Shown: positions 1 through 64,000 of the stretch, piece by piece
Layout of the letters: the number at the start of each line of letters is the position of its first letter
Numbering within the stretch: the first letter of the stretch is position 1
Virus record (IMG/VR): IMGVR_UViG_3300050014_000899
DNA: 64,000 bases
DNA from: a virus
Reading direction: 5' to 3' (one strand)
Made by a program: the position numbers and the translations under genes
Notes under the pieces: model-generated
The model's input: only the letters and a program-made list of their open reading frames with translations
Databases searched by the model: none
Told to the model about the DNA's origin: nothing

Positions 1-1
1 G

Positions 2-250
2 AACTTTAGCCCCCAAGCCCTCGCAGATGCTCTGATAACGAAAATAGACTTCAATCGCCCAATCAGTGAGGCTGGGTGGACTAAGTTAAATGATACCCGA
101 AATAAACTTAATGAAGCTATCGGAACTCTGGATGCCAGTATGAAAGCCGAGATGAAGCTTCTTAAACCTGAAGAAAAACTTTTTGCTAATTTCATCCGTG
201 GAAAACTTACAGCGTATGCTGAAATCCTGGATGTTTTAACTCGAATTTAA
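2..250 (+). CDS. hypothetical protein, 5'-truncated
   Basis: Open frame from window start to TAA 248-250, abutting the next ATG at 252. Confidence 0.6.
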   Translation, partial: NFSPQALADALITKIDFNRPISEAGWTKLNDTRNKLNEAIGTLDASMKAEMKLLKPEEKLFANFIRGKLTAYAEILDVLTRI

Positions 251-251
251 A

Positions 252-458
252 ATGGACAAGAAAAAAATTGTAGCGGAGATTCAATTTGATATTGAACGTG
301 GAATCTATGATAGCTTCCCAAAATTAAAAAGCCGATTATTATTCATATCGGAAAAACTGATCAAGTCCATTTATATCGTCAATCAGGAAGCTCAACTTTC
401 ACGAAATGAAATGGAAACTCTGATCGAAAACGAATATGTAAAAAAAGAAGATTTATAA
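252..458 (+). CDS. hypothetical protein
   Basis: ORF; TAATG coupling to the next gene. Confidence 0.7.
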   Translation: MDKKKIVAEIQFDIERGIYDSFPKLKSRLLFISEKLIKSIYIVNQEAQLSRNEMETLIENEYVKKEDL

Positions 459-1567
459 TGACTTATACAATAGAAGATCTTAGATCACAGGGCCTTATAA
501 TAATGGAATCCAGAATGGGTTCTCATGCTTATGGTACGTCCACTCCAGCGTCAGATGTGGACTTGCGGGGCGTATTCGTCCAGCCATTGGATGATGTTCT
601 TAAATATGGTTTTGTCGATCAAATATCCGACAAAACCAATGACGTAACTTTTTATGAACTTGGAAGATTTGTTGACCTGGTTATAGGAAACAACCCGAAT
701 ATAATAGAGATGCTTGCCGTTCCGGATGATTGTATGATACTTAAACATCCTCAATTCAAAAGAATCGAATCTCTTAAGCCTCAGATACTTACTAAGAAAG
801 TTCGCTGGACTTTTGCAGGTTATGCAGTTGATCAGATACAGAAAGCAAGAGGGTACAATAAGAAGATGAACTGGGAAGAAGCTCAGATGACTCGTAAGAC
901 TGTTCTGGATTTCTGCTATGTTCTTAAGGACGGAGGAAGCATGCCATTCAAACTTTGGATGGAATATGAACCCCTGATGAACACTCGTATACTCAAGAAC
1001 TTTGCAACTCAGAAAAATTTTGGTCTTGCAGCTATAGATCATGGGCACGATCTTTATGCAATGTATTACAATCCTGCTCCAGAATGGGGGATAGTTTCTG
1101 ATGAAGAAGTTGCTAACGAAGTTCAGCTTTGGTCAATACCCAAAGGTCTGGATCATATAGGTTATCTTTATTTCAACCAGGAAGGTTATACTTCTCATTG
1201 CAAGAAATATAAAGAATATCAAACCTGGCTTAAGGAACGTAACGAGAACAGATTCAAAATGAACAAGGAGCATGGTAAGAACTATGACTCCAAAAACATG
1301 ATGCACACTTATCGTTTACTTCTCATGGCTCAGGAACTTGCTGAGGGGAAACTATTGGTTCGAAGAACTGATGATCAGATAGACAAACTCATGAAAATAA
1401 GAAGAGGTGAATATGAGTATGAGGATCTTCTTGCTGAAGCTGAAGGCATGATAACCGGCCTCGATGCTCTTTATGCAGCTTCAACACTTCCCGAACATGT
1501 CAATAAAGAAGTGGTTTTGAATACATTGCTCGATATGAGAAGACATTTTTATTTCTCAGAAGCATAA
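458..1567 (+). CDS. DNA polymerase beta-superfamily nucleotidyltransferase (RlaP-like, RNA repair-associated)
   Basis: GSHAYGTSTPASDVDLRGVF Pol-beta NTase motif, NPNIIE and YDSKNMMHTYRLL motifs. Confidence 0.85.
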   Translation: MTYTIEDLRSQGLIIMESRMGSHAYGTSTPASDVDLRGVFVQPLDDVLKYGFVDQISDKTNDVTFYELGRFVDLVIGNNPNIIEMLAVPDDCMILKHPQFKRIESLKPQILTKKVRWTFAGYAVDQIQKARGYNKKMNWEEAQMTRKTVLDFCYVLKDGGSMPFKLWMEYEPLMNTRILKNFATQKNFGLAAIDHGHDLYAMYYNPAPEWGIVSDEEVANEVQLWSIPKGLDHIGYLYFNQEGYTSHCKKYKEYQTWLKERNENRFKMNKEHGKNYDSKNMMHTYRLLLMAQELAEGKLLVRRTDDQIDKLMKIRRGEYEYEDLLAEAEGMITGLDALYAASTLPEHVNKEVVLNTLLDMRRHFYFSEA

Positions 1568-1779
1568 TGGGAATAATTAATCATTTTGCGGACGAAAAAG
1601 AAGAGGAAGAAGACGACAATTACAGCGGAGTAATGGCTTCTCACTGGCATAAAAAATACAAGGAGGAAGGGATCGATGATGAGATTGGCCCCTTCTCTCA
1701 TTTGAAAGATGAAAAGCCAAAGGAAAAACCAAAAAAAGAAGATTTTTCATTATTTAAAAGATATAAAGATGTGGATTAA
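1567..1779 (+). CDS. hypothetical acidic protein
   Basis: ORF, TAATG coupled. Confidence 0.6.
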   Translation: MGIINHFADEKEEEEDDNYSGVMASHWHKKYKEEGIDDEIGPFSHLKDEKPKEKPKKEDFSLFKRYKDVD

Positions 1780-1975
1780 AAGAGAAAATTGTCAAACAGT
1801 AAATACTGATTTAGTTCAGACAATATACAAATCCGGTTCGGGGGGTTCCTGGAGTGTTAATTTTTTTCCAGTTCGTTCTCAGAGTTCCGTTATTGAATAT
1901 TTTTTCAAAACTAAAGAAGCAAGAGACGAATATTATGAAGCCGTAATGTTAAATTTAGGCGCAATAGATTTGTAA
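1769..1975 (+). CDS. hypothetical protein
   Basis: ORF 1709-1975; likely start MWIK at 1769. Confidence 0.6.
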   Translation: MWIKRENCQTVNTDLVQTIYKSGSGGSWSVNFFPVRSQSSVIEYFFKTKEARDEYYEAVMLNLGAIDL

Positions 1976-2006
1976 AAGGGGATTCAACTCGATAAATTAA
2001 TTTAGC

Positions 2007-2582
2007 ATGGAACCAAAATTCAATAATAGACCCAATGAAGAATTGAAACTTCAGGATCGTATTGTTTGGCTTAGCCGTAGTGTAGCTATTGTCGGAATTG
2101 TCTTGGGAAAATTTATGGGAGACACTTATGTCTTAATTGAAGAAAGATCCCAGACTATGATGGATCAACCCGGAAAATGGTGTCTTCCGTGTGGATATAT
2201 TGATTGGGATGAGAATGGATTGCAAGCTATTACTCGGGAGCTTTATGAAGAAACTTCCCTTTATCTTCCAAAATATAACAGGTTTCTTGTCAATGCAAAT
2301 AAATGCGAACCCTTTCGGGTTAATACGGAAGCTACAGAAAACAGACAAAATATAGTTCTATACTTTGGATTTGTTTATGATTTTAATAAAGAAGGTTTGC
2401 CATTAGAACCCCTATCCCATATTGATCATGAAATATCGGATGTTAGATGGGTTAAGCTGAACGAAGTCAATGATTATAGTCTTGTATTTGGTCATGATTT
2501 AAGAATTGTTCAGGCTGAAGAATATTTTTACAAAAGTCTATTACCTTGGTGGAAAAGATGGATTAAAAAGTTATTTTGCTAA
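2007..2582 (+). CDS. Nudix hydrolase (ADP-ribose pyrophosphatase-like)
   Basis: Nudix box GYIDWDENGLQAITRELYEET. Confidence 0.9.
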   Translation: MEPKFNNRPNEELKLQDRIVWLSRSVAIVGIVLGKFMGDTYVLIEERSQTMMDQPGKWCLPCGYIDWDENGLQAITRELYEETSLYLPKYNRFLVNANKCEPFRVNTEATENRQNIVLYFGFVYDFNKEGLPLEPLSHIDHEISDVRWVKLNEVNDYSLVFGHDLRIVQAEEYFYKSLLPWWKRWIKKLFC

Positions 2583-2623
2583 AACTTTTATCCCCCTCCC
2601 CTCTAAAATATAAAAACATAATT

Positions 2624-3580
2624 ATGAGCGTTGTAACAGATCTGTTTACAGAAAAATACCGTCCCAAAAAATTGGAGCAGCTTATTGCTCCCCCACGAAT
2701 TAAGAAACAGCTGGAAAAGGGTCTAATCCAGAATATCTTACTTTATGGCTCTCCGGGAACTGGCAAATCTTCTACTCTTTTTATTATTGCTCAGGGTCAT
2801 CCATATCTTTATATTAATGCGTCGAGCGAGCGTGGAATAGAAACCATGAGAGAAACTATTCCTAGTTTTTGTTCCTCAATTTCTTTATTGGACGGAGAGG
2901 AACATCTAAAATGTGTTATATTAGATGAGCTTGATGGAGCAACCCCTGAATTTTTCGGTGCATTTAAATCGGCAATGGAAAGATATTCAGCTACAACTCG
3001 TTTCATCGCTTCCTGCAATTTTCTTCCTAAAATTCCGGCCGCTATTAGGGAATCCAGATTTTTGGAAATAGCTTACGACCCCATTAATGAACAGGAAAAA
3101 GTATATCTTATAGGAGAATATAAAAAGAGAGCTGCAGCTATTTTAAAAGCCGCTAATATTTCTTACACAGATCCAGATTTGGAAAGATTCGTTTTAAACG
3201 ATTTTCCGGATTTAAGAGCGATCATGAATAAAATACAGTCTCTTTATTTAAGAGAAGTATCCGAACTGACCATAGAAAATATGGCCACAGCTTCGGATTT
3301 TCAGGAATTATTTCATCTTTGTCTTGAACCGCCAAAGAAACCATGGGATAATTATAAAATGGTAGTTAATCAATATGGTTCAAGGGTAGACGAAGCTTTA
3401 TCAGCTTTAGGAACTGATTTTCCAGAATATCTTAAAAATATGGCTCCTGCCAAATTAGATAAGATGCCAGGAGTTATCATTGAAATAGCCGACTATCAAT
3501 ATCGGAAAGCATTTGTCATTGATCCACTCATAACTCTTCTAGCTTGCATTTTTAGACTTCAACAAATACTTGAAAAATAA
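2624..3580 (+). CDS. clamp loader AAA+ subunit (RFC small / T4 gp44-like)
   Basis: EKYRPK, Walker A GSPGTGKS, INAS.ERG, Walker B ILDELD, ESRF arginine finger. Confidence 0.92.
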   Translation: MSVVTDLFTEKYRPKKLEQLIAPPRIKKQLEKGLIQNILLYGSPGTGKSSTLFIIAQGHPYLYINASSERGIETMRETIPSFCSSISLLDGEEHLKCVILDELDGATPEFFGAFKSAMERYSATTRFIASCNFLPKIPAAIRESRFLEIAYDPINEQEKVYLIGEYKKRAAAILKAANISYTDPDLERFVLNDFPDLRAIMNKIQSLYLREVSELTIENMATASDFQELFHLCLEPPKKPWDNYKMVVNQYGSRVDEALSALGTDFPEYLKNMAPAKLDKMPGVIIEIADYQYRKAFVIDPLITLLACIFRLQQILEK

Positions 3581-3643
3581 AATTTCCATAACCGCGAACT
3601 TTTAATACGACTGTTTGAATATATAGAATAAATATTCAAACAA

Positions 3644-4372
3644 ATGAAAAAATATTATTATATTTATGAAACCAAAAATATCTTAAATAATAAATTATAT
3701 GTTGGATTTCATTCTACCGATAATTTGGAAGATAATTATTTAGGAAGTGGTAGATTTTTAAAAAGAGCTATAAGAAAATACGGAAAAGAAAATTTTGAAA
3801 AAAACATATTAGAATTTTGTTCTGAAGATAATTGGCAAGAAAAAGAAAATTCCTGGATTAAAATAAAAAATACATTTTCTCCATTCGGATACAATCTTAC
3901 GTTTGGTGGGGAAGGAACCCCGGGTATGATTGTTCCTCAGGAAAGAAAGGATCAAATTAGTAAAACTCTTAAAAAAGATAACAAATTAAAAGGAATCAAA
4001 AAATCCGAAATTTGCAAAAAAAATATGAGTTTGGCTAAGAAAGGAAAACCTTCCGGGTATAAGGGGGTTTCTCACTTGCAAAAATTGATAATGGCTTATG
4101 GCGAAAAAATCGGGAAAATAAAATATGAGAAATTTTTAGAAAATCAAAGTAAAAGCCATTTAGGAAAAAAATTAATCAGGGATGTTTGGAATAAAGGGAT
4201 TTCATGTTCAGAATTGCACAAAGAAAATTTAAGCAAATCTTTAAGAAATAAGAAACATAATATGAAACTGGTGGTTTGTCCTCATTGCGGGAAAAAAGGT
4301 AAAGGGGGAAATATGACTCGCTATCATTTTGATCATTGCAAATTTAACGAGAATTTAACCTCAATAAAATAA
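3644..4372 (+). CDS. GIY-YIG (Seg-like) homing endonuclease
   Basis: YIYET...YVG...YLGSG...GYN-GGEG; C-terminal CPHC. Confidence 0.88.
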   Translation: MKKYYYIYETKNILNNKLYVGFHSTDNLEDNYLGSGRFLKRAIRKYGKENFEKNILEFCSEDNWQEKENSWIKIKNTFSPFGYNLTFGGEGTPGMIVPQERKDQISKTLKKDNKLKGIKKSEICKKNMSLAKKGKPSGYKGVSHLQKLIMAYGEKIGKIKYEKFLENQSKSHLGKKLIRDVWNKGISCSELHKENLSKSLRNKKHNMKLVVCPHCGKKGKGGNMTRYHFDHCKFNENLTSIK

Positions 4373-4399
4373 AAGATGAATATATTTTTCGTACATTTG
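4343..4399 (+). promoter_or_regulatory. promoter: TTTAAC-N5-TTTAAC direct repeat plus TAnnTTTG -7 element
   Basis: Repeat 4343-4359, TACATTTG 4392-4399, 32 nt spacing conserved at other sites. Confidence 0.7.
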
Positions 4400-4412
4400 A
4401 TAAAAAATAACT

Positions 4413-5597
4413 ATGACGAATGCTATTTTTGATTTAAGTAATATGTTTTTCCGGAGTTTGTTTATCGTAGGAGGTTATGGGTCGAAGCAGTATACTTTTC
4501 ACAGCCAGTCCGAATTGGATCAGCTAATGAGAAAGGTTGCGACAGATGTTTCTCAGGTTATCAGACAAGTAAATCCTTCTCGTATTCTTTTCGCTATGGA
4601 TTCAAAATCCTGGAGAAAAGGAATTTCTATTGACGAGAACGAAGGTTATAAAGGTCAGAGAACAAAATCTGAAAATATTAACTGGGAAGGGGTATTTAAG
4701 ATTATGAAAGAATTTTCTGATATTTTGCAAACTAATGGATTCATCGTATCCCAGTTTGAGAAAGCTGAAGCAGATGATCTTATTGCATTATGGAGAGATG
4801 AATTCCTTTACAAACAAAATCAGCATGTTATTATAGTATCAGCGGATGAAGACGTACGCCAATTGGTTGCATACAATTCTAATTGTCCAAAACCAGTAGT
4901 TTGTACAGTTTTCAACCCATTTACTCAGGGGAAAAATGCTTCTAAAAAGCTATTCGTTCCTAGAGAATTTTTTGATTGGATAAAAGACGAAGATAATGGA
5001 GATATTTTTGACCGTAGTATTGATGTGGATAAGGAAGATTTTCAAAGGATCTCGAACGACGGAAAAGTAAAAGTTGAAGAAGTATTTGGTCCGGAAATTG
5101 CTCTGAAGAAAATCTTCTGTGGCGATGATGGGGATAATGTTCCAGCAATTTATACTTGGATTGTTAAAGATAAAAACGGAGAAGATAAGGAAGTTCGAAT
5201 AACCGATTCAAAATATAAAAAAATCATCGAACATATTGGTGCTAAAGAACCTAAAGATCTGGTTGGAAAATCAAAAGAAATTTATGACGAAATAGCTCTT
5301 ATATGCGGTCATCAGCCATCTTTTAATCCCGAAGATCGTTTAATGAGACAGATGAAATTAGTCCTTCTTTTGGATTCTAATATATTTCCTATAGAAATAA
5401 CTTCTGCATTTAAAAATAGAGTTACAGAAGAACTTTCTAAACCCCAAATTCATCCTCAAAGTTGGAATATGCTTTCAATACTTGAAGGAACTAGATATGT
5501 AACTCCGGGAGGAAAATATAAACCAAATACAGGTAAGGAAGCTTCTATATTTGGGGATACAGATAAAATGATAGCTAAATCTAAATCATTATTCTAA
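4413..5597 (+). CDS. 5'-3' exonuclease / T4 RNase H-like (FEN family)
   Basis: FDLSN, SWRK...YKGQR, EADDLIA, SADEDVRQL, GDDGDNVP motifs. Confidence 0.88.
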   Translation: MTNAIFDLSNMFFRSLFIVGGYGSKQYTFHSQSELDQLMRKVATDVSQVIRQVNPSRILFAMDSKSWRKGISIDENEGYKGQRTKSENINWEGVFKIMKEFSDILQTNGFIVSQFEKAEADDLIALWRDEFLYKQNQHVIIVSADEDVRQLVAYNSNCPKPVVCTVFNPFTQGKNASKKLFVPREFFDWIKDEDNGDIFDRSIDVDKEDFQRISNDGKVKVEEVFGPEIALKKIFCGDDGDNVPAIYTWIVKDKNGEDKEVRITDSKYKKIIEHIGAKEPKDLVGKSKEIYDEIALICGHQPSFNPEDRLMRQMKLVLLLDSNIFPIEITSAFKNRVTEELSKPQIHPQSWNMLSILEGTRYVTPGGKYKPNTGKEASIFGDTDKMIAKSKSLF

Positions 5598-5854
5598 TGG
5601 CAAGTTTACAAAATAAAGGGGTTCGACTAATGGATTTAGCCGGATATGAGCGGGATACCAGGGATCTTGACGATCTTAAAAAATTCGAACAATCACATTT
5701 ACAAACACAAAATACAATGGAAAAAACAGTAAAACCAGTTTATAAGATCTTCAATATAAAAGATCTCTTAGCTGAATTAAATTTCGAAGGAAGAGGTAAG
5801 GGAAGCAAAACTGAAGATTATCTGGAAAGCGTTTTTGCAGAACATCAAACCTGA
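5597..5854 (+). CDS. hypothetical protein
   Basis: ORF, TAATG coupled. Confidence 0.65.
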   Translation: MASLQNKGVRLMDLAGYERDTRDLDDLKKFEQSHLQTQNTMEKTVKPVYKIFNIKDLLAELNFEGRGKGSKTEDYLESVFAEHQT

Positions 5855-5893
5855 AGAGAAAAAATAGGTAACACCTAGAATCTCCAAATATTA

Positions 5894-5932
5894 AAAAGCC
5901 CTGTCGAAACTAGTTATTTCGTCAGGGCTTTT
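5894..5932 (+). terminator. intrinsic terminator
   Basis: AAAAGCCCTG...CAGGGCTTTT hairpin. Confidence 0.65.
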
Positions 5933-5949
5933 ACACTTTTAACAAGAAA

Positions 5950-6264
5950 ATGATGAATAAAAAAACAATTAAAGAAATTAAAAAAATATCGCCGACATTT
6001 AAGGAATATTTTGATGCCAAACGTATTGTGGAATTATATGAAAAAATGGAGAAATATAATAAAAAATTTTACGTACAAATGCCATTTAATTTTTACAGTG
6101 TAGGAACTTTTGGTGGTTGGGAAAATGGGTGTTTTATGTTGAAGATTGAAGATGTGGAACCCTATTCTCACATAAAGGATTCCCATTATGTTTGTACACC
6201 GATTGAAGATGTTTTTGAAAAGAAGCAAAAATCAATGAAACATTTACATGTTGGTATTGAATAG
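5950..6264 (+). CDS. hypothetical protein
   Basis: ORF. Confidence 0.6.
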   Translation: MMNKKTIKEIKKISPTFKEYFDAKRIVELYEKMEKYNKKFYVQMPFNFYSVGTFGGWENGCFMLKIEDVEPYSHIKDSHYVCTPIEDVFEKKQKSMKHLHVGIE

Positions 6265-6328
6265 CAAGTTAAATTAACGAGAAAAAACGTATTTTTAAAA
6301 TTATTTTTAGTATATTTGTCCATCGGAG

Positions 6329-6949
6329 TTATTTAAAACGACAGTTATTATTATGCCATCTATTATAATTTCCAACATTAGTTATTTTATGACAATGAGG
6401 GCATTCTTTTAATTTTTTAGCTGATTGACTCATTTTATCTCGGGATTTTTCGGGAATATGTTCTTTGATTTTTTTCATTTTATCTATGGATTCTGTTGAA
6501 TGGGTATGGTTTTTAAAAGCTGAAACTTTACCAAACATGGGGTGATTTATTCCAAGACGTTTTCCTTCTAGAGATTTAGCTATCTTTTCTTTTGTTTTCT
6601 CATTATGATGTTTTCCTAAATGAGAGTTAGCTATTTTTTCTCGAGTTTTTTCAGATATAGGATTAAATGTAAAAGTATCCCCTCCTTCCCCTCCTAAAGC
6701 AATATTATATCCGTTAGGCTGAAGGGAGTTATTATTTTTAATCCAGAATATTTCCCTTTCATTAAGGGATTCGGCAGAACAATATTCTAAAATTTCTTTA
6801 GAAAAAGATTCTGCTCCGTATTTTTTTATAGCTCTGGAAACTATTTTTCCCGAACCCATATAATTATCTAATTCATTTTCGGTAATGTGTTTTCCAATAT
6901 AAATTTTATCATTATGAATATTTTTTATTTGATATACCAAATACTTCAT
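6329..6949 (-). CDS. GIY-YIG homing endonuclease with NUMOD3 repeats
   Basis: LVYQI...YIGKH...YMGSG...GYNIALGGEG; HLGKHHNEKTK. Confidence 0.88.
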   Translation of the reverse strand: MKYLVYQIKNIHNDKIYIGKHITENELDNYMGSGKIVSRAIKKYGAESFSKEILEYCSAESLNEREIFWIKNNNSLQPNGYNIALGGEGGDTFTFNPISEKTREKIANSHLGKHHNEKTKEKIAKSLEGKRLGINHPMFGKVSAFKNHTHSTESIDKMKKIKEHIPEKSRDKMSQSAKKLKECPHCHKITNVGNYNRWHNNNCRFK

Positions 6950-6976
6950 TTAATTTCTTATTTTTAATATATATCT

Positions 6977-7402
6977 ATGGAACTTTTCCAGTTAACTAAA
7001 GCTATGTTTGAATCTCCAGGTACTTATTCTGGAGCAACCAAAGGCGACAAACGAAAAAACTTCTTCATGATTCAAAGAAGAATGGCTATTCAATATCCTA
7101 TCCTAGCTAATATGCTTCAACGTGTTAAGATCAATCAGGAAGCCGTTGTAGATTTATGGCAACGATATTTAAGATCAAATCAACATTATACTAAGACCCC
7201 ATTTTGGATGTACACAGAGGGGGTTAAAAAAGCTCAGGAGAAGAAGGAAAAGAAAATAAACATCTCAAATGAAACAGTATTCGAATACTGCAAATTTTAT
7301 CAGCAGGACCCCAAACAAATAAGAGATGCTATTAAGTTCTATCCAGCTGAAATGGCTAAAGAACTTAAAGAATTTGAAAAATTACAACTTGAAATTCGGT
7401 GA
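6977..7402 (+). CDS. hypothetical protein
   Basis: 141 aa ORF. Confidence 0.7.
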   Translation: MELFQLTKAMFESPGTYSGATKGDKRKNFFMIQRRMAIQYPILANMLQRVKINQEAVVDLWQRYLRSNQHYTKTPFWMYTEGVKKAQEKKEKKINISNETVFEYCKFYQQDPKQIRDAIKFYPAEMAKELKEFEKLQLEIR

Positions 7403-7602
7403 CAAGTATAGCTAAAACCAGGGATGTTATCAAAGCTTATAGAATAGCTAAAATGCCTGGGGTCCTTCAATATCTTCTAAGAGAGGATTTAGAATTTGAG
7501 GAAAATACTTGGGTTGCCAAAGCAAAAGAACTAGCGGTTAAAAACCAGTTATTAAGTTTAGAAGAAGAAATTAATTTGATTATATATAAATTTAAACTAT
7601 AG
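7399..7602 (+). CDS. hypothetical protein
   Basis: ORF, GTGA overlap. Confidence 0.6.
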   Translation: MTSIAKTRDVIKAYRIAKMPGVLQYLLREDLEFEENTWVAKAKELAVKNQLLSLEEEINLIIYKFKL

Positions 7603-7605
7603 AAG

Positions 7606-8133
7606 ATGAAGGAGCAGAAGGAAGAACGAATTCTTAATTATACGATTAAGGATTTATCAATAAAAGAAATTTGTCCAAATTCGATCGATAATGTTATTAT
7701 TTCCATATCCGATGACAGCCAATATCATATGGATTTGCCCTCTACCATGGTTGGGGACAGTTTTAAAAGATGGCTACAAGGAATAGGGGGAATTTTCAAA
7801 AAAGATATATTTAATTTTCTTAAAGGAAAGCCCCATGGCAAATATATCCTTATGGAAGGCCCCGATGAAAGATCTATTCTTAGATTAATTGAAGATGAAG
7901 AATTTCCGGATTTTGAATTAAAGCATCTCGTTCATGGAAAAGTTAAAGATAAACCCTATATGATCCTGCGTACACTTGGACCAGACCAGAGCTTGACAAA
8001 TAATCAAAGATATATATTAGAGAACCCTATCATTGAGGAACCCGAAGAAGAGGTTTCTGATGAAAATGATAATATGCCTCCAAAGAATGAGGAGGACAGT
8101 TTAAGCCATTCAGTATCCCTGTTCACGGATTAA
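7606..8133 (+). CDS. hypothetical protein
   Basis: 175 aa ORF. Confidence 0.7.
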   Translation: MKEQKEERILNYTIKDLSIKEICPNSIDNVIISISDDSQYHMDLPSTMVGDSFKRWLQGIGGIFKKDIFNFLKGKPHGKYILMEGPDERSILRLIEDEEFPDFELKHLVHGKVKDKPYMILRTLGPDQSLTNNQRYILENPIIEEPEEEVSDENDNMPPKNEEDSLSHSVSLFTD

Positions 8134-8230
8134 ACTTCTAAATTCCCAAACTAAAATAATTTTGCACTGACTTCGATGGGAATACTATTCGCAGCTGGGT
8201 AGAGTTATACACTAAACTAAATTGTAAATT

Positions 8231-9034
8231 ATGAATCAATTAAAGAAACAAATTTCCCAAAAGGAAGCGACTACATCAAAACCCCTCAAGAATTTGCTTG
8301 CTTTTAATGGCTTCACATCACTTAAAAAACTCCTTAAGGGATTTCTATTATTATCCCTAATTTTAATTGCAAGCCTTGTAGTATCTGCTTTAATCGAGAT
8401 ACCTACACATGCATCATCTAGTCCTGAAAACGTTTCGGCGGTTGCCCAAGGTATGATGATAGATAATGTTAGGAAGGTATCCACGGAAAGACTGATAAAG
8501 GAAGTTGATATTTATATTAAAAGTATCGCTCCTACAACGAAACTAAAAGCCGAGGTCATTGTTGATCAATGCGAAAGATACAATATAGATATTATCTTCG
8601 TAATTGCTCAAGGGATTCTGGAGTCCCATCTCGGAACAAAAGGAATGGCTATAACGACCAATTCTGTTTGGAACGTTGGAACTTATGATGATGGTAAAAT
8701 ACATTACTCATATAAAGATCCAAACGAATCGTTAGAACCGTATTTAAAATTAATTAAAAAAGTCTATCTTGTAAGAGTATCTCAAAGCGGAGATACAATT
8801 CATAGAGGTCTTCAAAATCTCATACAGGATCGAGGCTTTGTCAACATCGAAGGAAAAAGATACGCTACTTCGACTTCATACGAAAATATGTTACGTAATA
8901 TGATCATTAAGGTTAGTATGGAATCCTCCATAAATCTATATCAAGGAATTGCTAATTTATCTAACACAGATATTATAAGCTTCTTCTCGATTGGATCGCA
9001 AGCAAAGGATTCCCTAAACTTAGCTAAATTATAG
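8231..9034 (+). CDS. membrane-anchored lysozyme-like (glucosaminidase-type) cell wall hydrolase
   Basis: N-terminal hydrophobic helix; IAQGILESHLGT...NSVWNVG...YAT motifs. Confidence 0.6.
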   Translation: MNQLKKQISQKEATTSKPLKNLLAFNGFTSLKKLLKGFLLLSLILIASLVVSALIEIPTHASSSPENVSAVAQGMMIDNVRKVSTERLIKEVDIYIKSIAPTTKLKAEVIVDQCERYNIDIIFVIAQGILESHLGTKGMAITTNSVWNVGTYDDGKIHYSYKDPNESLEPYLKLIKKVYLVRVSQSGDTIHRGLQNLIQDRGFVNIEGKRYATSTSYENMLRNMIIKVSMESSINLYQGIANLSNTDIISFFSIGSQAKDSLNLAKL

Positions 9035-9056
9035 GTTTAGGAGAACTTATATAACG

Positions 9057-9081
9057 AAACCCCCTTAATTGGGGGTTTTTT
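9057..9081 (+). terminator. intrinsic terminator
   Basis: AAACCCCC-TTAATT-GGGGGTTTTTT. Confidence 0.7.
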
Positions 9082-9105
9082 GTGAATAGATATAAGAAAA
9101 ACATC

Positions 9106-9894
9106 ATGATAACAGGAACCTATAAATTTAATGTCAAAAGAAGTCCTATAGATAATAGAGACTTTAAAGTCGGAGCAATCTATCCCGATCAAGTTACTTT
9201 ACCCGTGGAATGGGATTATCGAAAACAAATGAATCCTATTAGAGATCAGGGTCAAGAGGGATCTTGCTTAGCTGAAACAGTATCTGCTATGAAAGAATGG
9301 CAGGAATTAGTAGATCAGGGGTATAAGGGATATATGTCTTCCCAGTTTGTCTATAATCTTAGAGCAGATTATACAGAAGAAGGAATGGTTCCGAGAGATG
9401 GAATGAAAATACTCAATAAAATAGGAATTGTTCATGAAGACGTTTATCCATATGGAAAAATTGAACAACTCGATGCAAGTACTTTAAGTCCTAAAATCTT
9501 AACTTTAGCAGCTGCTAATAGAATATTAGGATATGCTCAAATAGATACCCTAGACAGCTTAAAAAAGGCCTTATTCGCTAACGGCCCATGTCTCATCACG
9601 TTTCCAGTTTACAACCCAGAAGTAATGGAATTCTGGAAGCCCACTAGTATTGGGCAGGAATCTTTAGGGGGTCATGCAGTTTGTGTAGCTGGATATTTAA
9701 AAGATAGATTCATCATTCGTAACTCCTGGTCAAATACCTGGGGAGATGCTGGATACACTTATTTCCCATTTACAGAATGGGGGATGCACTGGGAAGCATG
9801 GACAGCTATGGACGAACATTCCAATATGAATGATCTAAATAAAAAGATTGATTCTCAAAAAGTTTGTTTTTGGAAGAAACTATTTGGAAAATAA
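9106..9894 (+). CDS. papain-like C1 cysteine peptidase
   Basis: DQGQEGSC, GGHAV, IRNSW...WGDAGY motifs; ORF opens at 9082. Confidence 0.9.
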   Translation: MITGTYKFNVKRSPIDNRDFKVGAIYPDQVTLPVEWDYRKQMNPIRDQGQEGSCLAETVSAMKEWQELVDQGYKGYMSSQFVYNLRADYTEEGMVPRDGMKILNKIGIVHEDVYPYGKIEQLDASTLSPKILTLAAANRILGYAQIDTLDSLKKALFANGPCLITFPVYNPEVMEFWKPTSIGQESLGGHAVCVAGYLKDRFIIRNSWSNTWGDAGYTYFPFTEWGMHWEAWTAMDEHSNMNDLNKKIDSQKVCFWKKLFGK

Positions 9895-9944
9895 TTTTTT
9901 TTCTAAGGATCTTTTTCGTACATTTGTAATCTAAAAATCCAAAT

Positions 9945-10208
9945 ATGAGTGGAAAATCGTACACTATCAAATATGAAGTTCATTGTCAACTTCAGAATCT
10001 TTTTAATAAGGAGATAGTGGTTAAGAATTGTTTATCTGCCATGCATGCAAAAGCTAAATTAGATGATTATTGCAGAGGAAAATATGGTTTGGAGTATCAG
10101 TGTATCATCGTTACTTCCTGTGTAGAAAAATTTGATTTAAGTGGTTTTGGAGGTTTTGGAGATATATTTGGAAACGGATTTGGAGATTTATTTGGAGTAA
10201 AAAAATGA
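9945..10208 (+). CDS. hypothetical protein
   Basis: ORF after TACATTTG promoter; Gly/Phe-rich tail. Confidence 0.65.
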   Translation: MSGKSYTIKYEVHCQLQNLFNKEIVVKNCLSAMHAKAKLDDYCRGKYGLEYQCIIVTSCVEKFDLSGFGGFGDIFGNGFGDLFGVKK

Positions 10209-10531
10209 CAGAAGAAGAAAAAAACGCACAGCAAGCTCAGCAGCAAGGAAGACCAACCCATGTATTTTTTCAGTCATTTGGTATTAATAACCAAGGATCC
10301 GAAGAAATCCCGGAAGGACTTAAAAAATATTTAAGAAACGTTCTTGTATTTGAAATTGCGAATAATTGGCCTTTTGTTCGCTGTTTAATGGATAAATACA
10401 GAAATGGTATTTTAAAGGAGGTAGACCCATTAGAAAGGGATTGGTTCAATTTTATTATATCGAACCATGTTGATGTGGAAAAATACGGAAAGAATTCCGA
10501 TCAATTTGTTTCAGAATATATACAAAAATAA
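10205..10531 (+). CDS. hypothetical protein
   Basis: ORF, ATGA overlap. Confidence 0.65.
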   Translation: MTEEEKNAQQAQQQGRPTHVFFQSFGINNQGSEEIPEGLKKYLRNVLVFEIANNWPFVRCLMDKYRNGILKEVDPLERDWFNFIISNHVDVEKYGKNSDQFVSEYIQK

Positions 10532-10540
10532 GATCAATCT

Positions 10541-10768
10541 ATGAAAAATCTAGTTCCTCTTGTTCCTATTTCAAAAGTGTTCAGTATTATAGATTCATGT
10601 ACTAACACAGAACAATTAGCAGGATGTAAGAGATTAGCAACAGCTTATACTTCATTGGTTAAATCAAAAGGAGTTATTAATTCGGATTTAGTAGACGAAA
10701 CATTACAAATAAAGTTACAAGAGAAAAGAGAAGAAATAGAAATGTGTGAAAATTTTTACGCTAGGTAA
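10541..10768 (+). CDS. hypothetical protein
   Basis: ORF. Confidence 0.6.
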   Translation: MKNLVPLVPISKVFSIIDSCTNTEQLAGCKRLATAYTSLVKSKGVINSDLVDETLQIKLQEKREEIEMCENFYAR

Positions 10769-10824
10769 CAAAACTTTTCTACTTCTTGTGAGTATATACA
10801 TTACCAAACAACAAATTTTGTAAG

Positions 10825-10923
10825 ATGAAAAACTTCTTATCATATCAACCCTTAACATTAACCCTAACACAGGAGGAACAACTCCCATGTGGATTAGCGA
10901 AGGAGGAAATTGTGATATTTTAA
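10825..10923 (+). CDS. putative attenuator leader peptide 1 (MKNFLSYQPLTLTLTQEEQLPCGLAKEEIVIF)
   Basis: 32 codons followed by a terminator; codons match tRNA array 1. Confidence 0.6.
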   Translation: MKNFLSYQPLTLTLTQEEQLPCGLAKEEIVIF

Positions 10924-10951
10924 GTATTCATTACTACATTATATCTTATTC

Positions 10952-10983
10952 AAACCCTCCTCGGTCTTCCAAGGAGGGTTTTT
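10952..10983 (+). terminator. attenuator terminator 1
   Basis: AAACCCTCCT...AGGAGGGTTTTT hairpin; 5' arm can alternatively pair with CGAAGGAGG 10898-10906. Confidence 0.75.
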
Positions 10984-10986
10984 AAT

Positions 10987-11043
10987 TTTAACAAACTTTT
11001 AACGAAACAAATAATAGTTCTTTAAAATTTTTTAGTATATTTG
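10987..11043 (+). promoter_or_regulatory. promoter: TTTAAC direct repeat plus TATATTTG
   Basis: Repeat 10987-11003, -7 element 11036-11043. Confidence 0.7.
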
Positions 11044-11064
11044 CCATCTAATAACTATTTAAAA

Positions 11065-11391
11065 ATGGCAAAGAAAGATCATACACTATTAGAAATTGTG
11101 GATACCATTGCTGAATTATATCATGTAAGTCCACAAAATCTGCCGAACTTGATAGCTTCAGCGATTCAACGTATTCGGAAAGATCCCTCACGGGATGTTA
11201 AGGATGCTTTTATTTATGAAGGTGTTATTTTAACGACAGATGCAGAACTAATAGAACAAGCTATTTCAGAAGCAGGACTTTACGGTTTAGAAATCGAGGT
11301 CATGGCTTCAACAGTCCAATCGATATGGGAAGACCCCGAACTCGATTTATCAGTAGCTTTACAGTATGGTTTAAACGATTGGGATATTTGA
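11065..11391 (+). CDS. hypothetical protein
   Basis: ORF; ATG downstream of promoter. Confidence 0.7.
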   Translation: MAKKDHTLLEIVDTIAELYHVSPQNLPNLIASAIQRIRKDPSRDVKDAFIYEGVILTTDAELIEQAISEAGLYGLEIEVMASTVQSIWEDPELDLSVALQYGLNDWDI

Positions 11392-11418
11392 TGTGTTCAT
11401 ATTGATAATTTGAATTTC

Positions 11419-11452
11419 AAATCCCGGATCGTTAAAAAATTCGGGATTTTTT
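11419..11452 (+). terminator. intrinsic terminator
   Basis: AAATCCCGGA...TTCGGGATTTTTT. Confidence 0.65.
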
Positions 11453-11531
11453 GTCCCACGATCTTTGACGTATTGGCATTTAATCACAATATCATTCGAA
11501 CCTATCTAAATATATACAATAATAGGTTCGA

Positions 11532-12134
11532 ATGAAAAAATGTGAAAATTGTAATAAAGAGCATGATGGATCTTATGGATCCGGAAGATTTTGTTCTTCA
11601 AAATGTTCTAGAGGATTTAGTACAAAGAAAAAAAGAGCTGAAATAAACAAGCAGGTAAGTAAAAAAATTCAAGGAAGAATTTATAAAATCCCTTCAAATT
11701 TATGTTTATACTGCAATACTCCAACTCACACTAAATTTTGCTCTGTCGATTGTTATAAAGAATATCACAAAATGATTCGAACAGCATATGATAATTATAG
11801 AGTAAAGTGTCTTTTTAAGTTCAATGTATATGAATATCCTGATTATTTTGATTTGAAGTTGATAGAAAAACATGGCTGGTATTCCCCTACGAATAAAAAT
11901 AATAATTTAGATGGAATTTCTAGGGATCATTTATTTTCTGTTAAAGATGGATTTATTAATAATATAGATCCTTATTTAATATCGCATCCAGCAAATTGTA
12001 AATTAATAAAACATTTAGATAATCAAAAAAAATACTTTTATTCATCAATATCTCTGGAAGAATTAAAAAATCAAGTGGAAAATTTTAATGCACATGTGGC
12101 CGAGGGGTCCAAGGCACTGGTCTGCAAAACCTGA
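11532..12134 (+). CDS. HNH-like homing endonuclease with N-terminal Zn motif
   Basis: CENC.KEHDGSYGSGRFCS; SRDHLFSV...HPANC; 3' end overlaps tRNA-Cys. Confidence 0.7.
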   Translation: MKKCENCNKEHDGSYGSGRFCSSKCSRGFSTKKKRAEINKQVSKKIQGRIYKIPSNLCLYCNTPTHTKFCSVDCYKEYHKMIRTAYDNYRVKCLFKFNVYEYPDYFDLKLIEKHGWYSPTNKNNNLDGISRDHLFSVKDGFINNIDPYLISHPANCKLIKHLDNQKKYFYSSISLEELKNQVENFNAHVAEGSKALVCKT

Positions 12135-12164
12135 CAACCGTTGGTTCGAATCCAACCATGTGCT
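12090..12164 (+). tRNA. tRNA-Cys(GCA)
   Basis: GCACATG/CATGTGC acceptor, loop CTGCAAA, TTCGAAT T-loop, U73. Confidence 0.9.
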
Positions 12165-12176
12165 CAAATAAAAAAC

Positions 12177-12249
12177 AAGTTGTAGTAAGATAATAGCGTT
12201 ACTTCGAAACTGATTTGAAAAACACACGCTTGTTCAAATTTCTCAACTT
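12177..12249 (+). ncRNA. Y-RNA-like element A (minimal cargo)
   Basis: AAGTTG-TAGTAA...GTTACTTCG...AAAT-TTCT-CAACTT closing stem. Confidence 0.7.
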
Positions 12250-12257
12250 AAATTATA

Positions 12258-12375
12258 TGGGGAGCAATAACATGCTCTTTCGGTTTTCTTGGGCAACCAT
12301 AGTATGACTAGAGATACTTCGTAACTAGGATCAGTAAAATCTCAAAAGTTGGTGCAATTCCAGCCTCCCCCACCA
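12258..12375 (+). ncRNA. tRNA-like element with internal degenerate Y-like stem
   Basis: GGGGAG/CTCCCC acceptor, T-arm GTTGG-TGCAATT-CCAGC, ACCA end; internal TAGTAT...GATACTTCG. Confidence 0.5.
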
Positions 12376-12430
12376 AATGAAAGCAAGTTAAAAGTTCAAA
12401 CCGGGCAGAATCCGGATCTTGCTTATGAAT

Positions 12431-12592
12431 TAAACTGTAGTAAAGTCAAAAGTTACTTCGAAGCTTTGGGAGCCGGTGACCGCAAGGTCTTGAGGGTGCA
12501 AATCCTTCTACCCCCGCCATATTTTAAGGGGGTATGGTGAAATTAGTAAACACGCCGTATGAAAACACACTTTTAACAAATTTCTCAGTTTA
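12431..12592 (+). ncRNA. Y-RNA-like element B carrying a circularly permuted tRNA (TGG anticodon, long variable arm)
   Basis: Closing stem TAAACTG/CAGTTTA; order anticodon loop-V arm-T arm-TACCCCC-GCCA-linker-GGGGGTA-D arm. Confidence 0.8.
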
Positions 12593-12593
12593 T

Positions 12594-12665
12594 GCCTTCT
12601 TAGTTCTAAAGGTAAAATAGTTGACTTGTAATCATCAGTTATCAGTTCGATTCTGATAGAAGGCT
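12594..12665 (+). tRNA. tRNA-Thr(TGT)
   Basis: GCCTTCT/AGAAGGC, loop CTTGTAA. Confidence 0.85.
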
Positions 12666-12679
12666 CAAAAACATTAACA

Positions 12680-13060
12680 ATGAAAAATTGCGAGAATTGC
12701 GGTAAAATTCTTAATGACATTCGAAAAAAGTATTGCAATAATAAATGTCAAAAAGAACATGAATGGGAACTTAAGAAAGAAAGAATTAAGTTGGGCGAAA
12801 TAGAATCCCCTAAAGCTCTTAGAAGATTCACCATAGAAAGAGATGGAAAATCCTGCAAAATTTGCGGATTAGAAAAATGGAACGGTAAGGATATTCCTTT
12901 AGACATGGATCATATTGATGGAAATAATTCAAATAATTTTCCTATAAATTTAAGAATGATTTGTCCCAATTGTGATGCTCAAACAGATTTTTACAAAGGA
13001 AAAAACAAAGGAAGAGGCAGAGTATACAGAAGAAAACATCAAAATTGTCCCGTGGTGTAA
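12680..13060 (+). CDS. HNH endonuclease
   Basis: CKICG...DMDHIDGNNSNN...NLRMICPNCD. Confidence 0.9.
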   Translation: MKNCENCGKILNDIRKKYCNNKCQKEHEWELKKERIKLGEIESPKALRRFTIERDGKSCKICGLEKWNGKDIPLDMDHIDGNNSNNFPINLRMICPNCDAQTDFYKGKNKGRGRVYRRKHQNCPVV

Positions 13061-13119
13061 TTGGTTAACATATCTGACTTTGGATCAGATGAGTCTAGGT
13101 TCGAACCCTAGCGGGACAG
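13046..13119 (+). tRNA. tRNA-Gln(TTG)
   Basis: TGTCCCG/CGGGACA, loop CTTTGGA. Confidence 0.92.
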
Positions 13120-13129
13120 CAATAAAAAT

Positions 13130-13202
13130 CGAGGATGTGGTGTAACCCGGCAGCACATATGCTTTGGGAGCATAGGGCACAGTTCGAATCTGGCATCCTC
13201 GA
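13130..13202 (+). tRNA. tRNA-Pro(TGG)
   Basis: CGAGGATG/CATCCTCG, loop TTTGGGA. Confidence 0.85.
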
Positions 13203-13263
13203 CAATTTGAAACTAGTTTGTAGAACTTTTTACATAGTTACGTATATAAAATGAAAAGTAACT

Positions 13264-13773
13264 ATGGAATGCAAAAATTGTCAAAAAGAACATGATGGAA
13301 CTTATGGCTCCGGCTTCTTTTGTTCCGTCGAATGTGCTAGAGGATTTAGTCATAAACATTTTACATTAACAGACGATCAAAAACAAAATATTAGTAAAGC
13401 TCTTGAAAAAAGATGGAGGGATAATGATTTTAAAAATATTGATTGGGTTTTATCAGGAGCTAAAGGATCCTCAGGGAAATATAAAAAACCTGAAAATCTT
13501 CTTCAAGTAAGTTCCCGTACCATTGGCAAAATATTTTTAAGATTATTAAAAGAAGAAGGATTTGGATGTTCGAGATGTGGATGGAAAGAGGGTATTGGTG
13601 ATTTGCATCATATAAATGGTAAAAAAATTGAAAACCCAGATCATCATCAAAATTTGTCTTATTTATGCCCTAATTGCCATAGATTGGTTCATCAAAAAAA
13701 GATTGATAAAAACTCCTTAGTTTCTTTGGAAAAACAAATAGGAGATAAATGGAAAAAGTATTATTTTGGATAA
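13264..13773 (+). CDS. HNH endonuclease with N-terminal Zn motif
   Basis: CSRCGW...DLHHING...NLSYLCPNCH. Confidence 0.88.
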   Translation: MECKNCQKEHDGTYGSGFFCSVECARGFSHKHFTLTDDQKQNISKALEKRWRDNDFKNIDWVLSGAKGSSGKYKKPENLLQVSSRTIGKIFLRLLKEEGFGCSRCGWKEGIGDLHHINGKKIENPDHHQNLSYLCPNCHRLVHQKKIDKNSLVSLEKQIGDKWKKYYFG

Positions 13774-13776
13774 TTT

Positions 13777-13848
13777 GCCGACGATCCAGGGAGAAGCTGA
13801 GTCTGTAAAACTCTCGCTCGTTAGTGGTTCGAGATCCACCCGGCGGCA
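13777..13848 (+). tRNA. atypical tRNA, GTA anticodon (Tyr)
   Basis: GCCGACG/CGGCGGC, loop CTGTAAA; weak D arm, enlarged T-loop. Confidence 0.5.
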
Positions 13849-13855
13849 CAAAAAA

Positions 13856-14028
13856 GCGGGTATGGCGAAATGGGTAAACGCCCCTGTTTAGTAGTCTAAT
13901 TTGAATTCTAGAACAGTCAGTTTAGATGAGGAACGGGAGTTCAGCCAGAGAAAAATTGCTCAAGTGATCATGAGAGTGAAATTTCGATGGGAGATCTGAA
14001 ATTCGAGGTTCGATGCCTCGTACCCGCA
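13856..14028 (+). tRNA. tRNA-Leu(GAG)-like with anticodon-loop insertion and enlarged variable arm
   Basis: GCGGGTA/TACCCGC, Leu-type D arm; CCTGT-TT[~37 nt]GAGGA-ACGGG. Confidence 0.6.
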
Positions 14029-14244
14029 CAAAAAATCCAAGGAATTTATTCCCAAGGTAAACGTGTTAGAAAGCGTTTAATAATAAGGTGCGCCACCATT
14101 GAGGGGCGAGTGCCGCCTGGCTACCCATCAGGACTTTAGAAGATAATTTAAACCACCGCAGTTGATTTTTAAATTAGGAGGGGATAGTGGCGCTACAATG
14201 TTCTCTTAAACAGGCCGTCCGGCCTTATCCTAATCTTTTTACAC

Positions 14245-14317
14245 TGTCCTTTAGCGTAATTGGCAACGCGTCTGACTCTGGATCAGGAGACTCTAGGTTC
14301 GAGCCCTAGAAGGACAA
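14245..14317 (+). tRNA. tRNA-Gln(CTG)
   Basis: TGTCCTT/AAGGACA, loop CTCTGGA. Confidence 0.92.
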
Positions 14318-14478
14318 CATAAGCCGTTTCGGGGTTAAAGGTTAAGGACACCCCTGCGGGAGAGAACACGGGATTCACTGATTGTTGATATAATCAGGGT
14401 TCTCTTGACAAAAAAACCGATCAATCATCGCTAATCGGATTGATAAAGTCTGCAGTAGGACGAGGCTACCTACTAACT

Positions 14479-14553
14479 CGGGATGTTCCACAGATGGCTA
14501 CATGGGCTGGTTCCGGAGACCAGTGTTCTTGGGTTCGAATCCCAATATCCCGA
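14479..14553 (+). tRNA. tRNA-Pro(CGG), atypical (C33, A37)
   Basis: CGGGATG/TATCCCG, loop TCCGGAG. Confidence 0.7.
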
Positions 14554-14562
14554 CAAATTTCC

Positions 14563-14645
14563 GCGGATGTGGTGGAATGGTAGACACGCATGGCTTAGGA
14601 CCATGTGCTAGTGATAGCGTGGGGGTTCGAGTCCCTTCATCCGTA
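14563..14645 (+). tRNA. tRNA-Leu(TAG)
   Basis: Class II, loop CTTAGGA. Confidence 0.92.
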
Positions 14646-14693
14646 CAAAACTTTAATGGTAGACAAGCATATAATAATCAAAACTTGTTTACC

Positions 14694-15113
14694 ATGGATA
14701 AAGAAAAAATAATCGAATCTTGCAAAAGTTCTTTGACAATGGCTGAAGCTGCTAAAAAAGCAGGCATTCCCCATATGACTTTTAAAAGATATGCAATCCA
14801 ATTAGGAGTTTATAAACCTAATCAAGCTGGAATAGGAACATATCGACCTATTACTCCTTTAGAAGATGTATTTTCTGGAAAAGCTAAAATGAGATCCTAT
14901 AATGTTAAATCTCGTCTTATCAGAGAGGGATATAAAGATGGAAAATGTGAAGAATGTCATCTTGATGAATGGAATGGCAAATCTTTAGTTATGGAACTTC
15001 ATCATAAAGATGGAAATAATAGAAACTCAAAATTAGAAAATTTACAAATATTATGTCCTAATTGTCATAGTCAAACTCCGACTTTTAGAAGACAAACAAC
15101 AAAACAACAGTAG
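14694..15113 (+). CDS. HNH endonuclease
   Basis: CEECH...ELHHKDGNNRN...NLQILCPNCHSQT; the upstream in-frame extension is tRNA sequence. Confidence 0.9.
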   Translation: MDKEKIIESCKSSLTMAEAAKKAGIPHMTFKRYAIQLGVYKPNQAGIGTYRPITPLEDVFSGKAKMRSYNVKSRLIREGYKDGKCEECHLDEWNGKSLVMELHHKDGNNRNSKLENLQILCPNCHSQTPTFRRQTTKQQ

Positions 15114-15228
15114 TAACTTAGAGGGTTACATCGCAAATGGTAAAGCAACTAGTCCGAAAAACTGGTGACAGAAATGTCATTTTGGGTTCAAGTCCCAATG
15201 TAAATCGCTCTCTAAAATTTTCTCTGTT
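15106..15228 (+). ncRNA. Y-RNA-like element C carrying a Ser-like tRNA body without a free acceptor end
   Basis: AACAG-TAGTAA...GTTACATCG, D, anticodon (CCGAAAA), V and T arms, ...TTCT-CTGTT. Confidence 0.75.
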
Positions 15229-15233
15229 ATTTT

Positions 15234-15317
15234 GCTCCTGTGGTGGAATTGGTAGACACGGTAGCCTTAAGAGCTACTGCCTCAACAGGCGTGTAGGTTC
15301 GAGTCCTATCAGGAGTA
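15234..15317 (+). tRNA. tRNA-Leu(TAA)
   Basis: Class II, loop CTTAAGA. Confidence 0.92.
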
Positions 15318-15322
15318 CAATT

Positions 15323-15397
15323 CGAGATGTTATGCAGATGGCTATACAACAGCGCTCTGGAAGCGTTGGTTCGTGGGTTCGAATCCCACTATCTCGA
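15323..15397 (+). tRNA. tRNA-Pro(TGG), atypical (C33, A37)
   Basis: CGAGATG/TATCTCG, loop TCTGGAA; paralogue of 14479. Confidence 0.65.
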
Positions 15398-15402
15398 CAA
15401 AA

Positions 15403-15475
15403 CGGAATGTGGCGCAGTTGGTAGCGTACTAGCATGGGGTGCTAGGGGTCGTGGATTCGAGTTCCACCATTCCGA
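15403..15475 (+). tRNA. tRNA-Pro(GGG)
   Basis: CGGAATG/CATTCCG, loop ATGGGGT. Confidence 0.9.
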
Positions 15476-15855
15476 CTAAACTTTAACGAATAATATTTTT
15501 TTCCTAAGGAATTTAATTGTATATTTGTCCCATAGATAAAGAAGAAGGAAACCAAGGATCATCTTTGAGTAATCAGAATGAAGCCTTGCTGCAGACCCCA
15601 AATTTTTTAAAGCGCAAAAGGCAGCAGTTACTCCTGAATGAAGCTCTCGGGCGAAGGAATACACGGGTTTAACGGAAACGTATCAGGCTTTATTTATTTT
15701 TAAGATCTTTGAAAAAATTAAAAATATTCGTACCTGTCAATCAGGATCCACTTCCCAGATTTAGGAGACTGGGCTGCCGATAGATTGCAACCTTCGGTAA
15801 ACAAAACTCTACCAGGAACTAATCCACCTGGGGGTTGAATGAGTACGATAATCAT

Positions 15856-16090
15856 TTAAGAAGCTCCAATTGAAGAGATCTGCGGTCGCCAAACCTTGGC
15901 CAACATGATCGTCCATAGGGACTACTGGAGGCGGTATAATCGACGGGACATCTCGTTAGGGAAACCCAACAATGGTTATACAGCATGTGGAAGGTAGGAT
16001 ACCAGGCTTCAACCCCATCGCGCAGTCTTCGGACATCGGGGTTTAGTTCCAAGAGTAAAGGGATGTGAGGACTAATTGGTACTTCTTAAT
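15856..16090 (+). ncRNA. unassigned structured ncRNA
   Basis: GC-rich; ends pair (TTAAGAAG/CTTCTTAA, CCAATT/AATTGG); internal GAAA and TTCG tetraloop hairpins. Confidence 0.5.
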
Positions 16091-16092
16091 TT

Positions 16093-16173
16093 GGCGACGT
16101 TGAGCAATTGGTTGGCTCGCCTGACTGTAGATCAGGTCCTTCGGGCTTGGGGGTTCGAGTCCCTCCGGCGCCA
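16093..16173 (+). tRNA. tRNA-Tyr(GTA)
   Basis: Class II, loop CTGTAGA. Confidence 0.9.
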
Positions 16174-16175
16174 CA

Positions 16176-16508
16176 ATGGAAAACAGAAGTTTAGAAACGA
16201 TATGGGGTAACATTGACTATACCTATATTAAAGACGAAACATATCCAAACGGATTGTTGGTTCTTAATGGATCAATAGTTCATAAGGAATGGAGGGGAAC
16301 CGGAAAATTTAAAGAGATGTTGAGAATGTTATTCTTTCAATATCCGGAAGGAACAGAATTACAAGCTGCTGTAATAAGCAGTAAATTAAGCCCATTATTT
16401 GAAAGGATGAAATTTGTAAGAGTAAAACGAATTGAAATCTGGGGCGAATGTGCCAATACAAAGAAATTTAAAGGATACATTTATAAAGGTATCCAAAACG
16501 ATATTTAA
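16176..16508 (+). CDS. hypothetical protein (possible GNAT fold)
   Basis: VHKEWRGTG resembles the acetyl-CoA binding motif. Confidence 0.55.
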   Translation: MENRSLETIWGNIDYTYIKDETYPNGLLVLNGSIVHKEWRGTGKFKEMLRMLFFQYPEGTELQAAVISSKLSPLFERMKFVRVKRIEIWGECANTKKFKGYIYKGIQNDI

Positions 16509-16749
16509 AGAAGCTGCCTCGTTTAAGTGTTATCCATGCAGCAAAAGCACGTCAGCAACTTACGGAGCTGAAGGTCCGGTCATCATGGATCCCCGGGAAA
16601 CGAGCGAATATTGAAAAGAAGAGGGCTGATAAAGCGACTTCAATAGAAGCGTTGAAACAGCTGAAGAACCGGTTGGGGTTCTTGGGATAGTCTTAATGAA
16701 AGTTAAGTTCCCGGTGAGTACTCGTTCAAGAGGTTTTCTGAAATCAAAT

Positions 16750-16830
16750 GTTGCGTTATACAAGCGGTCAAAGTGGCCAGACCTTCAATCTGGTTCTTAC
16801 GATTCGCGGGTTCGAATCCCGCACGCAATA
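16750..16830 (+). tRNA. tRNA-Glu(TTC), atypical (C33, long variable loop)
   Basis: GTTGCGT/ACGCAAT, CCAGA-CCTTCAA-TCTGG. Confidence 0.7.
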
Positions 16831-17009
16831 CAAAGTAATAGTGTAAGAAACCCCAAAGCACAAAGGAGTCATGACTGGAGTGTAAGTAGGTACGAGTTCC
16901 AATTACGTTTTTGATTTGTGTACAGAATTAAACTCGGAGCTATTGGAAAATGTGAAAGCACAACAGGAGATCCCTGGCGGGTCCGGTAGAATTCCGGTTA
17001 CTTTACGAC

Positions 17010-17097
17010 GCTCAGATGGTGGAATTGGTAGACACGTTGGTTCGAGGGGCCAATGCTCGTAATGGGTTTGGGGGTTCGACTCCCCCTCTGGGTACCA
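17010..17097 (+). tRNA. tRNA-Leu(GAG) (C33)
   Basis: Class II, loop TCGAGGG, encoded CCA. Confidence 0.85.
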
Positions 17098-17122
17098 ATA
17101 TATAGATAAAATAAGCATCTAT

Positions 17123-17491
17123 ATGAAAAAACAAATTAGGATTGATAGGGAGAAAGAAACTCCTGGCGTTCTTTTCCAAATTGAAACAGGGGAACTTGAA
17201 ATTAAAGGAAGATCATTTCCAGCAGAAGGGGATACATTTTATAAACCTATCATAGAAGCTGTAGACGATGTTACTTCCGATAGTATTACAGTAAAACTTG
17301 AATTTGAATATGCCAATACTTCTACTGTTCGAGAAATTGTTAAACTTCTTAAAAAAGTTAAAGCAGCGAACAAAAAATCAAAAGTCATCTTTGTTTATGA
17401 AGAAGGGGACAATGATATGCAAGAATTTGGTGAAGATCTAGAATCAGTTTCGGGATTACCATTTGTTTATGTGATTAATCCTGAAGACTAA
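17123..17491 (+). CDS. SiaC / DUF1987 family protein
   Basis: TPGV.F...LEIKGRSFP...FYKPI...EYANTST...YEEGD.DMQE.GED. Confidence 0.8.
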   Translation: MKKQIRIDREKETPGVLFQIETGELEIKGRSFPAEGDTFYKPIIEAVDDVTSDSITVKLEFEYANTSTVREIVKLLKKVKAANKKSKVIFVYEEGDNDMQEFGEDLESVSGLPFVYVINPED

Positions 17492-17586
17492 GATATACCT
17501 GGCGCATCTCTACGGGAATCGGCCGATTTCCAAAACGATGTATGGGTTGACCTTGATAACACTTCGGCCGAGGGGTTAAAGGGGAA

Positions 17587-17657
17587 TTTTCGGTAGTTTA
17601 GTGGCAGAACACCCGCTGCGAAAGCGGGGGACATGGGTTCGAATCCCATTCGGAGAG
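17587..17657 (+). tRNA. atypical tRNA, CGA anticodon (Ser?), short variable loop
   Basis: D and T arms canonical; loop TGCGAAA; weak acceptor stem. Confidence 0.45.
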
Positions 17658-17663
17658 CAATAT

Positions 17664-17737
17664 GCTCGGTTCTTCTAGTGGTAGGAAGGGTGCTTCTCAG
17701 GCATCAGACAAGGATTCGATTTCCTTACCGAGTACCA
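17664..17737 (+). tRNA. tRNA-Glu(CTC)
   Basis: GCTCGGT/ACCGAGT, loop TTCTCAG, CCA. Confidence 0.88.
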
Positions 17738-17780
17738 CCTTTTTCGCCTCGTTTTGACGGATATATAAATAAAATATATC

Positions 17781-18419
17781 ATGCCAAGACGAGAGAAAAA
17801 TAAATTTAATTTTATTTATAAAACTACTAGCTTAATTAATGGTAGATTTTATATAGGTATGCATTCAACAAATACTTTGGAAGATGGATATTTGGGATCT
17901 GGAAAACTTTTAAGATATTCTGTAAAAAAATATGGATCAGAAAATCATAAAATTGAAAGATTAGAGTTCTTTGAAGATCGAATAAAATTAGCAGAAAGAG
18001 AATCTGAAATTGTAAATGAGAGTCTTTTGAAAGATCCTTTATGCATGAATTTAGGATTAGGGGGTCAAGGAGGAATTCTTAATGAAGAACATTCTAAAAA
18101 TCTTAGACATGGTGCTTCCATTTTTTTAAAAAATCAATGGAAAGAAAATTATAAAAAGATGTGTCAGCAAAATTCAGAAAAAGTTAAAATAGCTCATAAA
18201 AATGGATCTTTGCGATACGATAATATGCTGGGAAAACATCATTCAGAAGAATCTAAAAAGAATATTGGTAAGAGCAATTCGGTATCTCAAAAAGGAGAAA
18301 AAAATTCTCAATTTGGTACATGCTGGATTATTCGATCAAATGAAAACAAAAAAATTAATTTATCAGAATTAGAATCCTATTTATCTCAAGGTTGGATAAA
18401 AGGAAGAAAATTAAAATGA
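17781..18419 (+). CDS. GIY-YIG (Seg-like) homing endonuclease
   Basis: FIYKTT...YIGMH...YLGSG; NUMOD3 GKHHSEESK. Confidence 0.9.
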   Translation: MPRREKNKFNFIYKTTSLINGRFYIGMHSTNTLEDGYLGSGKLLRYSVKKYGSENHKIERLEFFEDRIKLAERESEIVNESLLKDPLCMNLGLGGQGGILNEEHSKNLRHGASIFLKNQWKENYKKMCQQNSEKVKIAHKNGSLRYDNMLGKHHSEESKKNIGKSNSVSQKGEKNSQFGTCWIIRSNENKKINLSELESYLSQGWIKGRKLK

Positions 18420-18423
18420 TAAT

Positions 18424-18498
18424 GGCCCGTTCGTCTAGATGGCTCAGGACATCGCCCTTTCACGGCGGAGATCATGGATTCGAATTCCATACGGGCTA
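18424..18498 (+). tRNA. tRNA-Glu(TTC)
   Basis: GGCCCGT/ACGGGCT, loop CTTTCAC. Confidence 0.93.
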
Positions 18499-18652
18499 CA
18501 CATCATAGCCCTATCAAGAAGCTGTTGATAGACCACTTTGCCATCATTCCATCAAAGACAGGAGTGTCCCAAATTGGGGTTAAAGGAAATAAGACAAGGT
18601 TATGATTATTTTTGCAATACTCTAACGCGTTTGCGAGATATATAAAGTAAAA

Positions 18653-19285
18653 ATGTATATTTGTAAATGTGGAAGAGAATTTGAAACTCCAAATTCGTTA
18701 AATGCTCATTATTCTCATTGTTTAATTTATAGAGAGGGTAAAGATCCAATTAACAGATTTAAAGGAAAAGAAAATTGGAATAAAGGATTATCCAAAAAAT
18801 TAGACAAGAGGGTTTCCCAAAATGGCAAAAGTTTATCCGATAATTTTAAATCAGGTAAAACAATTCCCGGATTTTTAGGAAAACATCATGATAAGGAAAC
18901 AAAAGAGAATCTTAGTTTAAAACAATCCCTTCATCCTTCTGGGGGAATATGCAAATGGATTGAATATAAAAAGAAGGACGGAAGTGTTATACATCTTCAA
19001 GGAACTTGGGAAGTTAAATTTGCAGAATATTTGGATTCTAATAATGTTGAATGGGTAAAGCCTGGATGCGGCAAATTAATTTATTCTTTTTTCTGGATAG
19101 ATGATTTAGGAATAAGAAGAACATATACCCCGGATTTTTATGTTTTTGATTGGAAGAAATATTTTGAGATTAAGGGATATTGGAGAGAAAAGGATAAGAT
19201 CAAAATGAAAAAAGTTTTAGAACAAAATAAAATTAATCTTCAAATTATTGAAAAGAAGGGGATGAAAGAATTGAATTTAATTTAA
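18653..19285 (+). CDS. PD-(D/E)XK (TnsA-like) endonuclease with NUMOD3
   Basis: GTWE.KFA; YTPDFYV...EIKG. Confidence 0.75.
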   Translation: MYICKCGREFETPNSLNAHYSHCLIYREGKDPINRFKGKENWNKGLSKKLDKRVSQNGKSLSDNFKSGKTIPGFLGKHHDKETKENLSLKQSLHPSGGICKWIEYKKKDGSVIHLQGTWEVKFAEYLDSNNVEWVKPGCGKLIYSFFWIDDLGIRRTYTPDFYVFDWKKYFEIKGYWREKDKIKMKKVLEQNKINLQIIEKKGMKELNLI

Positions 19286-19288
19286 CAC

Positions 19289-19371
19289 GCCCTCATGATG
19301 GAAATGGGTAGACATACGGGACTCAAAATCCCGTGCTTTTTAGCGTGTGGGCTCGAATCCCACTGAGGGCA
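19289..19371 (+). tRNA. tRNA-Leu(CAA)
   Basis: GCCCTCA/TGAGGGC, loop CTCAAAA. Confidence 0.9.
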
Positions 19372-19377
19372 CAATTT

Positions 19378-19434
19378 TTTAACGATTTTTTAACAAAAAA
19401 CATTTTAGTATTTGGAAAACTTTCTGTATATTTG
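19378..19434 (+). promoter_or_regulatory. promoter: TTTAAC direct repeat plus TATATTTG
   Basis: Repeat 19378-19394, -7 element 19427-19434. Confidence 0.7.
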
Positions 19435-19520
19435 ATCTATTAAAACAAACAAACGTTCTTTAAGAATTCATTTATAGGATAAGCGGATTAGTACGATTAT
19501 TAACCAAAAAATCCTAAAAA

Positions 19521-19736
19521 ATGAAAGCATTCTTATTTTTCGTAACTTCTGATGACACTTGGGAACTTTGCGAATCTATTTATACGGTAACTGCTGAATC
19601 GAAAGAAGAAGCGGAATCGATATTTAAGCTTCGAGAAGGAGGATATTTTTCATCGGAAAAAAGGATCACGAATATCCAGGAAATAGATTTATCTGTAAAA
19701 GGACAAGTCCAAATCCAGGAATATATGATCGAATAG
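19521..19736 (+). CDS. hypothetical protein
   Basis: ORF. Confidence 0.65.
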   Translation: MKAFLFFVTSDDTWELCESIYTVTAESKEEAESIFKLREGGYFSSEKRITNIQEIDLSVKGQVQIQEYMIE

Positions 19737-20033
19737 GTTCTTTGATTAAGCCGTTCGTATTGTAGAGTTGTTTAGGAGCCATGACGGTTACCAGGCTGAT
19801 AACATCTCTTCACTTTATTTTTATGCTGGTGGAAAACTAAGCAGGAGAGTCAACTGAGCTGCGGGATATTAACATACTAGGAAGTAAATCCAGGAGCTCT
19901 TTTAAAATCTAATCTGGGAGGGATGAATGCTTATACCTGATGCAACGACTGGCCGGTCACTGCGTTATAGGTCCAAAAATGGTTCAAGTCCATACGCCGG
20001 TGCTATTATCAAATGTTCTTTGAAAAAATTATA

Positions 20034-20333
20034 ATCCGTAGTAAGTTAAAGAGTTACTTCGACTAACGGCCCAAAGGTAGTACCGACACCGCGAGGTGCC
20101 CACGAATACTCAGAAGGGTATCGTTTCACAGATCTCTCGTAGATGCTGGAGACGGGTAACGATGGAACATATAGAAGTTTTTTGTATAAGTCAGGAGGAC
20201 TAATAATCCGTATACACTGTGAAAATGAAAAACAACAGGCCTGGGTTTAAAACTGATAGCAATATTAGTGTGCCTATAAAGTTCCAAGCGACCGGCCACC
20301 CAAGATAATCACTCTAAACAAGGATTCTCGGAT
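20034..20333 (+). ncRNA. Y-RNA-like element D (about 245 nt structured cargo)
   Basis: ATCCG-TAGTAA...GAGTTACTTCG...ACTCT...TTCT-CGGAT. Confidence 0.7.
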
Positions 20334-20341
20334 AACATTAC

Positions 20342-20416
20342 AATTCGTGGTAAGACAAAGGGTTACTTCGCCATCTATGTATAGCCAAAACACACTCTAG
20401 TCAAATTTCCCGGATT
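20342..20416 (+). ncRNA. Y-RNA-like element E (minimal cargo)
   Basis: G-TGGTAA...TTCC-C compensatory variant; GGTTACTTCG. Confidence 0.7.
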
Positions 20417-20430
20417 CAATTCTAAAAGAA

Positions 20431-20510
20431 ACCCATGGTGAGACAAAGAGTTACTTCGTACAATTCCTAAAAAACTGTAATAAAAGATCATCTCTAGTCA
20501 ATTTCCTGGT
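20431..20510 (+). ncRNA. Y-RNA-like element F (minimal cargo)
   Basis: CCA-TGGTGA...GAGTTACTTCG...CTCTAGTC-AAT-TTCC-TGG. Confidence 0.7.
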
Positions 20511-20533
20511 AATTCTTTTCTTTAAAAAATACG

Positions 20534-20630
20534 CGGTTTCCTGCCTGTTAGTACGCAAGCTTTGGCAGCTCTGATATAATATTAGCTATAAAAATCAGAT
20601 GAGGGGTGTGAATCCCCGGAACCGAGACCA
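20534..20630 (+). ncRNA. tRNA-like element with expanded anticodon loop (copy 1)
   Basis: CGGTTTCC/GGAACCG acceptor, T-arm GGGG-TGTGAAT-CCCC, ends AGACCA. Confidence 0.55.
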
Positions 20631-20633
20631 TAC

Positions 20634-20724
20634 GGCAGCCTCCGATGAGAGAGACATTCGGCCCCAGTTCAATATTGGCCATAAAAACTGGGAGATGGGT
20701 TAAAATCCCAGGGTCGCCAGACCA
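20634..20724 (+). ncRNA. tRNA-like element with expanded anticodon loop (copy 2)
   Basis: GGCAGCCT/GGGTCGCC, T-arm TGGG-TTAAAAT-CCCA, ends AGACCA. Confidence 0.55.
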
Positions 20725-20968
20725 CAAGGAAGATCACGCAGCTTCGTACTGCAAGCCGGAAGTTTACTTCCAGATCTTCCCTCTGAGCACGGTGCCTGTG
20801 TCAAGCACAGGATCTAGTTATAGACAAATAGCCGCTTTTTAGCCTTCTCGATAGTGTGCGTAACAAATCGGGTCCAGCGTGATAAGCTCTACGGACAGGC
20901 TTAAGGTTAGCTTCAATCTTCTAAGATTTGCAGTCATGAGCATAAAAACGGTTCGAAAGGTTTTTGGG

Positions 20969-21002
20969 AGAGGTTCTTAAATAAATTAGGACCTCTTTTT
21001 TT
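20969..21002 (+). terminator. intrinsic terminator ending ncRNA cluster
   Basis: AGAGGTTCT...AGGACCTCTTTTTTT. Confidence 0.7.
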
Positions 21003-21149
21003 GTGGTCCACAACAAAGAGCATTAAAAATGCTCTGTCGTTATAGGTGATTTCTAAACAAATTTATTTTATTGCTGAGGTAGATGCGATGCATATCGAAG
21101 GCCCTACTTTGGATGAGTATTTTGATGGTTTACAAAAACATTTATCAGA

Positions 21150-21335
21150 ATGGCAAAGGAATATCGGGAACAATCCTCGGAAGTAAAGAAGGTCATTTAT
21201 GACTTAGCCTGCGAGTTTGGTTTTGAACATTATTCAACCCCAGAAGAGATCGATTATAAGTTCTGGGAAGACATTCCAGCCGAGTGGATTGCCATTGCAC
21301 TTGCTCAAAAACTCGTCGCTAAGTCCAGTTCTTAA
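21150..21335 (+). CDS. hypothetical protein
   Basis: ORF. Confidence 0.55.
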   Translation: MAKEYREQSSEVKKVIYDLACEFGFEHYSTPEEIDYKFWEDIPAEWIAIALAQKLVAKSSS

Positions 21336-21362
21336 GATTTTTTGGATTTATATATACTTAAA

Positions 21363-21419
21363 TTTAACAATATTTTAACAAAAGCATAAGATTTTCTACA
21401 GAACTTTATCGTATATTTG
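21363..21419 (+). promoter_or_regulatory. promoter: TTTAAC direct repeat plus TATATTTG
   Basis: Repeat 21363-21379, -7 element 21412-21419. Confidence 0.7.
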
Positions 21420-21449
21420 CTCTATAGAAATCAAACAAACATTTTAAAG

Positions 21450-21519
21450 ATTTCGTTGTAGTAAGAGAAGGGTTACTTCGTTTCAGAAAAAACACTCTTT
21501 TCAAGTTTCTCAGCTAAAT
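21450..21519 (+). ncRNA. Y-RNA-like element G (minimal), upstream of the Ro60 gene
   Basis: GTTG-TAGTAA-GAGAAGGGTTACTTCG...ACTCTTTTC-AAGT-TTCT-CAGC. Confidence 0.72.
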
Positions 21520-21551
21520 TTGCATTTATTTTTTATACTATTTAAATATGC

Positions 21552-21587
21552 AAAAACCCGAGAGACTTATGTCGCCCGGGTTTTTTT
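21552..21587 (+). terminator. intrinsic terminator
   Basis: AAAAACCCG...CGGGTTTTTTT. Confidence 0.6.
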
Positions 21588-21614
21588 ATGAATTTAATTT
21601 TAAAACTAAATAAG

Positions 21615-21839
21615 ATGGCTAAAGCAACTGAAAAAACAACAACTGATGAACTCGTTTACAGTCCAGTTGAAGACAATGGTAAGAATATTGCCAACAGTCC
21701 TATTTGGAAGAACGCATGGCACAGGGATGAAATAACTCCCGAAGCTCTTAATAAATTTCATAATTGGTGGGAATATGCCATTAGATTCGACGGGTTAAAG
21801 CCACAACAGCTTTTAAAAGTTAAAAAGGTTCTTTTATAA
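21615..21839 (+). CDS. hypothetical protein
   Basis: ORF 21588-21839; likely start MAKAT. Confidence 0.65.
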   Translation: MAKATEKTTTDELVYSPVEDNGKNIANSPIWKNAWHRDEITPEALNKFHNWWEYAIRFDGLKPQQLLKVKKVLL

Positions 21840-21840
21840 T

Positions 21841-22458
21841 ATGTTTAATGTTTATCTAACAACAAATTTGATTACGGGGAACCAATACGTCGGTGACCAT
21901 GATATAAATGCAAAAGAAAAAACTTTTTACATTGGAAGTGGAATAGCTTTAGAGGATGCAATTAAAAAATATGGTCGACATAATTTTTTCAAAGAAATTT
22001 TAGAATGGTTTCCAACAAGAGAGAAAGCTTTTAATGCTCAGGAAAAATACATACGACTTTATAAAACACATGTTTCGCAAGGAGGATATAATATAAGTTG
22101 GAAAGGCGGATTAAATGTCCAAGGATGCATGTGTGATGAGATTCGAGACAAAATTAGCAAAAGTAATCAAATAGCTTGTTCCGGAGAAAAAAATGGAATG
22201 TTTGGTAAACATCATTCCGAAGAAACCAAATTGCAGCTTCAGGTTCCGAAATCAGAAGAGACAAAGAATAAAATAGGAACTGCAAATAAAGGTAAAAAAT
22301 CATGGGAAGGAAAACACCATACATCATTATCAATATTGAAAATGCAAGCTTCTCATCAAAATATGTCCGATAAGACAAAAGAAAAAATGAGTAAATCGCG
22401 TAAAGGAAAAGAACCCTGGAATAAGGGATTAAAAATAAATTCTTTAATTAAAAATTAA
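21841..22458 (+). CDS. GIY-YIG homing endonuclease with NUMOD3 repeats
   Basis: VYLTT...YVGDH...YIGSG; GKHHSEETK. Confidence 0.88.
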   Translation: MFNVYLTTNLITGNQYVGDHDINAKEKTFYIGSGIALEDAIKKYGRHNFFKEILEWFPTREKAFNAQEKYIRLYKTHVSQGGYNISWKGGLNVQGCMCDEIRDKISKSNQIACSGEKNGMFGKHHSEETKLQLQVPKSEETKNKIGTANKGKKSWEGKHHTSLSILKMQASHQNMSDKTKEKMSKSRKGKEPWNKGLKINSLIKN

Positions 22459-22465
22459 TAGTAAG

Positions 22466-24169
22466 ATGTCAAAGTACAACACAAAAATTGAGCCGGTAGT
22501 TCAGAAGACTACTACTCTACAGGGAGGCCCAGGGCTTACTCAGAGACCTGAGGCAGAATTAATTTCTATTCTTGCAACCGGAATGGGAAATAACTTTTAC
22601 GAAAAGGAAACCGAACGTGAAAAGCGTTTTAAGGAAGTACTTGGTAAGGTAGCTAAGAAGAACCCGACATTTGCCGCAAAGGCTCTTATTTATGCTCGTA
22701 CCGTATTTGGTCAGAGATCAGTAACTCACTTCGGTGCAGTTGAACTTATCCCTTTCCTTCAGGGTAACGAACTTGGTAAGAGATTCTTCTCCAAGAGAGA
22801 TAAGAAGGCCGAACGTGGTGGAATCATATGGAGAATTGATGACATGGCTGAAATTCTTGCAGCTTATATCGCTAAGAATGGCATCAAGCAGGAAGATAAG
22901 TGGACTCTTCCGAATTCAATTAAGAAGGGATTCAAGGATGCTCTCGAGCATGCAGACACTTATGAACTTGCAAAGTATCAGTTAAAGAACCGTGGTGTAT
23001 CACTTGTTGACATCGTCAACCTTGTTCACCCAGTTGAAACTCCTAAGAACGGTTTCATCTATGTAACTGAGGAAGCATACAAGAAGGCAGTTGCAGGAAC
23101 TAAGTTTGCAAACAAGGAATTTAACAAGAATGAAAAGGGAGAAGTTCAGGTTCCGGCCGTTCGTGCTCTTATTCTTGGAATTCTTAAGCAGTTCAACACA
23201 GTTGAAGATAAGAACACCGAGTCAGGAAAGGTTGTTGCAGAAAAGGTTAAGTCAGGTGAAATCACCAAGGAACAGGCTGCAACTGAGCTTAACGAAGCTA
23301 AGACCGAAAACTACAAGGAACTTATCGAGGAAAAGAAGATTGGATACCTTGCATTACTCCGTAACGTAAGGAACATTCTTAAGACAAATGATATGGATTT
23401 ACTTGACAAGGCTTGCGATTTACTTGTCGAAAAGGAATTCATCAGAAAGTCACTTGTATGGCCACACCAGATTGACCTTGCCCTTGAAGTTATGACACTT
23501 GAATTCAACGGAACACAGTTGAGGAAGGTTGCAACAGCACTCGACAAGGCATATGAACTTTCAATTCCTAACTTGGAGCATTTACTTCCGGAAGGAAGAA
23601 CTGCTATCGTATTCGATACATCAGGTTCGATGGATGGTGCAAACCGTATTCCAATTGATGCTAAGGATCCGAAGAAGACTATCAACAAGAAGCCAGCTGA
23701 AAAGGCTGCTCTTATTGCCGCTACACTTGCAAAGGGTGTTGGCGGAGATGTATATCATTTCGCATCAGGTTCTGAACAGATCACCGGCTGGAACCCAATC
23801 GATTCGATTAATACTCTTAAGCAGAAGTTCATGTCCTACAACGGACGTCAGGGTCACGGAACCGACTTCGGTGCATGCTTCAAGTTATTCGAAAGAATGA
23901 ATAAGCAGTATGACAGGGTTCTTATTATCTCCGATGAGCAGGACGGATACGGAAACGTTGAGTCTAACTACAAGGGATACTGCCAGAAGTTCGGAACCCC
24001 ATACGTATACATAATCAACGTAGTTGGTTATGCCCCAACCGCTCCGATAAAGAACGGCGACAGGGTCTTCAGACTATACGGTTACACGGCCGATATATAT
24101 GAAAAGATACCGAGATTGGAAATGAATGTTAATGAGGTCATCGACGCCATTAACAGGATCGAAATCTAA
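22466..24169 (+). CDS. rsr: Ro60 / TROVE-domain ribonucleoprotein with vWA domain (Rsr-like)
   Basis: YARTVFGQRS, YELAKYQ...VSLVDIVNLVHP, GYLALLRNVRN; vWA MIDAS DTSGSM, GTD, IISDEQ. Confidence 0.9.
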   Translation: MSKYNTKIEPVVQKTTTLQGGPGLTQRPEAELISILATGMGNNFYEKETEREKRFKEVLGKVAKKNPTFAAKALIYARTVFGQRSVTHFGAVELIPFLQGNELGKRFFSKRDKKAERGGIIWRIDDMAEILAAYIAKNGIKQEDKWTLPNSIKKGFKDALEHADTYELAKYQLKNRGVSLVDIVNLVHPVETPKNGFIYVTEEAYKKAVAGTKFANKEFNKNEKGEVQVPAVRALILGILKQFNTVEDKNTESGKVVAEKVKSGEITKEQAATELNEAKTENYKELIEEKKIGYLALLRNVRNILKTNDMDLLDKACDLLVEKEFIRKSLVWPHQIDLALEVMTLEFNGTQLRKVATALDKAYELSIPNLEHLLPEGRTAIVFDTSGSMDGANRIPIDAKDPKKTINKKPAEKAALIAATLAKGVGGDVYHFASGSEQITGWNPIDSINTLKQKFMSYNGRQGHGTDFGACFKLFERMNKQYDRVLIISDEQDGYGNVESNYKGYCQKFGTPYVYIINVVGYAPTAPIKNGDRVFRLYGYTADIYEKIPRLEMNVNEVIDAINRIEI

Positions 24170-24181
24170 GACTGAATAATG

Positions 24182-24207
24182 AGTCCCGGAACGTTTCCGG
24201 GACTTTT
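24182..24207 (+). terminator. intrinsic terminator
   Basis: AGTCCCGGAA-CGT-TTCCGGGACTTTT. Confidence 0.75.
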
Positions 24208-24236
24208 ATTATAATTAAATTAAATAAATCAATTAA

Positions 24237-24431
24237 ATGAAAGAAGGAACAGTAAAATTCTTCAATGAAACCAAAGGTTTTGGATTCATTAGAGACAATG
24301 CCGACGGAAAAGAGTACTTTGTACATATTTCTGGAGTGAAGGAAACGACACTAAACGAAAATGACGAAGTTCAGTTTGATCTAGTCGAAGGAAAAAAAGG
24401 TTTAAATGCAGTTAATGTAACGTTACTATAA
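24237..24431 (+). CDS. csp: cold shock protein (CspA family)
   Basis: GTVKFFNETKGFGFI (RNP1), YFVHIS (RNP2), KKGLNAVNV. Confidence 0.95.
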   Translation: MKEGTVKFFNETKGFGFIRDNADGKEYFVHISGVKETTLNENDEVQFDLVEGKKGLNAVNVTLL

Positions 24432-24439
24432 GCATCTTT

Positions 24440-24496
24440 TTTAACCAGAATTTAACGCCCGGAAGTTTTTACTTTCGGGCTTTTTTTGTATATTTG
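24440..24496 (+). promoter_or_regulatory. promoter (TTTAAC repeat plus TATATTTG) overlapping terminator 24457-24487
   Basis: Repeat 24440-24456, -7 element 24489-24496; GCCCGGAAG/CTTTCGGGC hairpin plus T-tract. Confidence 0.7.
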
Positions 24497-24519
24497 TCTT
24501 TCACAAAGTACAAAATCTA

Positions 24520-24744
24520 ATGAACTCAACAGAAAGAATTATCATAAAAAGAGTAATTGGCAACTTAATAGGTTCCACAAATACCCCCTGGTCAAATGGG
24601 GATTTTGCTCAATGGACTAAATATGCCAAAGATGAAAAAGCAATGATTCTATCTTCGGTTTCAATACTGGAAGGACTCTGCGATGCACCGGATATGGTTG
24701 AAGAAAAGAAAAATACTAAAAAAGAAGAGGATCTTCTAGGATAA
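24520..24744 (+). CDS. hypothetical protein
   Basis: ORF. Confidence 0.65.
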   Translation: MNSTERIIIKRVIGNLIGSTNTPWSNGDFAQWTKYAKDEKAMILSSVSILEGLCDAPDMVEEKKNTKKEEDLLG

Positions 24745-24932
24745 TGACAGAATTTGACGAAGCATATACAAATGCAATTAAAAAACTGACTAAGATACCA
24801 GATCAGGGATATGGAGGGATAGCTTACTTAGCTTGTTTTGCCGATGGACATTGCGAGATTAATCTCGAAGATCGAGTTATTGAAGACTTTGATGATATTG
24901 AAGAATTTATCACTTATATGGAAAGATTATGA
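24744..24932 (+). CDS. hypothetical protein
   Basis: ORF, coupled. Confidence 0.6.
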   Translation: MTEFDEAYTNAIKKLTKIPDQGYGGIAYLACFADGHCEINLEDRVIEDFDDIEEFITYMERL

Positions 24933-25174
24933 CAACACAAGAAGATGTTAGAAAATGGATCCAAGAGGCTAAGGAAAGAAAAGCCAAATTTATGATCGTT
25001 GTAGTTGATTCATTTGACTACGAAGATTATCCTGTATTCTGCTTGACAGAAGAGGAATGTAACGAAAAATATCACAATCCAGGTCAGATGCAAAGGGTGA
25101 TGGAAATTTATGATCTTAGTTTGGATACGGAAGATCAGATAAACGAAGTTAGAGCATTCCATCCTCCAAAATGA
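24929..25174 (+). CDS. hypothetical protein
   Basis: ORF, coupled. Confidence 0.65.
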   Translation: MTTQEDVRKWIQEAKERKAKFMIVVVDSFDYEDYPVFCLTEEECNEKYHNPGQMQRVMEIYDLSLDTEDQINEVRAFHPPK

Positions 25175-25506
25175 ATCTGCACGTAGAACCAATGAAAGAA
25201 CCCATGATGTGGGCAGAGAACAGAACCATCATTAAATTAAATGGGTATGCTTTCGTAGATGAGTTTGGTTCTTGTCATATCATCGTATATGGAGAAGGAC
25301 TAAGAGATGCTTATTTAAAATACTTAAAAGAAATAAATGAAAACTAAAATTTTTTACACTTCCGATGAAACCGGAACCCGTATGGAAACCCAAATGAATG
25401 AGTGGTTTGCCGAAAATCCAAACATTAATATCGAAAAATTTGAACCTCTTACAAACAAATATTGTTTCTGGATTGTTATTGTCTATACTGAAAAACCGCT
25501 GGTGTA

Positions 25507-26028
25507 ATGGCAGAATTGAAAGATTGGGAAAAAGCCAGGGAGTTTGCTTTAAAAGCTCATGCCGATGTTAATCAGATGTATCGGGATAAGCCTTACAGCT
25601 TTCACCTTGAACAGTGTGATATGTTATTTGAAAGATTCAAACATTTGCTTCCTCCCGAAGATGTAGATGATGCTCATGGAGGAATGTGGTGTCACGATAC
25701 AATAGAGGACACAGGAAAAACTTTCAATGATGTTAAGAAAGCTACAAACGAAACTATCGCTGAGTATGCTTATCGTCTTACCAATGAAAAGGGAAGAAAC
25801 CGTCACGAAAGAGCTAATGAAAAATATTACCGGGAGATTAAGGAGTACAAACATGCTGCTTTCGATAAATTAATTGATCGGATAGCTAACATTACTTTCT
25901 CCAAAATTAATGGGGATTCCATGTTTAAGACTTATCAAAAAGAACATCTCTTCATGGTTCAACACATGTACACGGAAGGAAAATATGAGGAACTTTGGAA
26001 TGCATTATCTAACTTAATCTATTCATAA
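25507..26028 (+). CDS. HD-domain phosphohydrolase (SpoT/Mesh1-like)
   Basis: FALKAH...PYSFHL...HDTIEDT...KLIDRIAN. Confidence 0.85.
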   Translation: MAELKDWEKAREFALKAHADVNQMYRDKPYSFHLEQCDMLFERFKHLLPPEDVDDAHGGMWCHDTIEDTGKTFNDVKKATNETIAEYAYRLTNEKGRNRHERANEKYYREIKEYKHAAFDKLIDRIANITFSKINGDSMFKTYQKEHLFMVQHMYTEGKYEELWNALSNLIYS

Positions 26029-26237
26029 TGTACGAATACAAAATGATTGTTTTAGCTGCCGATGGCCATTGTTTCCTTGATGCTAAAATAGCCGAACTTC
26101 AGACCCATTTTGATCAAGGATGGGACTATGTTGACAAACTTTTTCAGCCGGTTTCAACCGGAGGAGGGAGCTATCATGAAACTGAAAGATCAGAAGTGAT
26201 TGTAATTATCAAACGTAAAAAATCCGATTTAATCTAA
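26028..26237 (+). CDS. small hypothetical protein (paralogue of next gene)
   Basis: YEYK...LQ..FD.GW.YVD...VIIK...DLI. Confidence 0.65.
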   Translation: MYEYKMIVLAADGHCFLDAKIAELQTHFDQGWDYVDKLFQPVSTGGGSYHETERSEVIVIIKRKKSDLI

Positions 26238-26428
26238 TGGACTACGAATTTAAAGTTATAAAAATGTGTGGTGCTGGAAATAAAGCTGATTCCGCATCGT
26301 TGGATTCTCTTCAAAAATGGTTTGACGAAGGATGGGAATATGTTGACCATATTAGTCAAAGAGGTGTCGAATATCCTGCCATGGGAGTAATTATCAAAAA
26401 ACTTAAACCTAATAAAGACTTAATTTAA
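26237..26428 (+). CDS. small hypothetical protein (paralogue of previous gene)
   Basis: Same motif as 26028. Confidence 0.65.
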   Translation: MDYEFKVIKMCGAGNKADSASLDSLQKWFDEGWEYVDHISQRGVEYPAMGVIIKKLKPNKDLI

Positions 26429-27165
26429 TGGAAGAATTAAAAGTGGATGTAGGGGATTGGGTAGTACTTAAAACGGGTCGAATTGCCGGAAGTATTGTTC
26501 AAATTACATCCGATGATATGCCAGATGTTCCTTATGAAAATATTGAACGTCATGCTACTAAAGAAGAAATTCTTAGAGCTGGAGGAACTCCAAAAGATCT
26601 TGAAAAAAAGATTTATGTTTTTGTTCCTTACAATATTTCGGATAAGCAAAAAGGAATTCAGGCTCTTCACGGCGCTCAAAAATACGATAGAAAATATGAG
26701 GGATCCACGATGCTTCATGATTTCATCGATAATCACATGACGTGCATCATGCTTGATGGGGGAACAACTAATTCACATCCCGAAAGATTAGGAACTCTTA
26801 ATTTAATTCTTTTGGCAATTGTTGAATTTAATAATGGTTCAGAAAAAGAATATATTCCATATTCATTTTTTGAAGAACCGGATATTAATGATGCTCTTAC
26901 TGCCGTAGCTTTTATAGCTGACGAAAGAGTATTTGATTTTAAAACATATCCTGAATTCTACGATTGGTATTCTGAGCTGACTTCAAAGCTGACTTCAAAT
27001 TCGCCAACTACTCTTCCTATAAATCCTTGGGCTCTTCGAAGAATGTCGCCCGAGGAACAGAAAGAATTACTCCCGGATTATTATAAAAAATGGGTCAATG
27101 AAGTTCTTGGAGGAGATCATATTGAATTATTAAGAAATTTAATCAGAGGTAAAAAATTAGCATAA
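26428..27165 (+). CDS. putative peptidyl-tRNA hydrolase PTH2-like protein
   Basis: YVFV..NIS..QKGIQALH...F.EPDINDALTAVAF pattern. Confidence 0.5.
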   Translation: MEELKVDVGDWVVLKTGRIAGSIVQITSDDMPDVPYENIERHATKEEILRAGGTPKDLEKKIYVFVPYNISDKQKGIQALHGAQKYDRKYEGSTMLHDFIDNHMTCIMLDGGTTNSHPERLGTLNLILLAIVEFNNGSEKEYIPYSFFEEPDINDALTAVAFIADERVFDFKTYPEFYDWYSELTSKLTSNSPTTLPINPWALRRMSPEEQKELLPDYYKKWVNEVLGGDHIELLRNLIRGKKLA

Positions 27166-27695
27166 TGGAAACACTATTAGGAATTACTTTATTTGGAAGT
27201 ATATTTTGGGGAATAGCTGCTTTAGTTCTCCTTATTATTTTATTCTTTTATGCGGATGCTATAAAAGAAGGATTTGCCGCAACATTTGTTTTTATTGTTG
27301 TAGGACTGCTATTTTATTTTTGGGGAAAGGATACATTCAAACTTTTCGTTTCTCTTCTTACATTTACAAATCTGGGTATTTACTTTGGAGCAGGATTACT
27401 CCATGCATTTATTAGAATCTTTTTTCACGGGAGAAAGGAAATGATGAAAGTTAATGAACATAGATTAAGAGAAGACGATTATTATGAACCTTCTATTGAT
27501 CGAGATGTAAAAGAAAATGTATTCAGATGGTGGTTCCTATGGCCGATCTCTCTTATTAATTGGTTTATTTCAGACTTAGTTAGGGATCTTTACAATTGGT
27601 GCTACGACAAGTTAAGCCGTCTATTTAATTTCGTTCTAGATCTCGGAGTTAAATCAGTTAAAGAAGTTCCTAAAAAAGAAAAGAAGAACAGATGA
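27165..27695 (+). CDS. membrane protein
   Basis: Several hydrophobic helices. Confidence 0.75.
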   Translation: METLLGITLFGSIFWGIAALVLLIILFFYADAIKEGFAATFVFIVVGLLFYFWGKDTFKLFVSLLTFTNLGIYFGAGLLHAFIRIFFHGRKEMMKVNEHRLREDDYYEPSIDRDVKENVFRWWFLWPISLINWFISDLVRDLYNWCYDKLSRLFNFVLDLGVKSVKEVPKKEKKNR

Positions 27696-28048
27696 TAGCA
27701 TATAGAATTTGTGAGAGAAGAGGGGAGAAGTTGCTAACATTGTTTCATGCTTTAAACGGTTCAAGAGTTCTCCCGATTGGCATATGGTTAAAAGCTACAA
27801 TCAAACCTGTTTACGATGGTTCCCATAAAACTGCTAAGGAGTATTTGTCTGGGTTTCATGTATTAGCTGACCTTAATGAATGTCGTGCTTTTACAAGTAA
27901 ATTTAGAGCTAACAGGGATCTCGTTATTGTTAAATGCGATATTAAGGGAAATAGAACTAAAGATCACAGTCCGTCAAATATCATATTGGCTGATGAAATG
28001 AAGTTAATTGAAGTTGTGGAAAAAGTTAAAATTAAAAATCATGACTAA
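27692..28048 (+). CDS. hypothetical protein
   Basis: ORF. Confidence 0.7.
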   Translation: MIAYRICERRGEKLLTLFHALNGSRVLPIGIWLKATIKPVYDGSHKTAKEYLSGFHVLADLNECRAFTSKFRANRDLVIVKCDIKGNRTKDHSPSNIILADEMKLIEVVEKVKIKNHD

Positions 28049-28751
28049 AGAAGAAGCTGTTCGTATATTTAAAAAGTATGCTTCCAAACATTATAACTAT
28101 TATAGTGCCGGTAGGGATATTTTTGAAGCTGCTTGGTATTCTCAATTTTGGAATGGCAAAGGAAATCCAGGAAGTCATACAAAAAGGGATTGGATGACTG
28201 ATGAAATCATTGAAGCTTTCAATTGGTATCTTGATGGTGTTGGGAGAGATAACGGATGGGGTAAGGATAGGGATACTAAAATGATACCCGTAAAAGAAAT
28301 GGATGCTATCGAAAGAGAAATCAATGAATATTGTCGAGAGAGGGAACATAAAAAATGGGAAACTGACAGAAAATCTCGAGAAAAAAGAGAAGCTAAAATT
28401 CAAGCTCAGGGTAAAGCATTTCAAGAAGAAATGAAAGTTGGCGATGTTTGGATGGTTAAATTCGATGATTACTGGAGAGAAAGAGGAATATTAGTTATGG
28501 AAATCGATCCGGGATCTATTTCAGGATTCTATCTGGATAATGTTTATAAAAGAATTCCAGCTGATTCTCCAAAAAAAGAAGGATACCTTTATACTAAGCC
28601 AAGTAAATATCAGGGGGTTAAAGTTGGAGATGTCTGGATTGATGGTATGGGAGAATGGGACGGAAAAACATTCAAAAGAACTAGATCTTATGAAACCAAG
28701 ATGGCCAAATTCCTTAAAAGAAAAATTGAAAACCCCGTAATTAAGAAATAA
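28041..28751 (+). CDS. hypothetical protein
   Basis: ORF 28008-28751; likely start MTKEE. Confidence 0.75.
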   Translation: MTKEEAVRIFKKYASKHYNYYSAGRDIFEAAWYSQFWNGKGNPGSHTKRDWMTDEIIEAFNWYLDGVGRDNGWGKDRDTKMIPVKEMDAIEREINEYCREREHKKWETDRKSREKREAKIQAQGKAFQEEMKVGDVWMVKFDDYWRERGILVMEIDPGSISGFYLDNVYKRIPADSPKKEGYLYTKPSKYQGVKVGDVWIDGMGEWDGKTFKRTRSYETKMAKFLKRKIENPVIKK

Positions 28752-28972
28752 TGCCAAATCCTTGTCCTTATTGTGGTATAAGAGAAACCCAAAAAGATGC
28801 AAATGGGTTTTGCAAAAAATATGGTTGTGCAGAACGTCATAAAGAAGAAATGGGGAAACAGGAAAATCATTTATTTGCAATACATCCGATAGCTTATAAA
28901 ATCAAAAGAGTCATAACAACGGAGACATATAATTACGGAAAATTAGTTAAAACAGAAACAACTTATTCTTAA
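28751..28972 (+). CDS. hypothetical protein (Zn-ribbon-like)
   Basis: CPYC...C.C. Confidence 0.6.
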   Translation: MPNPCPYCGIRETQKDANGFCKKYGCAERHKEEMGKQENHLFAIHPIAYKIKRVITTETYNYGKLVKTETTYS

Positions 28973-28975
28973 AAT

Positions 28976-29482
28976 ATGAGAAAAATAATTAGTAACACGA
29001 TTAATGGTCAAGGTGACAAAGATGGAGCATTTGAATTTGCTTCATTAGATGAATCTAATGGTCATCTCTATATTCGAAATACCCCATTGGTAGCATCGGG
29101 CAGAAGTAATTCTCTTTCTTTAAAAAATGGGGTTTACCGTATAATTGAAGGGGTTCTTTATATCAAAGCGACCCAGCTGTTTTATGAAACAGTAGATCAT
29201 TTTGCTGAAAAATTGGACAAGTGGAGTCTTGCCAGTTATATTTATCTTATGGATCAGGAACAACTTGATGCTCTTGAGAATCCTCCAGTTCTTAAAGATA
29301 TACGTATTAAGCATTGGTTAAAGAAAGATGAATGGATTCGGGGATATGAAATTCCTTATTGCGGAGCATATAGTCCAAGAACTCGGGAGGTAGAAGATAT
29401 GAAATGGTTCAAATGTAAGTTGGAGAATCCATTTGAGTGTGCTTTAAGTAACTTTATTTTAAGAGAAAAAGATCCGGAATAA
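28976..29482 (+). CDS. hypothetical protein
   Basis: ORF. Confidence 0.7.
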   Translation: MRKIISNTINGQGDKDGAFEFASLDESNGHLYIRNTPLVASGRSNSLSLKNGVYRIIEGVLYIKATQLFYETVDHFAEKLDKWSLASYIYLMDQEQLDALENPPVLKDIRIKHWLKKDEWIRGYEIPYCGAYSPRTREVEDMKWFKCKLENPFECALSNFILREKDPE

Positions 29483-29832
29483 TGGCTAGAATTTTAACAA
29501 TTTATGGAAAATGTTCGGATCTTTGCTGTACCGAATATAAAGTGGATGGTAAGTCCCTTAAAGAAACTGATGGTTATGCTCCTGAAATTCCTGGAGTTTG
29601 CGGAGGAGATGATATTCAATTTGATCTTGATTTAGATACGGGAAAGATACTTACATTTAAACCCATAACTCATGAAAAAGTTTTGGAAGCTCTTGGAGAA
29701 GACGAGGATGAAAATGATGAAAGTCATATTCCCGAAGGATTTTATGAGGATGCAGATGGAAAACTTGTTGGCATTCCTCGTATAGAACTGGATGCAAGTA
29801 TCAATAAGATGCTTGGTGAAATAAATTGGTAA
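29482..29832 (+). CDS. hypothetical protein
   Basis: ORF, coupled. Confidence 0.7.
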   Translation: MARILTIYGKCSDLCCTEYKVDGKSLKETDGYAPEIPGVCGGDDIQFDLDLDTGKILTFKPITHEKVLEALGEDEDENDESHIPEGFYEDADGKLVGIPRIELDASINKMLGEINW

Positions 29833-29834
29833 AA

Positions 29835-30341
29835 ATGAGTCAAATGCACGATGTATTTATGAAGACGGCTTTTCTCTTTGCAGAGAAGAGTCATTGTGTT
29901 TCCCATCATGTGGGAGCAGTAATTGTAAAAAATGGGAGAATTATTGTTACGGGATATAACGGAACTCCGGAAGGTCTCGGTAACTGTGATAACCATTTTG
30001 ATCCTACAAACTTCGATAGGGAAGCCCATCATGTTTGGTCAAGAGATAATGAAATTCATGCTGAAATGAATGCCATTGCTTTTGCCGCAAAGAACGAAGT
30101 GAATATTGATGGTACAGATATGTACGTAACTATTTCACCTTGTAACGATTGTTTGAAGAATGCTATACCAGCAGGGATCAAAAATATCTACTATCTTTAT
30201 CTTTATGATAAGATCAATTTGAACCCTGTTTTACTTAAAAGAATCAACGTTCAGGAGGTTCCCGGAGCAGAGGAAATCAAGGAATTTGTAGAGAGAAACA
30301 ATTTACTTTATGTTTCCTCTCAACGAAAAATTAACGGCTAG
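29835..30341 (+). CDS. dCMP deaminase
   Basis: VGAVIV...TGYNG, HAEMNA, SPCNDC. Confidence 0.93.
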   Translation: MSQMHDVFMKTAFLFAEKSHCVSHHVGAVIVKNGRIIVTGYNGTPEGLGNCDNHFDPTNFDREAHHVWSRDNEIHAEMNAIAFAAKNEVNIDGTDMYVTISPCNDCLKNAIPAGIKNIYYLYLYDKINLNPVLLKRINVQEVPGAEEIKEFVERNNLLYVSSQRKING

Positions 30342-30396
30342 ATATTTTTTATTTAGGATATTATTCGTATATTTGTAATAATTAAAAATTAGAGAT

Positions 30397-30606
30397 ATGG
30401 CACAGAATAAATTTTATGTTGATGATAATTACAGAATAAATCCGCTTTCATTAACCAGCGGTGGAAAAGATGTAGAGATCTTTTTTGGCAATAAACAATC
30501 AAGAATTTATTCAAATGTAAAATCCCCATATAAATTCTGGAAGCAGGCAAAGCTTGACGATCCAACAATAAGGGGGTATAAAGTACTAGGAGATTCTTCC
30601 AAATGA
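30397..30606 (+). CDS. hypothetical protein
   Basis: ORF after TATATTTG promoter. Confidence 0.65.
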   Translation: MAQNKFYVDDNYRINPLSLTSGGKDVEIFFGNKQSRIYSNVKSPYKFWKQAKLDDPTIRGYKVLGDSSK

Positions 30607-30803
30607 GTGCACCAGACGAAAGCTTAGAAACATTACAAGCTGACATAAGGAATAAATTAACCCCAACTAAGAATCTTTTGGCTTTGTTGGATCTCTATTT
30701 TAAAGAGACTGATGAAACTAAGAAAGCTAAGTTAGTTAGTTTTATTGAGAAAGAAAGAATCAAGGTTAAAGAAAACGTAACATATTTATCAAATATATTA
30801 TAA
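30603..30803 (+). CDS. hypothetical protein
   Basis: ORF, coupled. Confidence 0.6.
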   Translation: MSAPDESLETLQADIRNKLTPTKNLLALLDLYFKETDETKKAKLVSFIEKERIKVKENVTYLSNIL

Positions 30804-32521
30804 TGGTTCCATCAATTCACCAAATCAACACAGTTACCGGAGATATAGCCCGGAACACTGAAAAGATCAAAAAATGGATTCTAGAAGATTCTAAACATGG
30901 ATCTTTTCTATCTATATTTCCGGAGACTGCTATAACTGGATATATGTGTGGATCGCTATGGGATCGTGAAGATTTTATAAAAGACCAAGTAGCTGAGGTT
31001 TATGGAATTCGTACTTATTTGGAGGAAATTGATTATAAGGGAACTGTTATTCTAGGCTTCATTGATTTTCTTGGAATGAAGAAAAACGGATTTCCGAAAT
31101 TGAAAAATGCTGCTGCTATTATTGATAAAGTTAATGTTCGAATTTATCATAAACAACTTCTTGCATCCGCTGATCATCACGAAGATAAAAAATATTTTGA
31201 ACCAGGAGATCATTCTTTAGTTTTTACGTGTAAGGTTGGGGATGAAACTAGGGAAGTTGGTGTTTTAATTTGCGAAGATGCTTGGGTATCGGATCATCAA
31301 AGAAATATACCAGACGAAATGTATTCTTTGGGGGCTGAAATATTGGTTCATATTAACCAATCCTATTTTTATTACGGCAAACAGGAAAAGAGATTAGCTC
31401 TTGGAAAAACAATAGCTCGAAATTATAAAATACCATTTGTCTCTGTAAATGCTATTGGTGTTGGGGACATTCTTAAGAATATTGTTATTTTTGATGGAAA
31501 CTCTTTCATCATTGATGATGAAGGGAATTGTGCTTTCGTAGCCCCAGCTTTTACCGAATATAATGGTAAAGCATCCATATCTGATTATAACATGTATTCT
31601 CCTCCATCGAAATATAAAGAGATCTGCGATGCTCTTCTTTTTGAACAGAGAGAATTTTTCCGTTTATGCGGAATTTCGAAAGCTCAGGTTCATGTTTCTG
31701 GAGGATTAGATTCTGCTATTGTTGCAGCTTTGGTAGCTAAATCAATGGGAAAAGAAAATACCATTCTTATTACAAATCCTTCAGATTTAAATACCAAATC
31801 TTTAAAATATGTTGAAGATCTTGCAAAAGGTTTGGAGATGGAATATTTTACATTCCCTGTTCAGAAGATTTATGATACCTTTGTAACAGAATTTGTTGCA
31901 TCATTTGGACAGCAACTTCCTCTATCAGGATTATCTTGTGCTCAAGCTACTCTTAGAAGCGTACAAGGATTAGTTGCTAATCATCTGTTTAAATCGGGGA
32001 TTGTTGCAACAGGAAATCATACAGAAATAGTTTTGGGATGGGCAACCTTTCATGATATAGGTTCAATTGGAACCCATGCACTTATTGGGGATTTAACCAA
32101 AATGGAACTTTACGAATTGGCAAGATATATCAATAAATTTCTTTACAACAAAGAAGTAATACCACCGGATTTGTTCAATGGAAAATTCGTTCCAGCTGCG
32201 GAATTACCAGATGCAAAAGAGGATCCAATTGACTATACCGTTCAGAGCGGAATCTGTGCAATGCTTATCAGGGATAGAAAAAATCAAAGACAGATTCTAA
32301 AAGAAATTTATGAAGAGGCCCCAAATCCGGATTATTTTCCGGATATTGATGAGGTTCGAAAATATTCAAAAGAAGGTCTTAAAGCTCAGATTGAATTTGC
32401 TGTTAAAGCTATGAAAAGATCTGTTTTCAAAGCAGGACAAGCTGCTCCAACCGTAATTATATCTCCAAGAAGTCGGGGATTTAGCAATAGAGAAACACTT
32501 ATAAATTACTATAATATTTAA
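30803..32521 (+). CDS. nadE: glutamine-dependent NAD+ synthetase
   Basis: Nitrilase domain (FPE, K, ICEDAW) plus SGGLDSA, TGNHTE, DLTK, PAAEL. Confidence 0.93.
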   Translation: MVPSIHQINTVTGDIARNTEKIKKWILEDSKHGSFLSIFPETAITGYMCGSLWDREDFIKDQVAEVYGIRTYLEEIDYKGTVILGFIDFLGMKKNGFPKLKNAAAIIDKVNVRIYHKQLLASADHHEDKKYFEPGDHSLVFTCKVGDETREVGVLICEDAWVSDHQRNIPDEMYSLGAEILVHINQSYFYYGKQEKRLALGKTIARNYKIPFVSVNAIGVGDILKNIVIFDGNSFIIDDEGNCAFVAPAFTEYNGKASISDYNMYSPPSKYKEICDALLFEQREFFRLCGISKAQVHVSGGLDSAIVAALVAKSMGKENTILITNPSDLNTKSLKYVEDLAKGLEMEYFTFPVQKIYDTFVTEFVASFGQQLPLSGLSCAQATLRSVQGLVANHLFKSGIVATGNHTEIVLGWATFHDIGSIGTHALIGDLTKMELYELARYINKFLYNKEVIPPDLFNGKFVPAAELPDAKEDPIDYTVQSGICAMLIRDRKNQRQILKEIYEEAPNPDYFPDIDEVRKYSKEGLKAQIEFAVKAMKRSVFKAGQAAPTVIISPRSRGFSNRETLINYYNI

Positions 32522-32525
32522 AATA

Positions 32526-32837
32526 ATGGAAGAAAAAATAGGTAACACCGCATGTTATTATAAAAGAAAAACTTTATCTTCGATTGCAATTACATTAAAA
32601 GATGTTTTTGATCAAATCGATATGGCTGCTTCTAGCGGAAAATACGGAGCCAATATTAAAGAAGAACTATCCGATGATCAATTGGAAGTTCTAGAAGGTC
32701 TAGGATTTGAACTAACCGTTTATGATGAAGATGATACGGAATGGGACGAAGGTATCAAATATCTTATAGAATGGGAACAGGCAGATCTTGATGAGGATGA
32801 TAATAATTCTAAATATACTGACGGAGACAATAACTAA
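32526..32837 (+). CDS. hypothetical acidic protein
   Basis: ORF. Confidence 0.65.
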   Translation: MEEKIGNTACYYKRKTLSSIAITLKDVFDQIDMAASSGKYGANIKEELSDDQLEVLEGLGFELTVYDEDDTEWDEGIKYLIEWEQADLDEDDNNSKYTDGDNN

Positions 32838-32842
32838 AAAAA

Positions 32843-33508
32843 ATGAAGAATAATAAAGCGTTAATCGTAGTAGATGTACAGAATGATTTCTGTCCAGGGG
32901 GAGCATTAGCCGTTACAGAAGGTGATACGATTATACCGATTATCAATAAGCTCCTTCCAGAATTTGAGCTAGTTATTTTTACAAAAGATTGGCATCCAGC
33001 AAGACACAATGGATTTGCATCAAATCATAAAAACGTCAAACCCTTTGAACACTTGATTGTGTGGAACAACAGCGGAGGTTTTGGTGGTGTAATGGATACG
33101 AGTGATGACAATAAAGTTGATCTGGGAATTATGTGGCCCGATCATTGTGTTCAAGATACTCCAGGTGCAGATTTTCATCCCTATCTAGATTTAGGAAAGT
33201 GTAAAGGAGAGTTCTATATCTTTAAAAAAGGAATGGAGACTCATGAGCAGGGTTACAGCGCATTTGAAAAACCTCAATTAGCTTCTTTCTTAGATGGGAA
33301 GGGAATATCTGAACTCTACATTTGCGGGTTGGCTACTGATTATTGCTGCAAACAAACAGCTTTGGATTCTGAAAAATTGGGTTTTGAAACATTTGTTGTT
33401 TTGGATGCTATGAAAGCTATTTCGGACGAAGGAGAAAAAATTGCAATGCTTGAATTAAATAAAAATAACATAAAAATTATTCAATCTTCCGAATTATTAA
33501 CACAATAG
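32843..33508 (+). CDS. pncA: nicotinamidase/pyrazinamidase
   Basis: VDVQNDFCPGGAL, DWHP, WPDHCVQ, GLATDYC. Confidence 0.95.
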   Translation: MKNNKALIVVDVQNDFCPGGALAVTEGDTIIPIINKLLPEFELVIFTKDWHPARHNGFASNHKNVKPFEHLIVWNNSGGFGGVMDTSDDNKVDLGIMWPDHCVQDTPGADFHPYLDLGKCKGEFYIFKKGMETHEQGYSAFEKPQLASFLDGKGISELYICGLATDYCCKQTALDSEKLGFETFVVLDAMKAISDEGEKIAMLELNKNNIKIIQSSELLTQ

Positions 33509-33544
33509 ACAGAGGCATCATGAATATATAAATAAAACATATTC

Positions 33545-34273
33545 ATGAAAAGAAAATTTAATTTTGTTTATCTAACTATCTGTAAATCCAATGGCAAGTG
33601 TTATGTGGGAAGCCATTGTACGGATCGGACGGATTTAGATGTTAACAGATATTTTGGAGGAGGGGATTTATTTAAAATAGCTTTTAGAAAATACGGAAAA
33701 TCGAAATTTCTTAGAATTATTTTAAAACAATGCGATGATATTATTGAAGCTAGAAATTTAGAAAGACATTATATTGATCTATTTGAAACTCTACGTCCGA
33801 ATGGATATAATATAAGCCCATCTGGCGGGATGGATAGAGGAATGTTTGGAAATCATTCAGAAGAATCCAAATTGCAGATGAGTCAATCAAGGATAGGACA
33901 AGAACCATGGAATAAAGGAAAAACGGGGGTTTATATAACTTCGGAGGAAACTAAGAAAATATTGAGGGACAAAAATTTAGGGGAGAATAATGCTATGTAT
34001 GGGAGAAAAGGAAAAAACTCACCCATATATGGAATCAAGAAATCCCAAGAACATCGAGAAAATCTGGGTAAAGCTAAATTAGGTAATAAAAACCCAAATG
34101 CGGGGCAATATGAAATAATTGATCCCTATGGTAATAAATTTTTAGTTTTGTCGGCAACAGATTTTATAAATGAACATCCAGAATATGGAATTAATCGTCA
34201 TTTTTTATATTCAGCTTCAAAGACAAAAAAACCAAATCATAAAGGATGGAAGGTAATAAAAATACAGGATTAA
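33545..34273 (+). CDS. GIY-YIG homing endonuclease
   Basis: FVYLT...YVGSH...NGYNI; NUMOD3 repeats. Confidence 0.85.
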   Translation: MKRKFNFVYLTICKSNGKCYVGSHCTDRTDLDVNRYFGGGDLFKIAFRKYGKSKFLRIILKQCDDIIEARNLERHYIDLFETLRPNGYNISPSGGMDRGMFGNHSEESKLQMSQSRIGQEPWNKGKTGVYITSEETKKILRDKNLGENNAMYGRKGKNSPIYGIKKSQEHRENLGKAKLGNKNPNAGQYEIIDPYGNKFLVLSATDFINEHPEYGINRHFLYSASKTKKPNHKGWKVIKIQD

Positions 34274-34464
34274 TTGATTGCAATTGTTTACCTATTTTAG
34301 TTGGTGATAAATTTCGGGTTACTAAGCATCAAAATGAATGTTGTAATCATTGGGTTATTTGCGAAGTAAAAGAAGATTTGACTTGCCGATGCGGGTATGG
34401 ATTGTTTTCGGTTGAAACCGGTGAATTAATCTCCAATGCAGCAATAGCAAATTATCGAGTATGA
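34246..34464 (+). CDS. hypothetical protein
   Basis: ORF. Confidence 0.5.
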   Translation: MEGNKNTGLIDCNCLPILVGDKFRVTKHQNECCNHWVICEVKEDLTCRCGYGLFSVETGELISNAAIANYRV

Positions 34465-34658
34465 TAGAAATCGATCTTAAAACTGAGTTTCCGCCCAAGT
34501 GGATTGGTGTTAGATTCAACGGATCCCGAAAAATGGTTTATCGAATTGATGGAGAGATGGGGTTGGTATTCCACATGAATAAAATTACTGGAGAAAGCGA
34601 TCACAGGTGGGAACATTTTACAAAATTTATAGATAGCAAAACTTCAAAATCACAATAA
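34461..34658 (+). CDS. hypothetical protein
   Basis: ORF. Confidence 0.55.
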   Translation: MIEIDLKTEFPPKWIGVRFNGSRKMVYRIDGEMGLVFHMNKITGESDHRWEHFTKFIDSKTSKSQ

Positions 34659-34659
34659 C

Positions 34660-35076
34660 ATGAATCAGACAGAACAATCAATTTATAATTTTAAAAAAGG
34701 GGATCTAATTACTCGCCTTAAACCGATGGTTGATGGAGATGGATTTAGAGATTTTTCTCTTGTTGGAACAGAAGTTACCTTTATTGGGATCGCTAATGCC
34801 TGCATTTATCTTTCAAAAAGAGCTGATTTCTTTTCTCAAATGCTTTTAGGATTAGCTGTTTCTCAGGTTAAAATTCCTCTGGAATTGGGGCAAGATGGAT
34901 GGGCATTTTATGTCAAACCCGATTTCCTGGAAGATCAGGATCCTACCGAATTTACGGATCAAGGTATGGTTGAAGCTGAAATCCAGAAAGCTATTGAAAA
35001 GGAAGATTATATGAGAGCAGAGTATCTTAAACAAAAGTTAGAAGAACTTTTAAAAAAGAATAAAGATGGAAAATGA
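34660..35076 (+). CDS. hypothetical protein with C-terminal UVR-like motif
   Basis: AIEKEDYMRAEYLK. Confidence 0.65.
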   Translation: MNQTEQSIYNFKKGDLITRLKPMVDGDGFRDFSLVGTEVTFIGIANACIYLSKRADFFSQMLLGLAVSQVKIPLELGQDGWAFYVKPDFLEDQDPTEFTDQGMVEAEIQKAIEKEDYMRAEYLKQKLEELLKKNKDGK

Positions 35077-35560
35077 AATTGAAGGTTCTATTATAGTTGA
35101 ACCAAACCCAGAATTGGTTCTTTATGCTGTAAGAAGTCAGCAAGGTCAGTATTTTCGTGCTAAGGGTTATCAAGGATATGGTGAAAGTTGGGTAGATACT
35201 CTCCAGGAAGCTAAAATCTATGGCAAAATAGGTATGGCAAAAAGACAAGCCACTTATTGGGGAGCTCATTTTCCTAAATACGGAACTCCGGATGTTATTA
35301 AATTAACACTAGGCTCCATGGAAGTAATTGATCAAAAATCTCGTGTAGAAAAATTCAAGCTTAAAAAAGCTCAGGAAGAAGCTAAAGAAAAGGAAAGAAG
35401 AGCTAAGGAAAGAATAAAAGAAGCTCATGCAGATATTGCTAGGGCTAAAAGAGATATGGAAAATGCTGAAAAGGAGATTCAAAAAATAGGGGAACATTTT
35501 CGAAATCCCAAACTTTCTTTTAACCCCTATGATCCTAGCGAAGACATCGAATTAGATTAA
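35066..35560 (+). CDS. hypothetical protein with coiled coil
   Basis: ORF. Confidence 0.7.
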   Translation: MENEIEGSIIVEPNPELVLYAVRSQQGQYFRAKGYQGYGESWVDTLQEAKIYGKIGMAKRQATYWGAHFPKYGTPDVIKLTLGSMEVIDQKSRVEKFKLKKAQEEAKEKERRAKERIKEAHADIARAKRDMENAEKEIQKIGEHFRNPKLSFNPYDPSEDIELD

Positions 35561-35623
35561 AATAGTCTCAAAAATATTTTTTACTTTGGATTCTTTTTTG
35601 TATATTTGCTTAAAGAATATACA

Positions 35624-36136
35624 ATGAAGACCCTTGTTATACATCCTAAAGATTCCACAACTGATTTTCTTTCAGCTATCTATGCTGACAAGGGTTGGGA
35701 TGTAATCAATACTAATGTTTCAAAAAGTTATTTATGCAGTCAGATCAAAGATCATGACCGCATAATCTTGATGGGCCACGGAACGGATCAGGGGCTTATT
35801 GGTTACAATCATTATGTTATTGATTCACGTTTTGTATATCTTCTTCGTGACCCAAATAAAACTTATATCTTTATCTGGTGTAATTCTGATTTATTTGTTC
35901 AAAAATATAAACTTAAAGCTTTTCATACGGGAATGATCATTTCTGAATATGAAGAGGCCCTTATGTTTTGTATTCCCACAACTTCAGCAGACTTGGATCA
36001 TTCAAACAAAATTCTTGCTACAGCATTTAGACATTCTATAGATAGCAAAGATATGCTTGGAGATATGAGGCTTTTTTATGCTGGGGTTAGTCCTGTTGTT
36101 CAATTTAACCAACATCATTTTTATGATAACCGCTAA
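35624..36136 (+). CDS. hypothetical protein
   Basis: ORF after TATATTTG promoter; GHG...WCN motif. Confidence 0.7.
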   Translation: MKTLVIHPKDSTTDFLSAIYADKGWDVINTNVSKSYLCSQIKDHDRIILMGHGTDQGLIGYNHYVIDSRFVYLLRDPNKTYIFIWCNSDLFVQKYKLKAFHTGMIISEYEEALMFCIPTTSADLDHSNKILATAFRHSIDSKDMLGDMRLFYAGVSPVVQFNQHHFYDNR

Positions 36137-36692
36137 CATATCTCAATATGTAGGAATGGATGCAGAACATTATTACTGCACATGGAAAGAAGTTGAAGAA
36201 AGTTTTCCTCGACCCAACTCAGGAGGTTCTCATGGAACTCAAGATCTCAAACATTCCTTAACTTATGCACAAGCTTGTGCATTATCTAGAAAGGACCACT
36301 ATCGCTGGGAGGAAGGAACAAAAACCAATAGATTTGATACAATTGAAGAAATTCATGAGGAACTTCAAAACCAATTTCCCAATCAAACGATTGTAACCTA
36401 CGAGGATGGCCAATTTTATAAAGACATGCTTTATATAAAAGATGGCGTTAATCTAGGAATCAAAGCATTTGGAGAAGTGTGGGTCAATTGTCCCCAATCG
36501 GTTTATACAGATCTTCTTCCAAAAGAAGGTATAAAAATTAAATGTTGTGACTGCGGTCATGAATATACTCTTGATGAGGTAACTACTGAAAGAGATTGGG
36601 CGGGGAGAGGATTAACTCAGTTTATTCGTAAGCGAGATATGGATGACCCCTGCTGCGATTATTTTGATCTCATTTGGAATGTTATATTGTAA
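36123..36692 (+). CDS. hypothetical protein
   Basis: ORF 36078-36692. Confidence 0.65.
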   Translation: MITANISQYVGMDAEHYYCTWKEVEESFPRPNSGGSHGTQDLKHSLTYAQACALSRKDHYRWEEGTKTNRFDTIEEIHEELQNQFPNQTIVTYEDGQFYKDMLYIKDGVNLGIKAFGEVWVNCPQSVYTDLLPKEGIKIKCCDCGHEYTLDEVTTERDWAGRGLTQFIRKRDMDDPCCDYFDLIWNVIL

Positions 36693-36731
36693 ATATTTTT
36701 TTATTCAAGATATTTGTTGTACATTTACGAT

Positions 36732-37151
36732 ATGAAAAAATTAGCATTGATTCTTTTCTTTTCTCTGGCGCCTTTAATCTGCTTTAGTCAGGTTAAAACA
36801 TCAGGCACTTTTGAAACAGGTTACGAATATCGAAGAACAGTCATTTATCTTGATCCGGAATTCCAGAGAAATACTGGCTGGTTTCCAATGTATGAGAGAG
36901 GGCCTTTTTACGGACATTTTTATGCTGATGCTGAATTGGAAGGTTTTAAACTTTACACATCAGACAAAACTTGGTTCAACAAGGATTCTCAAATTTACTT
37001 TAATCCGCAGGCATCTGAATTCATTATCGGATTATCATACAGCCATAATAAAATAAGTACCGGGTATGAGCACATGTGTACTCATTCATTTGAAGCACAA
37101 AAATTTTCGGATTTTTACGATAGAGTTTACATAAAATTTAAATTATTCTAA
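36732..37151 (+). CDS. secreted / outer-membrane beta-strand protein
   Basis: Signal peptide MKKLALILFFSL; C-terminal VYIKFKLF. Confidence 0.55.
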   Translation: MKKLALILFFSLAPLICFSQVKTSGTFETGYEYRRTVIYLDPEFQRNTGWFPMYERGPFYGHFYADAELEGFKLYTSDKTWFNKDSQIYFNPQASEFIIGLSYSHNKISTGYEHMCTHSFEAQKFSDFYDRVYIKFKLF

Positions 37152-37369
37152 TGAAAAGAGCTTTAAAAATAACTTCTTGGATAGTTGGAATATTAACTTG
37201 CATTGTCGTTCTCATGCTGGTCATTGCAATGGTTTATGATGTTCCTCTTGGTGGTTTATATGAAGACATTTTTAAACCCATTTTAGTTATTTGGGTAGCA
37301 AGTGTTCTGGCATGGTTATTGATCTATGTTCCGGGAACTTTCAATGGAAAATTTGACAACCTATTATGA
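37151..37369 (+). CDS. small membrane protein
   Basis: Two hydrophobic helices. Confidence 0.65.
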   Translation: MKRALKITSWIVGILTCIVVLMLVIAMVYDVPLGGLYEDIFKPILVIWVASVLAWLLIYVPGTFNGKFDNLL

Positions 37370-37488
37370 AATTATCTCTGCGAAATATAAAAAGAAGGTT
37401 ACGTATCTGGTATAAAAGACAGTGGCCTCACAATATTTGCAAACTTTTTAATGATGCTTATCGTTATTTTGGAACATAATCTTAATCT

Positions 37489-38412
37489 ATGAATATACAA
37501 ACCATATCAATCGTAGTCCCAACAAAGGGATGTGTGAATAACTGCAAATTTTGTTGCAGCAAAATGCATGACTGTCCTTATGAAAATCATTGGGATGAGG
37601 TAGGAATGATGGATCGTATTAAGTATGCTACCATGAATGGAGTCAATACCTGCATTCTTACAGGTACCGGAGAAGCGATGCAGAACATTCCATTTTTGGA
37701 AAAACTATCAAGTTTATTTCATCAGATGGATCGGCCATTTCCAAATATCGAACTTCAGACGACCGGAGTATTTTTGCAGAAGGAAGAAATCAAATCAAAG
37801 TACACTTTTGGCAAATATCCATATCTGGAATTATTGAAAATGCTAGGGGTCAAAACCATTAGTCTTTCGGTTGCAAATGTCTGCGCAAATGGAAAAAACA
37901 TGGAAATCATCGGAGTAAAACCTGCTCTCCAATTTAAACTTGAAGAATTAATCCCTCTTATAAAAGAACGGGGCTTTAATGTTCGTTTGAGCCTTAATAT
38001 GCTAAACTATTATGATCACCTTACCCCTCTAATGCTTCTTCAAAGATGTAAGGAACTTGGAGCAGATCAGGTTACTTTCAGAAAAATGTACAGGGGTCAA
38101 GCTGATACAGAGGAGAACTTTTATGTTTCAGATAATAAATGTTTGGACTCAACCCTCGAAAACATAAAGAAATATGTAGAAGGAGTTCATACAGTAAATT
38201 TTGCAGGTTACCGAACAGATCTTGAGGGTCATGGGACATTTCTTTATCCTCTCCCATTCGGCGGAAAAGTTTATTCAATAATGGGGATGTCAACGGTTAT
38301 GGATGACGATTGCATGTCAAAAGAAGCCGGCGAAGCCCTTAAATATATCATCTTAAGAGAAAACGGAAAGCTTTATTCTCGCTGGGATGACGAAGGTAGT
38401 TTAATCTTTTAA
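37489..38412 (+). CDS. radical SAM protein
   Basis: CVNNCKFC (CxxxCxxC), LTGTGE. Confidence 0.88.
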   Translation: MNIQTISIVVPTKGCVNNCKFCCSKMHDCPYENHWDEVGMMDRIKYATMNGVNTCILTGTGEAMQNIPFLEKLSSLFHQMDRPFPNIELQTTGVFLQKEEIKSKYTFGKYPYLELLKMLGVKTISLSVANVCANGKNMEIIGVKPALQFKLEELIPLIKERGFNVRLSLNMLNYYDHLTPLMLLQRCKELGADQVTFRKMYRGQADTEENFYVSDNKCLDSTLENIKKYVEGVHTVNFAGYRTDLEGHGTFLYPLPFGGKVYSIMGMSTVMDDDCMSKEAGEALKYIILRENGKLYSRWDDEGSLIF

Positions 38413-38467
38413 TCACTTAAAAATAAAAATTATAAAAAAGTTATTTATCATAGGGGTAATAATTAGA

Positions 38468-39010
38468 ATGACTTTATCATGCTTCGGGCAGGAAGATTAT
38501 ATTGTTTCTTCTAGTTGTTTTATACATTCAAATATGGGGGAACCCTTTACAGTTTTAGGGTCTTTGGAAAAAGGGTCTCATGTCGGAGTTATTTCATTGG
38601 ATTCTCTTTTTAATTCAACTTTTAAAAGTTGGGATGTTTATTGTAAAATAGTAGACCCCAGTGCTTTATCTAAATATGGATATGTATTAAGAGAAAAAGT
38701 ATCTTCTAAATTGGACCTTCAAAAAGAATTAAAATTACTTCAAAATAGGGTAGAGGCTGTTGACAAAGCATATAAACTTCATAATGCTAATTTAATCAAA
38801 AAATATGGTTCTGTTAATGGAAAAATGATAATAGAAGGAAAAATCTGGATTGGGATGACGGATAAAATGTGCAGAGAAAGTTGGGGTTCCCCCGATGAAA
38901 TAAACAGCAGCACTTATTCTTTTGGAGTTAAAGAACAATGGGTATATGGAAGCTCCTATGTTTATTTTGAAAATGGTATTTGCTCTTCATTTCAACAAAC
39001 AACTAGATAA
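38468..39010 (+). CDS. hypothetical protein
   Basis: IGMT...SWGSP...EQWVY C-terminal domain. Confidence 0.65.
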   Translation: MTLSCFGQEDYIVSSSCFIHSNMGEPFTVLGSLEKGSHVGVISLDSLFNSTFKSWDVYCKIVDPSALSKYGYVLREKVSSKLDLQKELKLLQNRVEAVDKAYKLHNANLIKKYGSVNGKMIIEGKIWIGMTDKMCRESWGSPDEINSSTYSFGVKEQWVYGSSYVYFENGICSSFQQTTR

Positions 39011-39061
39011 TTTTTTGTATAAATCATTGTCAAAAGCGTAGATATATAAAAATAAAACGCT

Positions 39062-39730
39062 ATGATAATCTATAGAACAACTAATTTAATCAATGGAAAA
39101 ATTTATATAGGAAAGGACAAAAAAGAAAATCCCGCTTATTATGGTTCCGGCATTGTTCTTCGTCAAGCGATAAAAAAATATGGCAAAGAAAATTTCAAAA
39201 AAGAAATTTTAGATAAATGCAGTACTTCGGAAGAACTCAATGAAAAAGAAATTTTTTGGATTAATAAGTTGAAATCATGCAACAGAAAAATCGGATATAA
39301 CAAAAGTTTAGGCGGGGATGGATTTTCGGGTATGCTCCCCGAAACATTTGAAAAAATTCGATTAAAAAATATTGGTCAAAAAAGAACAAAGGAAACAAAA
39401 AATTTGCAAAGTGTTGCATCAAAAGATAAACCCAAATCTGAAGAACATAAAAAAGCATTATCTAAAGCTTGGGAAAAAAGAAAAATCGAAAAACCGCATA
39501 CTCAAGAAACTTTGGATTTAATGAGTAAATCTATGATAGGAAAAAATGTTGGAAAGTATGTGAAAATATATCAATTTAAAGGACCAGATGGAAAAATACA
39601 TCAAACCGATGAGGGATTAGTTAAATTTGCAAAATCTATTCATAAACATCCTATTTCATTCAGGGATTTAATACAAGGAAAAATTAAAGAATATCATGGT
39701 TGGACATATTTACAAACTATAAAAGAATAA
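39062..39730 (+). CDS. GIY-YIG homing endonuclease
   Basis: IIYRTT...YIGK...YYGSG...GYN..GGDG. Confidence 0.9.
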   Translation: MIIYRTTNLINGKIYIGKDKKENPAYYGSGIVLRQAIKKYGKENFKKEILDKCSTSEELNEKEIFWINKLKSCNRKIGYNKSLGGDGFSGMLPETFEKIRLKNIGQKRTKETKNLQSVASKDKPKSEEHKKALSKAWEKRKIEKPHTQETLDLMSKSMIGKNVGKYVKIYQFKGPDGKIHQTDEGLVKFAKSIHKHPISFRDLIQGKIKEYHGWTYLQTIKE

Positions 39731-39733
39731 AAT

Positions 39734-40912
39734 ATGAATCAAATTATTAAAAGCATCCTAGATAATGACCTTTATAAATTTTCGATGCAATGCGCTGTCA
39801 TGCTACTTTTCCCAAGAGCTAAAGTTCGTTATAAGTTAATAGTTAGAACAAAGGTTGAATTCCCCGAGGGTTTTGCGGAAGAATTGAGAGAACAAATAAA
39901 TAGCATGAGGAATCTTAAACTTGGCGTAGAAGAAAAAACATTTTTCTCTTCTAGATGTAAGTATATGAATCCAATGTACTTCGATTTTCTCGAAGGCTAC
40001 AGATACAATCCTTCTGAGGTTGGGATCATTCAAAATGGTGGGGATCTTCAAATAAACATAGAAGGTTACTGGTATCGCACCATTCTCTGGGAAGTTCCTT
40101 TGATGGCTCTTATTTCAGAGTTATACTTCAAAATGACATTTCATTCAATTTATGATGAAACAACTCGTCATGATCATAATCAGAAAAAAGCAGCCCTTTT
40201 TAATTACAGCAATGTTAAGGTAGCTGATTTTGGAACTAGAAGAAGATATTCTTTCGACATCCAAAAAGAAATGGTAGAGGATCTTAGCCAAAGAATGAAT
40301 TCCGGCTTATTCGTTGGAACTTCAAATGTATTTCTTGCCTACAAATATAATTTAACTCCAATAGGCACTGAAGCTCATGAATGGTTTATGTTTCATGCCG
40401 CAAAATATGGTTTCCAGATGGCAACCGAGCTGGGACTTAAACATTGGTCAGATGTTTATCAAGGTGATCTTGGAACAGTTCTCTCGGATACATTTACTAC
40501 GGATGCTTTCCTGAAATCTTTTGGAAAGAAATATTCAAAACTTTATGATGGACCTCGACAGGATAGCGGAACAGAAATTGTAATTGCTCAGCAATTCATT
40601 GATCATTATAATAAAATGGGTATTGATCCTCTTTCGAAAACCATAGTTTTCTCCAATGCATTAACTCCTGAAAAAGCTATCGAAGTAAACAAATGGTGCA
40701 ACGGACAAATCAAATGTTCATTTGGAATTGGAACCAATTTAAGTAATGATATTGGAGCAGTTCCGCTGAATATGGTTATTAAGATGTCTGCTGCAAAGCC
40801 AGAACCAGAAGACGACTGGATTCCTACTATTAAACTTTCTGATGATGCAGGTAAACATACCGGAGATGAGAAAATGATTGAAGTTTGTAAATATCAACTT
40901 CATATAAAATAA
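39734..40912 (+). CDS. pncB: nicotinate phosphoribosyltransferase
   Basis: LDNDLYKFSM, DFGTRRR, GTSN, GTEAHEW, RQDSG, FGIGT, KLSD. Confidence 0.96.
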   Translation: MNQIIKSILDNDLYKFSMQCAVMLLFPRAKVRYKLIVRTKVEFPEGFAEELREQINSMRNLKLGVEEKTFFSSRCKYMNPMYFDFLEGYRYNPSEVGIIQNGGDLQINIEGYWYRTILWEVPLMALISELYFKMTFHSIYDETTRHDHNQKKAALFNYSNVKVADFGTRRRYSFDIQKEMVEDLSQRMNSGLFVGTSNVFLAYKYNLTPIGTEAHEWFMFHAAKYGFQMATELGLKHWSDVYQGDLGTVLSDTFTTDAFLKSFGKKYSKLYDGPRQDSGTEIVIAQQFIDHYNKMGIDPLSKTIVFSNALTPEKAIEVNKWCNGQIKCSFGIGTNLSNDIGAVPLNMVIKMSAAKPEPEDDWIPTIKLSDDAGKHTGDEKMIEVCKYQLHIK

Positions 40913-40963
40913 ATTTTTTTCCTACGGTTTTTATTTGTACATTGCGAGTCTAATACTTAATTT

Positions 40964-41887
40964 ATGAAGTATCCCGAAATAGTTGCCAAAACAAAACTTC
41001 TTTATACCGGAGGCGGTGTTCCACTTATCAAACCCGGAGTCTTCACAGACGAATTTATCGACGAACAGATTACTTTAGTAATGGATGAAAAGCTTCTTTC
41101 TGAAAGAGAAATAGATGCTATTGTTCGTTATTGTGTTGATAATAATCTTAATAAAGAGGATAGTGAAAAGCAACTCATGAAATTCCTCAATTGGAATTGC
41201 AAACCAGATGAAAAATTCTGGAGAGAAAGCGGTTCCATCATAATCAAAAAGGAATATTTCAAAACTTGTTCTGGGGAATCGGGAAAAATTCCATGGAATG
41301 CTCTTGGATGGGACGATGTTTTTGGGCCAGAAAGACATGAAACATTTTACAAGCAAAGGAGTTTAATATATGGTTTGGATAATGCCATCAAAACTCTAAG
41401 AGAACTCAGGAAGCAGAAGACTACCCTAAAGTCTCAGAATTCTTACATGTTTAAAAGTGCGGATGAGTATATCAAGGCTATTGAAAATGCCAAAAAAACC
41501 ATCGAAGCTGATGCTATTAAATTTTATAGGGATCCAAATCATTCATTCCAGGATCGTTTGAGTCTTTTTAACATGCTTGGCAAATCGGAGACCTATATCT
41601 TCCATCCTAAACATAAAGGATTGGATAAAATATTTGAGATTCACCAGGAACAAGGATACGTCGAAAGACATCAAAAATATTACTGCTGGGATGTTATCGA
41701 ATGGTGGATGAATCAGATGCTGGAAGGAAGATGCAAAATTGACTATTCAAGAAATCAGTATCACCCGGATCTTAAGCAAAAGAAAAGAAATTATGTTTCT
41801 TCTCAGGCAGCTATTGATAGGCTTTACAATTACTATCTAAATCTTCTGATTGTTGAAGGAGTTAGTGAATTTATATTTGACTGGTAA
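40964..41887 (+). CDS. hypothetical protein
   Basis: 307 aa ORF. Confidence 0.75.
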   Translation: MKYPEIVAKTKLLYTGGGVPLIKPGVFTDEFIDEQITLVMDEKLLSEREIDAIVRYCVDNNLNKEDSEKQLMKFLNWNCKPDEKFWRESGSIIIKKEYFKTCSGESGKIPWNALGWDDVFGPERHETFYKQRSLIYGLDNAIKTLRELRKQKTTLKSQNSYMFKSADEYIKAIENAKKTIEADAIKFYRDPNHSFQDRLSLFNMLGKSETYIFHPKHKGLDKIFEIHQEQGYVERHQKYYCWDVIEWWMNQMLEGRCKIDYSRNQYHPDLKQKKRNYVSSQAAIDRLYNYYLNLLIVEGVSEFIFDW

Positions 41888-42177
41888 TGAAAACAAAAAC
41901 AATCACAGTTTGCGATGCAATTCATATAAACGTACTTTGTGCGTATAATGATTATGCAGACATAAAATGCGGAGGTTCCCCAACATTAGGGTATGACTTT
42001 TTTGTCTCCCCAGATGAAGACAAACTCGCAATGACAAAATTTATTAAGAAATGTCTAAAAGAATATCAGAGACCATTTATCGGACTTGATTATGATATTA
42101 AGAAAGATTTCAAAATCGATAATCTCTGGACAAAAGAAGAAATTGAAGAATGTATTAAACAACACGCCGTATGTTAA
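41887..42177 (+). CDS. hypothetical protein
   Basis: ORF, coupled. Confidence 0.6.
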   Translation: MKTKTITVCDAIHINVLCAYNDYADIKCGGSPTLGYDFFVSPDEDKLAMTKFIKKCLKEYQRPFIGLDYDIKKDFKIDNLWTKEEIEECIKQHAVC

Positions 42178-42377
42178 AAAAGTATCGGGTTATCAGAGAT
42201 GTAACCTACAATGAATGTTCCTGGTTAGACCGGGATTTTATCGAAGGAGAAATCCTTTATGAATACACAGGTTATACCTATGGCTGCATAAGCTCTAATG
42301 GTATTGCTTTAACCGAAAGCCAAGATGGTGGAGAACCATTTTTCGAATTTCCGTATAATGCAGTGGAGGAAATGTAA
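42171..42377 (+). CDS. hypothetical protein
   Basis: ORF. Confidence 0.65.
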   Translation: MLKKYRVIRDVTYNECSWLDRDFIEGEILYEYTGYTYGCISSNGIALTESQDGGEPFFEFPYNAVEEM

Positions 42378-42378
42378 T

Positions 42379-42729
42379 ATGAAAGAAGAAAAAACTGAAG
42401 ACCCAACAAGTGAATTTGATCCTCTAGGACACTTATCTGGATTTGCTACAGCTAGAACTCATATTGAGATCTTAACGGTTCTCAAAGATAATCTCGATCA
42501 ATTCTCTAAAGATCATTTTACCTGGAAAAGAATATCTATCGTTGATCTAGGGAACCTGGACAAGATAACTTATGAAGTTTATTTTGATGGAGAACTCTTT
42601 TCAACTTATGCCGTTCCATTCGAAAAAATGCTGGTCTTAATAGTTGAAGCTCTTGAAACCGGATACAGATTAGGCGGTAAAACGATTATGAATTTAGTTA
42701 TTGACAGCATGAAAACTCCCGGAAAATGA
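42379..42729 (+). CDS. hypothetical protein
   Basis: ORF 42325-42729; likely start MKEEK. Confidence 0.65.
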   Translation: MKEEKTEDPTSEFDPLGHLSGFATARTHIEILTVLKDNLDQFSKDHFTWKRISIVDLGNLDKITYEVYFDGELFSTYAVPFEKMLVLIVEALETGYRLGGKTIMNLVIDSMKTPGK

Positions 42730-43007
42730 AAAAATTTCTATTACTTTTTATAATTATTCTCTTCTTTAGTCAATGCCAAATTAGTGTTAGGACTAGAGAA
42801 GCTGCTGCTCAAGATGCAATCGGTTCTCCCGAATATCAGGATCATCCTGCTACATCCTGGACAGTTCAAAAAGATGATGTGACCTATCGAGTTTTTTCCT
42901 TTGGAACTGGCTATAATAGCGCTGCTATTTATGTTGTTAATGTAACCAAAGAAAGACTTGAAATAGAAAAACTCAAATTGGAAATCGCTAAAATAAGAGG
43001 ATACTAA
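42726..43007 (+). CDS. putative lipoprotein
   Basis: MKKFLLLFIIILFFSQC signal. Confidence 0.6.
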   Translation: MKKFLLLFIIILFFSQCQISVRTREAAAQDAIGSPEYQDHPATSWTVQKDDVTYRVFSFGTGYNSAAIYVVNVTKERLEIEKLKLEIAKIRGY

Positions 43008-43008
43008 T

Positions 43009-43551
43009 ATGAAAGCAAGCGAGTACATAAACAAAAAACCGGAGCTTCAATATAAAGAACCAAAAAAGAGGTTCTTTACAGGAGACAATGTTTCAAAGAT
43101 TATTGGAAATATGGTCTCTCTTGTGATAGTTTTTCTTTTGCTATCTACCGGAAAATGGGCTATGGAATTTATGATTGATCACCAGCCAGTTAAATTAACA
43201 CAGGCTCAAATTGATAGTGCTGTTGTAAAACTGGTAAAACCTGATACTGTTCGCATTGTAAAACCAGACACTCTTACCATTCCGGTTGAATACAAATATG
43301 TTGACTCTCGTTTTACAAGTAACGGGGACACAACTTATTGGTTTCTTACAGGTCGTTTGTTTGGCCCAAATGATTATTCATATGGAATGACACGAGTAAT
43401 AAAGCTTCCCTATTCTCATTTTGATTTTTATCAAGCCACTCAAATGATTATTAAAAGGGATTCCAAAGCCAATGATGCTGTTATTGAATATTTTTCTCAG
43501 ATTTCCAAAGCAACTTTTATTAGTTACAACAAATATGCAAAACATAGTTAA
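43009..43551 (+). CDS. membrane-anchored hypothetical protein
   Basis: One hydrophobic helix. Confidence 0.65.
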   Translation: MKASEYINKKPELQYKEPKKRFFTGDNVSKIIGNMVSLVIVFLLLSTGKWAMEFMIDHQPVKLTQAQIDSAVVKLVKPDTVRIVKPDTLTIPVEYKYVDSRFTSNGDTTYWFLTGRLFGPNDYSYGMTRVIKLPYSHFDFYQATQMIIKRDSKANDAVIEYFSQISKATFISYNKYAKHS

Positions 43552-43552
43552 A

Positions 43553-45520
43553 ATGAAAAGAAACTTAACAATTTTATTCCTGTTTATCTCTCTGAACCTA
43601 TTTGCTCAGAAATCGATATTGGATACAATTCAAATAAAAGAGGTAGTTGTTACCGGATCTCATACAGCTTCAAAGGAAACTCCTTTCACAGTTCAAAATC
43701 TTGATTCTAAGGATATTAGTTTGAGATGCATTGGAGCAGAACCTGCTACGGTTTTATCCTCCACTCCCTCTGTTACCTTTTATTCAGATAATGGTTCTGG
43801 AACGGGCTATAATTATTATCGTCTAAGAGGAATCGATCAGACTCGTATAAATTCCACTCTTAATGGGGTTCCTCTTAATGAACCGGAAGACCAGGGAATT
43901 TACTACAATAACTTTGGCGGATTTCTAAATGCTGTTTCTGGTATACAGATAATTAGAGGTGCTGGGCTTTCCAAGCCCGGGGTTTCTTCTTATGGTGGAA
44001 GCATTGATTTTACATCTCTTGAATTCTCTAAAAAATGGAGTGGAGTTGCTCAAGTTACCGGAGGATCTTACAATACTCGACAAATAAACGGTCTTATAAA
44101 TAGCCCCAATTTCTTTCTTCAGTTTAATAAAAGCTATACTGATGGATACAAAGAAAGATCCCAAAATAGCACTAATTCAGCATTTTACGGAGGAAAAATA
44201 TCTAAGGGAAATAATGAATTTAAACTCTATGGCTTTGTAGGAGAACAGGAAAATGGTATGGCCTGGATGGGGGAACCGCTTGACAGTATAAAGAAAAATC
44301 CCAGATATAATTCTAATACTGATAAAGAAGTCGATCATTTTTTAGAAGTTCACAATCAGCTTAATTGGAAGAATGGAATTGTTCAAGCTACAGTTTATCA
44401 CACTTACTTAGATGGATGGTATACAACTGATATGGGGCATTTTGACCCTTCCCATAAAATGGGGGACTTGATTAATAAATTAGCTCTTAAATCTAATTGG
44501 TTTGGAACAAATTTAAATATCCAACCAAAATTAGGATTTCTTTATACCAACTTTGGATTAAGTGCTTACACGTATACTCGCGATCATGCAGGATCTTATA
44601 ATAAATACAATCCAGCGGAACCTTGGTATTATTCTTATAACAACTCAGGAACTAAAAATGAATTTGCCCCTTATGCAAAAGCCGAAATAAAACTTGGAGG
44701 ATTTGCTATTTATGGGGATGCTCAATACCGATTATCCAGTTTTTCTTATAGTGGATTGATGCCATTCGAAACTCAAAAATATAAATTCTTCAATTGGAGT
44801 GGCGGTATGTCCATGTCAACTGGCAACAAATCCTCAGCTTATTATGGGGTTGGTTTAACCCACAGAGAACCTTCAAGGTCTGATATGTTTGCAGGGATTG
44901 ACGATTTGGATACTTCCATGATAGTCAACATATTACCAGAACAGGCTTTAAGTAATGAGCTTGGATGGAAATATAGGGATGGCGATATTGCATTCAATGC
45001 AAATCTTTATTATATGGACTTTAAAAACGAGATAGTTCTTAATGGAAAAGTGGGCCCAAACTCTTTACTTCTTCACCAAAATGCTGCTAAATCTTTTAGA
45101 AGCGGACTGGAAATAGATGCTTCATGGAATATAAATCCATTATGGACCTTATCTACGACTAACTCATTCTCCTACAATCGAATAAAACAAAATGGAGAAA
45201 CATTTCAGCCAGTTTTAACTCCTTCAATAATGCTAAGTGGAGACATCATGTTTAATGTATGTAGGAGCGTGTATACGGGACTCAATGCAAGTTACATCGG
45301 TAAATCTTACATTGACTTTTCGAATGAGCACCAATTACCCTCCAATACCTCAGCAAACATTTATGCAGGGGTCAATTGGAAACAGTTTTCAATCCGAGGA
45401 GAAATCTATAATATTTTGGATCAGGTTAGTTTTGCCAGTGCTGTTATGTCCGGATCAGAACCAAGATACTTCGTACAATCCAGAAGAAGCGGGATATTAT
45501 CATTAACCTATAAATTTTAA
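43553..45520 (+). CDS. TonB-dependent outer membrane receptor (vitamin-uptake type)
   Basis: Signal peptide, EVVVTG TonB box, plug RLRGIDQTRIN..LNGVPLN...IQIIRG...YGGSI, C-terminal LTYKF. Confidence 0.9.
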   Translation: MKRNLTILFLFISLNLFAQKSILDTIQIKEVVVTGSHTASKETPFTVQNLDSKDISLRCIGAEPATVLSSTPSVTFYSDNGSGTGYNYYRLRGIDQTRINSTLNGVPLNEPEDQGIYYNNFGGFLNAVSGIQIIRGAGLSKPGVSSYGGSIDFTSLEFSKKWSGVAQVTGGSYNTRQINGLINSPNFFLQFNKSYTDGYKERSQNSTNSAFYGGKISKGNNEFKLYGFVGEQENGMAWMGEPLDSIKKNPRYNSNTDKEVDHFLEVHNQLNWKNGIVQATVYHTYLDGWYTTDMGHFDPSHKMGDLINKLALKSNWFGTNLNIQPKLGFLYTNFGLSAYTYTRDHAGSYNKYNPAEPWYYSYNNSGTKNEFAPYAKAEIKLGGFAIYGDAQYRLSSFSYSGLMPFETQKYKFFNWSGGMSMSTGNKSSAYYGVGLTHREPSRSDMFAGIDDLDTSMIVNILPEQALSNELGWKYRDGDIAFNANLYYMDFKNEIVLNGKVGPNSLLLHQNAAKSFRSGLEIDASWNINPLWTLSTTNSFSYNRIKQNGETFQPVLTPSIMLSGDIMFNVCRSVYTGLNASYIGKSYIDFSNEHQLPSNTSANIYAGVNWKQFSIRGEIYNILDQVSFASAVMSGSEPRYFVQSRRSGILSLTYKF

Positions 45521-45524
45521 AATC

Positions 45525-45878
45525 ATGTTAGACGCATCAGGTCCAGCAAAAGAAATCAAGCCGATATTACCGAAAGAAATAGACGATGCTAAATCGGCAA
45601 CAGTCCATCCAAAGCTTATTGAAGCTGCCAACAATCTGATTGTTAAGGAATGGAATGGATATAGTGCTAATTTCAAGTTGAAAGAATTGGTTGCTGAATT
45701 TGTCAGGATTACTGAAGATGAGGTAACTGAATCTGCTAAAAGTCGGGTTTATAAAGACCAGAATTTGAATATTGAAGATATTTTCCGTAAAGCTGGATGG
45801 AAAGTCAATTATGACAGTCCAGGTTACAATGAAAGCTACGATGCTTATTTTGAATTCACAAAAAAGAAAAAATCATGA
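45525..45878 (+). CDS. hypothetical protein
   Basis: ORF. Confidence 0.7.
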   Translation: MLDASGPAKEIKPILPKEIDDAKSATVHPKLIEAANNLIVKEWNGYSANFKLKELVAEFVRITEDEVTESAKSRVYKDQNLNIEDIFRKAGWKVNYDSPGYNESYDAYFEFTKKKKS

Positions 45879-46393
45879 ATGCAATGACAATTGGAATGTT
45901 TGGAACCTGCGGTGGTTCAAAATGGAGAGATCGTTTTATAAAAGAATATCAATCTCAGGGTATACCTTTCTTTAATCCTCAGAAGGATAATTGGAAACCT
46001 GAAGATGCAATAACAGAAGCAGAACATCTGGCCAATGATAGAATTATGCTATTTCCAGTTACTGATGAAACTTATGCTTTTGGGAGTCTCGGAGAGGTTG
46101 GCTTTTCTATTCTGAATGCCCTCAAACTTAATTCAAATAGGGAAATAATCGTAATGATCGATCCTGAGGTCAATGTTGAACACGAGAATGCAGTACTTGC
46201 AGAGATCATCATGTATGATGCCCAGAAAAAAGATAGCTTGAGAGCAAGAAAGCTTGTAATGGAGCATCTCCGCAAAATTAGTCATCCAAATGTTTATATG
46301 GTAGACAACCTTGCAGACATGCTTTGGCTTAGCATAGATCTTTACAATCTTCAGATTCTTAAAGATTCTGCCAGAAAAAAATACGCAATATAA
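45875..46393 (+). CDS. nucleoside 2-deoxyribosyltransferase-like protein
   Basis: FGT..GSKWR...FFNPQ..NW...E.EHL...SLGEVG. Confidence 0.7.
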   Translation: MNAMTIGMFGTCGGSKWRDRFIKEYQSQGIPFFNPQKDNWKPEDAITEAEHLANDRIMLFPVTDETYAFGSLGEVGFSILNALKLNSNREIIVMIDPEVNVEHENAVLAEIIMYDAQKKDSLRARKLVMEHLRKISHPNVYMVDNLADMLWLSIDLYNLQILKDSARKKYAI

Positions 46394-46427
46394 TTTTTTA
46401 TTCAAGGAATAATTAGTACATTTGGAT

Positions 46428-46952
46428 ATGAAAGAAATTGAAGGCAATCTTATTGCTTTAATGAAAGAGTTTAAATTCCAGGTTATGGCTCATGGTGCAA
46501 ATTGTTTTTGTACGATGGGTGCTGGTATAGCTAAGCAGGTAAGGGAAGAATTTCCAGAAGCATGGGAAGCTGATCAGAAAACAATCAAAGGAGATATTAC
46601 TAAGCTTGGCAATTATACTTTTGCCGACTATCGCTGGAATGGCCAATTTGCTTTCAGAGTGATAAATGCTTACACACAATATGGTCACAATCCTCTTGAA
46701 AAACCTTTCGATTATGAAGCTTTCACACTTTGCATGAGAAAGATCAATTTTAATCATAAAGGAATGACAATAGGCTTGCCTCTTATTGGTGCAGGTTTAG
46801 CCAGGGGTAATTGGGCAAGAATTGACCAAATCATCAAGGATGAATTAAAAGATATGGATGTTACCATTGTCAAATATGTTCCTTATGGTGCTGAAAATGC
46901 CAATAAAATCAATCAACTTTTGAAAAGCTTTGATGATGGGCAGACCAAGTAA
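46428..46952 (+). CDS. macro domain (ADP-ribose) protein
   Basis: HGANCFCTMGAGIA, NAYTQ, PLIGAGLARG. Confidence 0.92.
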   Translation: MKEIEGNLIALMKEFKFQVMAHGANCFCTMGAGIAKQVREEFPEAWEADQKTIKGDITKLGNYTFADYRWNGQFAFRVINAYTQYGHNPLEKPFDYEAFTLCMRKINFNHKGMTIGLPLIGAGLARGNWARIDQIIKDELKDMDVTIVKYVPYGAENANKINQLLKSFDDGQTK

Positions 46953-47265
46953 ATATCCTCGATTCGTTATGATGATGCAAGATGGCAAGAAAGGATGTGC
47001 CATGATATTGCAGAGAAATGATGATTATGGAACACGAAGACCTGAATGGGAATATTGGAGGGATGGGGGTGAATGGGGAATCCATATTCGAGAGGAAAAT
47101 GGAAAACTGGTTTCAGATGCAAAACGTTATGGCGAGGATCTTCAATATTTGGATGGACAAGAATTAATTCCGATCACTGAAGCCGAATGGAAAGAAGATA
47201 ACGGACGATATGCTAGAAGTTTAAAAACCCACAAAAAAATAAAGACCGATGAACTTCCTTATTAG
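46930..47265 (+). CDS. hypothetical protein
   Basis: ORF. Confidence 0.6.
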   Translation: MMMGRPSKYPRFVMMMQDGKKGCAMILQRNDDYGTRRPEWEYWRDGGEWGIHIREENGKLVSDAKRYGEDLQYLDGQELIPITEAEWKEDNGRYARSLKTHKKIKTDELPY

Positions 47266-47393
47266 TCTTATAATCATTATCATTGCTATAGAATTCATTT
47301 ACAAGCCAAGATTAGACTTGACCGTAAATAAAAATTTAATTCTATGGTATGGGAGAAAAAAGAGAACCCCTATAATTTTACACTGTTTTTAAA

Positions 47394-47705
47394 ATGGACT
47401 TTGAAAGACATACAGAAGACCCTCTAAAATCGATGGGTATTGGAGTTGATGCTCGATTAAAAGATCTAGGGTGTAAATTCGTACGTACTCAGCATGGGGA
47501 GCCTATTTTTGTTAAAGGGGATGATCCCCAGACAACTGTTTCGGTTAGACCTGTAAATTGGAATGCTGAACAATTAAGAGCTATAGCAGATTATTTAGAT
47601 GCTCATCCTGAAGCTAATAAATGTATTGAGGTTATAGGGGAAGATAATTCCGCATTAAATGCACTGAAAAAATATACTCAAGCTTGCTCCGCTGGTCTTG
47701 GATGA
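47394..47705 (+). CDS. hypothetical protein, FxR-DP-IG N-terminal motif family
   Basis: MDFERHTEDPLKSMGIG. Confidence 0.65.
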   Translation: MDFERHTEDPLKSMGIGVDARLKDLGCKFVRTQHGEPIFVKGDDPQTTVSVRPVNWNAEQLRAIADYLDAHPEANKCIEVIGEDNSALNALKKYTQACSAGLG

Positions 47706-47827
47706 AATTAATGATGAACTGGATGCATTTGGAAATTGATAAATTATGATAAAAGGATTTGCACCCTTATGTCCTTTATGAAATAGCCAAAAACTTTATT
47801 TATTTTCGGATATATAAAATAAAAACA

Positions 47828-48607
47828 ATGTATATTCCGGAATTTGAAACAATTAAAATTGAAATTAATAATTATCAAAATAGGGGATTTTTCTCTAAAC
47901 TTTTAAATAAGGAGGTACGGGTAGGAGAAATTGTTGATGTTCATTGGTTATTATTGAGGAAAACCCATTATCGAAGAAATAAGATAAAGATAAAATGTGA
48001 TGGGTGTTCTTCTATAATAGAAAGAGAAATTAGGCATTTAAATATAAATAATTTTAATCATTTTTGCAAAAAATGTTCTAAAATAGGGAATAAAAATCCT
48101 GCATTTGGAAAACCCCAACACCCAAATATTGCAAAAGGGTTAAAAGATTTTATGGATGAATTTGGAAATCCGTCTACATGGGAATCAACAAAAGAAAAAT
48201 TAAGGGAAAAAAGAAAATTACAGGTGATGCCCAAAGGCTGGCATGCATCGGAGGAGACAAAAAAAAGAATGAGTGCCGGAATTAGATTAGCTTATAAAGA
48301 AGGGAGAATTTCGCCTTCTAAAAAATGGGGAAATTCAAAAATATTATTTTATAATGAAATTGGTTATCAAAGTACTTATGAATTAAAATTTTTAAAATAT
48401 TGTGAGGGAATAGGAATATTTGATAAAATTGAAAGGGGGCCTAAGATTCAATATATCGGATTAGATGGAAAATCGCATACATATTTTGTAGATTATAAAT
48501 TAAAAAATAGCAATAAAATTTTTGAAATAAAAAGTTCTTATATTTATAATAAACACCCTAAAATAACAGAATTGAAAAAAGAAGCAGCTTCTAAATTATA
48601 TGATTAA
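47828..48607 (+). CDS. PD-(D/E)XK (TnsA-like) endonuclease
   Basis: YQSTYELKF...YFVDY...EIKS; CxxC motifs. Confidence 0.7.
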   Translation: MYIPEFETIKIEINNYQNRGFFSKLLNKEVRVGEIVDVHWLLLRKTHYRRNKIKIKCDGCSSIIEREIRHLNINNFNHFCKKCSKIGNKNPAFGKPQHPNIAKGLKDFMDEFGNPSTWESTKEKLREKRKLQVMPKGWHASEETKKRMSAGIRLAYKEGRISPSKKWGNSKILFYNEIGYQSTYELKFLKYCEGIGIFDKIERGPKIQYIGLDGKSHTYFVDYKLKNSNKIFEIKSSYIYNKHPKITELKKEAASKLYD

Positions 48608-49604
48608 AGGATTTGTTTGTGGGAAATGGAGTCCATTTCACAAGGGACATGAAGCATTAATTGATTATGCTAAATCTAATTGTGATCAATTAACTATTTT
48701 GATCACAACTCTTCCTGATGAAACTATTCCATATAAATATCGTCTTAAATGGATTCTTTCCACTTATCTTGATGATCCTAAAGTGGATATTTTGGCAGAC
48801 GTAATAGAAGAACCTGATATTCAAGGTGATGCTCTTTCAGGATGGTGGGGAAATTATGTAAAGTCTAAATATGGCCAATTTGATCGAGTATTCACTTCAG
48901 AAGATTATGGAGATGTGTTTGCTAAATCAATGGGAGCTGTTCACTGGAATTTTAATCAGGGCCGAACCATTGTTCCTGTAAGTGCTACTATAATTCGAAA
49001 CAAACCATTTAAATATTGGGACTACATTAATAGTTTTGCCAAAGATTATTTCGTTAAGAAGATTGCTATTGTTGGAACTGAATCAACTGGTAAGACCACA
49101 ATGTGCAAGAGATTAGCAGAAAAATATAATACGGTTTGGGTTCCTGAAATGGGTAGAGAATTAGTTCCGGATACCAGAAAATGTACCGTAGATGATCTTA
49201 AATTGGTTGCTTCGGAACATGCCAAAAGTATTATCAGACATACTCGTTTAGCTAACAAACTTCTTTTCATAGACACGGATGTTAATATCACTAAGAGTTA
49301 TTCTGAATTCTTATTTGGCAAATCTCTTAAGGTTGAACCCTGGGTAGAAAAAGCAAACGATGTAGATTATTACATCTACTTATCCCCAGATGCCCCGTAT
49401 GTGAATGATGGAACTAGAATCGAAAAAGATAGAAGAGACGAACTCGATAAGAGCCACCATAAAATGTTAAATAGAAAATTATTACATGAATTTAGGTGGA
49501 ATTCAGGAGGATATAATGAATTTACAGCTGAACAAAAATACGAAGAAAGATTCAAAGAAGTAACATATCACTTGAATCAATTCATTTATACATTCCAAGA
49601 TTAA
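48600..49604 (+). CDS. nadR: NadR-type NMN/NaMN adenylyltransferase - ribosylnicotinamide kinase
   Basis: GKWSPFHKGH, FTSEDYG, VSAT.IR; P-loop GTESTGKTT, DTD, YVNDGTR. Confidence 0.93.
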   Translation: MIKGFVCGKWSPFHKGHEALIDYAKSNCDQLTILITTLPDETIPYKYRLKWILSTYLDDPKVDILADVIEEPDIQGDALSGWWGNYVKSKYGQFDRVFTSEDYGDVFAKSMGAVHWNFNQGRTIVPVSATIIRNKPFKYWDYINSFAKDYFVKKIAIVGTESTGKTTMCKRLAEKYNTVWVPEMGRELVPDTRKCTVDDLKLVASEHAKSIIRHTRLANKLLFIDTDVNITKSYSEFLFGKSLKVEPWVEKANDVDYYIYLSPDAPYVNDGTRIEKDRRDELDKSHHKMLNRKLLHEFRWNSGGYNEFTAEQKYEERFKEVTYHLNQFIYTFQD

Positions 49605-50026
49605 TGCTGGAATTTCCATTACCTGATCCTGAGAATGACGATCCATTTGGGGTAAAAGATTTGATGGATCAATTAAGGAAGGATGCGCCTAATCTCTCAG
49701 AAGAAGAATTTGATAGAAGACAATCGGAATTACTTGATATAGCGGGGTTTAGAAAGGTTCAGGAACGCCCGGATTTAATGAATGGATGGGTTGAACCAGA
49801 TGGAACTTTTCATAGATTGCTTAAACCAGATTGGCATGAAATGTGGTCTCTTGAGAAGTTTGGTATAAGACACAGAGAATTAATGTATAGGGGATGGGTT
49901 AAAGTTACCCAATGGGATAGGCAAGATAAATCCGTTGGCATGTATTTTACAGAACTCACTCCAGAACAAGAAAATAAATTAAAGGAACTAAACGTTAGAT
50001 TTTCAGAAATTTCAAGATTTTATTAA
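49604..50026 (+). CDS. hypothetical protein
   Basis: ORF, coupled. Confidence 0.7.
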   Translation: MLEFPLPDPENDDPFGVKDLMDQLRKDAPNLSEEEFDRRQSELLDIAGFRKVQERPDLMNGWVEPDGTFHRLLKPDWHEMWSLEKFGIRHRELMYRGWVKVTQWDRQDKSVGMYFTELTPEQENKLKELNVRFSEISRFY

Positions 50027-50027
50027 T

Positions 50028-50378
50028 ATGAGCAAAAAACACACAGTTTCTATCGAATCCCATAGCGGGATGGATAAAAGATTTGAAATGAATTTCCCAG
50101 GAGACTTACTGGTTTATGTTGATTACGATGATGTAGATCATGACTCCGTAGATGCTGCTGTTAAAGCATTAAAAGAAATTGTTGAAAAACATTGGGATGA
50201 AAAGGTATTCAAAAAATACTACATCAAAGAAGTAATGATCAGATGGGGAGAAAATGAATATGATCTTCAAGGAGATTATGAAGGCGGGTTAGAAGAATAT
50301 CTATCCGACCACAATTTTTCCGAAAAAGAGATAAAAGAAATCATTGAAGACTATCCCCCGGCGCTGTGTCCCGGATGA
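50028..50378 (+). CDS. hypothetical protein
   Basis: ORF. Confidence 0.7.
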   Translation: MSKKHTVSIESHSGMDKRFEMNFPGDLLVYVDYDDVDHDSVDAAVKALKEIVEKHWDEKVFKKYYIKEVMIRWGENEYDLQGDYEGGLEEYLSDHNFSEKEIKEIIEDYPPALCPG

Positions 50379-50441
50379 AATTATCTGAATTGATAAAACT
50401 TTTCGTCGCTATGTCCATATTATAGACCTAATGCTTTAAAA

Positions 50442-51068
50442 ATGCCCGAGAGAGGTTTGGTTACACAAAGTGGAAAATCATATAATTATCTGGAAAATAT
50501 AATTTTTCAGGATGGAGATATTTTAATAACGAAAAATGAGTTTCCGTCTAAGGATGCTATAGTTCTTTTTCTAATCGAGTATCTGGAAGAATGCATGGAA
50601 GAGGTAAATAGTCACAGTCAGCAAAATATAATGTTTGTTCTTAAGACCTGGTTTCGATTATTTGACCGATCGGATCTACAAGAATATGATGTCCAATATA
50701 TGTATCAATTATATGATGACTTTATAGTAGGAAATGAATTTCCCAAATTAAGCTTGGAGTTAGCGGGATCTTTTGTTACCGGAATTACTAAAATAAAAAA
50801 TCAAGCTATAGAGTATAATTTTGGTCAATCGGGACGTATTTTCAGCTATAAAAAAATCACGGAAACTATTAGGGAAAGAATAGAGGATATAAAAAGGGGT
50901 CAAATCATAGATAAAATTCAGGATACCTCCTTTTCATTGGATGGAAATATAGGAATGGTTATTAAAAGTTCGACAGAAATTTGGATTAAATTTATTCTTT
51001 CTGAAAATTCTCGACCGTATAAGCCATATGACGATTTGGAAAATCTTATGCCTCTGAATAGTTGGTAA
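50442..51068 (+). CDS. hypothetical protein
   Basis: ORF. Confidence 0.7.
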   Translation: MPERGLVTQSGKSYNYLENIIFQDGDILITKNEFPSKDAIVLFLIEYLEECMEEVNSHSQQNIMFVLKTWFRLFDRSDLQEYDVQYMYQLYDDFIVGNEFPKLSLELAGSFVTGITKIKNQAIEYNFGQSGRIFSYKKITETIRERIEDIKRGQIIDKIQDTSFSLDGNIGMVIKSSTEIWIKFILSENSRPYKPYDDLENLMPLNSW

Positions 51069-51649
51069 TGTATTCGGGACTTATATATTGTGCTACCTCT
51101 CCTTCGAATAAAAAATATTATGGAAGAACCCGAAAATCTCTTCAATCAAGGATAAAGATCCATTTAAAAAATTCAAAGAATCAAAGATTTCCAAATGCTC
51201 TTCGAAAATATGGAAACTCCTCTTTTAAGTGGAATGTTATTGAGTCTTTCGAATTTGAATCAGAGAAAGAACTTGAAATAAAGCTCAATGAACGCGAAAC
51301 CTTTTGGATTAAAACGGATAAAACACTAAATCCAGAATATGGATACAATATGACTGAGGGCGGAGATCGAGGCCCTGCGAAAGGGATAAAACACAAAAAT
51401 CATACCCAACAGCATCGAGATCATATATCTGAAAGCAAAACAGGCATACCCATGGCCGAAAATACAAAAAAATTGCTTAGTTCTTTAAATATGGGGCATA
51501 CAAGACAATCAAACGGTCTAAATTCTCAAAAAGGAAAGAAATGGATGATAAATCCAGATAGAACACAAAGATCCCTGATTAAAATAGAGGAAACTCAAAA
51601 ATATCTGACGCTAGGTTGGGGTTTTGGAAGAAAACACATTAATAGATAA
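51068..51649 (+). CDS. GIY-YIG homing endonuclease
   Basis: GLIY...YYGRT...RIKIH...GYNMTEGGD. Confidence 0.88.
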   Translation: MYSGLIYCATSPSNKKYYGRTRKSLQSRIKIHLKNSKNQRFPNALRKYGNSSFKWNVIESFEFESEKELEIKLNERETFWIKTDKTLNPEYGYNMTEGGDRGPAKGIKHKNHTQQHRDHISESKTGIPMAENTKKLLSSLNMGHTRQSNGLNSQKGKKWMINPDRTQRSLIKIEETQKYLTLGWGFGRKHINR

Positions 51650-51685
51650 TAAAACATACGTTCTTTGAACATATTTAAAATTTAA

Positions 51686-51949
51686 AGTGTAGTAAGTGAT
51701 TTGCTTTACTTCGTACTAATTCTTGGCTTCGGTCAGGACTATGGGAGGATTCCCAGACACTATGTGATTATACTCATGTAAACGGCAAGTGACATGAGAA
51801 GCTTCGGCTTCAAAAAGGTCAGGAACTCAGAAAGGCTGGCAGGACGAATAAAATAAATCCTGTATCTGGGATGGTTTGGCAAGGTCCAGGTTTAAAAAAA
51901 TCTTCTAGAGATAGGAACTCTTAAAAACGCGCAACACCGGATTCTCACT
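51686..51949 (+). ncRNA. Y-RNA-like element H (about 215 nt cargo)
   Basis: AGTG-TAGTAA-GTGATTTGC-TTTACTTCG...GCAACAC...TTCT-CACT. Confidence 0.68.
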
Positions 51950-52093
51950 CAATTTTAATTATTAGCGATAACAAAACATATCTAGCACTGCTGCTCAACA
52001 TCACAGTTCCTATTTGCGGTCATTATGGGGTGAATTAAATTCACGGACAGAAGATTACGTAGGGTTGAGCCCGCTAATAATATAATCAAAAGG

Positions 52094-52131
52094 ATCCATA
52101 GTTGGTGTTTAGCATTGACTATGGATTTTTT
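52094..52131 (+). terminator. intrinsic terminator
   Basis: ATCCATAGT...ACTATGGATTTTTT. Confidence 0.7.
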
Positions 52132-52152
52132 GTGAATATATAAAATAAAACT

Positions 52153-52944
52153 ATGTATTCAGGACTTATCTATTGTATTGTTTCCAAAGATGGAAAAAAG
52201 TATTATGGAAAAACTATTCAGCCTTTTAAAATAAGAATTAAACAGCATTTAAATGAAAAAAGGAATTGCAAAATTTCTAATGCTTTAAAAAAATATGGAA
52301 AAGATGAGTTCACCTATAATATAATAGAAAAATATGAATTCATATCAAGAGAGGAACTAATTGATAGACTTAATCAAAGAGAAATATATTGGATAGATAA
52401 GGATCAAACTCAAAAAAATGGATATAACATGACTCCAGGAGGGGATCGGGGGTCAGATACAAGAGGAATGGTAAAAGTTATAGATCCAAATTCAGGACAA
52501 AAATATTTTGTATCCACTAAAGATTCTAGATATATTTCGGGACAATTAATTTCTGCAATGAAAGGATTTTTATCTGTTAAAGATTTAGATGGAATAAGAT
52601 ACAGAATAAAAATTGATGACCCTGAATATTTAAAAGGAGTCTTAGTTTCTGTAAATAAAGGAATTGGAAAGGTTTCCGGAATGAAAGATAAAAAAATGTC
52701 GGAAGAGGCAAAAGAAGAAATCCGAAAAAAACGAGAAGGGACAAAACTTTCCGATATAACAAAATATAATATTAGTAAATCTAATTTAAATCATAAACGA
52801 ATGTCAGGAGAAAAAAATTCTCATTATGGTAAAAAATGGATACTAAATCCTTCTAAAACTCAAAGAATTTTAATAGAAAAAGATAAAGCAGAAGAATATA
52901 TTGCGTTAGGATGGGTTTTTGGCAGAAAAATAATTAATAAATAA
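52153..52944 (+). CDS. GIY-YIG homing endonuclease
   Basis: Paralogue of 51068; GLIY...YYGKT...GYNMTPGGD. Confidence 0.88.
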   Translation: MYSGLIYCIVSKDGKKYYGKTIQPFKIRIKQHLNEKRNCKISNALKKYGKDEFTYNIIEKYEFISREELIDRLNQREIYWIDKDQTQKNGYNMTPGGDRGSDTRGMVKVIDPNSGQKYFVSTKDSRYISGQLISAMKGFLSVKDLDGIRYRIKIDDPEYLKGVLVSVNKGIGKVSGMKDKKMSEEAKEEIRKKREGTKLSDITKYNISKSNLNHKRMSGEKNSHYGKKWILNPSKTQRILIEKDKAEEYIALGWVFGRKIINK

Positions 52945-52964
52945 TCAAATATAAGTTCTTTTAA

Positions 52965-53208
52965 ATCTATAGTAAGTTGGCGTGATACATCGTTCGAGGA
53001 GCAATCCTCACAATAAAAATTCTTGCGTAAGCAAAATCAAAATTGATTCTACGACGATTGTCAATACAGAGCAGGAATTTTCCCACTGGGTTCGACAGCG
53101 AAAGCTTCGGTAGTTAGGCGACTTAATCTCGTACTAACCATTTTCCTAGGACGTGACGATCAAGAGAAGTTAAACTCTTTAAAATCTCACCCCACAATTT
53201 TCTTGGAT
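52965..53208 (+). ncRNA. Y-RNA-like element I (about 190 nt cargo)
   Basis: ATCTA-TAGTAA-GTTGGCGTGA-TACATCG...TCACCCCAC-AATT-TTCT-TGGAT. Confidence 0.62.
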
Positions 53209-53213
53209 AACAC

Positions 53214-53729
53214 TTAAAAGCCAGTAGGTCGCATAGCGTCCACTGGTTTTTTTATGGACTGTCGGAAAGCTCTTATTTTATCTTTAGCTTTATCAGAATG
53301 ATGCTGAAGCCCCGTTTTTCCTTTATTCCACGGGGTTCTTCCTAGATATGGTTTTAATTGTTCGTCAGATAGTTTTATTCCTTTATTCCAAGGCGAAATT
53401 CCTTTTTTTGCATCTTTCATTTTATCTAAAGATTCCCCATTAAGAAAAGTATATCCTCCTTTTGGATGAAGATTATATCCATTGGGGAATAAGGTATTAA
53501 ATTGATTAATATATCTTTCTTGAGCATCAAAAGCTTCTTGACGGGTTTCAAACCATTCTAATATTTCTTTAAAAAAGTTTTTCCTTTGATACTTTTTTAT
53601 AGCATTTTTTAGATAGGGTTTTCCGCTCCCAATATAATGGCATCTCTCATTCAATGTTATTGTATGATCCCCAATATATTGTTTCCCTGTAATTAAATTA
53701 GTAGTAATATAAACGTAATGCTCTTTCAT
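53214..53729 (-). CDS. GIY-YIG homing endonuclease
   Basis: YVYITT...YIGDH...YIGSG; paralogue of 21841. Confidence 0.88.
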   Translation of the reverse strand: MKEHYVYITTNLITGKQYIGDHTITLNERCHYIGSGKPYLKNAIKKYQRKNFFKEILEWFETRQEAFDAQERYINQFNTLFPNGYNLHPKGGYTFLNGESLDKMKDAKKGISPWNKGIKLSDEQLKPYLGRTPWNKGKTGLQHHSDKAKDKIRAFRQSIKKPVDAMRPTGF

Positions 53730-53821
53730 ATTTTATATATCTCCGCATAGCGTCTAAATTTTTTATTTTCAAATTTAACGAATTAATTGAGATATTTTTC
53801 GTATATTTGTCTATAATAATT

Positions 53822-54019
53822 ATGAACGACTTTTTAAAATCTGGCTTTAATCTAAAGAAAACTTCAGGAAGAACCTTTCTAACTGATAAGAGAACTGTTT
53901 GTATCAAACATCAGGATGGTCATGTAACTGAACATCGAGGAATTAGTGATCCGTGGAGATATATTGCTAAAGTCAAAAAAGAAATGGGCGTACAAGACGC
54001 CTGGATAAAAGACGAATAA
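53822..54019 (+). CDS. hypothetical protein
   Basis: ORF after TATATTTG promoter. Confidence 0.65.
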   Translation: MNDFLKSGFNLKKTSGRTFLTDKRTVCIKHQDGHVTEHRGISDPWRYIAKVKKEMGVQDAWIKDE

Positions 54020-54621
54020 TGAATTTCACAAGAGGCGGCGACGTCAAAGAAACCCTAGGTATTGGTCGAGATGCAATTCTAAAAGAAATTGGGGGAGTTG
54101 TAATAAATGATAAGGGTCAAATTGAAAGATGGAGAACCACTGAGAAATGGGATGCTACGGGGTTACTTTCTGGATTGGAAGATTTGGAAAAGGAGGAGAA
54201 AGAACTTGCAGAAAATGATTTTAGAAAGAAAAATGTCATAATTGGAGTTAGTGATGGGACTTTTACTATCCTACGAAACCGAATAAAATATGATGGCCCA
54301 GATAAAGGAGATGAAAAAGATCTAATTACAGTTCTTCTTGATTTACGAGATTGTTTTCGTAAATGGGGAATTGATAATGGTTTCTTTCCCTTCGCTAAAA
54401 AGGTAGCTGCTACAACTATTGGATTGGATCTTGTGTCGGTGGTCCCCATGTCTGCTCCATCAGGTCAATTGGCATATTTAGATTATGAATACGGCAAAAA
54501 GACTCTAGCAAAAAGAGTTAAGAAAATTTTCAAAAATATTTATTGGTTTTTCTACGTAAAAACAAGAAAATTTTACTATTTGTACTTGAATAAATACATC
54601 AATAAAAACAAACAAAAATAA
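54019..54621 (+). CDS. protein containing a T4 gp23-like major capsid N-terminal fragment
   Basis: EKWDATGLL.GL and FPFAKKVAATTIGLDLVSVVPMSAPSGQLAYLDY; N-terminal MNFTRGGDVKETLGIG. Confidence 0.6.
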   Translation: MNFTRGGDVKETLGIGRDAILKEIGGVVINDKGQIERWRTTEKWDATGLLSGLEDLEKEEKELAENDFRKKNVIIGVSDGTFTILRNRIKYDGPDKGDEKDLITVLLDLRDCFRKWGIDNGFFPFAKKVAATTIGLDLVSVVPMSAPSGQLAYLDYEYGKKTLAKRVKKIFKNIYWFFYVKTRKFYYLYLNKYINKNKQK

Positions 54622-54651
54622 CTAATTCAAAAGTAAATTTTTTACACATTA

Positions 54652-55821
54652 ATGGAAGAAAAAGATTCCTCTAAAGAGAGGCAGACTCAACAGCTAGAGC
54701 AAGTTGATTCTACCGAACCTCCCCTCGTCTGCTCTAACCAATCTCAGGTATTCAAAAACAAATTTTATCCTAATGCAACCCAACAAGAATGGGGTGACTG
54801 GAAATGGCAAATCAGAAATAGCATTACCAGCTATGAAGAATTAGCCAGAATTTTCGGTTCATCTGATTGCGAAGTTTCGGAAGATATAAATTTGCCTCTC
54901 AGAATTACTCCTTATTACGCCAGTACTATCAAGGATCCAAAAGGTCCGATTGGAAGATGCGTGATTCCCTCAAGCAATGAACTTATTGTAACAGAAAATG
55001 AAGAAAATGATTCTTTGCATGAAGAACAATACAGTCCTGTTCCGAATATCGTTCATCGTTATCCAGACCGTGTTCTATTCTTGACGACTGATTTTTGTTC
55101 ATCCTACTGTCGTTATTGTACCCGATCTCACATGGTTTCTCATCAGGAGATAACCAAAAAATTATGGGATAAGGGTATCGACTATATTCGCCAACATCCA
55201 GAAGTAAGAGACGTTCTCTTATCTGGTGGGGATTTTTTAACAATGAGTGATGAATCTATTGAGTACTTATTGAAGAATATCAGAGCTATTGAACACGTGG
55301 AATTCTTACGTATTGGAACTAAAGTTCCGGTTGTACTTCCACAAAGAATAACTCCAGAACTCGTCAACATGCTCAAAAAATACCATCCATTGTTTATGAG
55401 TATTCACTTTTCTCATCCGGATGAATTAACTCCAGAAGTAAAAGAAGCTTGTGAAAGACTTGCCGATGCAGGTATCCCATTAGGGTCCCAAACTGTCTTG
55501 CTGAAGGGTGTTAACGATGATGTAGCGACCATGAAAAGTCTTATGCATGGTTTACTTAAGATCAGAGTTCGACCTTATTATATCTATGCGTGCGACCTCG
55601 TACCGGGAACTTCCCATTTTAGAACTACAATCAATACTGGGCTTCAAATTATCCAGGGATTAAGAGGTTGGACAAGTGGTTATGCAGTTCCGCAATTTGT
55701 TATAGATGCTCCTGGCGGAGGTGGAAAAATTCCATTACTTCCAGAGTATTTCTTGGGTATGGATGGAAACAAAGTAAGACTTCGTAACTACGAAGGAAAA
55801 GAGTTTATCTATACGGAATAA
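54652..55821 (+). CDS. kamA: KamA-family radical SAM enzyme (lysine 2,3-aminomutase-like)
   Basis: WGDWKWQ, HRYPDRVL, CSSYCRYCTR, SGGD, SQTVLLKGVND, DAPGGGGKIP. Confidence 0.9.
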   Translation: MEEKDSSKERQTQQLEQVDSTEPPLVCSNQSQVFKNKFYPNATQQEWGDWKWQIRNSITSYEELARIFGSSDCEVSEDINLPLRITPYYASTIKDPKGPIGRCVIPSSNELIVTENEENDSLHEEQYSPVPNIVHRYPDRVLFLTTDFCSSYCRYCTRSHMVSHQEITKKLWDKGIDYIRQHPEVRDVLLSGGDFLTMSDESIEYLLKNIRAIEHVEFLRIGTKVPVVLPQRITPELVNMLKKYHPLFMSIHFSHPDELTPEVKEACERLADAGIPLGSQTVLLKGVNDDVATMKSLMHGLLKIRVRPYYIYACDLVPGTSHFRTTINTGLQIIQGLRGWTSGYAVPQFVIDAPGGGGKIPLLPEYFLGMDGNKVRLRNYEGKEFIYTE

Positions 55822-55892
55822 CCTGTTAAAATATTGTTAAAAAAGATCCCAAATTATTTCATAGTTTGGGATTTTTTATGTACTTTTACTTT

Positions 55893-56246
55893 ATGAACTT
55901 TCAAAGAATAGATAACGATCCATTAAGAACCCTCGACATAGGGAAAAGAGCTCTTAAAAAACAAAAGATTCAGAGTCTTATGTATAAAGAGGGATTTGTA
56001 ACCCAAGGACAATTATGGATGGGCATGGGAAATATTATAGATCTCATCAAAGAAACTAAAGATGGTGAATATATTGAGATTTTTAAAGAAGATTTCTTAC
56101 AATATTTTGCTATTCCAGTTAGAAAGGGTGAAAAATGGAGATGGGAACAATTATATGAAATCATACCCCAATTTCCGAATAAAGGGGTTTTTAAAGTTCA
56201 TTCTAACGTAATGGAAATTGTTGCAGCTTTTGCAAAACTTTCATAA
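55893..56246 (+). CDS. hypothetical protein, FxR-DP-IG motif family
   Basis: MNFQRIDNDPLRTLDIGK. Confidence 0.65.
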   Translation: MNFQRIDNDPLRTLDIGKRALKKQKIQSLMYKEGFVTQGQLWMGMGNIIDLIKETKDGEYIEIFKEDFLQYFAIPVRKGEKWRWEQLYEIIPQFPNKGVFKVHSNVMEIVAAFAKLS

Positions 56247-56333
56247 TCCCGTTAAAATATTGTTAAAAAAGTCCTGAATTATTTTTTAGTTTGGGATATT
56301 TGTCGTACATTTACCGTATAAACCACAACCACT

Positions 56334-56849
56334 ATGGAACTTATTATCGACAGACTCAAAAAAATCAAAGAATTAGCTGAACGTGGAGTAGAAGGTGAAG
56401 CCGCTGAAGCTAAAAGAAAACTGGCAATTCTGTTGATGAAATACGGATTGAAAATTGAAGATCTTGAAGATGTTAAAGTATATCAATACAAATTCAAATA
56501 TATTACCATTCAGGAAAGACAGATAATTCTTCAGTGTATTGCTCAGGTAACTGATGATCCTGAACTTACATATTCACATTATAAAGACAAAAAGAAAGAA
56601 TTCTTTGTTAAATTAACGGAATGGCAATATGCGGAAGCAAAAGCCATGATCGATTTCCATATCAAGTTATTCAGAAAAGAACTCAAAGCTCAGTTGGCTG
56701 CTTTAACCAGTGCATATTGTGCAAAGCATTCTTTATTTGCAGCTAGTGCAAAAAGTGGCGGATCAAAATTAACCCCCGAAGAATTAGCTCGTTTATTGGC
56801 AATCTATTCTGCTTTGGATGATAAAATTTTCAGAAAACAATTAGCATAA
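56334..56849 (+). CDS. hypothetical protein (DUF2786-like N-terminus)
   Basis: LKKIKELAERG..GEAAEAKRKL..LMKYGL. Confidence 0.7.
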   Translation: MELIIDRLKKIKELAERGVEGEAAEAKRKLAILLMKYGLKIEDLEDVKVYQYKFKYITIQERQIILQCIAQVTDDPELTYSHYKDKKKEFFVKLTEWQYAEAKAMIDFHIKLFRKELKAQLAALTSAYCAKHSLFAASAKSGGSKLTPEELARLLAIYSALDDKIFRKQLA

Positions 56850-57382
56850 TGTTCTCCAGAGAAATGACCCCAATGACTCTTGGCATCGGAATTGAAGCCA
56901 AGATACAAGCAAGAATGGAAGGAATGGGTAAACTCAGAAAGGGGTTACCGGATTCTATTGTATGGTCAATTCGTCATAATGAACGTGGGTTTTTTGAATA
57001 TTTTTTAGCTCAGGAAGGAGCAATTGAAAAATGTTTGGAAAATTCAGATATTTCAAAAGAGATAGTTCATAAAAATGCTCATTGGGCTTTAAAGAGTATT
57101 GTGGAAAAATCCCCGGATAAAGCATCTATGAAAATTTTACCTAAAGTCATTGTTAGAAATAACGGTAATATGCTTCAGCTTCTTTTAGAAAAATGGGGAG
57201 AATACTATAAGACCATGCAAGATTTCAAAAAGAGGTTATTTATGGCACTGTCTAATATGGATGGAACCAAAAAACTAAAACCGCCGACGATTAAGTCTTT
57301 GGAATACTTTTTTACTCTTGAAGAAATAGACGATATTCTGATCAAAAGAGGGCAGGCTCATGTAATAATTAACCTATCATGA
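56849..57382 (+). CDS. hypothetical protein, FxR-DP-IG motif family (degenerate)
   Basis: MFSREMTPMTLGIG. Confidence 0.65.
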   Translation: MFSREMTPMTLGIGIEAKIQARMEGMGKLRKGLPDSIVWSIRHNERGFFEYFLAQEGAIEKCLENSDISKEIVHKNAHWALKSIVEKSPDKASMKILPKVIVRNNGNMLQLLLEKWGEYYKTMQDFKKRLFMALSNMDGTKKLKPPTIKSLEYFFTLEEIDDILIKRGQAHVIINLS

Positions 57383-57720
57383 ACTTTGAAAGAACAAATA
57401 ATCCTTTAAAATCTCTTGATATTGGAAAAGATAGAATGCTCAAAATTGGGGATTCTTTTACGGTTCATATCGGAGATATGAAAGTTCCAGTTGTTGCTAC
57501 TTCTGATGAAACCAGAAATAAGCATTTCTATATGGAGAAAACCGATTGTTTTGGTCAAAAAGAATATACCGGATATGAGGTTCGACAGGTGGGGTACAAT
57601 GGATCTTTATACATCGGAATTGCAGAATGGAGAGAAAATTGTGAACACCCCAAATGGGAACATACAGATCATCCAGAAGATTTTCGAAAAATAAATCCAG
57701 AAGATGGAAGTTATATGTAG
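57379..57720 (+). CDS. hypothetical protein, FxR-DP-IG motif family
   Basis: MNFERTNNPLKSLDIGK. Confidence 0.65.
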   Translation: MNFERTNNPLKSLDIGKDRMLKIGDSFTVHIGDMKVPVVATSDETRNKHFYMEKTDCFGQKEYTGYEVRQVGYNGSLYIGIAEWRENCEHPKWEHTDHPEDFRKINPEDGSYM

Positions 57721-58075
57721 ATTTGAACGTAGAGCTGATCCGATTAAAACATTAGATATTGGTAATGCTAGGATTCTTCGAAAAGGAGATATGTTTGAGG
57801 TTACCCTTCCCTATTTACTTTGTGATTGTGATTGTGATGGGCAAGGGTATACTCATAGATGCATTGCAGTCAAGGATGAAAAAACAATGATTCTGATGAA
57901 TATAGGAAAGTATAAAATTCCTCAATTGGTGACTTCCGAAAACAGGGACAGAATTAAAGATTATACTGAACGTAGGGAAATAGAATTTTATCTTCTTAAT
58001 GTTGGATATGGAACAGCATATTTTGATGAAAAATTGAATATTTGGAAAATCGAAGAAAATGAATCGATAAGATGA
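57704..58075 (+). CDS. hypothetical protein, FxR-DP-IG motif family
   Basis: RFERRADPIKTLDIG. Confidence 0.65.
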   Translation: MEVICRFERRADPIKTLDIGNARILRKGDMFEVTLPYLLCDCDCDGQGYTHRCIAVKDEKTMILMNIGKYKIPQLVTSENRDRIKDYTERREIEFYLLNVGYGTAYFDEKLNIWKIEENESIR

Positions 58076-58078
58076 ACC

Positions 58079-58135
58079 TTTAACGAACTTTTAACGTTTA
58101 AAATTTTTTTACTAAGAAAACTTTTCGTATAATTG
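58079..58135 (+). promoter_or_regulatory. promoter: TTTAAC direct repeat plus TATAATTG
   Basis: Repeat 58079-58095, -7-like element 58128-58135. Confidence 0.65.
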
Positions 58136-58148
58136 CACTATTAAACAT

Positions 58149-58242
58149 AATCTGCTTGTGTCTTTGTGAGCAAGGAATCAATGATTACCGGTCTGGATTT
58201 TAAATTCAGCGGCGGGAACTAACAGCAAGCAGATTTCTTTTT
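58149..58242 (+). ncRNA. structured 5' leader / small RNA
   Basis: AATCTGCTTG...CAAGCAGATT 10 bp closing stem followed by a T-tract. Confidence 0.45.
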
Positions 58243-58253
58243 ATTTTTGTTTA

Positions 58254-58805
58254 ATGGAAAATTTAATTTATGGTCTTTATTGTCCTATAAGAAAAAAACC
58301 AGTTTATGTTGGTCAAACTACTAAAGGAATTGATAGACCCTTTCAACATATAAAAGAACGATCTCATAGTAAAAAAGTTAATGAGTGGGTTCATGAATTA
58401 AAGAAGGATGGATTAACTCCAATAATAGTAATTTTGGAGACTTTTGAAGATTCTTCATTGTTGGATGATAAAGAAAGATTTTGGGTTCAGAAATTTTTAA
58501 ACGAAGGCGAATTACTTTTAAATCAACAATTAGTATCCCCTTTAATTTTAACAGTAGCTGAATTTTCAGAACAGAGGGAAACAACATTTAAAGATGAATT
58601 AGCTTTATTTGTTAAGGGAAGGAGAAAAATTTTAAATTTAACTCAGCAAAGATTTTGTGAAAAGACTGGGATTGGATTAAGATTTCTTCGAAGTGTTGAG
58701 CAAGGAAAATTCAAAAAAGATAATTTTAGTACGAAATCAATTGAAACTGTACTTTATTATTTAGGAGCAAGATTAACTATAGGACCTTATAAAAAAGAAG
58801 AATGA
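58254..58805 (+). CDS. GIY-YIG nuclease - XRE HTH fusion
   Basis: LIYGL...YVGQT...R..QH; C-terminal RRKILNLTQ..FCEKTGIGLRFLRSVEQGK. Confidence 0.75.
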   Translation: MENLIYGLYCPIRKKPVYVGQTTKGIDRPFQHIKERSHSKKVNEWVHELKKDGLTPIIVILETFEDSSLLDDKERFWVQKFLNEGELLLNQQLVSPLILTVAEFSEQRETTFKDELALFVKGRRKILNLTQQRFCEKTGIGLRFLRSVEQGKFKKDNFSTKSIETVLYYLGARLTIGPYKKEE

Positions 58806-59017
58806 AATTATTTCTCTTAAAAAGAAAATTCGATGGATTTGATCACTGGGATGTTACAATGGGTCTCGTGGTCGCTGCAGATAATGAAAATGATGCTTGG
58901 GAAGTTAATGGAGCAATCAATTTCAATCTTGACCGTCAAGAGGTAGAAATAACAGAATTAGGGGGAGCAAACCCAAACATTGAAAGAGGAATTATTTTGG
59001 AAGATTATAAAAGCTAA
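58802..59017 (+). CDS. hypothetical protein
   Basis: ORF. Confidence 0.65.
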   Translation: MKLFLLKRKFDGFDHWDVTMGLVVAADNENDAWEVNGAINFNLDRQEVEITELGGANPNIERGIILEDYKS

Positions 59018-59022
59018 ATAAG

Positions 59023-59367
59023 ATGTTAACAGAAAAAAATACCGTACTTTTACCTCTTGAAGATTATAATGATCTTAGAGATTTTAAACAGAATCTTGAA
59101 AAAAATAATTCTGCTCGAATTACAGGAGGCAGATACAGTGGTGGAAACTCTTACACTTTTGTGTCTACAGAAGAAACGGTAAAATTGGCTACAAAATTTA
59201 ATGATGAGCTGATTAAGGAAAATAATGAATTAAGATCTAAAGTTTCAGAATTGCAAACTTTGAAGGATCTTCCAAAACCGGCACCAGTACCGTTAAACAC
59301 ATACCAACTTAATGAACTCAAAAATATGACAATTTGGGAGTTCAGAAAATGGAAAAAACAAAAATAA
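59023..59367 (+). CDS. hypothetical protein
   Basis: ORF. Confidence 0.65.
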   Translation: MLTEKNTVLLPLEDYNDLRDFKQNLEKNNSARITGGRYSGGNSYTFVSTEETVKLATKFNDELIKENNELRSKVSELQTLKDLPKPAPVPLNTYQLNELKNMTIWEFRKWKKQK

Positions 59368-59443
59368 AAATAATTTTACATTAAGTTAAAACTTTTCGGG
59401 AAAATCCCGTAATATATAGAGAAACTAATAAATACTACAGCAA

Positions 59444-59548
59444 ATGACAAGGCGTGCAAATATGGATAATTTCGTGGATTGGGGCTTTAATAGAGCAGCC
59501 AATAAAGACGGAGGTTATGGATGCCCGCTAAGGTGGAGAGGTATTTAA
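59444..59548 (+). CDS. putative attenuator leader peptide 2 (MTRRANMDNFVDWGFNRAANKDGGYGCPLRWRGI)
   Basis: 34 codons directly before a terminator and tRNA array 2. Confidence 0.62.
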   Translation: MTRRANMDNFVDWGFNRAANKDGGYGCPLRWRGI

Positions 59549-59575
59549 CGAGGTAGTTAAAAAAATCTTTATATT

Positions 59576-59608
59576 AAGCGGGATCCCAACAGGTCCCGCT
59601 TTTCTTTT
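59576..59608 (+). terminator. attenuator terminator 2
   Basis: AAGCGGGATC/GGTCCCGCTT plus T-tract; 5' arm can alternatively pair with GGATGCCCGCT 59519-59529. Confidence 0.8.
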
Positions 59609-59675
59609 GATTAAAATTATGGAGCTTAAGCTAATCTAGTGAAAGCACTAACTCATCTAAATTTCTCTACTTTAT

Positions 59676-59762
59676 GGTCTCAGGAGCTGCTAGGCGTGGC
59701 TGCCGGACTGTCACTCCGGAACAGGTAAAACTGACAGGTGGGTTCGAATCCCATTGAGACCG
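59676..59762 (+). tRNA. tRNA-Asp(GTC) with long variable arm
   Basis: GGTCTCA/TGAGACC, loop CTGTCAC. Confidence 0.8.
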
Positions 59763-59817
59763 CAACAAATATGCTCGGTAAAGCCTCTTATGATAAATAA
59801 CGTAACTGAGTACTTAT

Positions 59818-59894
59818 AGGGGTGTAGTTCAAGTGGTAGAATAGTGGTCTCCAAAACCAAAGGTTTGCGGGTTCGAGTCCTGCCACCCCTGCCA
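59818..59894 (+). tRNA. tRNA-Trp(CCA)
   Basis: AGGGGTG/CACCCCT-G-CCA, loop CTCCAAA. Confidence 0.93.
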
Positions 59895-59984
59895 GAGATT
59901 TAGTATATGTGAAGACTTGAAGGACTTTGGCCCTTGATTTTAGAGCTTACATACTTTCATGCCAATGAAGGAACTAAATCACAA

Positions 59985-60058
59985 GGGGAATTAGCTCAGT
60001 TGGCTAGAGCACCTGCCCTGCAAGCAGGGGGTCACGAGTTCGACTCTCGTATTCTCCA
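59985..60058 (+). tRNA. tRNA-Ala(TGC) (C33)
   Basis: G3:U70, loop CCTGCAA. Confidence 0.92.
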
Positions 60059-60192
60059 CTCGAGGATGTTCGGCATCATTCAACTCATTCCAAGAAGGTG
60101 TCAAGTAACGAATGTCTAAGTTAAGTCACAGCGGCCGTACCTATAACGGTCAAAATTTCATGCTCGGGCTTTTTTCCGGTTCGTTACTTTAT

Positions 60193-60265
60193 GCGCTTTT
60201 AGCTCAGATGGTAGAGTAGGTGCCTCTTAAGCATCGGGTCCAGGGTTCGATCCCCTGAAGGCGCA
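60193..60265 (+). tRNA. tRNA-Lys(CTT)
   Basis: Loop CTCTTAA. Confidence 0.92.
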
Positions 60266-60350
60266 CAAATGAAAGTGAACGGCGCGTCTACCGTTTAATG
60301 ATTACCGACAAGTTGAAAAAGTCTTGGGCTATAACAGCTTTCATTTATTT

Positions 60351-60426
60351 GGGACGTAGGTCAAACGGTTAAGATGTCGGCCTGTCACGCCGTACGGAGC
60401 GGGTTCAACTCCCGTACGTCCCGCCA
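60351..60426 (+). tRNA. tRNA-Asp(GTC)
   Basis: GGGACGT/ACGTCCC-G-CCA, loop CTGTCAC. Confidence 0.9.
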
Positions 60427-60528
60427 ATATGTAGTAAGAAAAGGGTTACATCGGTTATGATTGGTTCGATTCCAATTTTACCCTGCGAAAGCTCGGGTGA
60501 ATTAAAGCTCTTTTCAATTTTCTCATAT
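60427..60528 (+). ncRNA. Y-RNA-like element J (T-arm plus closed acceptor-like stem)
   Basis: ATATG-TAGTAA...GGTTACATCG, ATTGG-TTCGATT-CCAAT, TTACCC/GGGTGAA, TTCT-CATAT. Confidence 0.78.
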
Positions 60529-60534
60529 CGTTTT

Positions 60535-60608
60535 GTCGATAATAGTTTAATGGTAGAATATCCAGCGGTAAAACGAGGGAAGGAACCGGTTCGATTCCGG
60601 CTAAGACT
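60535..60608 (+). pseudogene. degenerate tRNA
   Basis: D arm and T arm present; anticodon and acceptor stems disrupted. Confidence 0.45.
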
Positions 60609-60611
60609 CCT

Positions 60612-60761
60612 GGGAGTATAGCTCAATGGTAGAGCAATTGGCTGTCTACAGACAGAAGTGTCTGAATAAAAACTTTAGGTGAAGTCTTATGAAGTTAAAG
60701 GAATCAAAATCCTCTTCATCTGCTAACCAATAGGTTCTGGGTTCGAGTCCCTGTGCCCCCG
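60612..60761 (+). tRNA. tRNA-Asn(GTT) with ~78 nt anticodon-loop intron/insertion
   Basis: ATTGG-CTGT[60646-60723]TAA-CCAAT restores the canonical Asn loop. Confidence 0.7.
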
Positions 60762-60828
60762 CTAATAACTAATAAGCAAAAAGATAAAAGTTCGAAACTT
60801 TTTCTGAATATATAGTAAAAGATATATT

Positions 60829-61548
60829 ATGAAGAGTTGCGAAAATTGTCAAAAAGAGCATGAAGGAACTTATGGTTCTGGAAGATTTTGTTCAGCTGAA
60901 TGTGCTAGGGGATTTAGCACAAAAGAAAAACGTTCTTTGATAAATGAAAAAATAAGCAAAAAAATGAAAGGATCGGGACATTCTGATATAAAAATAATTT
61001 GTCCTATATGCCAAACAGAATTTGAAGTTTCATGGAATAAAAGAAATCAAAAATTTTGTTCACGAAATTGTTCAATGAGATTTTCTAATTCTCAACCAGA
61101 AAATATAAAAAATTTATCTTTAAAAAGAATCAACAAAATACTTAAAGGACAAGTAAATGATTATGGTATAAAGATGATATATAAATTCAAAAATAAGGAT
61201 ATTAAATGCGATTCAAAAATAGAATTTGCTTGTTTAAATTTTTTTGAAACTAAAGAGGCATCAGAGATGGAAAGATGCAATCTAATTATTGAATATAAGG
61301 ATAAAGATAAAATAAGAAGATTTAATCCGGATTTTAAAATAAAAATAGATAATAATATTTATATTGTTGAAGTTAAGAGTTATATGAGTATTAAATCTAT
61401 AAATGAAAAATGGCGAAATTATAATGAATTATCTAAATTGAAAAAAGAAGCTTTAATAAATTTTTGTCAATTAAATAACTATATTCCCTTTTGGTTTACA
61501 AAAGATTTAAACAGAAATTTTTATAATAATGTTTCGGTCGTACTATAA
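60829..61548 (+). CDS. PD-(D/E)XK (TnsA-like) endonuclease with N-terminal Zn motif
   Basis: CENC.KEHEGTYGSGRFCS; FNPDF...VEVKS. Confidence 0.75.
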   Translation: MKSCENCQKEHEGTYGSGRFCSAECARGFSTKEKRSLINEKISKKMKGSGHSDIKIICPICQTEFEVSWNKRNQKFCSRNCSMRFSNSQPENIKNLSLKRINKILKGQVNDYGIKMIYKFKNKDIKCDSKIEFACLNFFETKEASEMERCNLIIEYKDKDKIRRFNPDFKIKIDNNIYIVEVKSYMSIKSINEKWRNYNELSKLKKEALINFCQLNNYIPFWFTKDLNRNFYNNVSVVL

Positions 61549-61606
61549 TTGGTCAGACTGCACTCTGTTAAAGTGAATAATGTAGGTTCGAATCCTACCC
61601 GAAACG
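61531..61606 (+). tRNA. tRNA-Asn(GTT)
   Basis: GTTTCGG/CCGAAAC, loop CTGTTAA. Confidence 0.75.
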
Positions 61607-61680
61607 CCGCGCCGCCCAAAGGACGGATGCCCTGGTCACACAAAACCGTATTTGTGCAACTCACCTACGGGGTGAGTATT

Positions 61681-61917
61681 GCCCTGGTAGTTTAACTGGA
61701 GGAGGAACATGAAGTTATTAAATGCTCTCAACACTCAGCGCTGAGATGTTGGTCAAAGAGACATCAGACCTGATAAAAAAGTTAGGGAGGTGCAAAGGCA
61801 TTTATTAAAGAATGGTGGAATAGCTTGCCATCCAAATTTAATTTATGCTGGTAATAGACATTCCGAGAATTCTGGATTCGTTCAGAGGTGTGGGTTCGAT
61901 TCCCGCTGGGGGTTCCA
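61681..61917 (+). tRNA. tRNA-like gene with ~165 nt insertion in the anticodon arm
   Basis: 5' half GCCCTGGTAGTTTAACTGG...TGAA; 3' half TTCA...GTGGG-TTCGATT-CCCGC...TCCA; weak acceptor stem. Confidence 0.5.
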
Positions 61918-61925
61918 ATTTTAAA

Positions 61926-61998
61926 GTTCTTTTAGCTCAGTTGGAAGAGCGCTTCCGTGACATGGAAGAGGCCGTAGATTCGAGTTCTACAAGGAACA
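61926..61998 (+). tRNA. tRNA-Val(GAC)
   Basis: Loop GTGACAT. Confidence 0.88.
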
Positions 61999-62003
61999 CA
62001 AAC

Positions 62004-62079
62004 AGCGACATAGCTCAGTGTGAGAGCGCTCCCGTTCATAGGGAGAGGTGCGGAGGTTCAATTCCTTCTGTCGCTACCA
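62004..62079 (+). tRNA. atypical tRNA, loop GTTCATA (TCA by canonical count; CAT off-register)
   Basis: AGCGACA/TGTCGCT-A-CCA; CTCCC/GGGAG stem. Confidence 0.6.
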
Positions 62080-62080
62080 A

Positions 62081-62182
62081 GGGAGTATAAGCTGTTAGAT
62101 GCATAAACAGCCATACGGGAGAACGGCGAATTTGGTGCTAAGACCATCATCCGCTGAGAGGGTTCGAATCCCTTTACTTCCA
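62081..62182 (+). ncRNA. tRNA-like element with non-canonical core
   Basis: GGGAGTA/TACTTCC acceptor and T-arm. Confidence 0.45.
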
Positions 62183-62247
62183 CGAAATTCACTGTGAAGG
62201 TGAAATTTAATTTTCTTTCCAAAAGTTCGAACATAAGAAAGAAGATT

Positions 62248-62322
62248 TGCGATATAGAGCAGTGTTAGCTCGCTCCCGGGAAAAGGGAGAGGTCGGAGGT
62301 TCAATTCCTTCTGTCGCGACCA
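62248..62322 (+). tRNA. atypical tRNA, GAA anticodon (Phe?), G33
   Basis: Paralogue of 62004; loop GGGAAAA; CCA. Confidence 0.6.
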
Positions 62323-62396
62323 GTTCCTTTAGCTCAGCTGGAAGTAGCGCCACCCCTACATGGTGGATGTCATAGGTTCGATCCCTATAAGGAACA
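62323..62396 (+). tRNA. tRNA-Val(TAC) (C33)
   Basis: GTTCCTT/AAGGAAC, loop CCTACAT. Confidence 0.85.
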
Positions 62397-62397
62397 C

Positions 62398-62537
62398 AAA
62401 CTGTAGTAAAACAGCGAGTTACTTCGTATTCCAAACGACTAGTCTAGGTGCAAATCCTGGGTCCCCTGCCAAAATTACTTAGGGGATTAGTGTAATAGAT
62501 AGCACAGTAAAAACACTCAAGTTAAATTTCTCAGTTT
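62398..62537 (+). ncRNA. Y-RNA-like element K carrying a circularly permuted tRNA (Trp/Gly-like)
   Basis: AAACTG/CAGTTT stem; loop ATTCCAA, T-arm, GTCCCCT-GCCA, linker, AGGGGAT, D arm. Confidence 0.8.
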
Positions 62538-62539
62538 AC

Positions 62540-62641
62540 GGGAATGAAACTATTAGGGGGCGGAACCCTTTTATCCACAGTAGGAATAGTGATAAGGAAG
62601 CAGGCCGATCACCTGAGTGAGTTCGATTCTCACCATTTCCA
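62540..62641 (+). ncRNA. tRNA-like element with non-canonical core
   Basis: GGGAATG/CATTTCC acceptor, T-arm GTGAG-TTCGATT-CTCAC. Confidence 0.45.
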
Positions 62642-62699
62642 CTAGTAGACCGTTATAATTTCATAGGACTCACATTGGAGAGTACAGCGTAGAAATTAA

Positions 62700-62773
62700 T
62701 GGGACACATGTTCCAAGGCAAGGCGAATGAGTTTTGCAAACTTGTTGGGAGGTTTCGATTACCTTTGTCTCCA
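62700..62773 (+). tRNA. atypical tRNA, TGC anticodon (Ala?)
   Basis: Loop TTTGCAA; T-arm present. Confidence 0.55.
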
Positions 62774-62778
62774 CACAC

Positions 62779-62874
62779 TGCGGAAGAGTGAAACGGATAG
62801 AGATTTTAATTAATTTCGCTATCATCCAGGGCTCATAACCCTCGGGATATTGGGTTCGACTCCCATTTCCGCTA
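62779..62874 (+). tRNA. initiator-like tRNA-Met(CAT) with D-loop insertion
   Basis: GGG-CTCATAA-CCC, 1:72 mismatch, ~20 nt extra in D loop. Confidence 0.65.
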
Positions 62875-62991
62875 CTAAAAACAAATGGCAGCACAACACC
62901 TAAAGGGACGCTTTTAAGGTAGTGGCCGAAGCATCGAAAATCAGAAATGACCTGCCGATGTAAAAAACGAATCCGGGCGTTTGTTTTATAT

Positions 62992-63078
62992 GCCGTCGTG
63001 CCAGAGTGGCCAATCGGGGAGGGCTCATATCCCTTGGCTTTTATAGCCCCATAGGTTCGAATCCTATCGACGGTACCA
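62992..63078 (+). tRNA. tRNA-Met/Ile2(CAT) with long variable arm
   Basis: GCCGTCG/CGACGGT-A-CCA, loop CTCATAT. Confidence 0.75.
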
Positions 63079-63094
63079 AATTTAATGTATAAAA

Positions 63095-63601
63095 ATGTAT
63101 TATACAATTTACAAAACTACGAATAAATTTAATGGCAAGTTTTATATCGGAAAGCATCAGACTCAGAAATTAAATGATAATTATTTAGGGTCTGGAAAAG
63201 CTTTGGAACTGGCTATTAAGAAATACGGTAAAGAGAATTTTCAAAAAAGAATTATTTTTGTTTTTGATAATGAAATTTTAATGAATCAAAAAGAAAAAGA
63301 AATTGTTACAGAGAATTTTATATCCAGCAATACAAATTATAATTGTGGGGTTGGGGGAGAAGGAGGAGCTCAATTCTTAAATAAATCTCACTCTGAAAAA
63401 ACTAAAAAATTGCTTGCTGAAAAAGCTAAATTAATAAAGCCCTCTAAAGAAACTAGAGATAAAATATCAGAGGGTAATAGAAAAAGAACATTATCTAAAG
63501 AAACAAGAAATAAACTCTCTCAAAAATCTTTCGAGAGATGGAAAAAATTGCGGGTTGGAGAAAATAGTCATCTCATTGGGCTCATAACCCAAGGTTGCTA
63601 G
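63095..63601 (+). CDS. GIY-YIG homing endonuclease
   Basis: TIYKTT...YIGKH...YLGSG...GGEGG; overlaps next tRNA. Confidence 0.88.
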   Translation: MYYTIYKTTNKFNGKFYIGKHQTQKLNDNYLGSGKALELAIKKYGKENFQKRIIFVFDNEILMNQKEKEIVTENFISSNTNYNCGVGGEGGAQFLNKSHSEKTKKLLAEKAKLIKPSKETRDKISEGNRKRTLSKETRNKLSQKSFERWKKLRVGENSHLIGLITQGC

Positions 63602-63624
63602 GGCGGTACTAGTGCCCGCTACCA
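63549..63624 (+). tRNA. initiator-like tRNA-Met(CAT), degenerate T-loop
   Basis: TTGGG-CTCATAA-CCCAA; GCGGGT/GCCCGC; ACCA. Confidence 0.6.
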
Positions 63625-63629
63625 ATTAA

Positions 63630-63741
63630 GCTGTAGTAACTGTAAGAATTACTTCGTTGAGTTCGATTCTCAATTTTCCCGCCAGATTTTAAAGGGAAAA
63701 TCGCCACAAAGGGTGGCATTATTCTTCTAATTTTTCTCAGC
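63630..63741 (+). ncRNA. Y-RNA-like element L (permuted T-arm/acceptor-CCA/D-like arm)
   Basis: GCTG-TAGTAA...ATTACTTCG, TTGAG-TTCGATT-CTCAA, TTTTCCC-GCCA...GGGAAAA, TTCT-CAGC. Confidence 0.8.
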
Positions 63742-63797
63742 GAAAATACATGCCGGATGACCCCCGTTGTATCACGGTGCCGGCTCCAATAAGGTCA

Positions 63798-63870
63798 GAT
63801 CTCGTAGCTCAGTTGGTAGAGCACATCCCTTTTAAGGATGGGGTCCTGGGTTCGAGCCCCAGCGGGATCA
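63798..63870 (+). tRNA. tRNA-Lys(TTT)
   Basis: GATCTCG/CGGGATC, loop CTTTTAA. Confidence 0.93.
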
Positions 63871-63871
63871 C

Positions 63872-63977
63872 AATCGTAGTAATGGAAAGAGTTACTTCGT
63901 GCTAATGGTTAGCAAAATCCTGTTAAGATTACTTCGCGGTTCAATTCCGCCTGTTACCTCTTCCGATTTTCTCGATT
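63872..63977 (+). ncRNA. Y-RNA-like element M carrying an acceptor-less tRNA-Asn(GTT) body
   Basis: AATCG-TAGTAA...GAGTTACTTCG, D arm, AATC-CTGTTAA-GATT, T-arm, TTCT-CGATT. Confidence 0.78.
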
Positions 63978-63979
63978 AT

Positions 63980-64000
63980 GGGAGCTTAGCTCAGTTGGTT
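63980..64000 (+). tRNA. 5' part of a tRNA (truncated by window)
   Basis: GGGAGCTTAGCTCAGTTGGTT. Confidence 0.7.

Follow-up and report, generated by a model that had tools for sequence, protein, structure and literature searches.

A conserved leader unit before a phage tRNA array as a candidate multivalent transcription attenuator

We describe a small leader unit (positions 10762-10983; unit 1) of an uncultured large phage, which lies upstream of a tRNA array (array 1) and whose codons mirror the tRNAs encoded there. Unit 1 consists of a promoter-like element (P1), a short leader ORF (sORF1), a segment complementary to a terminator arm, and the intrinsic terminator itself (T1). Nearly all codons in the larger part of sORF1 are ones that array 1 can read, the arrangement is conserved and co-varies among relatives, and a sister unit with a complementary codon set stands before a second array. 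Taking these data together, we consider it quite probable that unit 1 is a ribosome-mediated transcription attenuator, the leader ORF of which tests the decoding capacity for array-1 codons. Transcription towards the array-1 tRNAs would probably be raised when the leader codons are decoded slowly. Whether unit 1 gates array 1 itself on demand appears to us about evenly balanced.

The window, that is, the whole stretch of 64,000 nt that was analysed, belongs to IMG/VR record IMGVR_UViG_3300050014_000899. Its DNA is AT-rich (33-39% G+C), and its sole database similarities are short matches to the Lak Prevotella megaphages and other huge phages. The CheckV completeness of related contigs (5% for 22 kb and 15% for 60 kb) implies a genome of approximately 400 kb. 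Because only one of the 71 long ORFs has a Shine-Dalgarno-like core and TAnnTTTG boxes are overrepresented 5′ of genes, the host is probably of the Bacteroidota type. There was no clear sign of stop-codon recoding in the window, where the coding density is 72.5%, compared with 75.6% and 74.3% under TGA and TAG read-through, respectively.

Anatomy of unit 1 and its codon match to array 1

An earlier note on this DNA had claimed a leader ORF, a complementarity between 10898-10906 and 10956-10963, and a terminator, and we found all three in place (Table 1). The complementarity comprises 6 bp, a 1-nt bulge and 2 bp, and the 3′ end of the pairing strand (B) lies 14 nt from the stop codon of sORF1. 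The leader in front of sORF1 is A-rich and carries no Shine-Dalgarno sequence. The T1 hairpin (10954-10979) has a predicted energy of -16.3 kcal/mol and shows compensatory pairs among relatives. The helix between the start codon and the segment after the stop codon appears in the minimum-free-energy folds of 9 of the 12 lineages and co-varies with the bases after the AUG; the fold of unit 1 as a whole is stable (z = -3.0). An Rfam scan of positions 8000-21000 at E <= 1 returned tRNA-like matches exclusively, with none at 10760-11000. An overlapping ORF (10887-10985) was rejected as a gene, its length not being conserved in relatives.

P1 overlaps the stop codon of the upstream gene (10541-10768) and is conserved in relatives. 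Three copies of the pattern AAAACTTT-N10-22-TATATA are present in the window, where 0.05 would be expected, and two of these copies head the two small-ORF units. Copies with an N12-18 spacer lie at 10762-10798, 47790-47816 and 59381-59418 of the window and at 1501-1532 of the relative L082. The two copies in leader units have TARGT in front, one window copy sits 5′ of an endonuclease-like gene, and the copy in L082 sits 5′ of a hairpin and a cold-shock protein gene.

Table 1. Positions of unit 1, the elements between T1 and array 1, and sister unit 2 within the window
Feature	Position	Strand	Remarks
Promoter-like element P1	10762-10798	+	TAGGT, 3 nt, AAAACTTT, 15 nt, TATATA; putative promoter
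Leader ORF sORF1	10825-10923	+	32 codons; start and stop codons kept in 17 loci of ~12 lineages
Putative sensing block	10834-10890	+	sORF1 codons 4-22; 17/19 decodable by array-1 anticodons
Candidate antiterminator strand B	10897-10907	+	sORF1 codons 25-28; purine segment; pairs with the 5′ arm of T1
Anti-start segment UUCAU	10927-10931	+	predicted to pair with the start-codon region 10825-10829
Intrinsic terminator T1	10954-10983	+	5′ arm (C) 10954-10964, loop 10965-10968, 3′ arm (D) 10969-10979, T run 10979-10983
Promoter-like element P2	11016-11043	+	perfect Bacteroidota-type -7 box TAnnTTTG at 11036-11043; in all lineages; putative promoter
Conserved small gene	11065-11391	+	108 aa here; 60-aa core in relatives; always between leader unit and array 1
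Second hairpin T2 with T run	11420-11453	+	8-bp stem, 13-nt loop
Conserved 17-nt motif	11460-11476	+	GATCTTTGAC..TATTGG; 5-8 nt before the first tRNA in relatives
Homing-endonuclease-like gene (phrog_23051)	11532-12134	+	inserted before tRNA-Cys; absent at the equivalent site in relatives
tRNA array 1	12090-19372	+	18 ARAGORN calls: Cys, Thr, Gln, Pro, Leu, Tyr, Glu, a weak Phe and an atypical Ser-like tRNA
Sister unit 2	59381-59603	+	same promoter type, sORF2, B segment, terminator, then tRNA-Asp
Leader ORF sORF2	59444-59548	+	34 codons; leader ORF of unit 2
B segment of unit 2	59524-59529	+	included in the B/C swap test
Terminator of unit 2	59578-59603	+	tRNA-Asp at 59676, 70 nt on

The isotypes that the earlier note had listed for array 1 were recovered exactly by both ARAGORN and Rfam, with the addition of a weak Phe(GAA) call (15123-15208; 24.9 bits in Rfam, below threshold) and a 'Ser'(CGA) call of 72 nt. 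The array has 16 distinct anticodons, able to read 23 codons under strict wobble, and these codons account for 36% of codon usage in the window. Codons 4-22 of sORF1 specify F, L, S, Y, Q, P, T, E and C exclusively, and array 1 decodes 17 of these 19 codons (binomial P = 2.2e-6 with the codon usage of the window as background); the two misses are TCA (Ser) and ACC (Thr), for which array 1 has no decoder under strict wobble. The other two frames of the same bases scored 3/19 and 6/19, and sORF1 scored 2/19 against array 2. The low off-frame scores rule out the base composition of this G-poor block as the cause of the match. The correspondence between leader codons and array anticodons proposed in the earlier note thus withstood a chance test with low off-frame and array-2 controls.

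We then placed the block against the rest of the window. Among 47,194 stop-free 19-codon windows in six frames, a score of 17 was reached only at sORF1 and in four overlapping antisense windows of one frame near 11680, which leaves the sORF1 block as the sole plus-strand window of the 64 kb with this score. The block also touches 13 of the 16 array-1 anticodons, compared with a mean of 9.7 in random draws from decodable codons (P = 0.03); with Watson-Crick pairing alone it touches 11 (P = 0.007). The length of the amino-acid run was rejected as a test in its own right, being weaker evidence than the codon test, since runs of array-1 amino acids of 23 and 21, longer than that of sORF1, were found in non-coding minus-strand frames.

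The region before array 1 and sister unit 2

The earlier note had cautioned that a promoter, an ORF and another terminator separate the attenuator from the first tRNA, and the promoter-like motif (P2), the ORF and the hairpin (T2) are indeed present. The ORF is the conserved small gene, for which no Pfam, PHROG or Atlas family was found; it carries a 48-aa insertion in the window phage and is split by an inserted zinc-ribbon ORF in the L010 group (L010:10796-11368). The T2 stem co-varies between the window and relative L008, and relative L007 has a second P2-like element in place of T2. The 3′ arm of T2 is also able to pair with GUCCC after the T run (11420-11458), and the T2 site reads as a terminator on both strands. 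The 17-nt motif, which contains TTGACA and resembles the P2-like box minus its 11-nt spacer, is also found 5′ of the first tRNA in L008, L007 and L157. The 3′ end of the phrog_23051 gene overlaps tRNA-Cys. Given the promoter-like box, the gene, T2, the motif and the second P2-like box of L007, read-through of T1 may be just one input among several to array 1, or the small gene may be the main target of the read-through. If any of the intervening elements were a promoter, or if T2 were efficient, T1 read-through would be at most one input to the array.

Sister unit 2 stands before array 2, at a distance of 130 nt from sORF2 to the array. Of codons 3-24 of sORF2, 20 of 22 are read by array 2 when the arrays of relatives are included (P = 3e-5), and 2 of 22 are read by array 1; across the 64-kb window, only sORF2 windows reach a score of 20. 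The visible part of array 2 cannot decode the Asn, Gly and Arg codons of sORF2, but the tRNAs concerned are present in array 2 of relatives. The codon set of sORF2 is complementary to that of sORF1. The switch geometry is the same in both units, and the B and C sequences are wholly different. In unit 2 and its relatives, the tRNAs follow 25-70 nt past the terminator with no gene between, an arrangement that, at the level of the whole system, favours gating of the arrays.

The relatives of unit 2 (L195, L102, L112, L185, L125 and L128, with L157 as a distant form) were located through a promoter pattern. The gene upstream of unit 2 led to no relatives in IMG/VR, and the protein homologues that were found were not syntenic. 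Patterns based on tRNAs were rejected because the tRNAs are too diverged, and a search for the part of array 2 past the window end by means of identical proteins gave short contigs only. A short motif similar to the 17-nt motif before array 1 lies 1-2 nt before tRNA-Phe in the unit-2 relatives.

These data bear on the possibility, which we regard as unlikely, that unit 1 is a real attenuator but controls the small gene only, with array 1 using signals of its own (P2 or the tRNA-adjacent motif). The codon match would then tune the small protein, perhaps a tRNA-related factor, to the decoding capacity. The small gene does lie directly behind T1 in every lineage, T2 comes after it in clade A (see below), L007 has its second P2-like element before the array, and the conserved motif adjoins the first tRNA. 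However, the leader mirrors the array rather than the codons of the small gene, no recognisable family was found for the small protein, and the layout of unit 2 and its relatives, in which the tRNAs come straight after the terminator, has no place for such a gene.

Conservation and switch pairing among relatives

Relatives of unit 1 were found with the conserved small gene as the query in IMG/VR and in JGI/ENA metagenomes; a 15-mer scan gave mostly chance matches, which were removed by BLAST. The 17 loci thus obtained represent approximately 12 lineages and share the order promoter-like element, small ORF, terminator, P2-like box, 60-aa gene and array, and array 1 of the relatives starts with Cys, Thr or Gln, Gln and Pro. 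At L068:400-491, the 3′ end of another tRNA lies directly 5′ of the leader unit and replaces the usual protein gene, which indicates that the unit moves with the array and not with the upstream operon.

In all lineages, the leader ORF has 27-33 codons with a start and a stop codon, and its indels are all in frame. The leader peptides fall into three clades (A, B and C), which have little in common beyond a Y-x-Y spacing and an E-Q-L-P motif that is encoded by varying synonymous codons across clades. The block ahead of B is confined to array-1 amino acids in each clade, bar one Asn codon inside the block in clade A; these amino acids account for 15/15 positions in L073, 14/15 in L070 and 20 consecutive positions in L068. 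Counted as minimal changes within clade A, there are 12 synonymous and 7 non-synonymous ones in the sensing block, against 2 synonymous and 14 non-synonymous ones in the tail with B. The block is thus under constraint for its coding content, and the tail for some other property.

The comparison of leaders and arrays in related phages, which the earlier note had put forward as a check, bore out its reading: the ORF and the amino-acid set are kept and there is some co-variation, with a codon match looser than in the window. The fraction of codons decodable by the visible array of the same phage is 12-13 of 19-20 in clade A, 16/23 in L007 and 13/15 in L073, and clade A leaders contain Phe and Ser codons that have no tRNA in the visible array. 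Co-variation was seen for Phe and Thr. The arrays of clade B have Phe and lack Thr, and the leaders contain two to three Phe codons and one Thr codon, whereas the arrays of clades A and C have Thr and lack Phe, and the leaders contain two to three Thr codons and at most one Phe codon. In the distant unit-2-type relative L157, His occurs in the leader and tRNA-His in the array.

In the window, the duplex between B and the 5′ arm of the terminator (C) has an energy of -13.0 kcal/mol (RNAduplex), which is equalled by 2% of random 58-nt windows of the same DNA (p 0.02). Every lineage has a segment complementary to the terminator 5′ arm, the 3′ end of which lies 7-14 nt (7 or 13-14) before the stop codon. 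The B:C duplex energies range from -8.9 to -18.8 kcal/mol across lineages, with a significance that is modest lineage by lineage (p 0.005-0.22). RNAalifold, applied to the whole unit, recovered the terminator alone because MAFFT misaligns the divergent clades. Therefore, we assessed the co-variation of B and C by a swap test on duplex energies, in which B of each lineage was paired with the terminator arms of other lineages and compared with the pairing to its own arm. Pairing was better with the own arm than with foreign arms, with p = 0.015 for unit 1 alone and p = 5e-5 when all 11 units were included.

The effect of a ribosome on this pairing was modelled by masking a 28-nt ribosome footprint in folds of the nascent RNA that extended as far as the terminator loop. 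In this folding model, B stays paired with the terminator arm when the ribosome stalls anywhere from codon 2 to codon ~21, and the arm becomes free when the ribosome is located within the last third of the ORF or at the stop codon. The restricted codon run ends 0-4 codons past this boundary in all lineages. Predicted folds with no ribosome leave the terminator arm free in the window, L008 and L010, and pair it with B in most other lineages. This suggests that, unlike in trp, an untranslated leader would be antiterminated in most lineages, and the logic may be two-state, in which smooth translation leads to termination, and not the three-state scheme of trp. The 'classic antiterminator layout' of the earlier note thus holds for the B:C pairing, which is kept and co-varying, but its likeness to trp may not extend to the behaviour of the untranslated leader, as predicted for most lineages.

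The conservation data also bear on a second alternative, namely that the ORF encodes a conserved trans-acting micro-protein with its own promoter and terminator and resembles the array by chance or from another cause. We consider this improbable. Purifying selection acts on the ORF, E-Q-L-P is kept with synonymous variation across clades, and the unit does resemble a self-contained small gene; however, outside the motif the sequence turns over and yet stays within the amino-acid set, the tail evolves like RNA and not like protein, and the terminator-complementary segment keeps a fixed distance from the stop codon. Moreover, a micro-protein would leave unexplained both the codon-level P of ~2e-6 with its clean cross- and off-frame controls and the second, unrelated peptide that mirrors the other array. 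Least probable of all is that the reading frame is incidental and that the unit represents a structured small RNA or simply a terminator at the end of an operon. This would suit the stable fold (z = -3.0), the long-range helix that encloses the ORF and hides the start codon, and a T1 that would also terminate transcripts of the upstream genes. It is at odds with the retention, in all lineages, of an ORF (27-33 codons) whose indels are in frame and whose changes show a synonymous excess, with the match of the proposed frame alone to the array, and with the lack of an Rfam family match.

Putative mechanism and relation to known attenuators

Overall, we provide a putative mechanism for unit 1 as a leader-peptide attenuator, in which coupling of transcription and translation in the host is assumed. 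Transcription would start at P1, and a ribosome would load on the unstructured, A-rich leader free of a Shine-Dalgarno sequence and translate the 32 codons. A ribosome that reaches the last third of the ORF or the stop codon without delay would cover B or would just have unwound it; in either case, T1 would fold, and a transcript of ~170 nt would end there. If the ribosome lags at any of codons ~4-22, B would be free and would pair with C as soon as C is made. T1 would then be blocked, and the polymerase would continue into the small gene and through or past T2 towards the tRNAs. The lag would be caused by scarcity of a matching charged tRNA, the leader codons sampling 13 of the 16 array anticodons, and the net outcome would be a demand-driven negative feedback on the phage's own tRNA supply. 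The anatomy, the codon match, the conservation, the co-variation and the sister unit come from computation, whereas translation of the leader, use of P1, the efficiency of termination at T1, the link between T1 read-through and transcription of the array, and the physiological trigger are inferred.

The earlier note had read the leader as a multi-codon sensor that turns on the tRNA array when host tRNAs are depleted or cleaved. The sensor part of this reading is supported by the attenuator anatomy, the codon/array match, the conservation, the co-variation of B and C and the sister unit, while the activation of the array would follow from the mechanism just proposed. The trigger could be a loss of host tRNAs through depletion or cleavage in particular, or it could be a slowdown in decoding of any kind. 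With chances that we judge to be about equal either way, this phage clade divides the genetic code among separately attenuated arrays, at least two of them in the window, each leader polling nearly every isoacceptor of its own array, so that each tRNA set would be made on demand when the host pool falls; such a system would amount to a closed-loop tRNA homeostat.

Attenuation of the trp/his type relies on ribosome stalling in the leader. Multivalent leaders are known from enterobacteria, where ilvGMEDA responds to Ile, Leu and Val and thr responds to Thr and Ile, in addition to the his, trp and pheA leaders. The mechanism class of unit 1 is classical leader-peptide attenuation, and the closest known cases are the multivalent ilv and thr leaders. 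In common with the leaders of amino-acid operons, the phage unit has a short, putatively translated leader with codons for what the operon supplies, a terminator, and an overlapping candidate antiterminator that would depend on the ribosome position, and the sensed quantity would be charged tRNA. In contrast, tRNA genes lie downstream here and biosynthetic enzymes there; the phage leaders cover 8-9 amino acids with about one codon per isoacceptor, whereas the operon leaders have runs of one to three amino acids; and the phage unit is without a clear anti-antiterminator (1:2). There is no sequence relation between the two, and the phage unit belongs to a phage of a host probably without Shine-Dalgarno use.

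Other known systems share single aspects with unit 1. In E. coli, the phenylalanyl-tRNA synthetase genes pheST (pheM leader) are under attenuation, which likewise places a component of the translation apparatus under a leader peptide, but for a single amino acid and with a protein product and not a tRNA gene. T-box riboswitches bind uncharged tRNA directly via a specifier codon and need no translation; they also report the state of a specific tRNA through terminator/antiterminator control, but the unit 1 region (10760-11000) has no T-box match (Rfam, E <= 1). The his attenuator depends on hisR and hisT, that is, on tRNA gene dosage and modification. A pheA-leader reporter was derepressed 6- to 7-fold on loss of pheR, one of two tRNA-Phe genes, and leader-peptide attenuators respond to the amount and function of tRNA and not to the amino acid alone (PMC3082878). 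As judged from hisR, hisT, pheR and miaA, the his and pheA leaders thus report tRNA supply or function, which is the signal proposed for the phage unit; however, tRNA is the input only in those attenuators, whereas in the phage unit tRNA genes would also be the output, closing a feedback loop.

In full-text literature searches, we found no description of such attenuation control for tRNA genes, which agrees with the statement in the earlier note that none was known for phage tRNA arrays. Tried as a possible precedent, the E. coli tRNA-Phe gene pheV did not provide a Phe-rich leader: it has a promoter region of only ~105 nt and no leader ORF. Relative to the known leaders, the phage units would be new in three respects: their output consists of tRNA genes, they cover 8-9 amino acids with about one codon per isoacceptor, and they divide the code between arrays.

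Dozens of tRNA genes can occur in large phages; the reason for this and the mode of their expression are still debated. These tRNAs have variously been proposed to serve in codon compensation, to replace a host pool that has been degraded and to allow escape from defences directed at tRNAs (PMC10264068, PMC11555353). If our reading is true, the phage would monitor its need for tRNAs and respond separately for each array, and tRNA sets would be made, for example, after host shut-off or after attack by tRNA-cleaving defence nucleases. Such homeostat control would be of a kind not known to be described for tRNA genes in any organism, and it would extend leader-peptide attenuation from amino-acid supply to tRNA supply, with the most multivalent sensor of this sort. 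The two units with their disjoint codon sets form a natural internal control, and such units could serve as compact, programmable sensors of codon-specific translation speed.

Several minor features were observed within the arrays. Genes of the zinc-ribbon/HNH-like type are scattered among the tRNAs (11532-12134, 12680-13060 and 60829-61548). Suppressor-type tRNAs occur inside the arrays, with the anticodon UCA in the window (62004-62079; called SeC by ARAGORN) and CUA in relatives (for example L008:15749-15824; called Pyl by ARAGORN). A conserved hairpin-like element, GGGGAGCAATAA..ATGCTCTTTCG (12259-12280), follows tRNA-Cys in several lineages, including L008 and L007.

What the first reader, a model, noticed from the sequence alone, without database searches (positions are those of the whole stretch)
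12177..63977. A phage Ro60 with at least 13 modular Y-RNA-like ncRNAs: one conserved closing stem, interchangeable cargo
Seen: copies at 12177, 12431, 15106, 20034, 20342, 20431, 21450, 51686, 52965, 60427, 62398, 63630 and 63872. All share [variable 4-7 bp stem]-T(A/G)GT(A/G)A-[helix]-TAC(T/A)TCG-cargo-[helix]-AAT-like-TTC(T/C)-[stem]. Outer and inner helices differ in sequence but keep pairing, and TAGTAA/TTCT becomes TGGT(A/G)A/TTCC in E and F (compensatory), implying a conserved bulged helix. Cargo ranges from about 12 to 245 nt and includes permuted tRNAs and acceptor-less tRNAs. Copy G is the first transcript from the promoter upstream of the TROVE/vWA gene (22466-24169). Known: Ro60/Rsr binds a bulged terminal helix of Y RNAs, and bacterial YrlA RNAs carry a permuted tRNA-like (T-acceptor-D) domain, usually with few Y RNAs per genome. 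Inference: an expanded, sequence-divergent Y-RNA repertoire that tethers Ro60 to many different RNA modules, for example tRNA-mimic decoys against anticodon nucleases or adaptors for nucleases and ligases.
Basis: partly seen in the sequence, partly recalled or inferred. Interest (0 to 1): 0.95.

Follow-up and report, generated by a model that had tools for sequence, protein, structure and literature searches.

The report
Phage Ro60 partner RNAs, modular
A giant phage carries thirteen small RNA genes that share one conserved folded "handle" but hold different inserts, many of them whole, partial or rearranged tRNA look-alikes, and this handle almost always sits beside a Ro60-type RNA-binding ring protein, so these are probably a new and much expanded kind of Y RNA.

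Summary
All 13 copies are at the stated places, all on the + strand; 100 simulated sequences gave a mean of 0.03.

They share a closing stem, a 4-bp helix with one bulged base (U-R-G-Y-A-A against U-U-C-Y), a second helix and UUAC(U/A)UCG. Pairing is kept through compensatory changes: 93-95% of cells pair, against 41-61% in slid controls.

The link to Ro60 holds in both directions:
- 16 of 29 phage records with the handle encode a TROVE protein, and 5 of 5 complete ones do. None of 22 control records does.
- 71 of 80 TROVE loci carry at least one handle within 5 kb. All 132 hits are on the gene's strand.
- One 634-kb phage has the handles beside TROVE with no tRNA gene within 20 kb.

Inserts include YrlA-like permuted tRNA domains, tRNA bodies without an acceptor stem, and short hairpins.

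The handle lacks the published CGAA-type motif and matches no Rfam Y RNA model. I read it as a new variant of Y RNA. Ro60 binding and function are inferred, not shown.

Earlier notes of this scan report similar arrays on other DNA. I did not check whether they share this handle.

The parts
12177..12249 (+). Copy A, 73 nt: handle with a short hairpin as cargo. It starts 11 nt after tRNA-Cys.
   Evidence: Regex; closing stem 6 bp; R1 69.2 bits, a training copy; MFE fold; spacing.
12431..12592 (+). Copy B, 162 nt: handle plus a YrlA-type permuted tRNA-like domain. The domain has small hairpins, a T arm, a 7-bp acceptor-like hairpin whose 3' strand is followed by GCCA, and a D-like arm. It ends 1 nt before tRNA-Thr.
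   Evidence: Regex; closing stem 7 bp; MFE fold. R1 gives only a marginal partial hit over its 3' part, 12540-12591, E 2.3.
15106..15228 (+). Copy C, 123 nt: handle plus a tRNA body (D-like arm, anticodon arm with loop CCGAAAA, an extra hairpin, T arm) with no true acceptor stem.
   Evidence: R1 31.2 bits. ARAGORN calls 15123-15208 tRNA-Phe, but Rfam tRNA scores only 24.9 bits, below the 29-bit cut-off. Fold.
20034..20333 (+). Copy D, 300 nt: handle with long cargo of unknown kind. The 3' end is assigned from the TTCT motif plus a 5-bp stem only.
   Evidence: The R1 hit is weak (18.8 bits, E 0.067) and closes inside the cargo at 20140. MFE does not close the ends.
20342..20416 (+). Copy E, 75 nt: handle with short cargo, the TGGTAA/TTCC variant. 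It lies 8 nt after D.
   Evidence: R1 69.5 bits, a training copy.
20431..20511 (+). Copy F, 81 nt: handle with short cargo, the TGGTGA/TTCC variant. Its closing stem is only about 3 bp.
   Evidence: R1 31.9 bits, full length; sequence read; fold.
21455..21514 (+). Copy G, 60 nt: the minimal handle (the closing stem can be extended to 21450-21519 with one mismatch). It lies 951 nt upstream of the TROVE start and is followed by a hairpin plus T-run at about 21556-21590.
   Evidence: R1 65.4 bits, a training copy. A syntenic element lies upstream of TROVE in 16 of 18 close relatives. Sequence read.
22466..24169 (+). Ro60-type protein of 567 aa (TROVE ring plus a vWA domain with DxSxS MIDAS), the inferred protein partner of the handles.
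   Evidence: Pfam TROVE 33 bits against a cut-off of 23. phmmer against PDB: phiLo Ro60 9KOP/9L5Y at E 6e-20 over residues 15-190 and 245-554. D384, S386 and S388 are invariant in 15 family members.
51686..51949 (+). Copy H, 264 nt: handle with long cargo, and a closing stem of only 4 bp.
   Evidence: The cargo is 74% identical over 143 nt to a 310-nt element in phage contig L055. R1 does not find it and MFE does not close the ends.
52965..53208 (+). Copy I, 244 nt: handle with long cargo. The 3' end is tentative, with three candidate closures, and the second helix pairs poorly.
   Evidence: R1 matches only the 5' part, 12.6 bits, E 2.
60427..60528 (+). Copy J, 102 nt: handle plus a T arm and one hairpin. 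It starts directly after tRNA-Asp (gap 0).
   Evidence: R1 50.6 bits; fold; spacing.
62398..62537 (+). Copy K, 140 nt: handle plus a YrlA-type permuted domain. The domain has a hairpin, a T arm, a 7-bp acceptor-like hairpin with GCCA, and a D arm. It starts directly after tRNA-Val (gap 0).
   Evidence: R1 31.1 bits; fold; spacing. Close relatives of the same design occur in L055, L095, L002 and L085.
63630..63741 (+). Copy L, 112 nt: handle plus a T arm, a 7-bp acceptor-like hairpin with GCCA, and one further hairpin.
   Evidence: R1 26.9 bits; fold.
63872..63977 (+). Copy M, 106 nt: handle plus a tRNA body (D arm, anticodon arm with loop CUGUUAA, T arm) and no acceptor stem. It starts directly after tRNA-Lys (gap 0).
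   Evidence: R1 37.4 bits; fold; spacing. The same design occurs in L026, L055, L069, L063, L100 and L037.

Best explanation
The 13 elements are genes for small RNAs that play the part of Y RNAs for the phage's own Ro60-type protein (ORF 22466-24169).

**The handle.** Each RNA brings its two ends together in a conserved handle made of:
- a free-varying closing stem;
- an almost invariant 4-bp helix, 5'-U-R-G-Y-A-A against U-U-C-Y-3', with one bulged pyrimidine and an unpaired U;
- a 4-nt loop on the 3' strand;
- a 9-11 bp second helix;
- a UUAC(U/A)UCG junction.

I infer that the handle is the Ro60 docking site, by analogy with the bulged terminal helix of known Y RNAs.

**The cargo.** The handle displays a variable cargo. 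Types seen are nothing or a short hairpin, a T arm plus hairpin, a tRNA body without an acceptor stem, a complete cloverleaf (in relatives), and a permuted YrlA-like tRNA domain whose 7-bp acceptor hairpin carries an encoded NCCA.

**Production.** Most copies sit in slots of tRNA operons, 0-11 nt from a neighbouring tRNA. They are probably released by the enzymes that mature tRNAs.

**Likely action, by analogy with Rsr-YrlA-PNPase and phiLo Ro60-Yrl-PNPase.** The handle holds Ro60, and the tRNA-like cargo recruits or occupies tRNA-binding enzymes. So the phage would build a set of different Ro60 particles that act on tRNA or RNA turnover, or on host defence, during infection.

**Shown here:** the motif, the structure and its covariation, the cargo anatomy, and the genomic coupling to TROVE.

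**Inferred:** transcription, processing, Ro60 binding, and the downstream effect.
For: **Reality and structure.**
- 13 copies on one strand, against 0.03 expected.
- Alignment A2 (12 short elements): 93.7% of cells paired, 9 of 20 pairs with compensatory change, 0 of 500 shuffles as high, slid controls 41-61%.
- Alignment A3 (53 distinct elements): 95.1% paired, 16 of 19 pairs compensatory.
- Alignment A6 (84 distinct elements taken from TROVE-anchored loci, not from the pattern scan): 93.4% paired against 67.9% shuffled, and covariation 0.630 against 0.169.
- G-U pairs in the stems and the single-strand bias fit an RNA.

**Coupling to Ro60.**
- TROVE is present in 16 of 29 handle-bearing phage records (12 of 29 at or above Pfam's cut-off) and in 5 of 5 that are at least 90% complete. 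It is present in 0 of 22 control records that had only chance pattern matches. Fisher p = 1.0e-5.
- In two complete genomes scanned end to end, all 8 hits sit in one locus beside TROVE.
- 16 of 18 close TROVE relatives have a handle 275-1290 nt upstream on the same strand. The other two are cut off by contig ends.
- 71 of 80 TROVE loci at 35-78% identity have at least one handle within 5 kb. All 132 hits are on the TROVE strand.
- In LR745206.1 (TROVE 33% identical), R1 finds one handle in the 575-nt spacer before the gene. By eye I read a second, variant handle (UAGCGA) after it. There is no tRNA within 20 kb.
- 4 of 30 pattern loci from bacterial and archaeal genome contigs have R1 hits, and 3 of those 4 carry TROVE on the same contig. 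I located the gene next to the elements for two of them.
- TROVE is the only ORF family shared by all 55 neighbourhoods examined. The next family is in 25 of 55.

**Protein.**

**Precedent.**
- Y RNAs are encoded next to Ro60. YrlA has the V-T-AS-D order. M. smegmatis YrlA, with a 7-bp acceptor stem, is cut by RNase P and receives CCA (Chen 2014, PMC4201824, passages read).
- phiLo Ro60 binds two upstream Yrl RNAs and forms a complex with host PNPase (PMC12135203, passages and section 17 read).
Against: - No Rfam Y RNA family (YrlA RF02553, Y_RNA) matches any copy, even at E<=10.
- The published Ro60-contact motif (GGUCCGA, GNCGAAN0-1G, CGAA) is not in the handle's 5' strand, which reads UAGUAAG.
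- There is no expression or binding data.
- 13 of 29 handle-bearing records show no TROVE. All 13 are fragments, 1-62% complete.
- 9 of 80 TROVE loci show no handle. 5 of these have under 600 nt upstream, but L232, L233, L236 and L267 do not have that excuse.
- More distant phage Ro60 relatives lack the handle: Vibrio phage Va1 (26% identity) and E. coli phage Bas63.
- In many genomes TROVE, the handles and the tRNA array lie together, so part of the co-occurrence could reflect a shared home in tRNA clusters. The tRNA-free locus in LR745206.1 is one case, plus a Saprospiraceae contig where the only tRNA call lies inside an element.
- A3 and A6 were fitted to the model, which favours the structure.
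- The loci were retrieved with the 5' motif itself, so motif invariance in A3 is partly by selection.
Confidence: 0.77

Rival explanations
1. The handle is a leader-trailer clamp of the tRNA operon. It would be a processing or storage device that cages tRNAs and tRNA parts until they are matured or joined, much as the paired ends of permuted or split tRNA genes guide their processing. Ro60 would then be a chaperone or quality-control factor for these precursors, not a protein regulated by them.
For: - 7 of 13 copies lie within 0-11 nt of a tRNA. In G005 and G003 the elements fill slots between tRNAs with gaps of 2-8 nt.
- 12 of 68 elements hold a cloverleaf that ARAGORN accepts, with ordinary anticodon loops.
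- Permuted cargoes carry a 7-bp acceptor stem followed by an encoded NCCA.
Against: - 6 of the 13 window copies, and most TROVE-proximal elements, carry no tRNA part at all: 56 of the 84 elements in A6 are 63-91 nt long.
- Handles occur beside TROVE with no tRNA gene nearby.
- In the 8 tRNA-body cargoes aligned, the acceptor position is a 3-5 bp helix made by the invariant CUUCG, and the anticodon stems are almost entirely A-U pairs. Both are unlike working tRNAs.
- YrlA-type cargoes (B, K) have no anticodon arm, so they cannot decode.
Confidence: 0.13
2. The handle is recognised by another factor, either a phage protein encoded elsewhere or a host enzyme. Or it acts in cis, for example as an operator through which the TROVE gene's expression is controlled. 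In either case TROVE adjacency does not mean a stable Ro60-RNA particle.
For: - Binding was not tested.
- Copy G and its counterparts in 16 of 18 relatives lie upstream of TROVE on the same strand, as a leader element might.
- An RlaP-type RNA-repair nucleotidyltransferase is encoded in the window at 458-1567.
Against: - No other ORF family accompanies the handles. The next family after TROVE is in 25 of 55 neighbourhoods.
- In the window two ORFs, and a hairpin followed by a T-run, separate G from TROVE.
- Twelve further copies lie 1-40 kb away, and in relatives elements also lie downstream of the gene. That does not suit a cis operator.
Confidence: 0.07
3. It is a DNA-level repeat, such as a target or by-product of the many homing endonucleases in the tRNA arrays, or a recombination site. 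On this view it has no RNA function.
For: GIY-YIG and HNH endonuclease ORFs are interspersed with the arrays.
Against: - Helices are kept by compensatory changes, and by G-U pairs that would be A-C on the other strand.
- All 13 window copies and all 132 copies in TROVE loci lie on the transcribed strand.
- The cargoes are folded tRNA parts with their own covariation.
Confidence: 0.02

Closest known systems
Bacterial and phage YrlA / YrlB Y RNAs with Rsr (Ro60): Chen et al. 2014, PMC4201824; Rfam RF02553
   Same: - Small RNAs encoded next to a Ro60 gene, several per genome.
- The ends pair in a stem taken to be the Ro60 site.
- One type carries a permuted tRNA-like domain in the order V, T, acceptor stem, D (copies B and K). 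Another is a plain hairpin (copies A, E, F and G resemble YrlB).
[quoted passage not shown]
   Different: - The handle reads U-R-G-Y-A-A ... UUAC(U/A)UCG ... UUCY, not GNCGAAN0-1G.
- The Rfam YrlA model does not match.
- There are 13 copies in 52 kb, against the at least two Y RNAs found in each of the three bacteria characterised in that paper.
- The copies are spread through tRNA operons.
- Cargo types not described there occur: tRNA bodies that keep the anticodon arm, T arm plus hairpin, and 240-300 nt inserts.
- NCCA is encoded rather than added.
Thermus phage phiLo Ro60 with Yrl1 and Yrl2 (NAR 2025, PMC12135203; PDB 9KOP, 9L5Y)
   Same: - It is the closest solved relative of the window's protein, at E 6e-20.
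- The partner RNAs lie upstream of the gene.
- It is a phage Ro60 shown to bind them and to form a complex with host PNPase.
   Different: - phiLo has two RNAs, which were found through a CGAA motif in a large internal bulge. Here CGAA is not conserved.
- The paper describes no tRNA-like cargo and no tRNA-operon setting in the parts I read (abstract, passages, section 17).
Metazoan Y RNAs (Ro60 binding to a bulged terminal helix)
   Same: - A terminal helix formed by the 5' and 3' ends.
- A conserved short helix with a single bulged pyrimidine on the 5' strand and extra unpaired bases on the 3' strand.
- Variable upper parts.
   Different: - The sequence differs (GGUCCGA / UUGACC type, recalled and quoted in PMC4201824).
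- The Rfam Y_RNA model does not match.
- Metazoan Y RNAs have no tRNA-like module (stated in PMC4201824).
E. coli phage Bas63 gp130, a Ro60-like protein that counters the Ppl defence system (PhageMaP preprint, 10.1101/2024.10.10.617714)
   Same: - A Ro60-like gene lies directly upstream of the phage's tRNA genes.
- The authors guess that some annotated tRNAs are Y RNAs.
- It gives an experimental hint that a phage Ro60 serves counter-defence.
   Different: Neither the TROVE family profile A5 nor the handle model R1 matches Bas63 (MZ501086.1). It is a more remote system, and its RNAs, if any, have another handle.

Membership tests
Y RNA in the functional sense (RNA partner of a Ro60/TROVE protein) | Encoded close to the Ro60 gene and co-distributed with it | tested here: met
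   - Copy G lies 951 nt upstream of TROVE.
- 16 of 18 close relatives and 71 of 80 TROVE loci have a handle nearby on the same strand.
- 16 of 29 handle-bearing records have TROVE, against 0 of 22 controls.
Y RNA in the functional sense (RNA partner of a Ro60/TROVE protein) | The 5' and 3' ends pair in a stem that holds a conserved bulged helix | tested here: met
   Covariation is shown. The invariant helix A/G-G-[Y bulge]-A-A against U-U-C-U/C is shown.
Y RNA in the functional sense (RNA partner of a Ro60/TROVE protein) | Physical binding to Ro60 | not testable with these tools
   This needs EMSA or RIP. It is inferred only.
YrlA (Rfam RF02553) | Match to the family covariance model at or above the gathering score (69 bits) | tested here: not met
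   No copy is hit, even at E<=10. The two weak YrlA hits (19.5 and 18.9 bits) lie at 61889-61950 and 60585-60635, outside the elements.
YrlA (Rfam RF02553) | GNCGAAN0-1G motif near the 5' end (Chen 2014) | tested here: not met
   The 5' strand reads U-R-G-Y-A-A-G. CGAA follows TACTT only in copies A and B.
YrlA (Rfam RF02553) | tRNA-like domain in the order V, T arm, acceptor stem-loop, D arm | tested here: met
   Met for copies B and K, and in part for L (T arm plus acceptor hairpin). Not met for the other ten copies.
Metazoan Y_RNA (Rfam RF00019) | Match to the family model | tested here: not met
   No hit.
Ro60 / Rsr protein family (for ORF 22466-24169) | TROVE domain plus a C-terminal vWA domain with a MIDAS motif | tested here: met
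   Pfam TROVE scores 33 bits against a cut-off of 23. The protein aligns to phiLo Ro60 over residues 15-190 and 245-554, with DTSGS aligned to DVSGS. D384, S386 and S388 are invariant in 15 relatives. The ring fold itself was not modelled.
Transfer RNA (for the cargoes) | Complete cloverleaf with a 7-bp acceptor stem and a free 3' end | tested here: not met
   Among the window copies only C is called by ARAGORN, and it scores 24.9 bits against the Rfam cut-off of 29. Copy M lacks an acceptor stem. B, K and L have a closed acceptor hairpin. In relatives, 11 of 55 elements hold a cloverleaf that ARAGORN accepts.

The most novel reading that the evidence does not exclude
The handle-Ro60 pair is a general display platform. 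Large phages would load one ring protein with a library of tRNA look-alikes of many anticodon identities: bodies without acceptor stems, and permuted forms with a CCA end. These would intercept or redirect host enzymes that attack or sense tRNAs, such as anticodon nucleases and other tRNA-targeting defences, or hand damaged tRNAs to repair or decay enzymes. That would make Ro60 particles a programmable counter-defence organ, with each RNA a cartridge.

A bolder variant is that RNase P opens the permuted forms, giving two-piece, chargeable tRNA-like RNAs held together by Ro60.
Probability: 0.2. Interest if true: 0.9.

Novelty: new variant of a known kind. Interest (0 to 1): 0.72.

Why it matters
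What Ro60 and Y RNAs do in bacteria and phages is still poorly understood. In the papers I read, each characterised genome has only a few Y RNAs (at least two in each of three bacteria, two to four in most vertebrates), and they were found through one sequence motif (CGAA type).

This locus shows a second, well-defined handle:
- It is conserved across at least 71 phage loci and some Bacteroidota contigs.
- Rfam does not have it.
- It has expanded to 13 copies in this window.
- It is used to mount very different tRNA-derived modules.

That gives a compact, testable system. There is one protein, a 60-nt minimal ligand (copy G), and natural variants of bulge and cargo. With these one can ask how a Ro60 ring reads its RNA and what the tRNA mimicry is for.

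The finding also warns that some "tRNA genes" in phage arrays are not tRNAs. 12 of 68 elements are called as tRNAs by ARAGORN.

One preprint links a remote phage Ro60-like gene next to tRNA genes with escape from a host defence system. So a role in counter-defence is a concrete hypothesis.

Tried and rejected
**Rfam.** I scanned the whole window at gathering thresholds and 22 kb around the elements at E<=10. Only tRNA overlaps any copy (C, below cut-off). YrlA and Y_RNA were rejected as families. No Dictyostelium Class I RNA family appeared either. That lead came from earlier notes.

**Whole-genome search.** No genome is held for this window. The window's own contig was not among the IMG/VR hits; the best TROVE identity was 78%.

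**The genome search with model R1 on five complete records.** It found only short-cargo elements, so I did not use it for copy counts. I fetched two genomes in pieces instead.

**A third helix (CUUCG pairing with a CGAAG-like run after the cargo).** It is 82.5% paired in 8 tRNA-body elements, with one compensatory pair. In short-cargo elements I saw only UUC/GAA by eye, so I keep it as tentative.

**Stretch 12250-12430, between copies A and B.** It folds no better than shuffles, z = -0.32, so I did not count it as a 14th copy.

**Vibrio phage Va1 (TROVE 26% identical).** No R1 hit and no YrlA hit.

**Bas63.** No hit with A5 or R1.

**Promoter claim for copy G.** Promoter-like sites in 19300-22600 number 10, against 10.0 expected, so there is no support from that scan.

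**Literature.** I found no paper describing this handle. Two reviews (PMC10870794, PMC6047535) are not held. The supplementary tables of Chen 2014 that list phage YrlA candidates may bear on whether any related phage was already covered.

**Not done.** I did not model the protein structure, run R-scape, or scan metagenome contigs.

**Rows dropped.**
- For A2 I dropped 7 of 19 short elements whose 3' ends MAFFT had misaligned.
- For A6 I passed 55 of the 80 loci. I left out near-duplicates and loci already used.
- 3 of 25 control records were not held.

Full report
**Setting.** The window is part of a large uncultured phage genome. Nearly all ORFs are on the + strand. It has 29 ARAGORN tRNA calls in two arrays, at 12.1-19.4 kb and 59.7-63.9 kb, and many homing-endonuclease ORFs lie between them. 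No whole genome is held. Earlier notes of this scan call it a peat phage.

- A regex for the 5' half of the motif, T[AG]GT[AG]A-N6-18-TAC[AT]TCG, finds 13 sites. 100 first-order Markov simulations of the window gave a mean of 0.03 and a maximum of 1.
- For 12 of 13 sites, a TTCY lies downstream and is followed by at least 4 nt complementary to the bases just before the motif. Copy F has about 3 bp.
- Unconstrained folding closes the ends in 11 of 13 copies, not in D or H.
- I aligned 12 short elements, 3 from the window and 9 from other phage contigs, and wrote down one structure. It consists of a closing stem; then an unpaired U; then A/G-G, a bulged base and A-A, paired with U-U-C-U/C; then four unpaired bases on the 3' strand; then a second helix of about 9 bp. 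On that alignment 93.7% of cells pair, 9 of 20 pairs show compensatory change, no shuffle of 500 reaches any measure, and slid controls give 41-61%.
- The covariance model R1 built from this alignment finds 9 of the 13 window copies full-length at E<1e-3. Three of these are training copies. Copy D gets a weak hit (E 0.067) that closes inside its cargo, B and I get marginal partial hits (E about 2), and H is not found. These four have cargo over 130 nt. R1 finds no extra copy and none on the - strand.
- The ends of D, H and I are therefore less certain. Part of H is conserved in contig L055.

**The family beyond the window.**
Most single hits are chance.
- R1 confirms 55 elements in 27 of the first 100 loci and more in L112 and L113.
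- On the 53 distinct rows, 95.1% of cells pair and 16 of 19 pairs have compensatory changes. That alignment is fitted to the model, and its loci were chosen by the motif.
- A cleaner set comes from loci found through the protein (see the reverse test below). There, 84 distinct elements give 93.4% paired against 67.9% shuffled, and covariation 0.630 against 0.169. The pair next to the bulge is A-U 65 times, G-C 19 times, and never broken.
- In that set U7, G9, A13, U29, C31, U33, C34 and the two U of UUCY are invariant. The bulged base is U in 73 and C in 11.

**Link to Ro60: the protein.** ORF 22466-24169 scores 33 bits on Pfam TROVE, against a cut-off of 23. Its best solved relative is the Ro60 of Thermus phage phiLo (9KOP, 9L5Y) at E 6e-20. 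The alignment covers residues 15-190 and 245-554 and includes a DxSxS MIDAS motif.

**Link to Ro60: forward test.**
- Of 29 phage records with R1-confirmed handles, 16 have a TROVE match at E<=0.01, 12 of them at or above Pfam's cut-off. All 5 records that are at least 90% complete have one. The 13 without are fragments, 1-62% complete.
- Of 22 control records that had only chance pattern matches, none has one. Three more were not held. Fisher p = 1.0e-5.
- In most positive records the gene lies within 0-4 kb of the elements. I worked this out from the coordinates.
- Two complete genomes (174.7 and 100.4 kb), scanned end to end, have all 8 hits in one locus beside TROVE and interleaved with the tRNA array.

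**Link to Ro60: reverse test.**
- Of 18 close relatives of the protein in IMG/VR (67-79% identity), 16 have a short handle 275-1290 nt upstream on the same strand. The other two have only 36 and 599 nt of upstream sequence.
- A profile of 15 family members found 246 relatives, of which the best 80 were kept (35-78% identity). Of these, 71 have at least one handle within 5 kb, and all 132 hits are on the gene's strand.
- Of the nine without a handle, five have under 600 nt upstream. L232, L233, L236 and L267 do not have that excuse.

**Separating TROVE from tRNA arrays.** Handles, TROVE and tRNA genes often sit together, so the link could be to the arrays. Three results argue for TROVE.
- In the 634-kb phage LR745206.1 (TROVE 33% identical), R1 finds a handle in the 575-nt spacer before the gene. 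By eye I read a second handle there, a UAGCGA variant with a 7-bp closing stem. ARAGORN finds no tRNA within 20 kb on either side.
- In a Saprospiraceae contig, two elements lie 100-400 nt upstream of a 484-aa TROVE ORF, and the only tRNA call lies inside one of the elements.
- Clustering all ORFs of 55 TROVE neighbourhoods shows TROVE in 55 of 55 and the next family in 25 of 55. No other protein gene travels with the handle.

**Cargo.**
- In the window: A, E, F and G carry a short loop or hairpin. J carries a T arm plus a hairpin. L carries a T arm, a 7-bp hairpin whose first strand is followed by GCCA, and another hairpin.
- B and K carry small hairpins, a T arm, the same acceptor-like hairpin with GCCA, and a D arm. 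That is the V-T-AS-D order drawn for YrlA.
- C and M carry D, anticodon and T arms without an acceptor stem.
- D, H and I carry 240-300 nt of unknown fold.
- The same classes recur in other phages.
- ARAGORN accepts a tRNA inside 12 of 68 elements, 11 of 55 from other phages and 1 of 13 in the window.
- Eight tRNA-body elements from seven contigs were aligned. RNAalifold recovered, on its own, the closing stem, the second helix and the D, anticodon and T arms, with compensatory changes in 21 of 27 pairs.
- In these eight, the invariant CUUCG pairs with a CGAAG-like run after the T arm (82.5% of cells paired, one compensatory pair). This stands where the acceptor stem would be. The anticodon stems are almost entirely A-U.
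- So these are mimics mounted at different points of the tRNA shape, not ordinary tRNA genes.

**Position in operons.** J, K and M begin at the base after a tRNA. B ends 1 nt before a tRNA, C ends 5 nt before one, and A starts 11 nt after one. D, E and F follow each other with gaps of 8 and 14 nt. In G005 the elements fill slots between tRNAs with gaps of 2-8 nt. Release by tRNA-maturing enzymes is a reasonable inference, but it is not shown.

**How it probably works.** Published work gives the frame.
- Y RNAs are encoded beside Ro60, bind it through the stem formed by their ends, and tether it to other proteins such as PNPase or gate its cavity.
- YrlA mimics tRNA. The M. smegmatis YrlA, which has a 7-bp acceptor stem, is cut by RNase P and gains CCA while staying bound to Rsr (PMC4201824, passages read).
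- phiLo Ro60 binds two upstream Yrl RNAs and joins host PNPase (PMC12135203).

I therefore read the handle as the docking module and the cargo as the effector module. B, K and L are likely RNase P substrates. What the particles do is open. A preprint reports that a remote Ro60-like gene next to the tRNA genes of coliphage Bas63 counters the Ppl defence system (10.1101/2024.10.10.617714, passages read). Bas63 matches neither my protein profile nor the handle model, so this is a pointer only. The window also encodes an RlaP-type RNA-repair nucleotidyltransferase.

**Comparison and novelty.**
- The system works like Ro60 with Y RNAs and meets the genomic and structural criteria.
- It fails membership of Rfam YrlA and Y_RNA, and it lacks the GNCGAAN0-1G / CGAA motif.
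- New relative to the papers I could read: the handle itself, the copy number, the embedding in tRNA operons, and the range of cargo.
- Six literature searches found no description of it. Two reviews were not held.
- Earlier notes of this scan describe handle-tagged tRNA mimics beside Ro60-like genes in other phages. I did not test whether they share this handle, and a sequence look-up with copy G returned only this genome.

**Verdict.** Binding and function remain to be shown. I class it as a new variant of a known kind, with interest 0.72.

Noticed in passing
window 20512-21012: About 500 nt after copy F hold no ORF of 80 aa or more and have several G+C-rich hairpins, ending in a hairpin plus T-run near 20975-21012. 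No Rfam family matches. This may be another structured RNA.
   Followed up: no
window 12250-12430: Between copies A and B lies a tRNA-like stretch. It has a GGGGAG/CUCCCC stem followed by ACCA, a T arm, and an internal TAGTAT...TACTTCG that resembles the handle's 5' half. It folds no better than shuffles, z = -0.32.
   Followed up: partly
window 458-1567: This ORF is an RlaP-family RNA-repair nucleotidyltransferase (PF10127, 70 bits). It hints that the phage carries other RNA-repair functions besides Ro60.
   Followed up: no
window 30803-33508 and 39734-40912: NAD salvage genes are present: NAD synthase with a CN-hydrolase domain, an isochorismatase-family protein, and nicotinate phosphoribosyltransferase. 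Such a set is typical of phage NAD-replenishing counter-defence (recalled).
   Followed up: no
window 43472-45520: A 682-aa ORF has TonB-dependent receptor Plug and beta-barrel domains. This is an unusual gene for a phage, and it may point to a Gram-negative host, perhaps Bacteroidota.
   Followed up: no
window 62004-62079: A tRNA with anticodon UCA is called tRNA-SeC by ARAGORN and scores 54.9 bits as an ordinary tRNA in Rfam. It may be an opal-suppressor tRNA. A handle cargo with the same anticodon occurs in L058:1603-1732.
   Followed up: no
L153 (LR745206.1) 19620-19905: The second handle before this 634-kb phage's TROVE gene reads UAGCGA, with a bulged C and a G-U pair, and carries about 250 nt of cargo. 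A terminator-like hairpin follows, just before the start codon.
   Followed up: partly
L185 and L186 (Saprospiraceae and Saprospirales MAG contigs): The same handle lies beside 484-487 aa TROVE ORFs on contigs binned as Bacteroidota bacteria. I did not determine whether these contigs are cellular, prophage or mis-binned phage DNA.
   Followed up: partly
window 17123-17491: A SiaC-family regulatory phosphoprotein ORF (PF09345, 83 bits) sits inside the first tRNA array.
   Followed up: no

What the first reader, a model, noticed from the sequence alone, without database searches (positions are those of the whole stretch)
12431..63741. Circularly permuted tRNAs that keep anticodon loop and encoded CCA inside the Y-like stem
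Seen: in B the order is GC-TTTGGGA-GC-CGG, V arm, T arm, TACCCCC-G-CCA, linker, GGGGGTA, D arm, CCG. Removing the Y stem gives a perfect CCGGC-TTTGGGA-GCCGG anticodon arm. K is built the same way (AGT|CGT-ATTCCAA-ACGACT; GTCCCCT-G-CCA / AGGGGAT). L keeps T arm, acceptor-GCCA and a D-like arm; J keeps T arm and a closed acceptor. In B and K the break is in the 5' strand of the anticodon stem. Known: permuted tRNA genes occur in some algae and archaea; YrlA normally lacks an anticodon. Inference: these RNAs could be opened by RNase P and 3' trimming into chargeable two-piece tRNAs carrying a Ro handle, or spliced into real tRNAs.
Basis: partly seen in the sequence, partly recalled or inferred. 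Interest (0 to 1): 0.8.

Follow-up and report, generated by a model that had tools for sequence, protein, structure and literature searches.

The report
Phage Y RNAs carrying whole permuted tRNAs
A giant uncultured phage that encodes the RNA-binding protein Ro60 also encodes partner RNAs whose cargo is a complete tRNA cloverleaf written in rotated order, anticodon loop and CCA end included; they are the most tRNA-like Ro partners I found described, and they look like tRNA mimics rather than working tRNAs.

Summary
Rejoining the two halves of B (12431-12593) and K (62397-62540) gives sequences that ARAGORN calls tRNA-Pro(UGG) and tRNA-Gly(UCC).

The design is conserved. About 28 comparable elements occur in related IMG/VR phages, in a 634-kb uncultured phage and in cultured Rhodococcus phage Trina.
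- In nine K-type sequences, 18 of 35 pairs show compensatory changes.
- T-loop G55 always goes with loss of the D-loop GG (5 of 5), which points to an L-shaped fold.
- Anticodon loops keep 7 nt, U33 and a purine at 37.
- Encoded CCA follows 18 of 28 closed acceptors, against 11% of ordinary tRNAs in the same loci.

The flanking stem-bulge-stem handle covaries and travels with a Ro60 gene, so these are YrlA-like Y RNAs. Published YrlA lacks an anticodon loop and a free CCA.

RNase P opening is plausible, with a precedent in M. smegmatis YrlA. Use as decoders is unlikely:
- Canonical tRNAs with the same anticodon sit in the same phages.
- B and K lack the Gly and Pro acceptor identity that those canonical tRNAs carry.
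- Anticodons differ between orthologues.
- No splicing endonuclease or RtcB was found in five relatives.

I rate it a new variant of a known kind. Earlier notes of this scan describe the modular Y-RNA set on this same stretch.

The parts
12431..12593 (+). Element B: Y-like handle enclosing a permuted tRNA-Pro(UGG)-like cloverleaf. Order: part of the anticodon arm, long V arm, T arm with a G55 T-loop, 7-bp acceptor + GCCA, 8-nt linker, D arm, CCG.
12463..12519 (+). B, tRNA 3' part (nt 30-76): anticodon loop 12465-12471 and CCA 12517-12519.
12528..12557 (+). B, tRNA 5' part (nt 1-29): acceptor 5' strand, D arm, and CCG of the anticodon stem.
62397..62540 (+). Element K: handle enclosing a permuted tRNA-Gly(UCC)-like cloverleaf. 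The CG of the handle's UUCG serves as nt 29-30 of the anticodon stem.
62425..62471 (+). K, tRNA 3' part (nt 29-76): anticodon loop 62428-62434 and CCA 62469-62471.
62481..62508 (+). K, tRNA 5' part (nt 1-28).
63627..63745 (+). Element L: handle, T arm, 7-bp acceptor + GCCA (63674-63684), linker, D-like arm. It has no anticodon hairpin.
60425..60527 (+). Element J (my assignment of the label): handle, T arm, closed 7-bp acceptor without CCA, no D arm.
22466..24169 (+). Ro60/TROVE protein, the presumed partner of the handles.
   Evidence: Pfam TROVE E 5e-8; Thermus phage phiLo Ro60, 9KOP, E 6e-20
12176..12252 (+). Element A: a minimal handle without tRNA cargo, representative of the handle-only copies (others at 20339-20418 and 21450-21516).
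13130..13203 (+). Canonical tRNA-Pro(UGG) with the same anticodon loop as B but a C1-G72/A73 acceptor. A second copy lies at 15323-15398.

Best explanation
B and K are stable non-coding RNAs of the Y-RNA class, partners of the phage's Ro60 protein. They are built like bacterial YrlA: a Ro-type stem-bulge-stem handle formed by the 5' and 3' ends, plus a tRNA-like module in rotated order. Here the module is a whole cloverleaf. The handle leaves through a nick in the 5' strand of the anticodon stem, so a normal 5-bp anticodon stem with a 7-nt loop projects from a three-way junction. The acceptor stem is a 7-bp hairpin whose loop starts with N73-CCA.

Shown: the RNAs lie inside tRNA arrays and abut tRNAs on both sides, so tRNA-processing enzymes probably define their ends. 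The module very probably folds into an L shape.

Inferred: RNase P probably cuts at the linker/+1 junction in at least the CCA-bearing members, and 3' trimming then leaves a two-piece RNA with a CCA end, as in M. smegmatis YrlA. I think they act as Ro-tethered mimics of particular tRNAs. They would be decoys, competitive inhibitors or recruiting platforms for proteins that read anticodon loops and acceptor ends, such as host anticodon nucleases or tRNA repair and modification enzymes. I do not think they act as decoders.
For: - Rejoined halves are called tRNAs. Rejoining gives a full cloverleaf in about 28 of 39 handle-adjacent elements from relatives, and no call in 11 elements, among them J, L and their look-alikes, which have no anticodon hairpin.
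- K family, 9 sequences: 96.2% of cells paired, 18 of 35 pairs with changes on both sides, 0 of 500 shuffles as good, slid controls at most 44%. The split anticodon-stem pair covaries (CG 7, GC 1, UA 1).
- B family: position 1-72 is G-C, U-A or C-G in three lineages, the V arm covaries, and the anticodon arm is identical.
- Tertiary covariation: G55 in the T-loop goes with loss of the D-loop GG in 5 of 5 cases, and U55 with GG in 23 of 25.
- Handle: 11 of 15 pairs are compensatory in 20 handle-only copies.
- The handle motif lies 400-650 nt upstream of the Ro gene in 12 of the 18 related Ro loci (none found in the other 6, several of them contig fragments). A TROVE gene is present in 3 of 3 complete phage genomes that carry the motif.
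- Encoded CCA follows 18 of 28 closed acceptors against 126 of 1129 canonical tRNAs.
- Precedents: YrlA architecture and RNase P/CCA processing (PMC4201824); the proposal that YrlA competes with an anticodon nuclease (PMC7790460); a Ro-like phage protein that counters a defence system and sits next to tRNA genes (bioRxiv 10.1101/2024.10.10.617714).
Against: - No expression, Ro-binding or processing data exist for these RNAs.
- Rfam's YrlA model (RF02553) does not hit them at E <= 1.
- The GNCGAAN0-1G motif is matched only loosely (UUCGAAG in B, CUUCG plus variable bases elsewhere).
- CCA is missing in about a third of the closed acceptors, so opening of the acceptor cannot be a universal requirement.
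- The decoy or recruiter role is inference. No target protein is identified.
Confidence: 0.7

Rival explanations
1. Two-piece functional tRNAs. RNase P and 3' trimming open the acceptor, the RNA is aminoacylated and it takes part in translation while still carrying the handle.
For: 7-bp acceptor, N73-CCA, canonical 7-nt anticodon loops with U33 and R37, elbow covariation. M. smegmatis YrlA gains a CCA end in vivo (PMC4201824).
Against: - The acceptor and discriminator do not match the Gly and Pro identity sets that the phages' canonical tRNAs carry.
- The discriminator varies (G, G, U, A, U) and the anticodon switches among K orthologues.
- B combines a Pro anticodon with a long variable arm.
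- Canonical tRNAs with the same anticodons sit in the same phages.
- From established ribosome structure (my inference): a handle of about 70 nt, with or without Ro, leaving the anticodon stem at nt 28-30 would not fit the decoding site.
Confidence: 0.07
2. Permuted tRNA precursor genes, as in Cyanidioschyzon and Thermofilum. The handle is excised, the ends are ligated in the anticodon stem, the acceptor is opened, and a normal tRNA results.
For: The gene order is 3' half then 5' half. Related phages encode Rnl2-type RNA ligases (4 of 5) and sometimes a CCA-adding enzyme. Wang et al. raised this possibility for YrlA (10.1101/312249).
Against: - No bulge-helix-bulge at the junction: it is flanked by 7-9-nt single strands and the covarying handle.
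- No tRNA-splicing endonuclease and no RtcB in five relatives.
- The same handle occurs without any tRNA cargo, and around unpermuted modules.
- The products would be redundant and would lack identity elements.
- G55 T-loops occur only in handle-linked modules.
Confidence: 0.05
3. Decaying relics. Handle elements recombined with tRNA genes, and the anticodon loop and CCA are leftovers with no function of their own.
For: CCA is replaced by CAA, ACA or CTA in several lineages. Some anticodon loops are degenerate: a 6-nt loop in L050 and L117, C37 in L162, and no U33 in L054:-2408.
Against: - The anticodon arm is the best conserved part of the B family, identical in lineages whose acceptor, V arm and linker have diverged.
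- U33 and R37 are kept in nearly all elements across at least five scaffold families and two break points.
- The split anticodon stem covaries.
- CCA is enriched about six-fold over canonical tRNAs.
Confidence: 0.13

Closest known systems
Bacterial and phage YrlA (Y RNA-like A; Rfam RF02553; Chen et al. 2014, PMC4201824; crystal structure 6CU1, Wang et al. 2018)
   Same: - Encoded near, and on the strand of, a Ro60 (Rsr/TROVE) gene.
- The 5' and 3' ends form the Ro-type handle.
- Module order is V, T arm, acceptor-like hairpin, D arm, so it is a circularly permuted tRNA mimic.
- M. smegmatis YrlA has a 7-bp acceptor, is cut by RNase P and acquires CCA.
   Different: [quoted passage not shown] Here a complete anticodon stem-loop branches off at a nick in its 5' strand, or follows the D arm in a second class, and N73-CCA is encoded.
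- The handle sequence differs (GUAGUAA...UUACUUCG with AAAUUUCUC).
- RF02553 does not detect these elements.
- There are at least 11 handle copies in 64 kb (10 exact and one looser match to the 5' motif), most of them embedded in tRNA arrays.
Circularly permuted tRNA genes of Cyanidioschyzon merolae and Thermofilum pendens (Soma 2007; Chan 2011, as cited in 10.1101/312249)
   Same: The 3' half lies upstream of the 5' half, the acceptor is closed by a linker that follows the CCA, and the termini pair with each other.
   Different: Those are the cell's only genes for the tRNAs concerned. They are processed through a bulge-helix-bulge motif by the splicing endonuclease and a ligase into a circular intermediate. 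Here there is no such motif, no endonuclease was found, the anticodons are redundant, and the paired termini form a conserved Ro-type handle that also exists on its own.
D. radiodurans Yrn1 and Thermus phage phiLo Yrl1/Yrl2 (PMC4201824, PMC12135203)
   Same: Ro60-bound stem-bulge-stem RNAs. Yrn1 can be drawn with an anticodon-like arm. phiLo shows that a phage Ro60 binds phage-encoded Y-like RNAs and host PNPase.
   Different: Yrn1's 'anticodon loop' has 6 nt and its D arm is doubtful. The phiLo Yrls are not described as tRNA-like. None carries a full cloverleaf or an encoded CCA.

Membership tests
YrlA / bacterial Y RNA | Encoded close to, and on the same strand as, a Ro60/TROVE gene | tested here: met
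   Handle copies lie at 20038-21516, just upstream of Ro (22466-24169). The motif sits 400-650 nt upstream of Ro in 12 of the 18 related Ro loci. TROVE is present in 3 of 3 complete genomes with the motif. B and K themselves lie 10 kb upstream and 38 kb downstream of Ro.
YrlA / bacterial Y RNA | Match to the Rfam RF02553 covariance model at gathering score | tested here: not met
   No RF02553 hit at E <= 1 in 11500-20500 or 59000-64000. The model is in the library: it gives 23.7 bits in phage Trina.
YrlA / bacterial Y RNA | 5' GNCGAAN0-1G motif in a handle formed by the 5' and 3' ends | tested here: inconclusive
   The handle is a covarying stem-bulge-stem. The conserved 5' motif ends in CUUCG, and only B reads UUCGAAG.
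YrlA / bacterial Y RNA | tRNA-like module in the order V, T arm, acceptor-like hairpin, D arm, with tRNA tertiary pairs | tested here: met
   elbow covariation of nt 55 with nt 18
YrlA / bacterial Y RNA | Physically bound by Ro60 | not testable with these tools
   Needs immunoprecipitation or a gel-shift assay.
Permuted tRNA genes (algal/archaeal type) | 3' half upstream of 5' half, rejoining to a canonical cloverleaf | tested here: met
Permuted tRNA genes (algal/archaeal type) | Bulge-helix-bulge motif at the paired termini, with a splicing endonuclease available | tested here: not met
   The junction is flanked by 7-9-nt single strands and handle stem 2. PF01974 is absent from five related phage records. 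The host is unknown.
Permuted tRNA genes (algal/archaeal type) | Encodes a tRNA that the genome otherwise needs, with its identity elements intact | tested here: not met
   Canonical Pro(UGG) and Gly(UCC) tRNAs co-occur. B and K lack their acceptor and discriminator identity.
tRNA (RF00005) | Contiguous cloverleaf detectable in genomic order | tested here: not met
   Neither Rfam nor ARAGORN calls B or K in place. They are called only after rejoining.

The most novel reading that the evidence does not exclude
Giant phages deploy a set of Ro60-tethered, full-length tRNA decoys. Each copies the anticodon loop of a particular tRNA that the phage also supplies in canonical form (Pro-UGG and Gly-UCC here). 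RNase P opens each to expose a CCA end. Their acceptor identity and elbow (A18-G55) are altered so that they stay out of translation. They would bait or sense host anticodon nucleases and other tRNA-targeting defences, and hand the outcome to Ro-linked decay or repair. That would be an RNA-based anti-defence system.
Probability: 0.3. Interest if true: 0.85.

Novelty: new variant of a known kind. Interest (0 to 1): 0.66.

Why it matters
What the tRNA-like domain of bacterial Y RNAs is for remains unknown, as does whether Y RNAs descend from tRNAs. These elements are intermediate forms. They have a Ro-type handle on a complete permuted tRNA, with two different break points, and sit beside versions that have lost the anticodon arm, the D arm or the CCA.

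They give concrete, testable substrates for several questions:
- Does RNase P open them?
- Does Ro bind them?
- Do anticodon nucleases or tRNA enzymes recognise them?

One example sits in a cultured phage, Rhodococcus phage Trina, where genetics is possible. They are also missed by tRNA finders and by Rfam, so phage annotation overlooks a recurrent RNA class found in 170-630-kb phages.

Tried and rejected
- Rfam, at gathering and E-value thresholds, gives only canonical tRNAs in the window.
- No near-identical phage record exists in INPHARED, and no whole genome is held for the window.
- RF00010 (RNase P RNA) gave no hit at E <= 0.01 in five relatives, so the lead of a phage mini RNase P could not be followed there.
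- RtcB and tRNA-splicing endonuclease are absent from the relatives.
- A blastn search with the Trina element found only Trina plus tandem-tRNA junctions in E. coli phages, which are false positives of the dimeric-tRNA kind.
- My first rejoin enumeration lost the CCA-bearing elements because the artificial flanks paired. I fixed this.
- That enumeration also produced spurious calls that use handle bases, for example L050 Val(cac) and L117 Arg(acg). Rejoin calls alone are therefore not proof.
- A mixed alignment of all scaffold families (A4) was too heterogeneous for a single model, so I built no covariance model.
- Folding 12253-12432 was inconclusive.
- Two Y-RNA reviews (PMC10870794, PMC6047535) are not held.


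Full report
**Setting.**
- The window is phage-like. Nearly all ORFs are on the + strand, and many are GIY-YIG or HNH homing endonucleases. There are NAD-salvage genes, a dCMP deaminase and a weak gp23-like hit.
- ARAGORN finds 29 tRNAs in two arrays, at 12.0-19.4 kb and 59.6-64 kb.
- The protein at 22466-24169 is a Ro60 homologue: Pfam TROVE E 5e-8 and Thermus phage phiLo Ro60, PDB 9KOP, E 6e-20.
- No whole genome is held for the window.
- Relatives with 67-79% identical Ro proteins are IMG/VR phage contigs. One is a complete 405-kb genome with terminal repeats. The handle motif also occurs in complete phage genomes of 172 and 173 kb.

- Joining B's downstream piece (12528-12557) to its upstream piece (12463-12519) gives 87 nt, which ARAGORN calls tRNA-Pro(tgg). 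It has a 7-bp acceptor, a D arm, a perfect 5-bp anticodon stem, a 4-bp variable arm, a T arm and G73-CCA.
- The same operation on K (62481-62508 plus 62425-62471) gives a 75-nt tRNA-Gly(tcc).
- Unconstrained folding of K recovers the anticodon hairpin, T arm, closed acceptor and D arm inside a terminal stem.
- L (63627-63745) has a T arm, a 7-bp acceptor with GCCA and a D-like arm. J (60425-60527) has a T arm and a closed acceptor only.

**The handle is a real, Ro-linked structure.**
- The 5' motif GTAGTAA-N-TTACNTCG occurs 10 times on the + strand, against 0 expected.
- Twenty handle-only copies from the window and its relatives align. Their consensus is a 5-bp stem, a bulged U, 2 bp, an internal loop (UAA opposite AAAUUU) and an 8-bp second stem.
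- Eleven of the 15 pairs show compensatory changes. One example is GUAG/CUC changing to GUGG/CCC.
- The motif lies 400-650 nt upstream of the Ro gene in 12 of the 18 related Ro loci; I found none in the other 6, several of which are contig fragments.
- All three complete phage genomes that carry the motif encode a TROVE protein, as does a fourth record about 80% complete.
- The handle is a stem-bulge-stem like Y RNAs. It is not matched by Rfam's YrlA model.

**The permuted cloverleaf is a conserved design, not an accident of this genome.**
- A three-part pattern (handle plus T-loop) has 56 exact matches in IMG/VR.
- I took handle-adjacent T arms followed by a closed acceptor, enumerated the ways to rejoin the two sides, and ran ARAGORN. 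About 28 of 39 elements gave a full cloverleaf.
- Eleven elements gave no call. They include J, L and their look-alikes, which have no anticodon hairpin, so they serve as an internal control.
- Two spurious calls that use handle bases show that the enumeration alone is not proof.
- There are two break points:
  - inside the 5' strand of the anticodon stem (join after nt 26-30), as in B, K and most others;
  - in the variable region (join after nt 41-43), so that the anticodon arm follows the D arm (L011:+5107, L063, L023:-581, L164:-4864).
- B has orthologues in L082 and in L170/L173. Their anticodon arm is identical. Their V arm covaries, and position 1-72 is G-C, U-A or C-G.
- For nine K-type sequences I tested an explicit structure. 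96.2% of cells are paired and 18 of 35 pairs change on both sides. None of 500 shuffles did as well, and slid controls reached at most 44%.
- Six of the seven acceptor pairs covary. So does the 2-bp part of the anticodon stem supplied from the far side of the nick (CG 7, GC 1, UA 1).
- Anticodon loops have 7 nt, with U33 in all but one element and a purine at 37 in all but two. The anticodons seen are UGG, UCC, UUC, GUU, GCA, UGA, AGG, GUC, UAU and UAA.
- The same architecture occurs in a 634-kb uncultured phage, LR745206.1.
- It also occurs in cultured Rhodococcus phage Trina, unannotated. There it directly follows tRNA-Asn and lies 1.2 kb upstream of the annotated Ro protein. It has a CUGCAAA loop, a 7-bp acceptor and GCCA.

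**Evidence for an L-shaped fold.**
- B, K, L054:-2158, L138 and L155 have G instead of U at T-loop position 55. Exactly these five lack the D-loop GG and read UAG or GAU there.
- All 23 elements with U55 and a real D arm keep GG (Fisher p 1e-5; the cases are not phylogenetically independent).
- The switch appears within both the B and K families, so it arose more than once.
- This is the pattern expected if the G18-psi55 elbow contact is replaced by A18-G55.
- In the window, the G55 T-loop occurs on the + strand only in B and K. A one-mismatch variant sits in the tRNA-like stretch between A and B.

**The CCA.**
- Eighteen of the 28 distinct closed 7-bp acceptors (my count, near-identical copies merged) are followed by N-CCA. 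The figure is 126 of 1129 (11%) for canonical tRNAs in the same loci and 7 of 29 in the window (p 8e-11, not independent).
- Canonical tRNAs here mostly read N73-CAA (16 of 29), and all 29 encode C74. The K-type elements without CCA read TCAA or ACAA, the same context.
- The linkers are A/U-rich and 3-21 nt long.
- M. smegmatis YrlA also has a 7-bp acceptor. It is cut by RNase P in vitro and in vivo, and it acquires CCA (PMC4201824).
- Together this makes RNase P opening of B, K and L a reasonable but untested prediction.

**Why they are probably not decoders.**
- *Redundancy.* The window has two canonical tRNA-Pro(UGG) genes. G001, L030, L161 and L170 each carry a canonical Gly(UCC) or Pro(UGG) tRNA alongside the permuted element with that anticodon.
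- *Identity.* The canonical Gly(UCC) tRNAs begin GCG, or GCA in one copy, and mostly have U73. The canonical Pro(UGG) tRNAs begin CG. Four of the five show C1-G72 with A73; the 3' end of the L170 copy does not read clearly. These are the bacterial identity sets, which I recall from the literature. B has G1-C72 with G73, and K has A1-U72 with G73.
- *Drift.* K orthologues differ in discriminator (G, G, U, A, U) and in anticodon (UCC, UGG, UUC, GCA) on an otherwise conserved body.
- *Odd combination.* B joins a Pro anticodon to a long variable arm.
- *Sterics.* A handle leaving the anticodon stem at nt 28-30, with or without a 60-kDa Ro ring, should not fit the ribosomal decoding site. This is my inference from established structure.
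- *No splicing route.* I see no bulge-helix-bulge at the junction. No splicing endonuclease or RtcB was found in five relatives. Rnl2-type ligases are present in four of them, and CCA-adding enzymes in two.
- *Handle independence.* The same handle also occurs with no cargo, and around unpermuted D-anticodon-T modules (15110-15230, 63876-63985). It is therefore a functional unit in itself and not an intron-like spacer.

**Most likely mechanism.**
- These are YrlA-like Y RNAs whose effector module mimics a whole tRNA.
- Published YrlA 'lacks the anticodon loop' and 'lacks a free CCA end'. The same authors noted that YrlA resembles a circularly permuted tRNA and wondered whether some might be processed further (bioRxiv 10.1101/312249).
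- Hughes et al. proposed that YrlA's tRNA-like domain might competitively inhibit an anticodon nuclease (PMC7790460).
- A Ro-like protein of coliphage Bas63 counters a defence system and sits beside tRNA genes (bioRxiv 10.1101/2024.10.10.617714).
- Conserved anticodon loops that copy those of co-encoded canonical tRNAs, on scaffolds stripped of aminoacylation identity, fit a decoy, sensor or recruiter role best. That step is inference.

**Literature and earlier notes.**
- Full-text searches for Y RNA or YrlA combined with anticodon, phage or permuted tRNA found no description of anticodon-bearing or CCA-encoding Y RNAs. The library lacks most subscription journals and two key reviews.
- Earlier notes of this scan on the same genome describe the modular Y-RNA set, a mini RNase P RNA and canonical Gly tRNAs beyond the window's end. 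I could not read that DNA. I tested the redundancy claim only in relatives.

Noticed in passing
window 12431-12593 and 62397-62540; G001 (L054:1284-1428, L138:1381-1531); L030 and L170 (same metagenome): Each phage or sample carries one UGG-type and one UCC-type permuted element, but the scaffold carrying each anticodon is swapped between genomes. K-type is UCC in the window and UGG in G001. The two loops could form a 5-bp kissing pair (UUGGR with UCCAA). That complementarity is also inherent to any Pro-UGG and Gly-UCC loops.
   Followed up: partly
window, all 29 ARAGORN tRNAs: Every canonical tRNA encodes C74. Sixteen of 29 are followed by CAA after the discriminator, and only 7 by CCA. This may be a shared 3'-processing signal.
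   Followed up: partly
window 15323-15398: The second canonical tRNA-Pro(UGG) has the anticodon loop UCUGGAA, so C33 replaces the near-universal U33.
   Followed up: no
window 60612-60761: Rfam tRNA match (49 bits) spanning 150 nt. It is a tRNA with an insertion of about 77 nt in or near the anticodon loop, and ARAGORN does not call it.
   Followed up: no
window 62004-62079 and 62248-62322: Two closely similar tRNAs, both with encoded CCA. One has anticodon UCA (called SeC, so it would read UGA) and the other GAA.
   Followed up: no
window 12253-12380: A tRNA-like stretch between A and B. It has a GGGGAG/CUCCCC acceptor with ACCA, a T arm with a G55-type loop (UGCAAUU) and an internal GAUACUUCG that resembles the handle motif. 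The fold was inconclusive.
   Followed up: partly
window 15110-15230 and 63876-63985: Handles that enclose unpermuted tRNA-like modules. ARAGORN calls Phe(gaa) inside the first. The second has a D arm, an anticodon arm (GUU) and a T arm with no acceptor. Here the handle replaces or extends the acceptor stem.
   Followed up: partly
window 20038-20340 and 51689-51960: Handles with large cargos of about 250-300 nt that are not tRNA-like. The first is conserved in L088 and L091.
   Followed up: no
window 20520-20960: A GC-rich, apparently structured non-coding stretch between the Y-like copies and the Ro gene. It has no Rfam match at the gathering threshold.
   Followed up: no
L180 (NC_042040.1 83290-83420 and 84277-84485): Cultured Rhodococcus phage Trina has an unannotated K-like permuted tRNA element. 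It also has a stretch annotated 'tRNA-OTHER' (pseudo) just upstream of its Ro gene that reads like a classical YrlA.
   Followed up: partly
window 43472-45520: A TonB-dependent receptor (Plug plus beta-barrel domains) encoded in a phage genome.
   Followed up: no
window 458-1567: An RlaP-family nucleotidyltransferase, a family linked to RNA repair pathways, lies in the same window as Ro and the Y RNAs.
   Followed up: no
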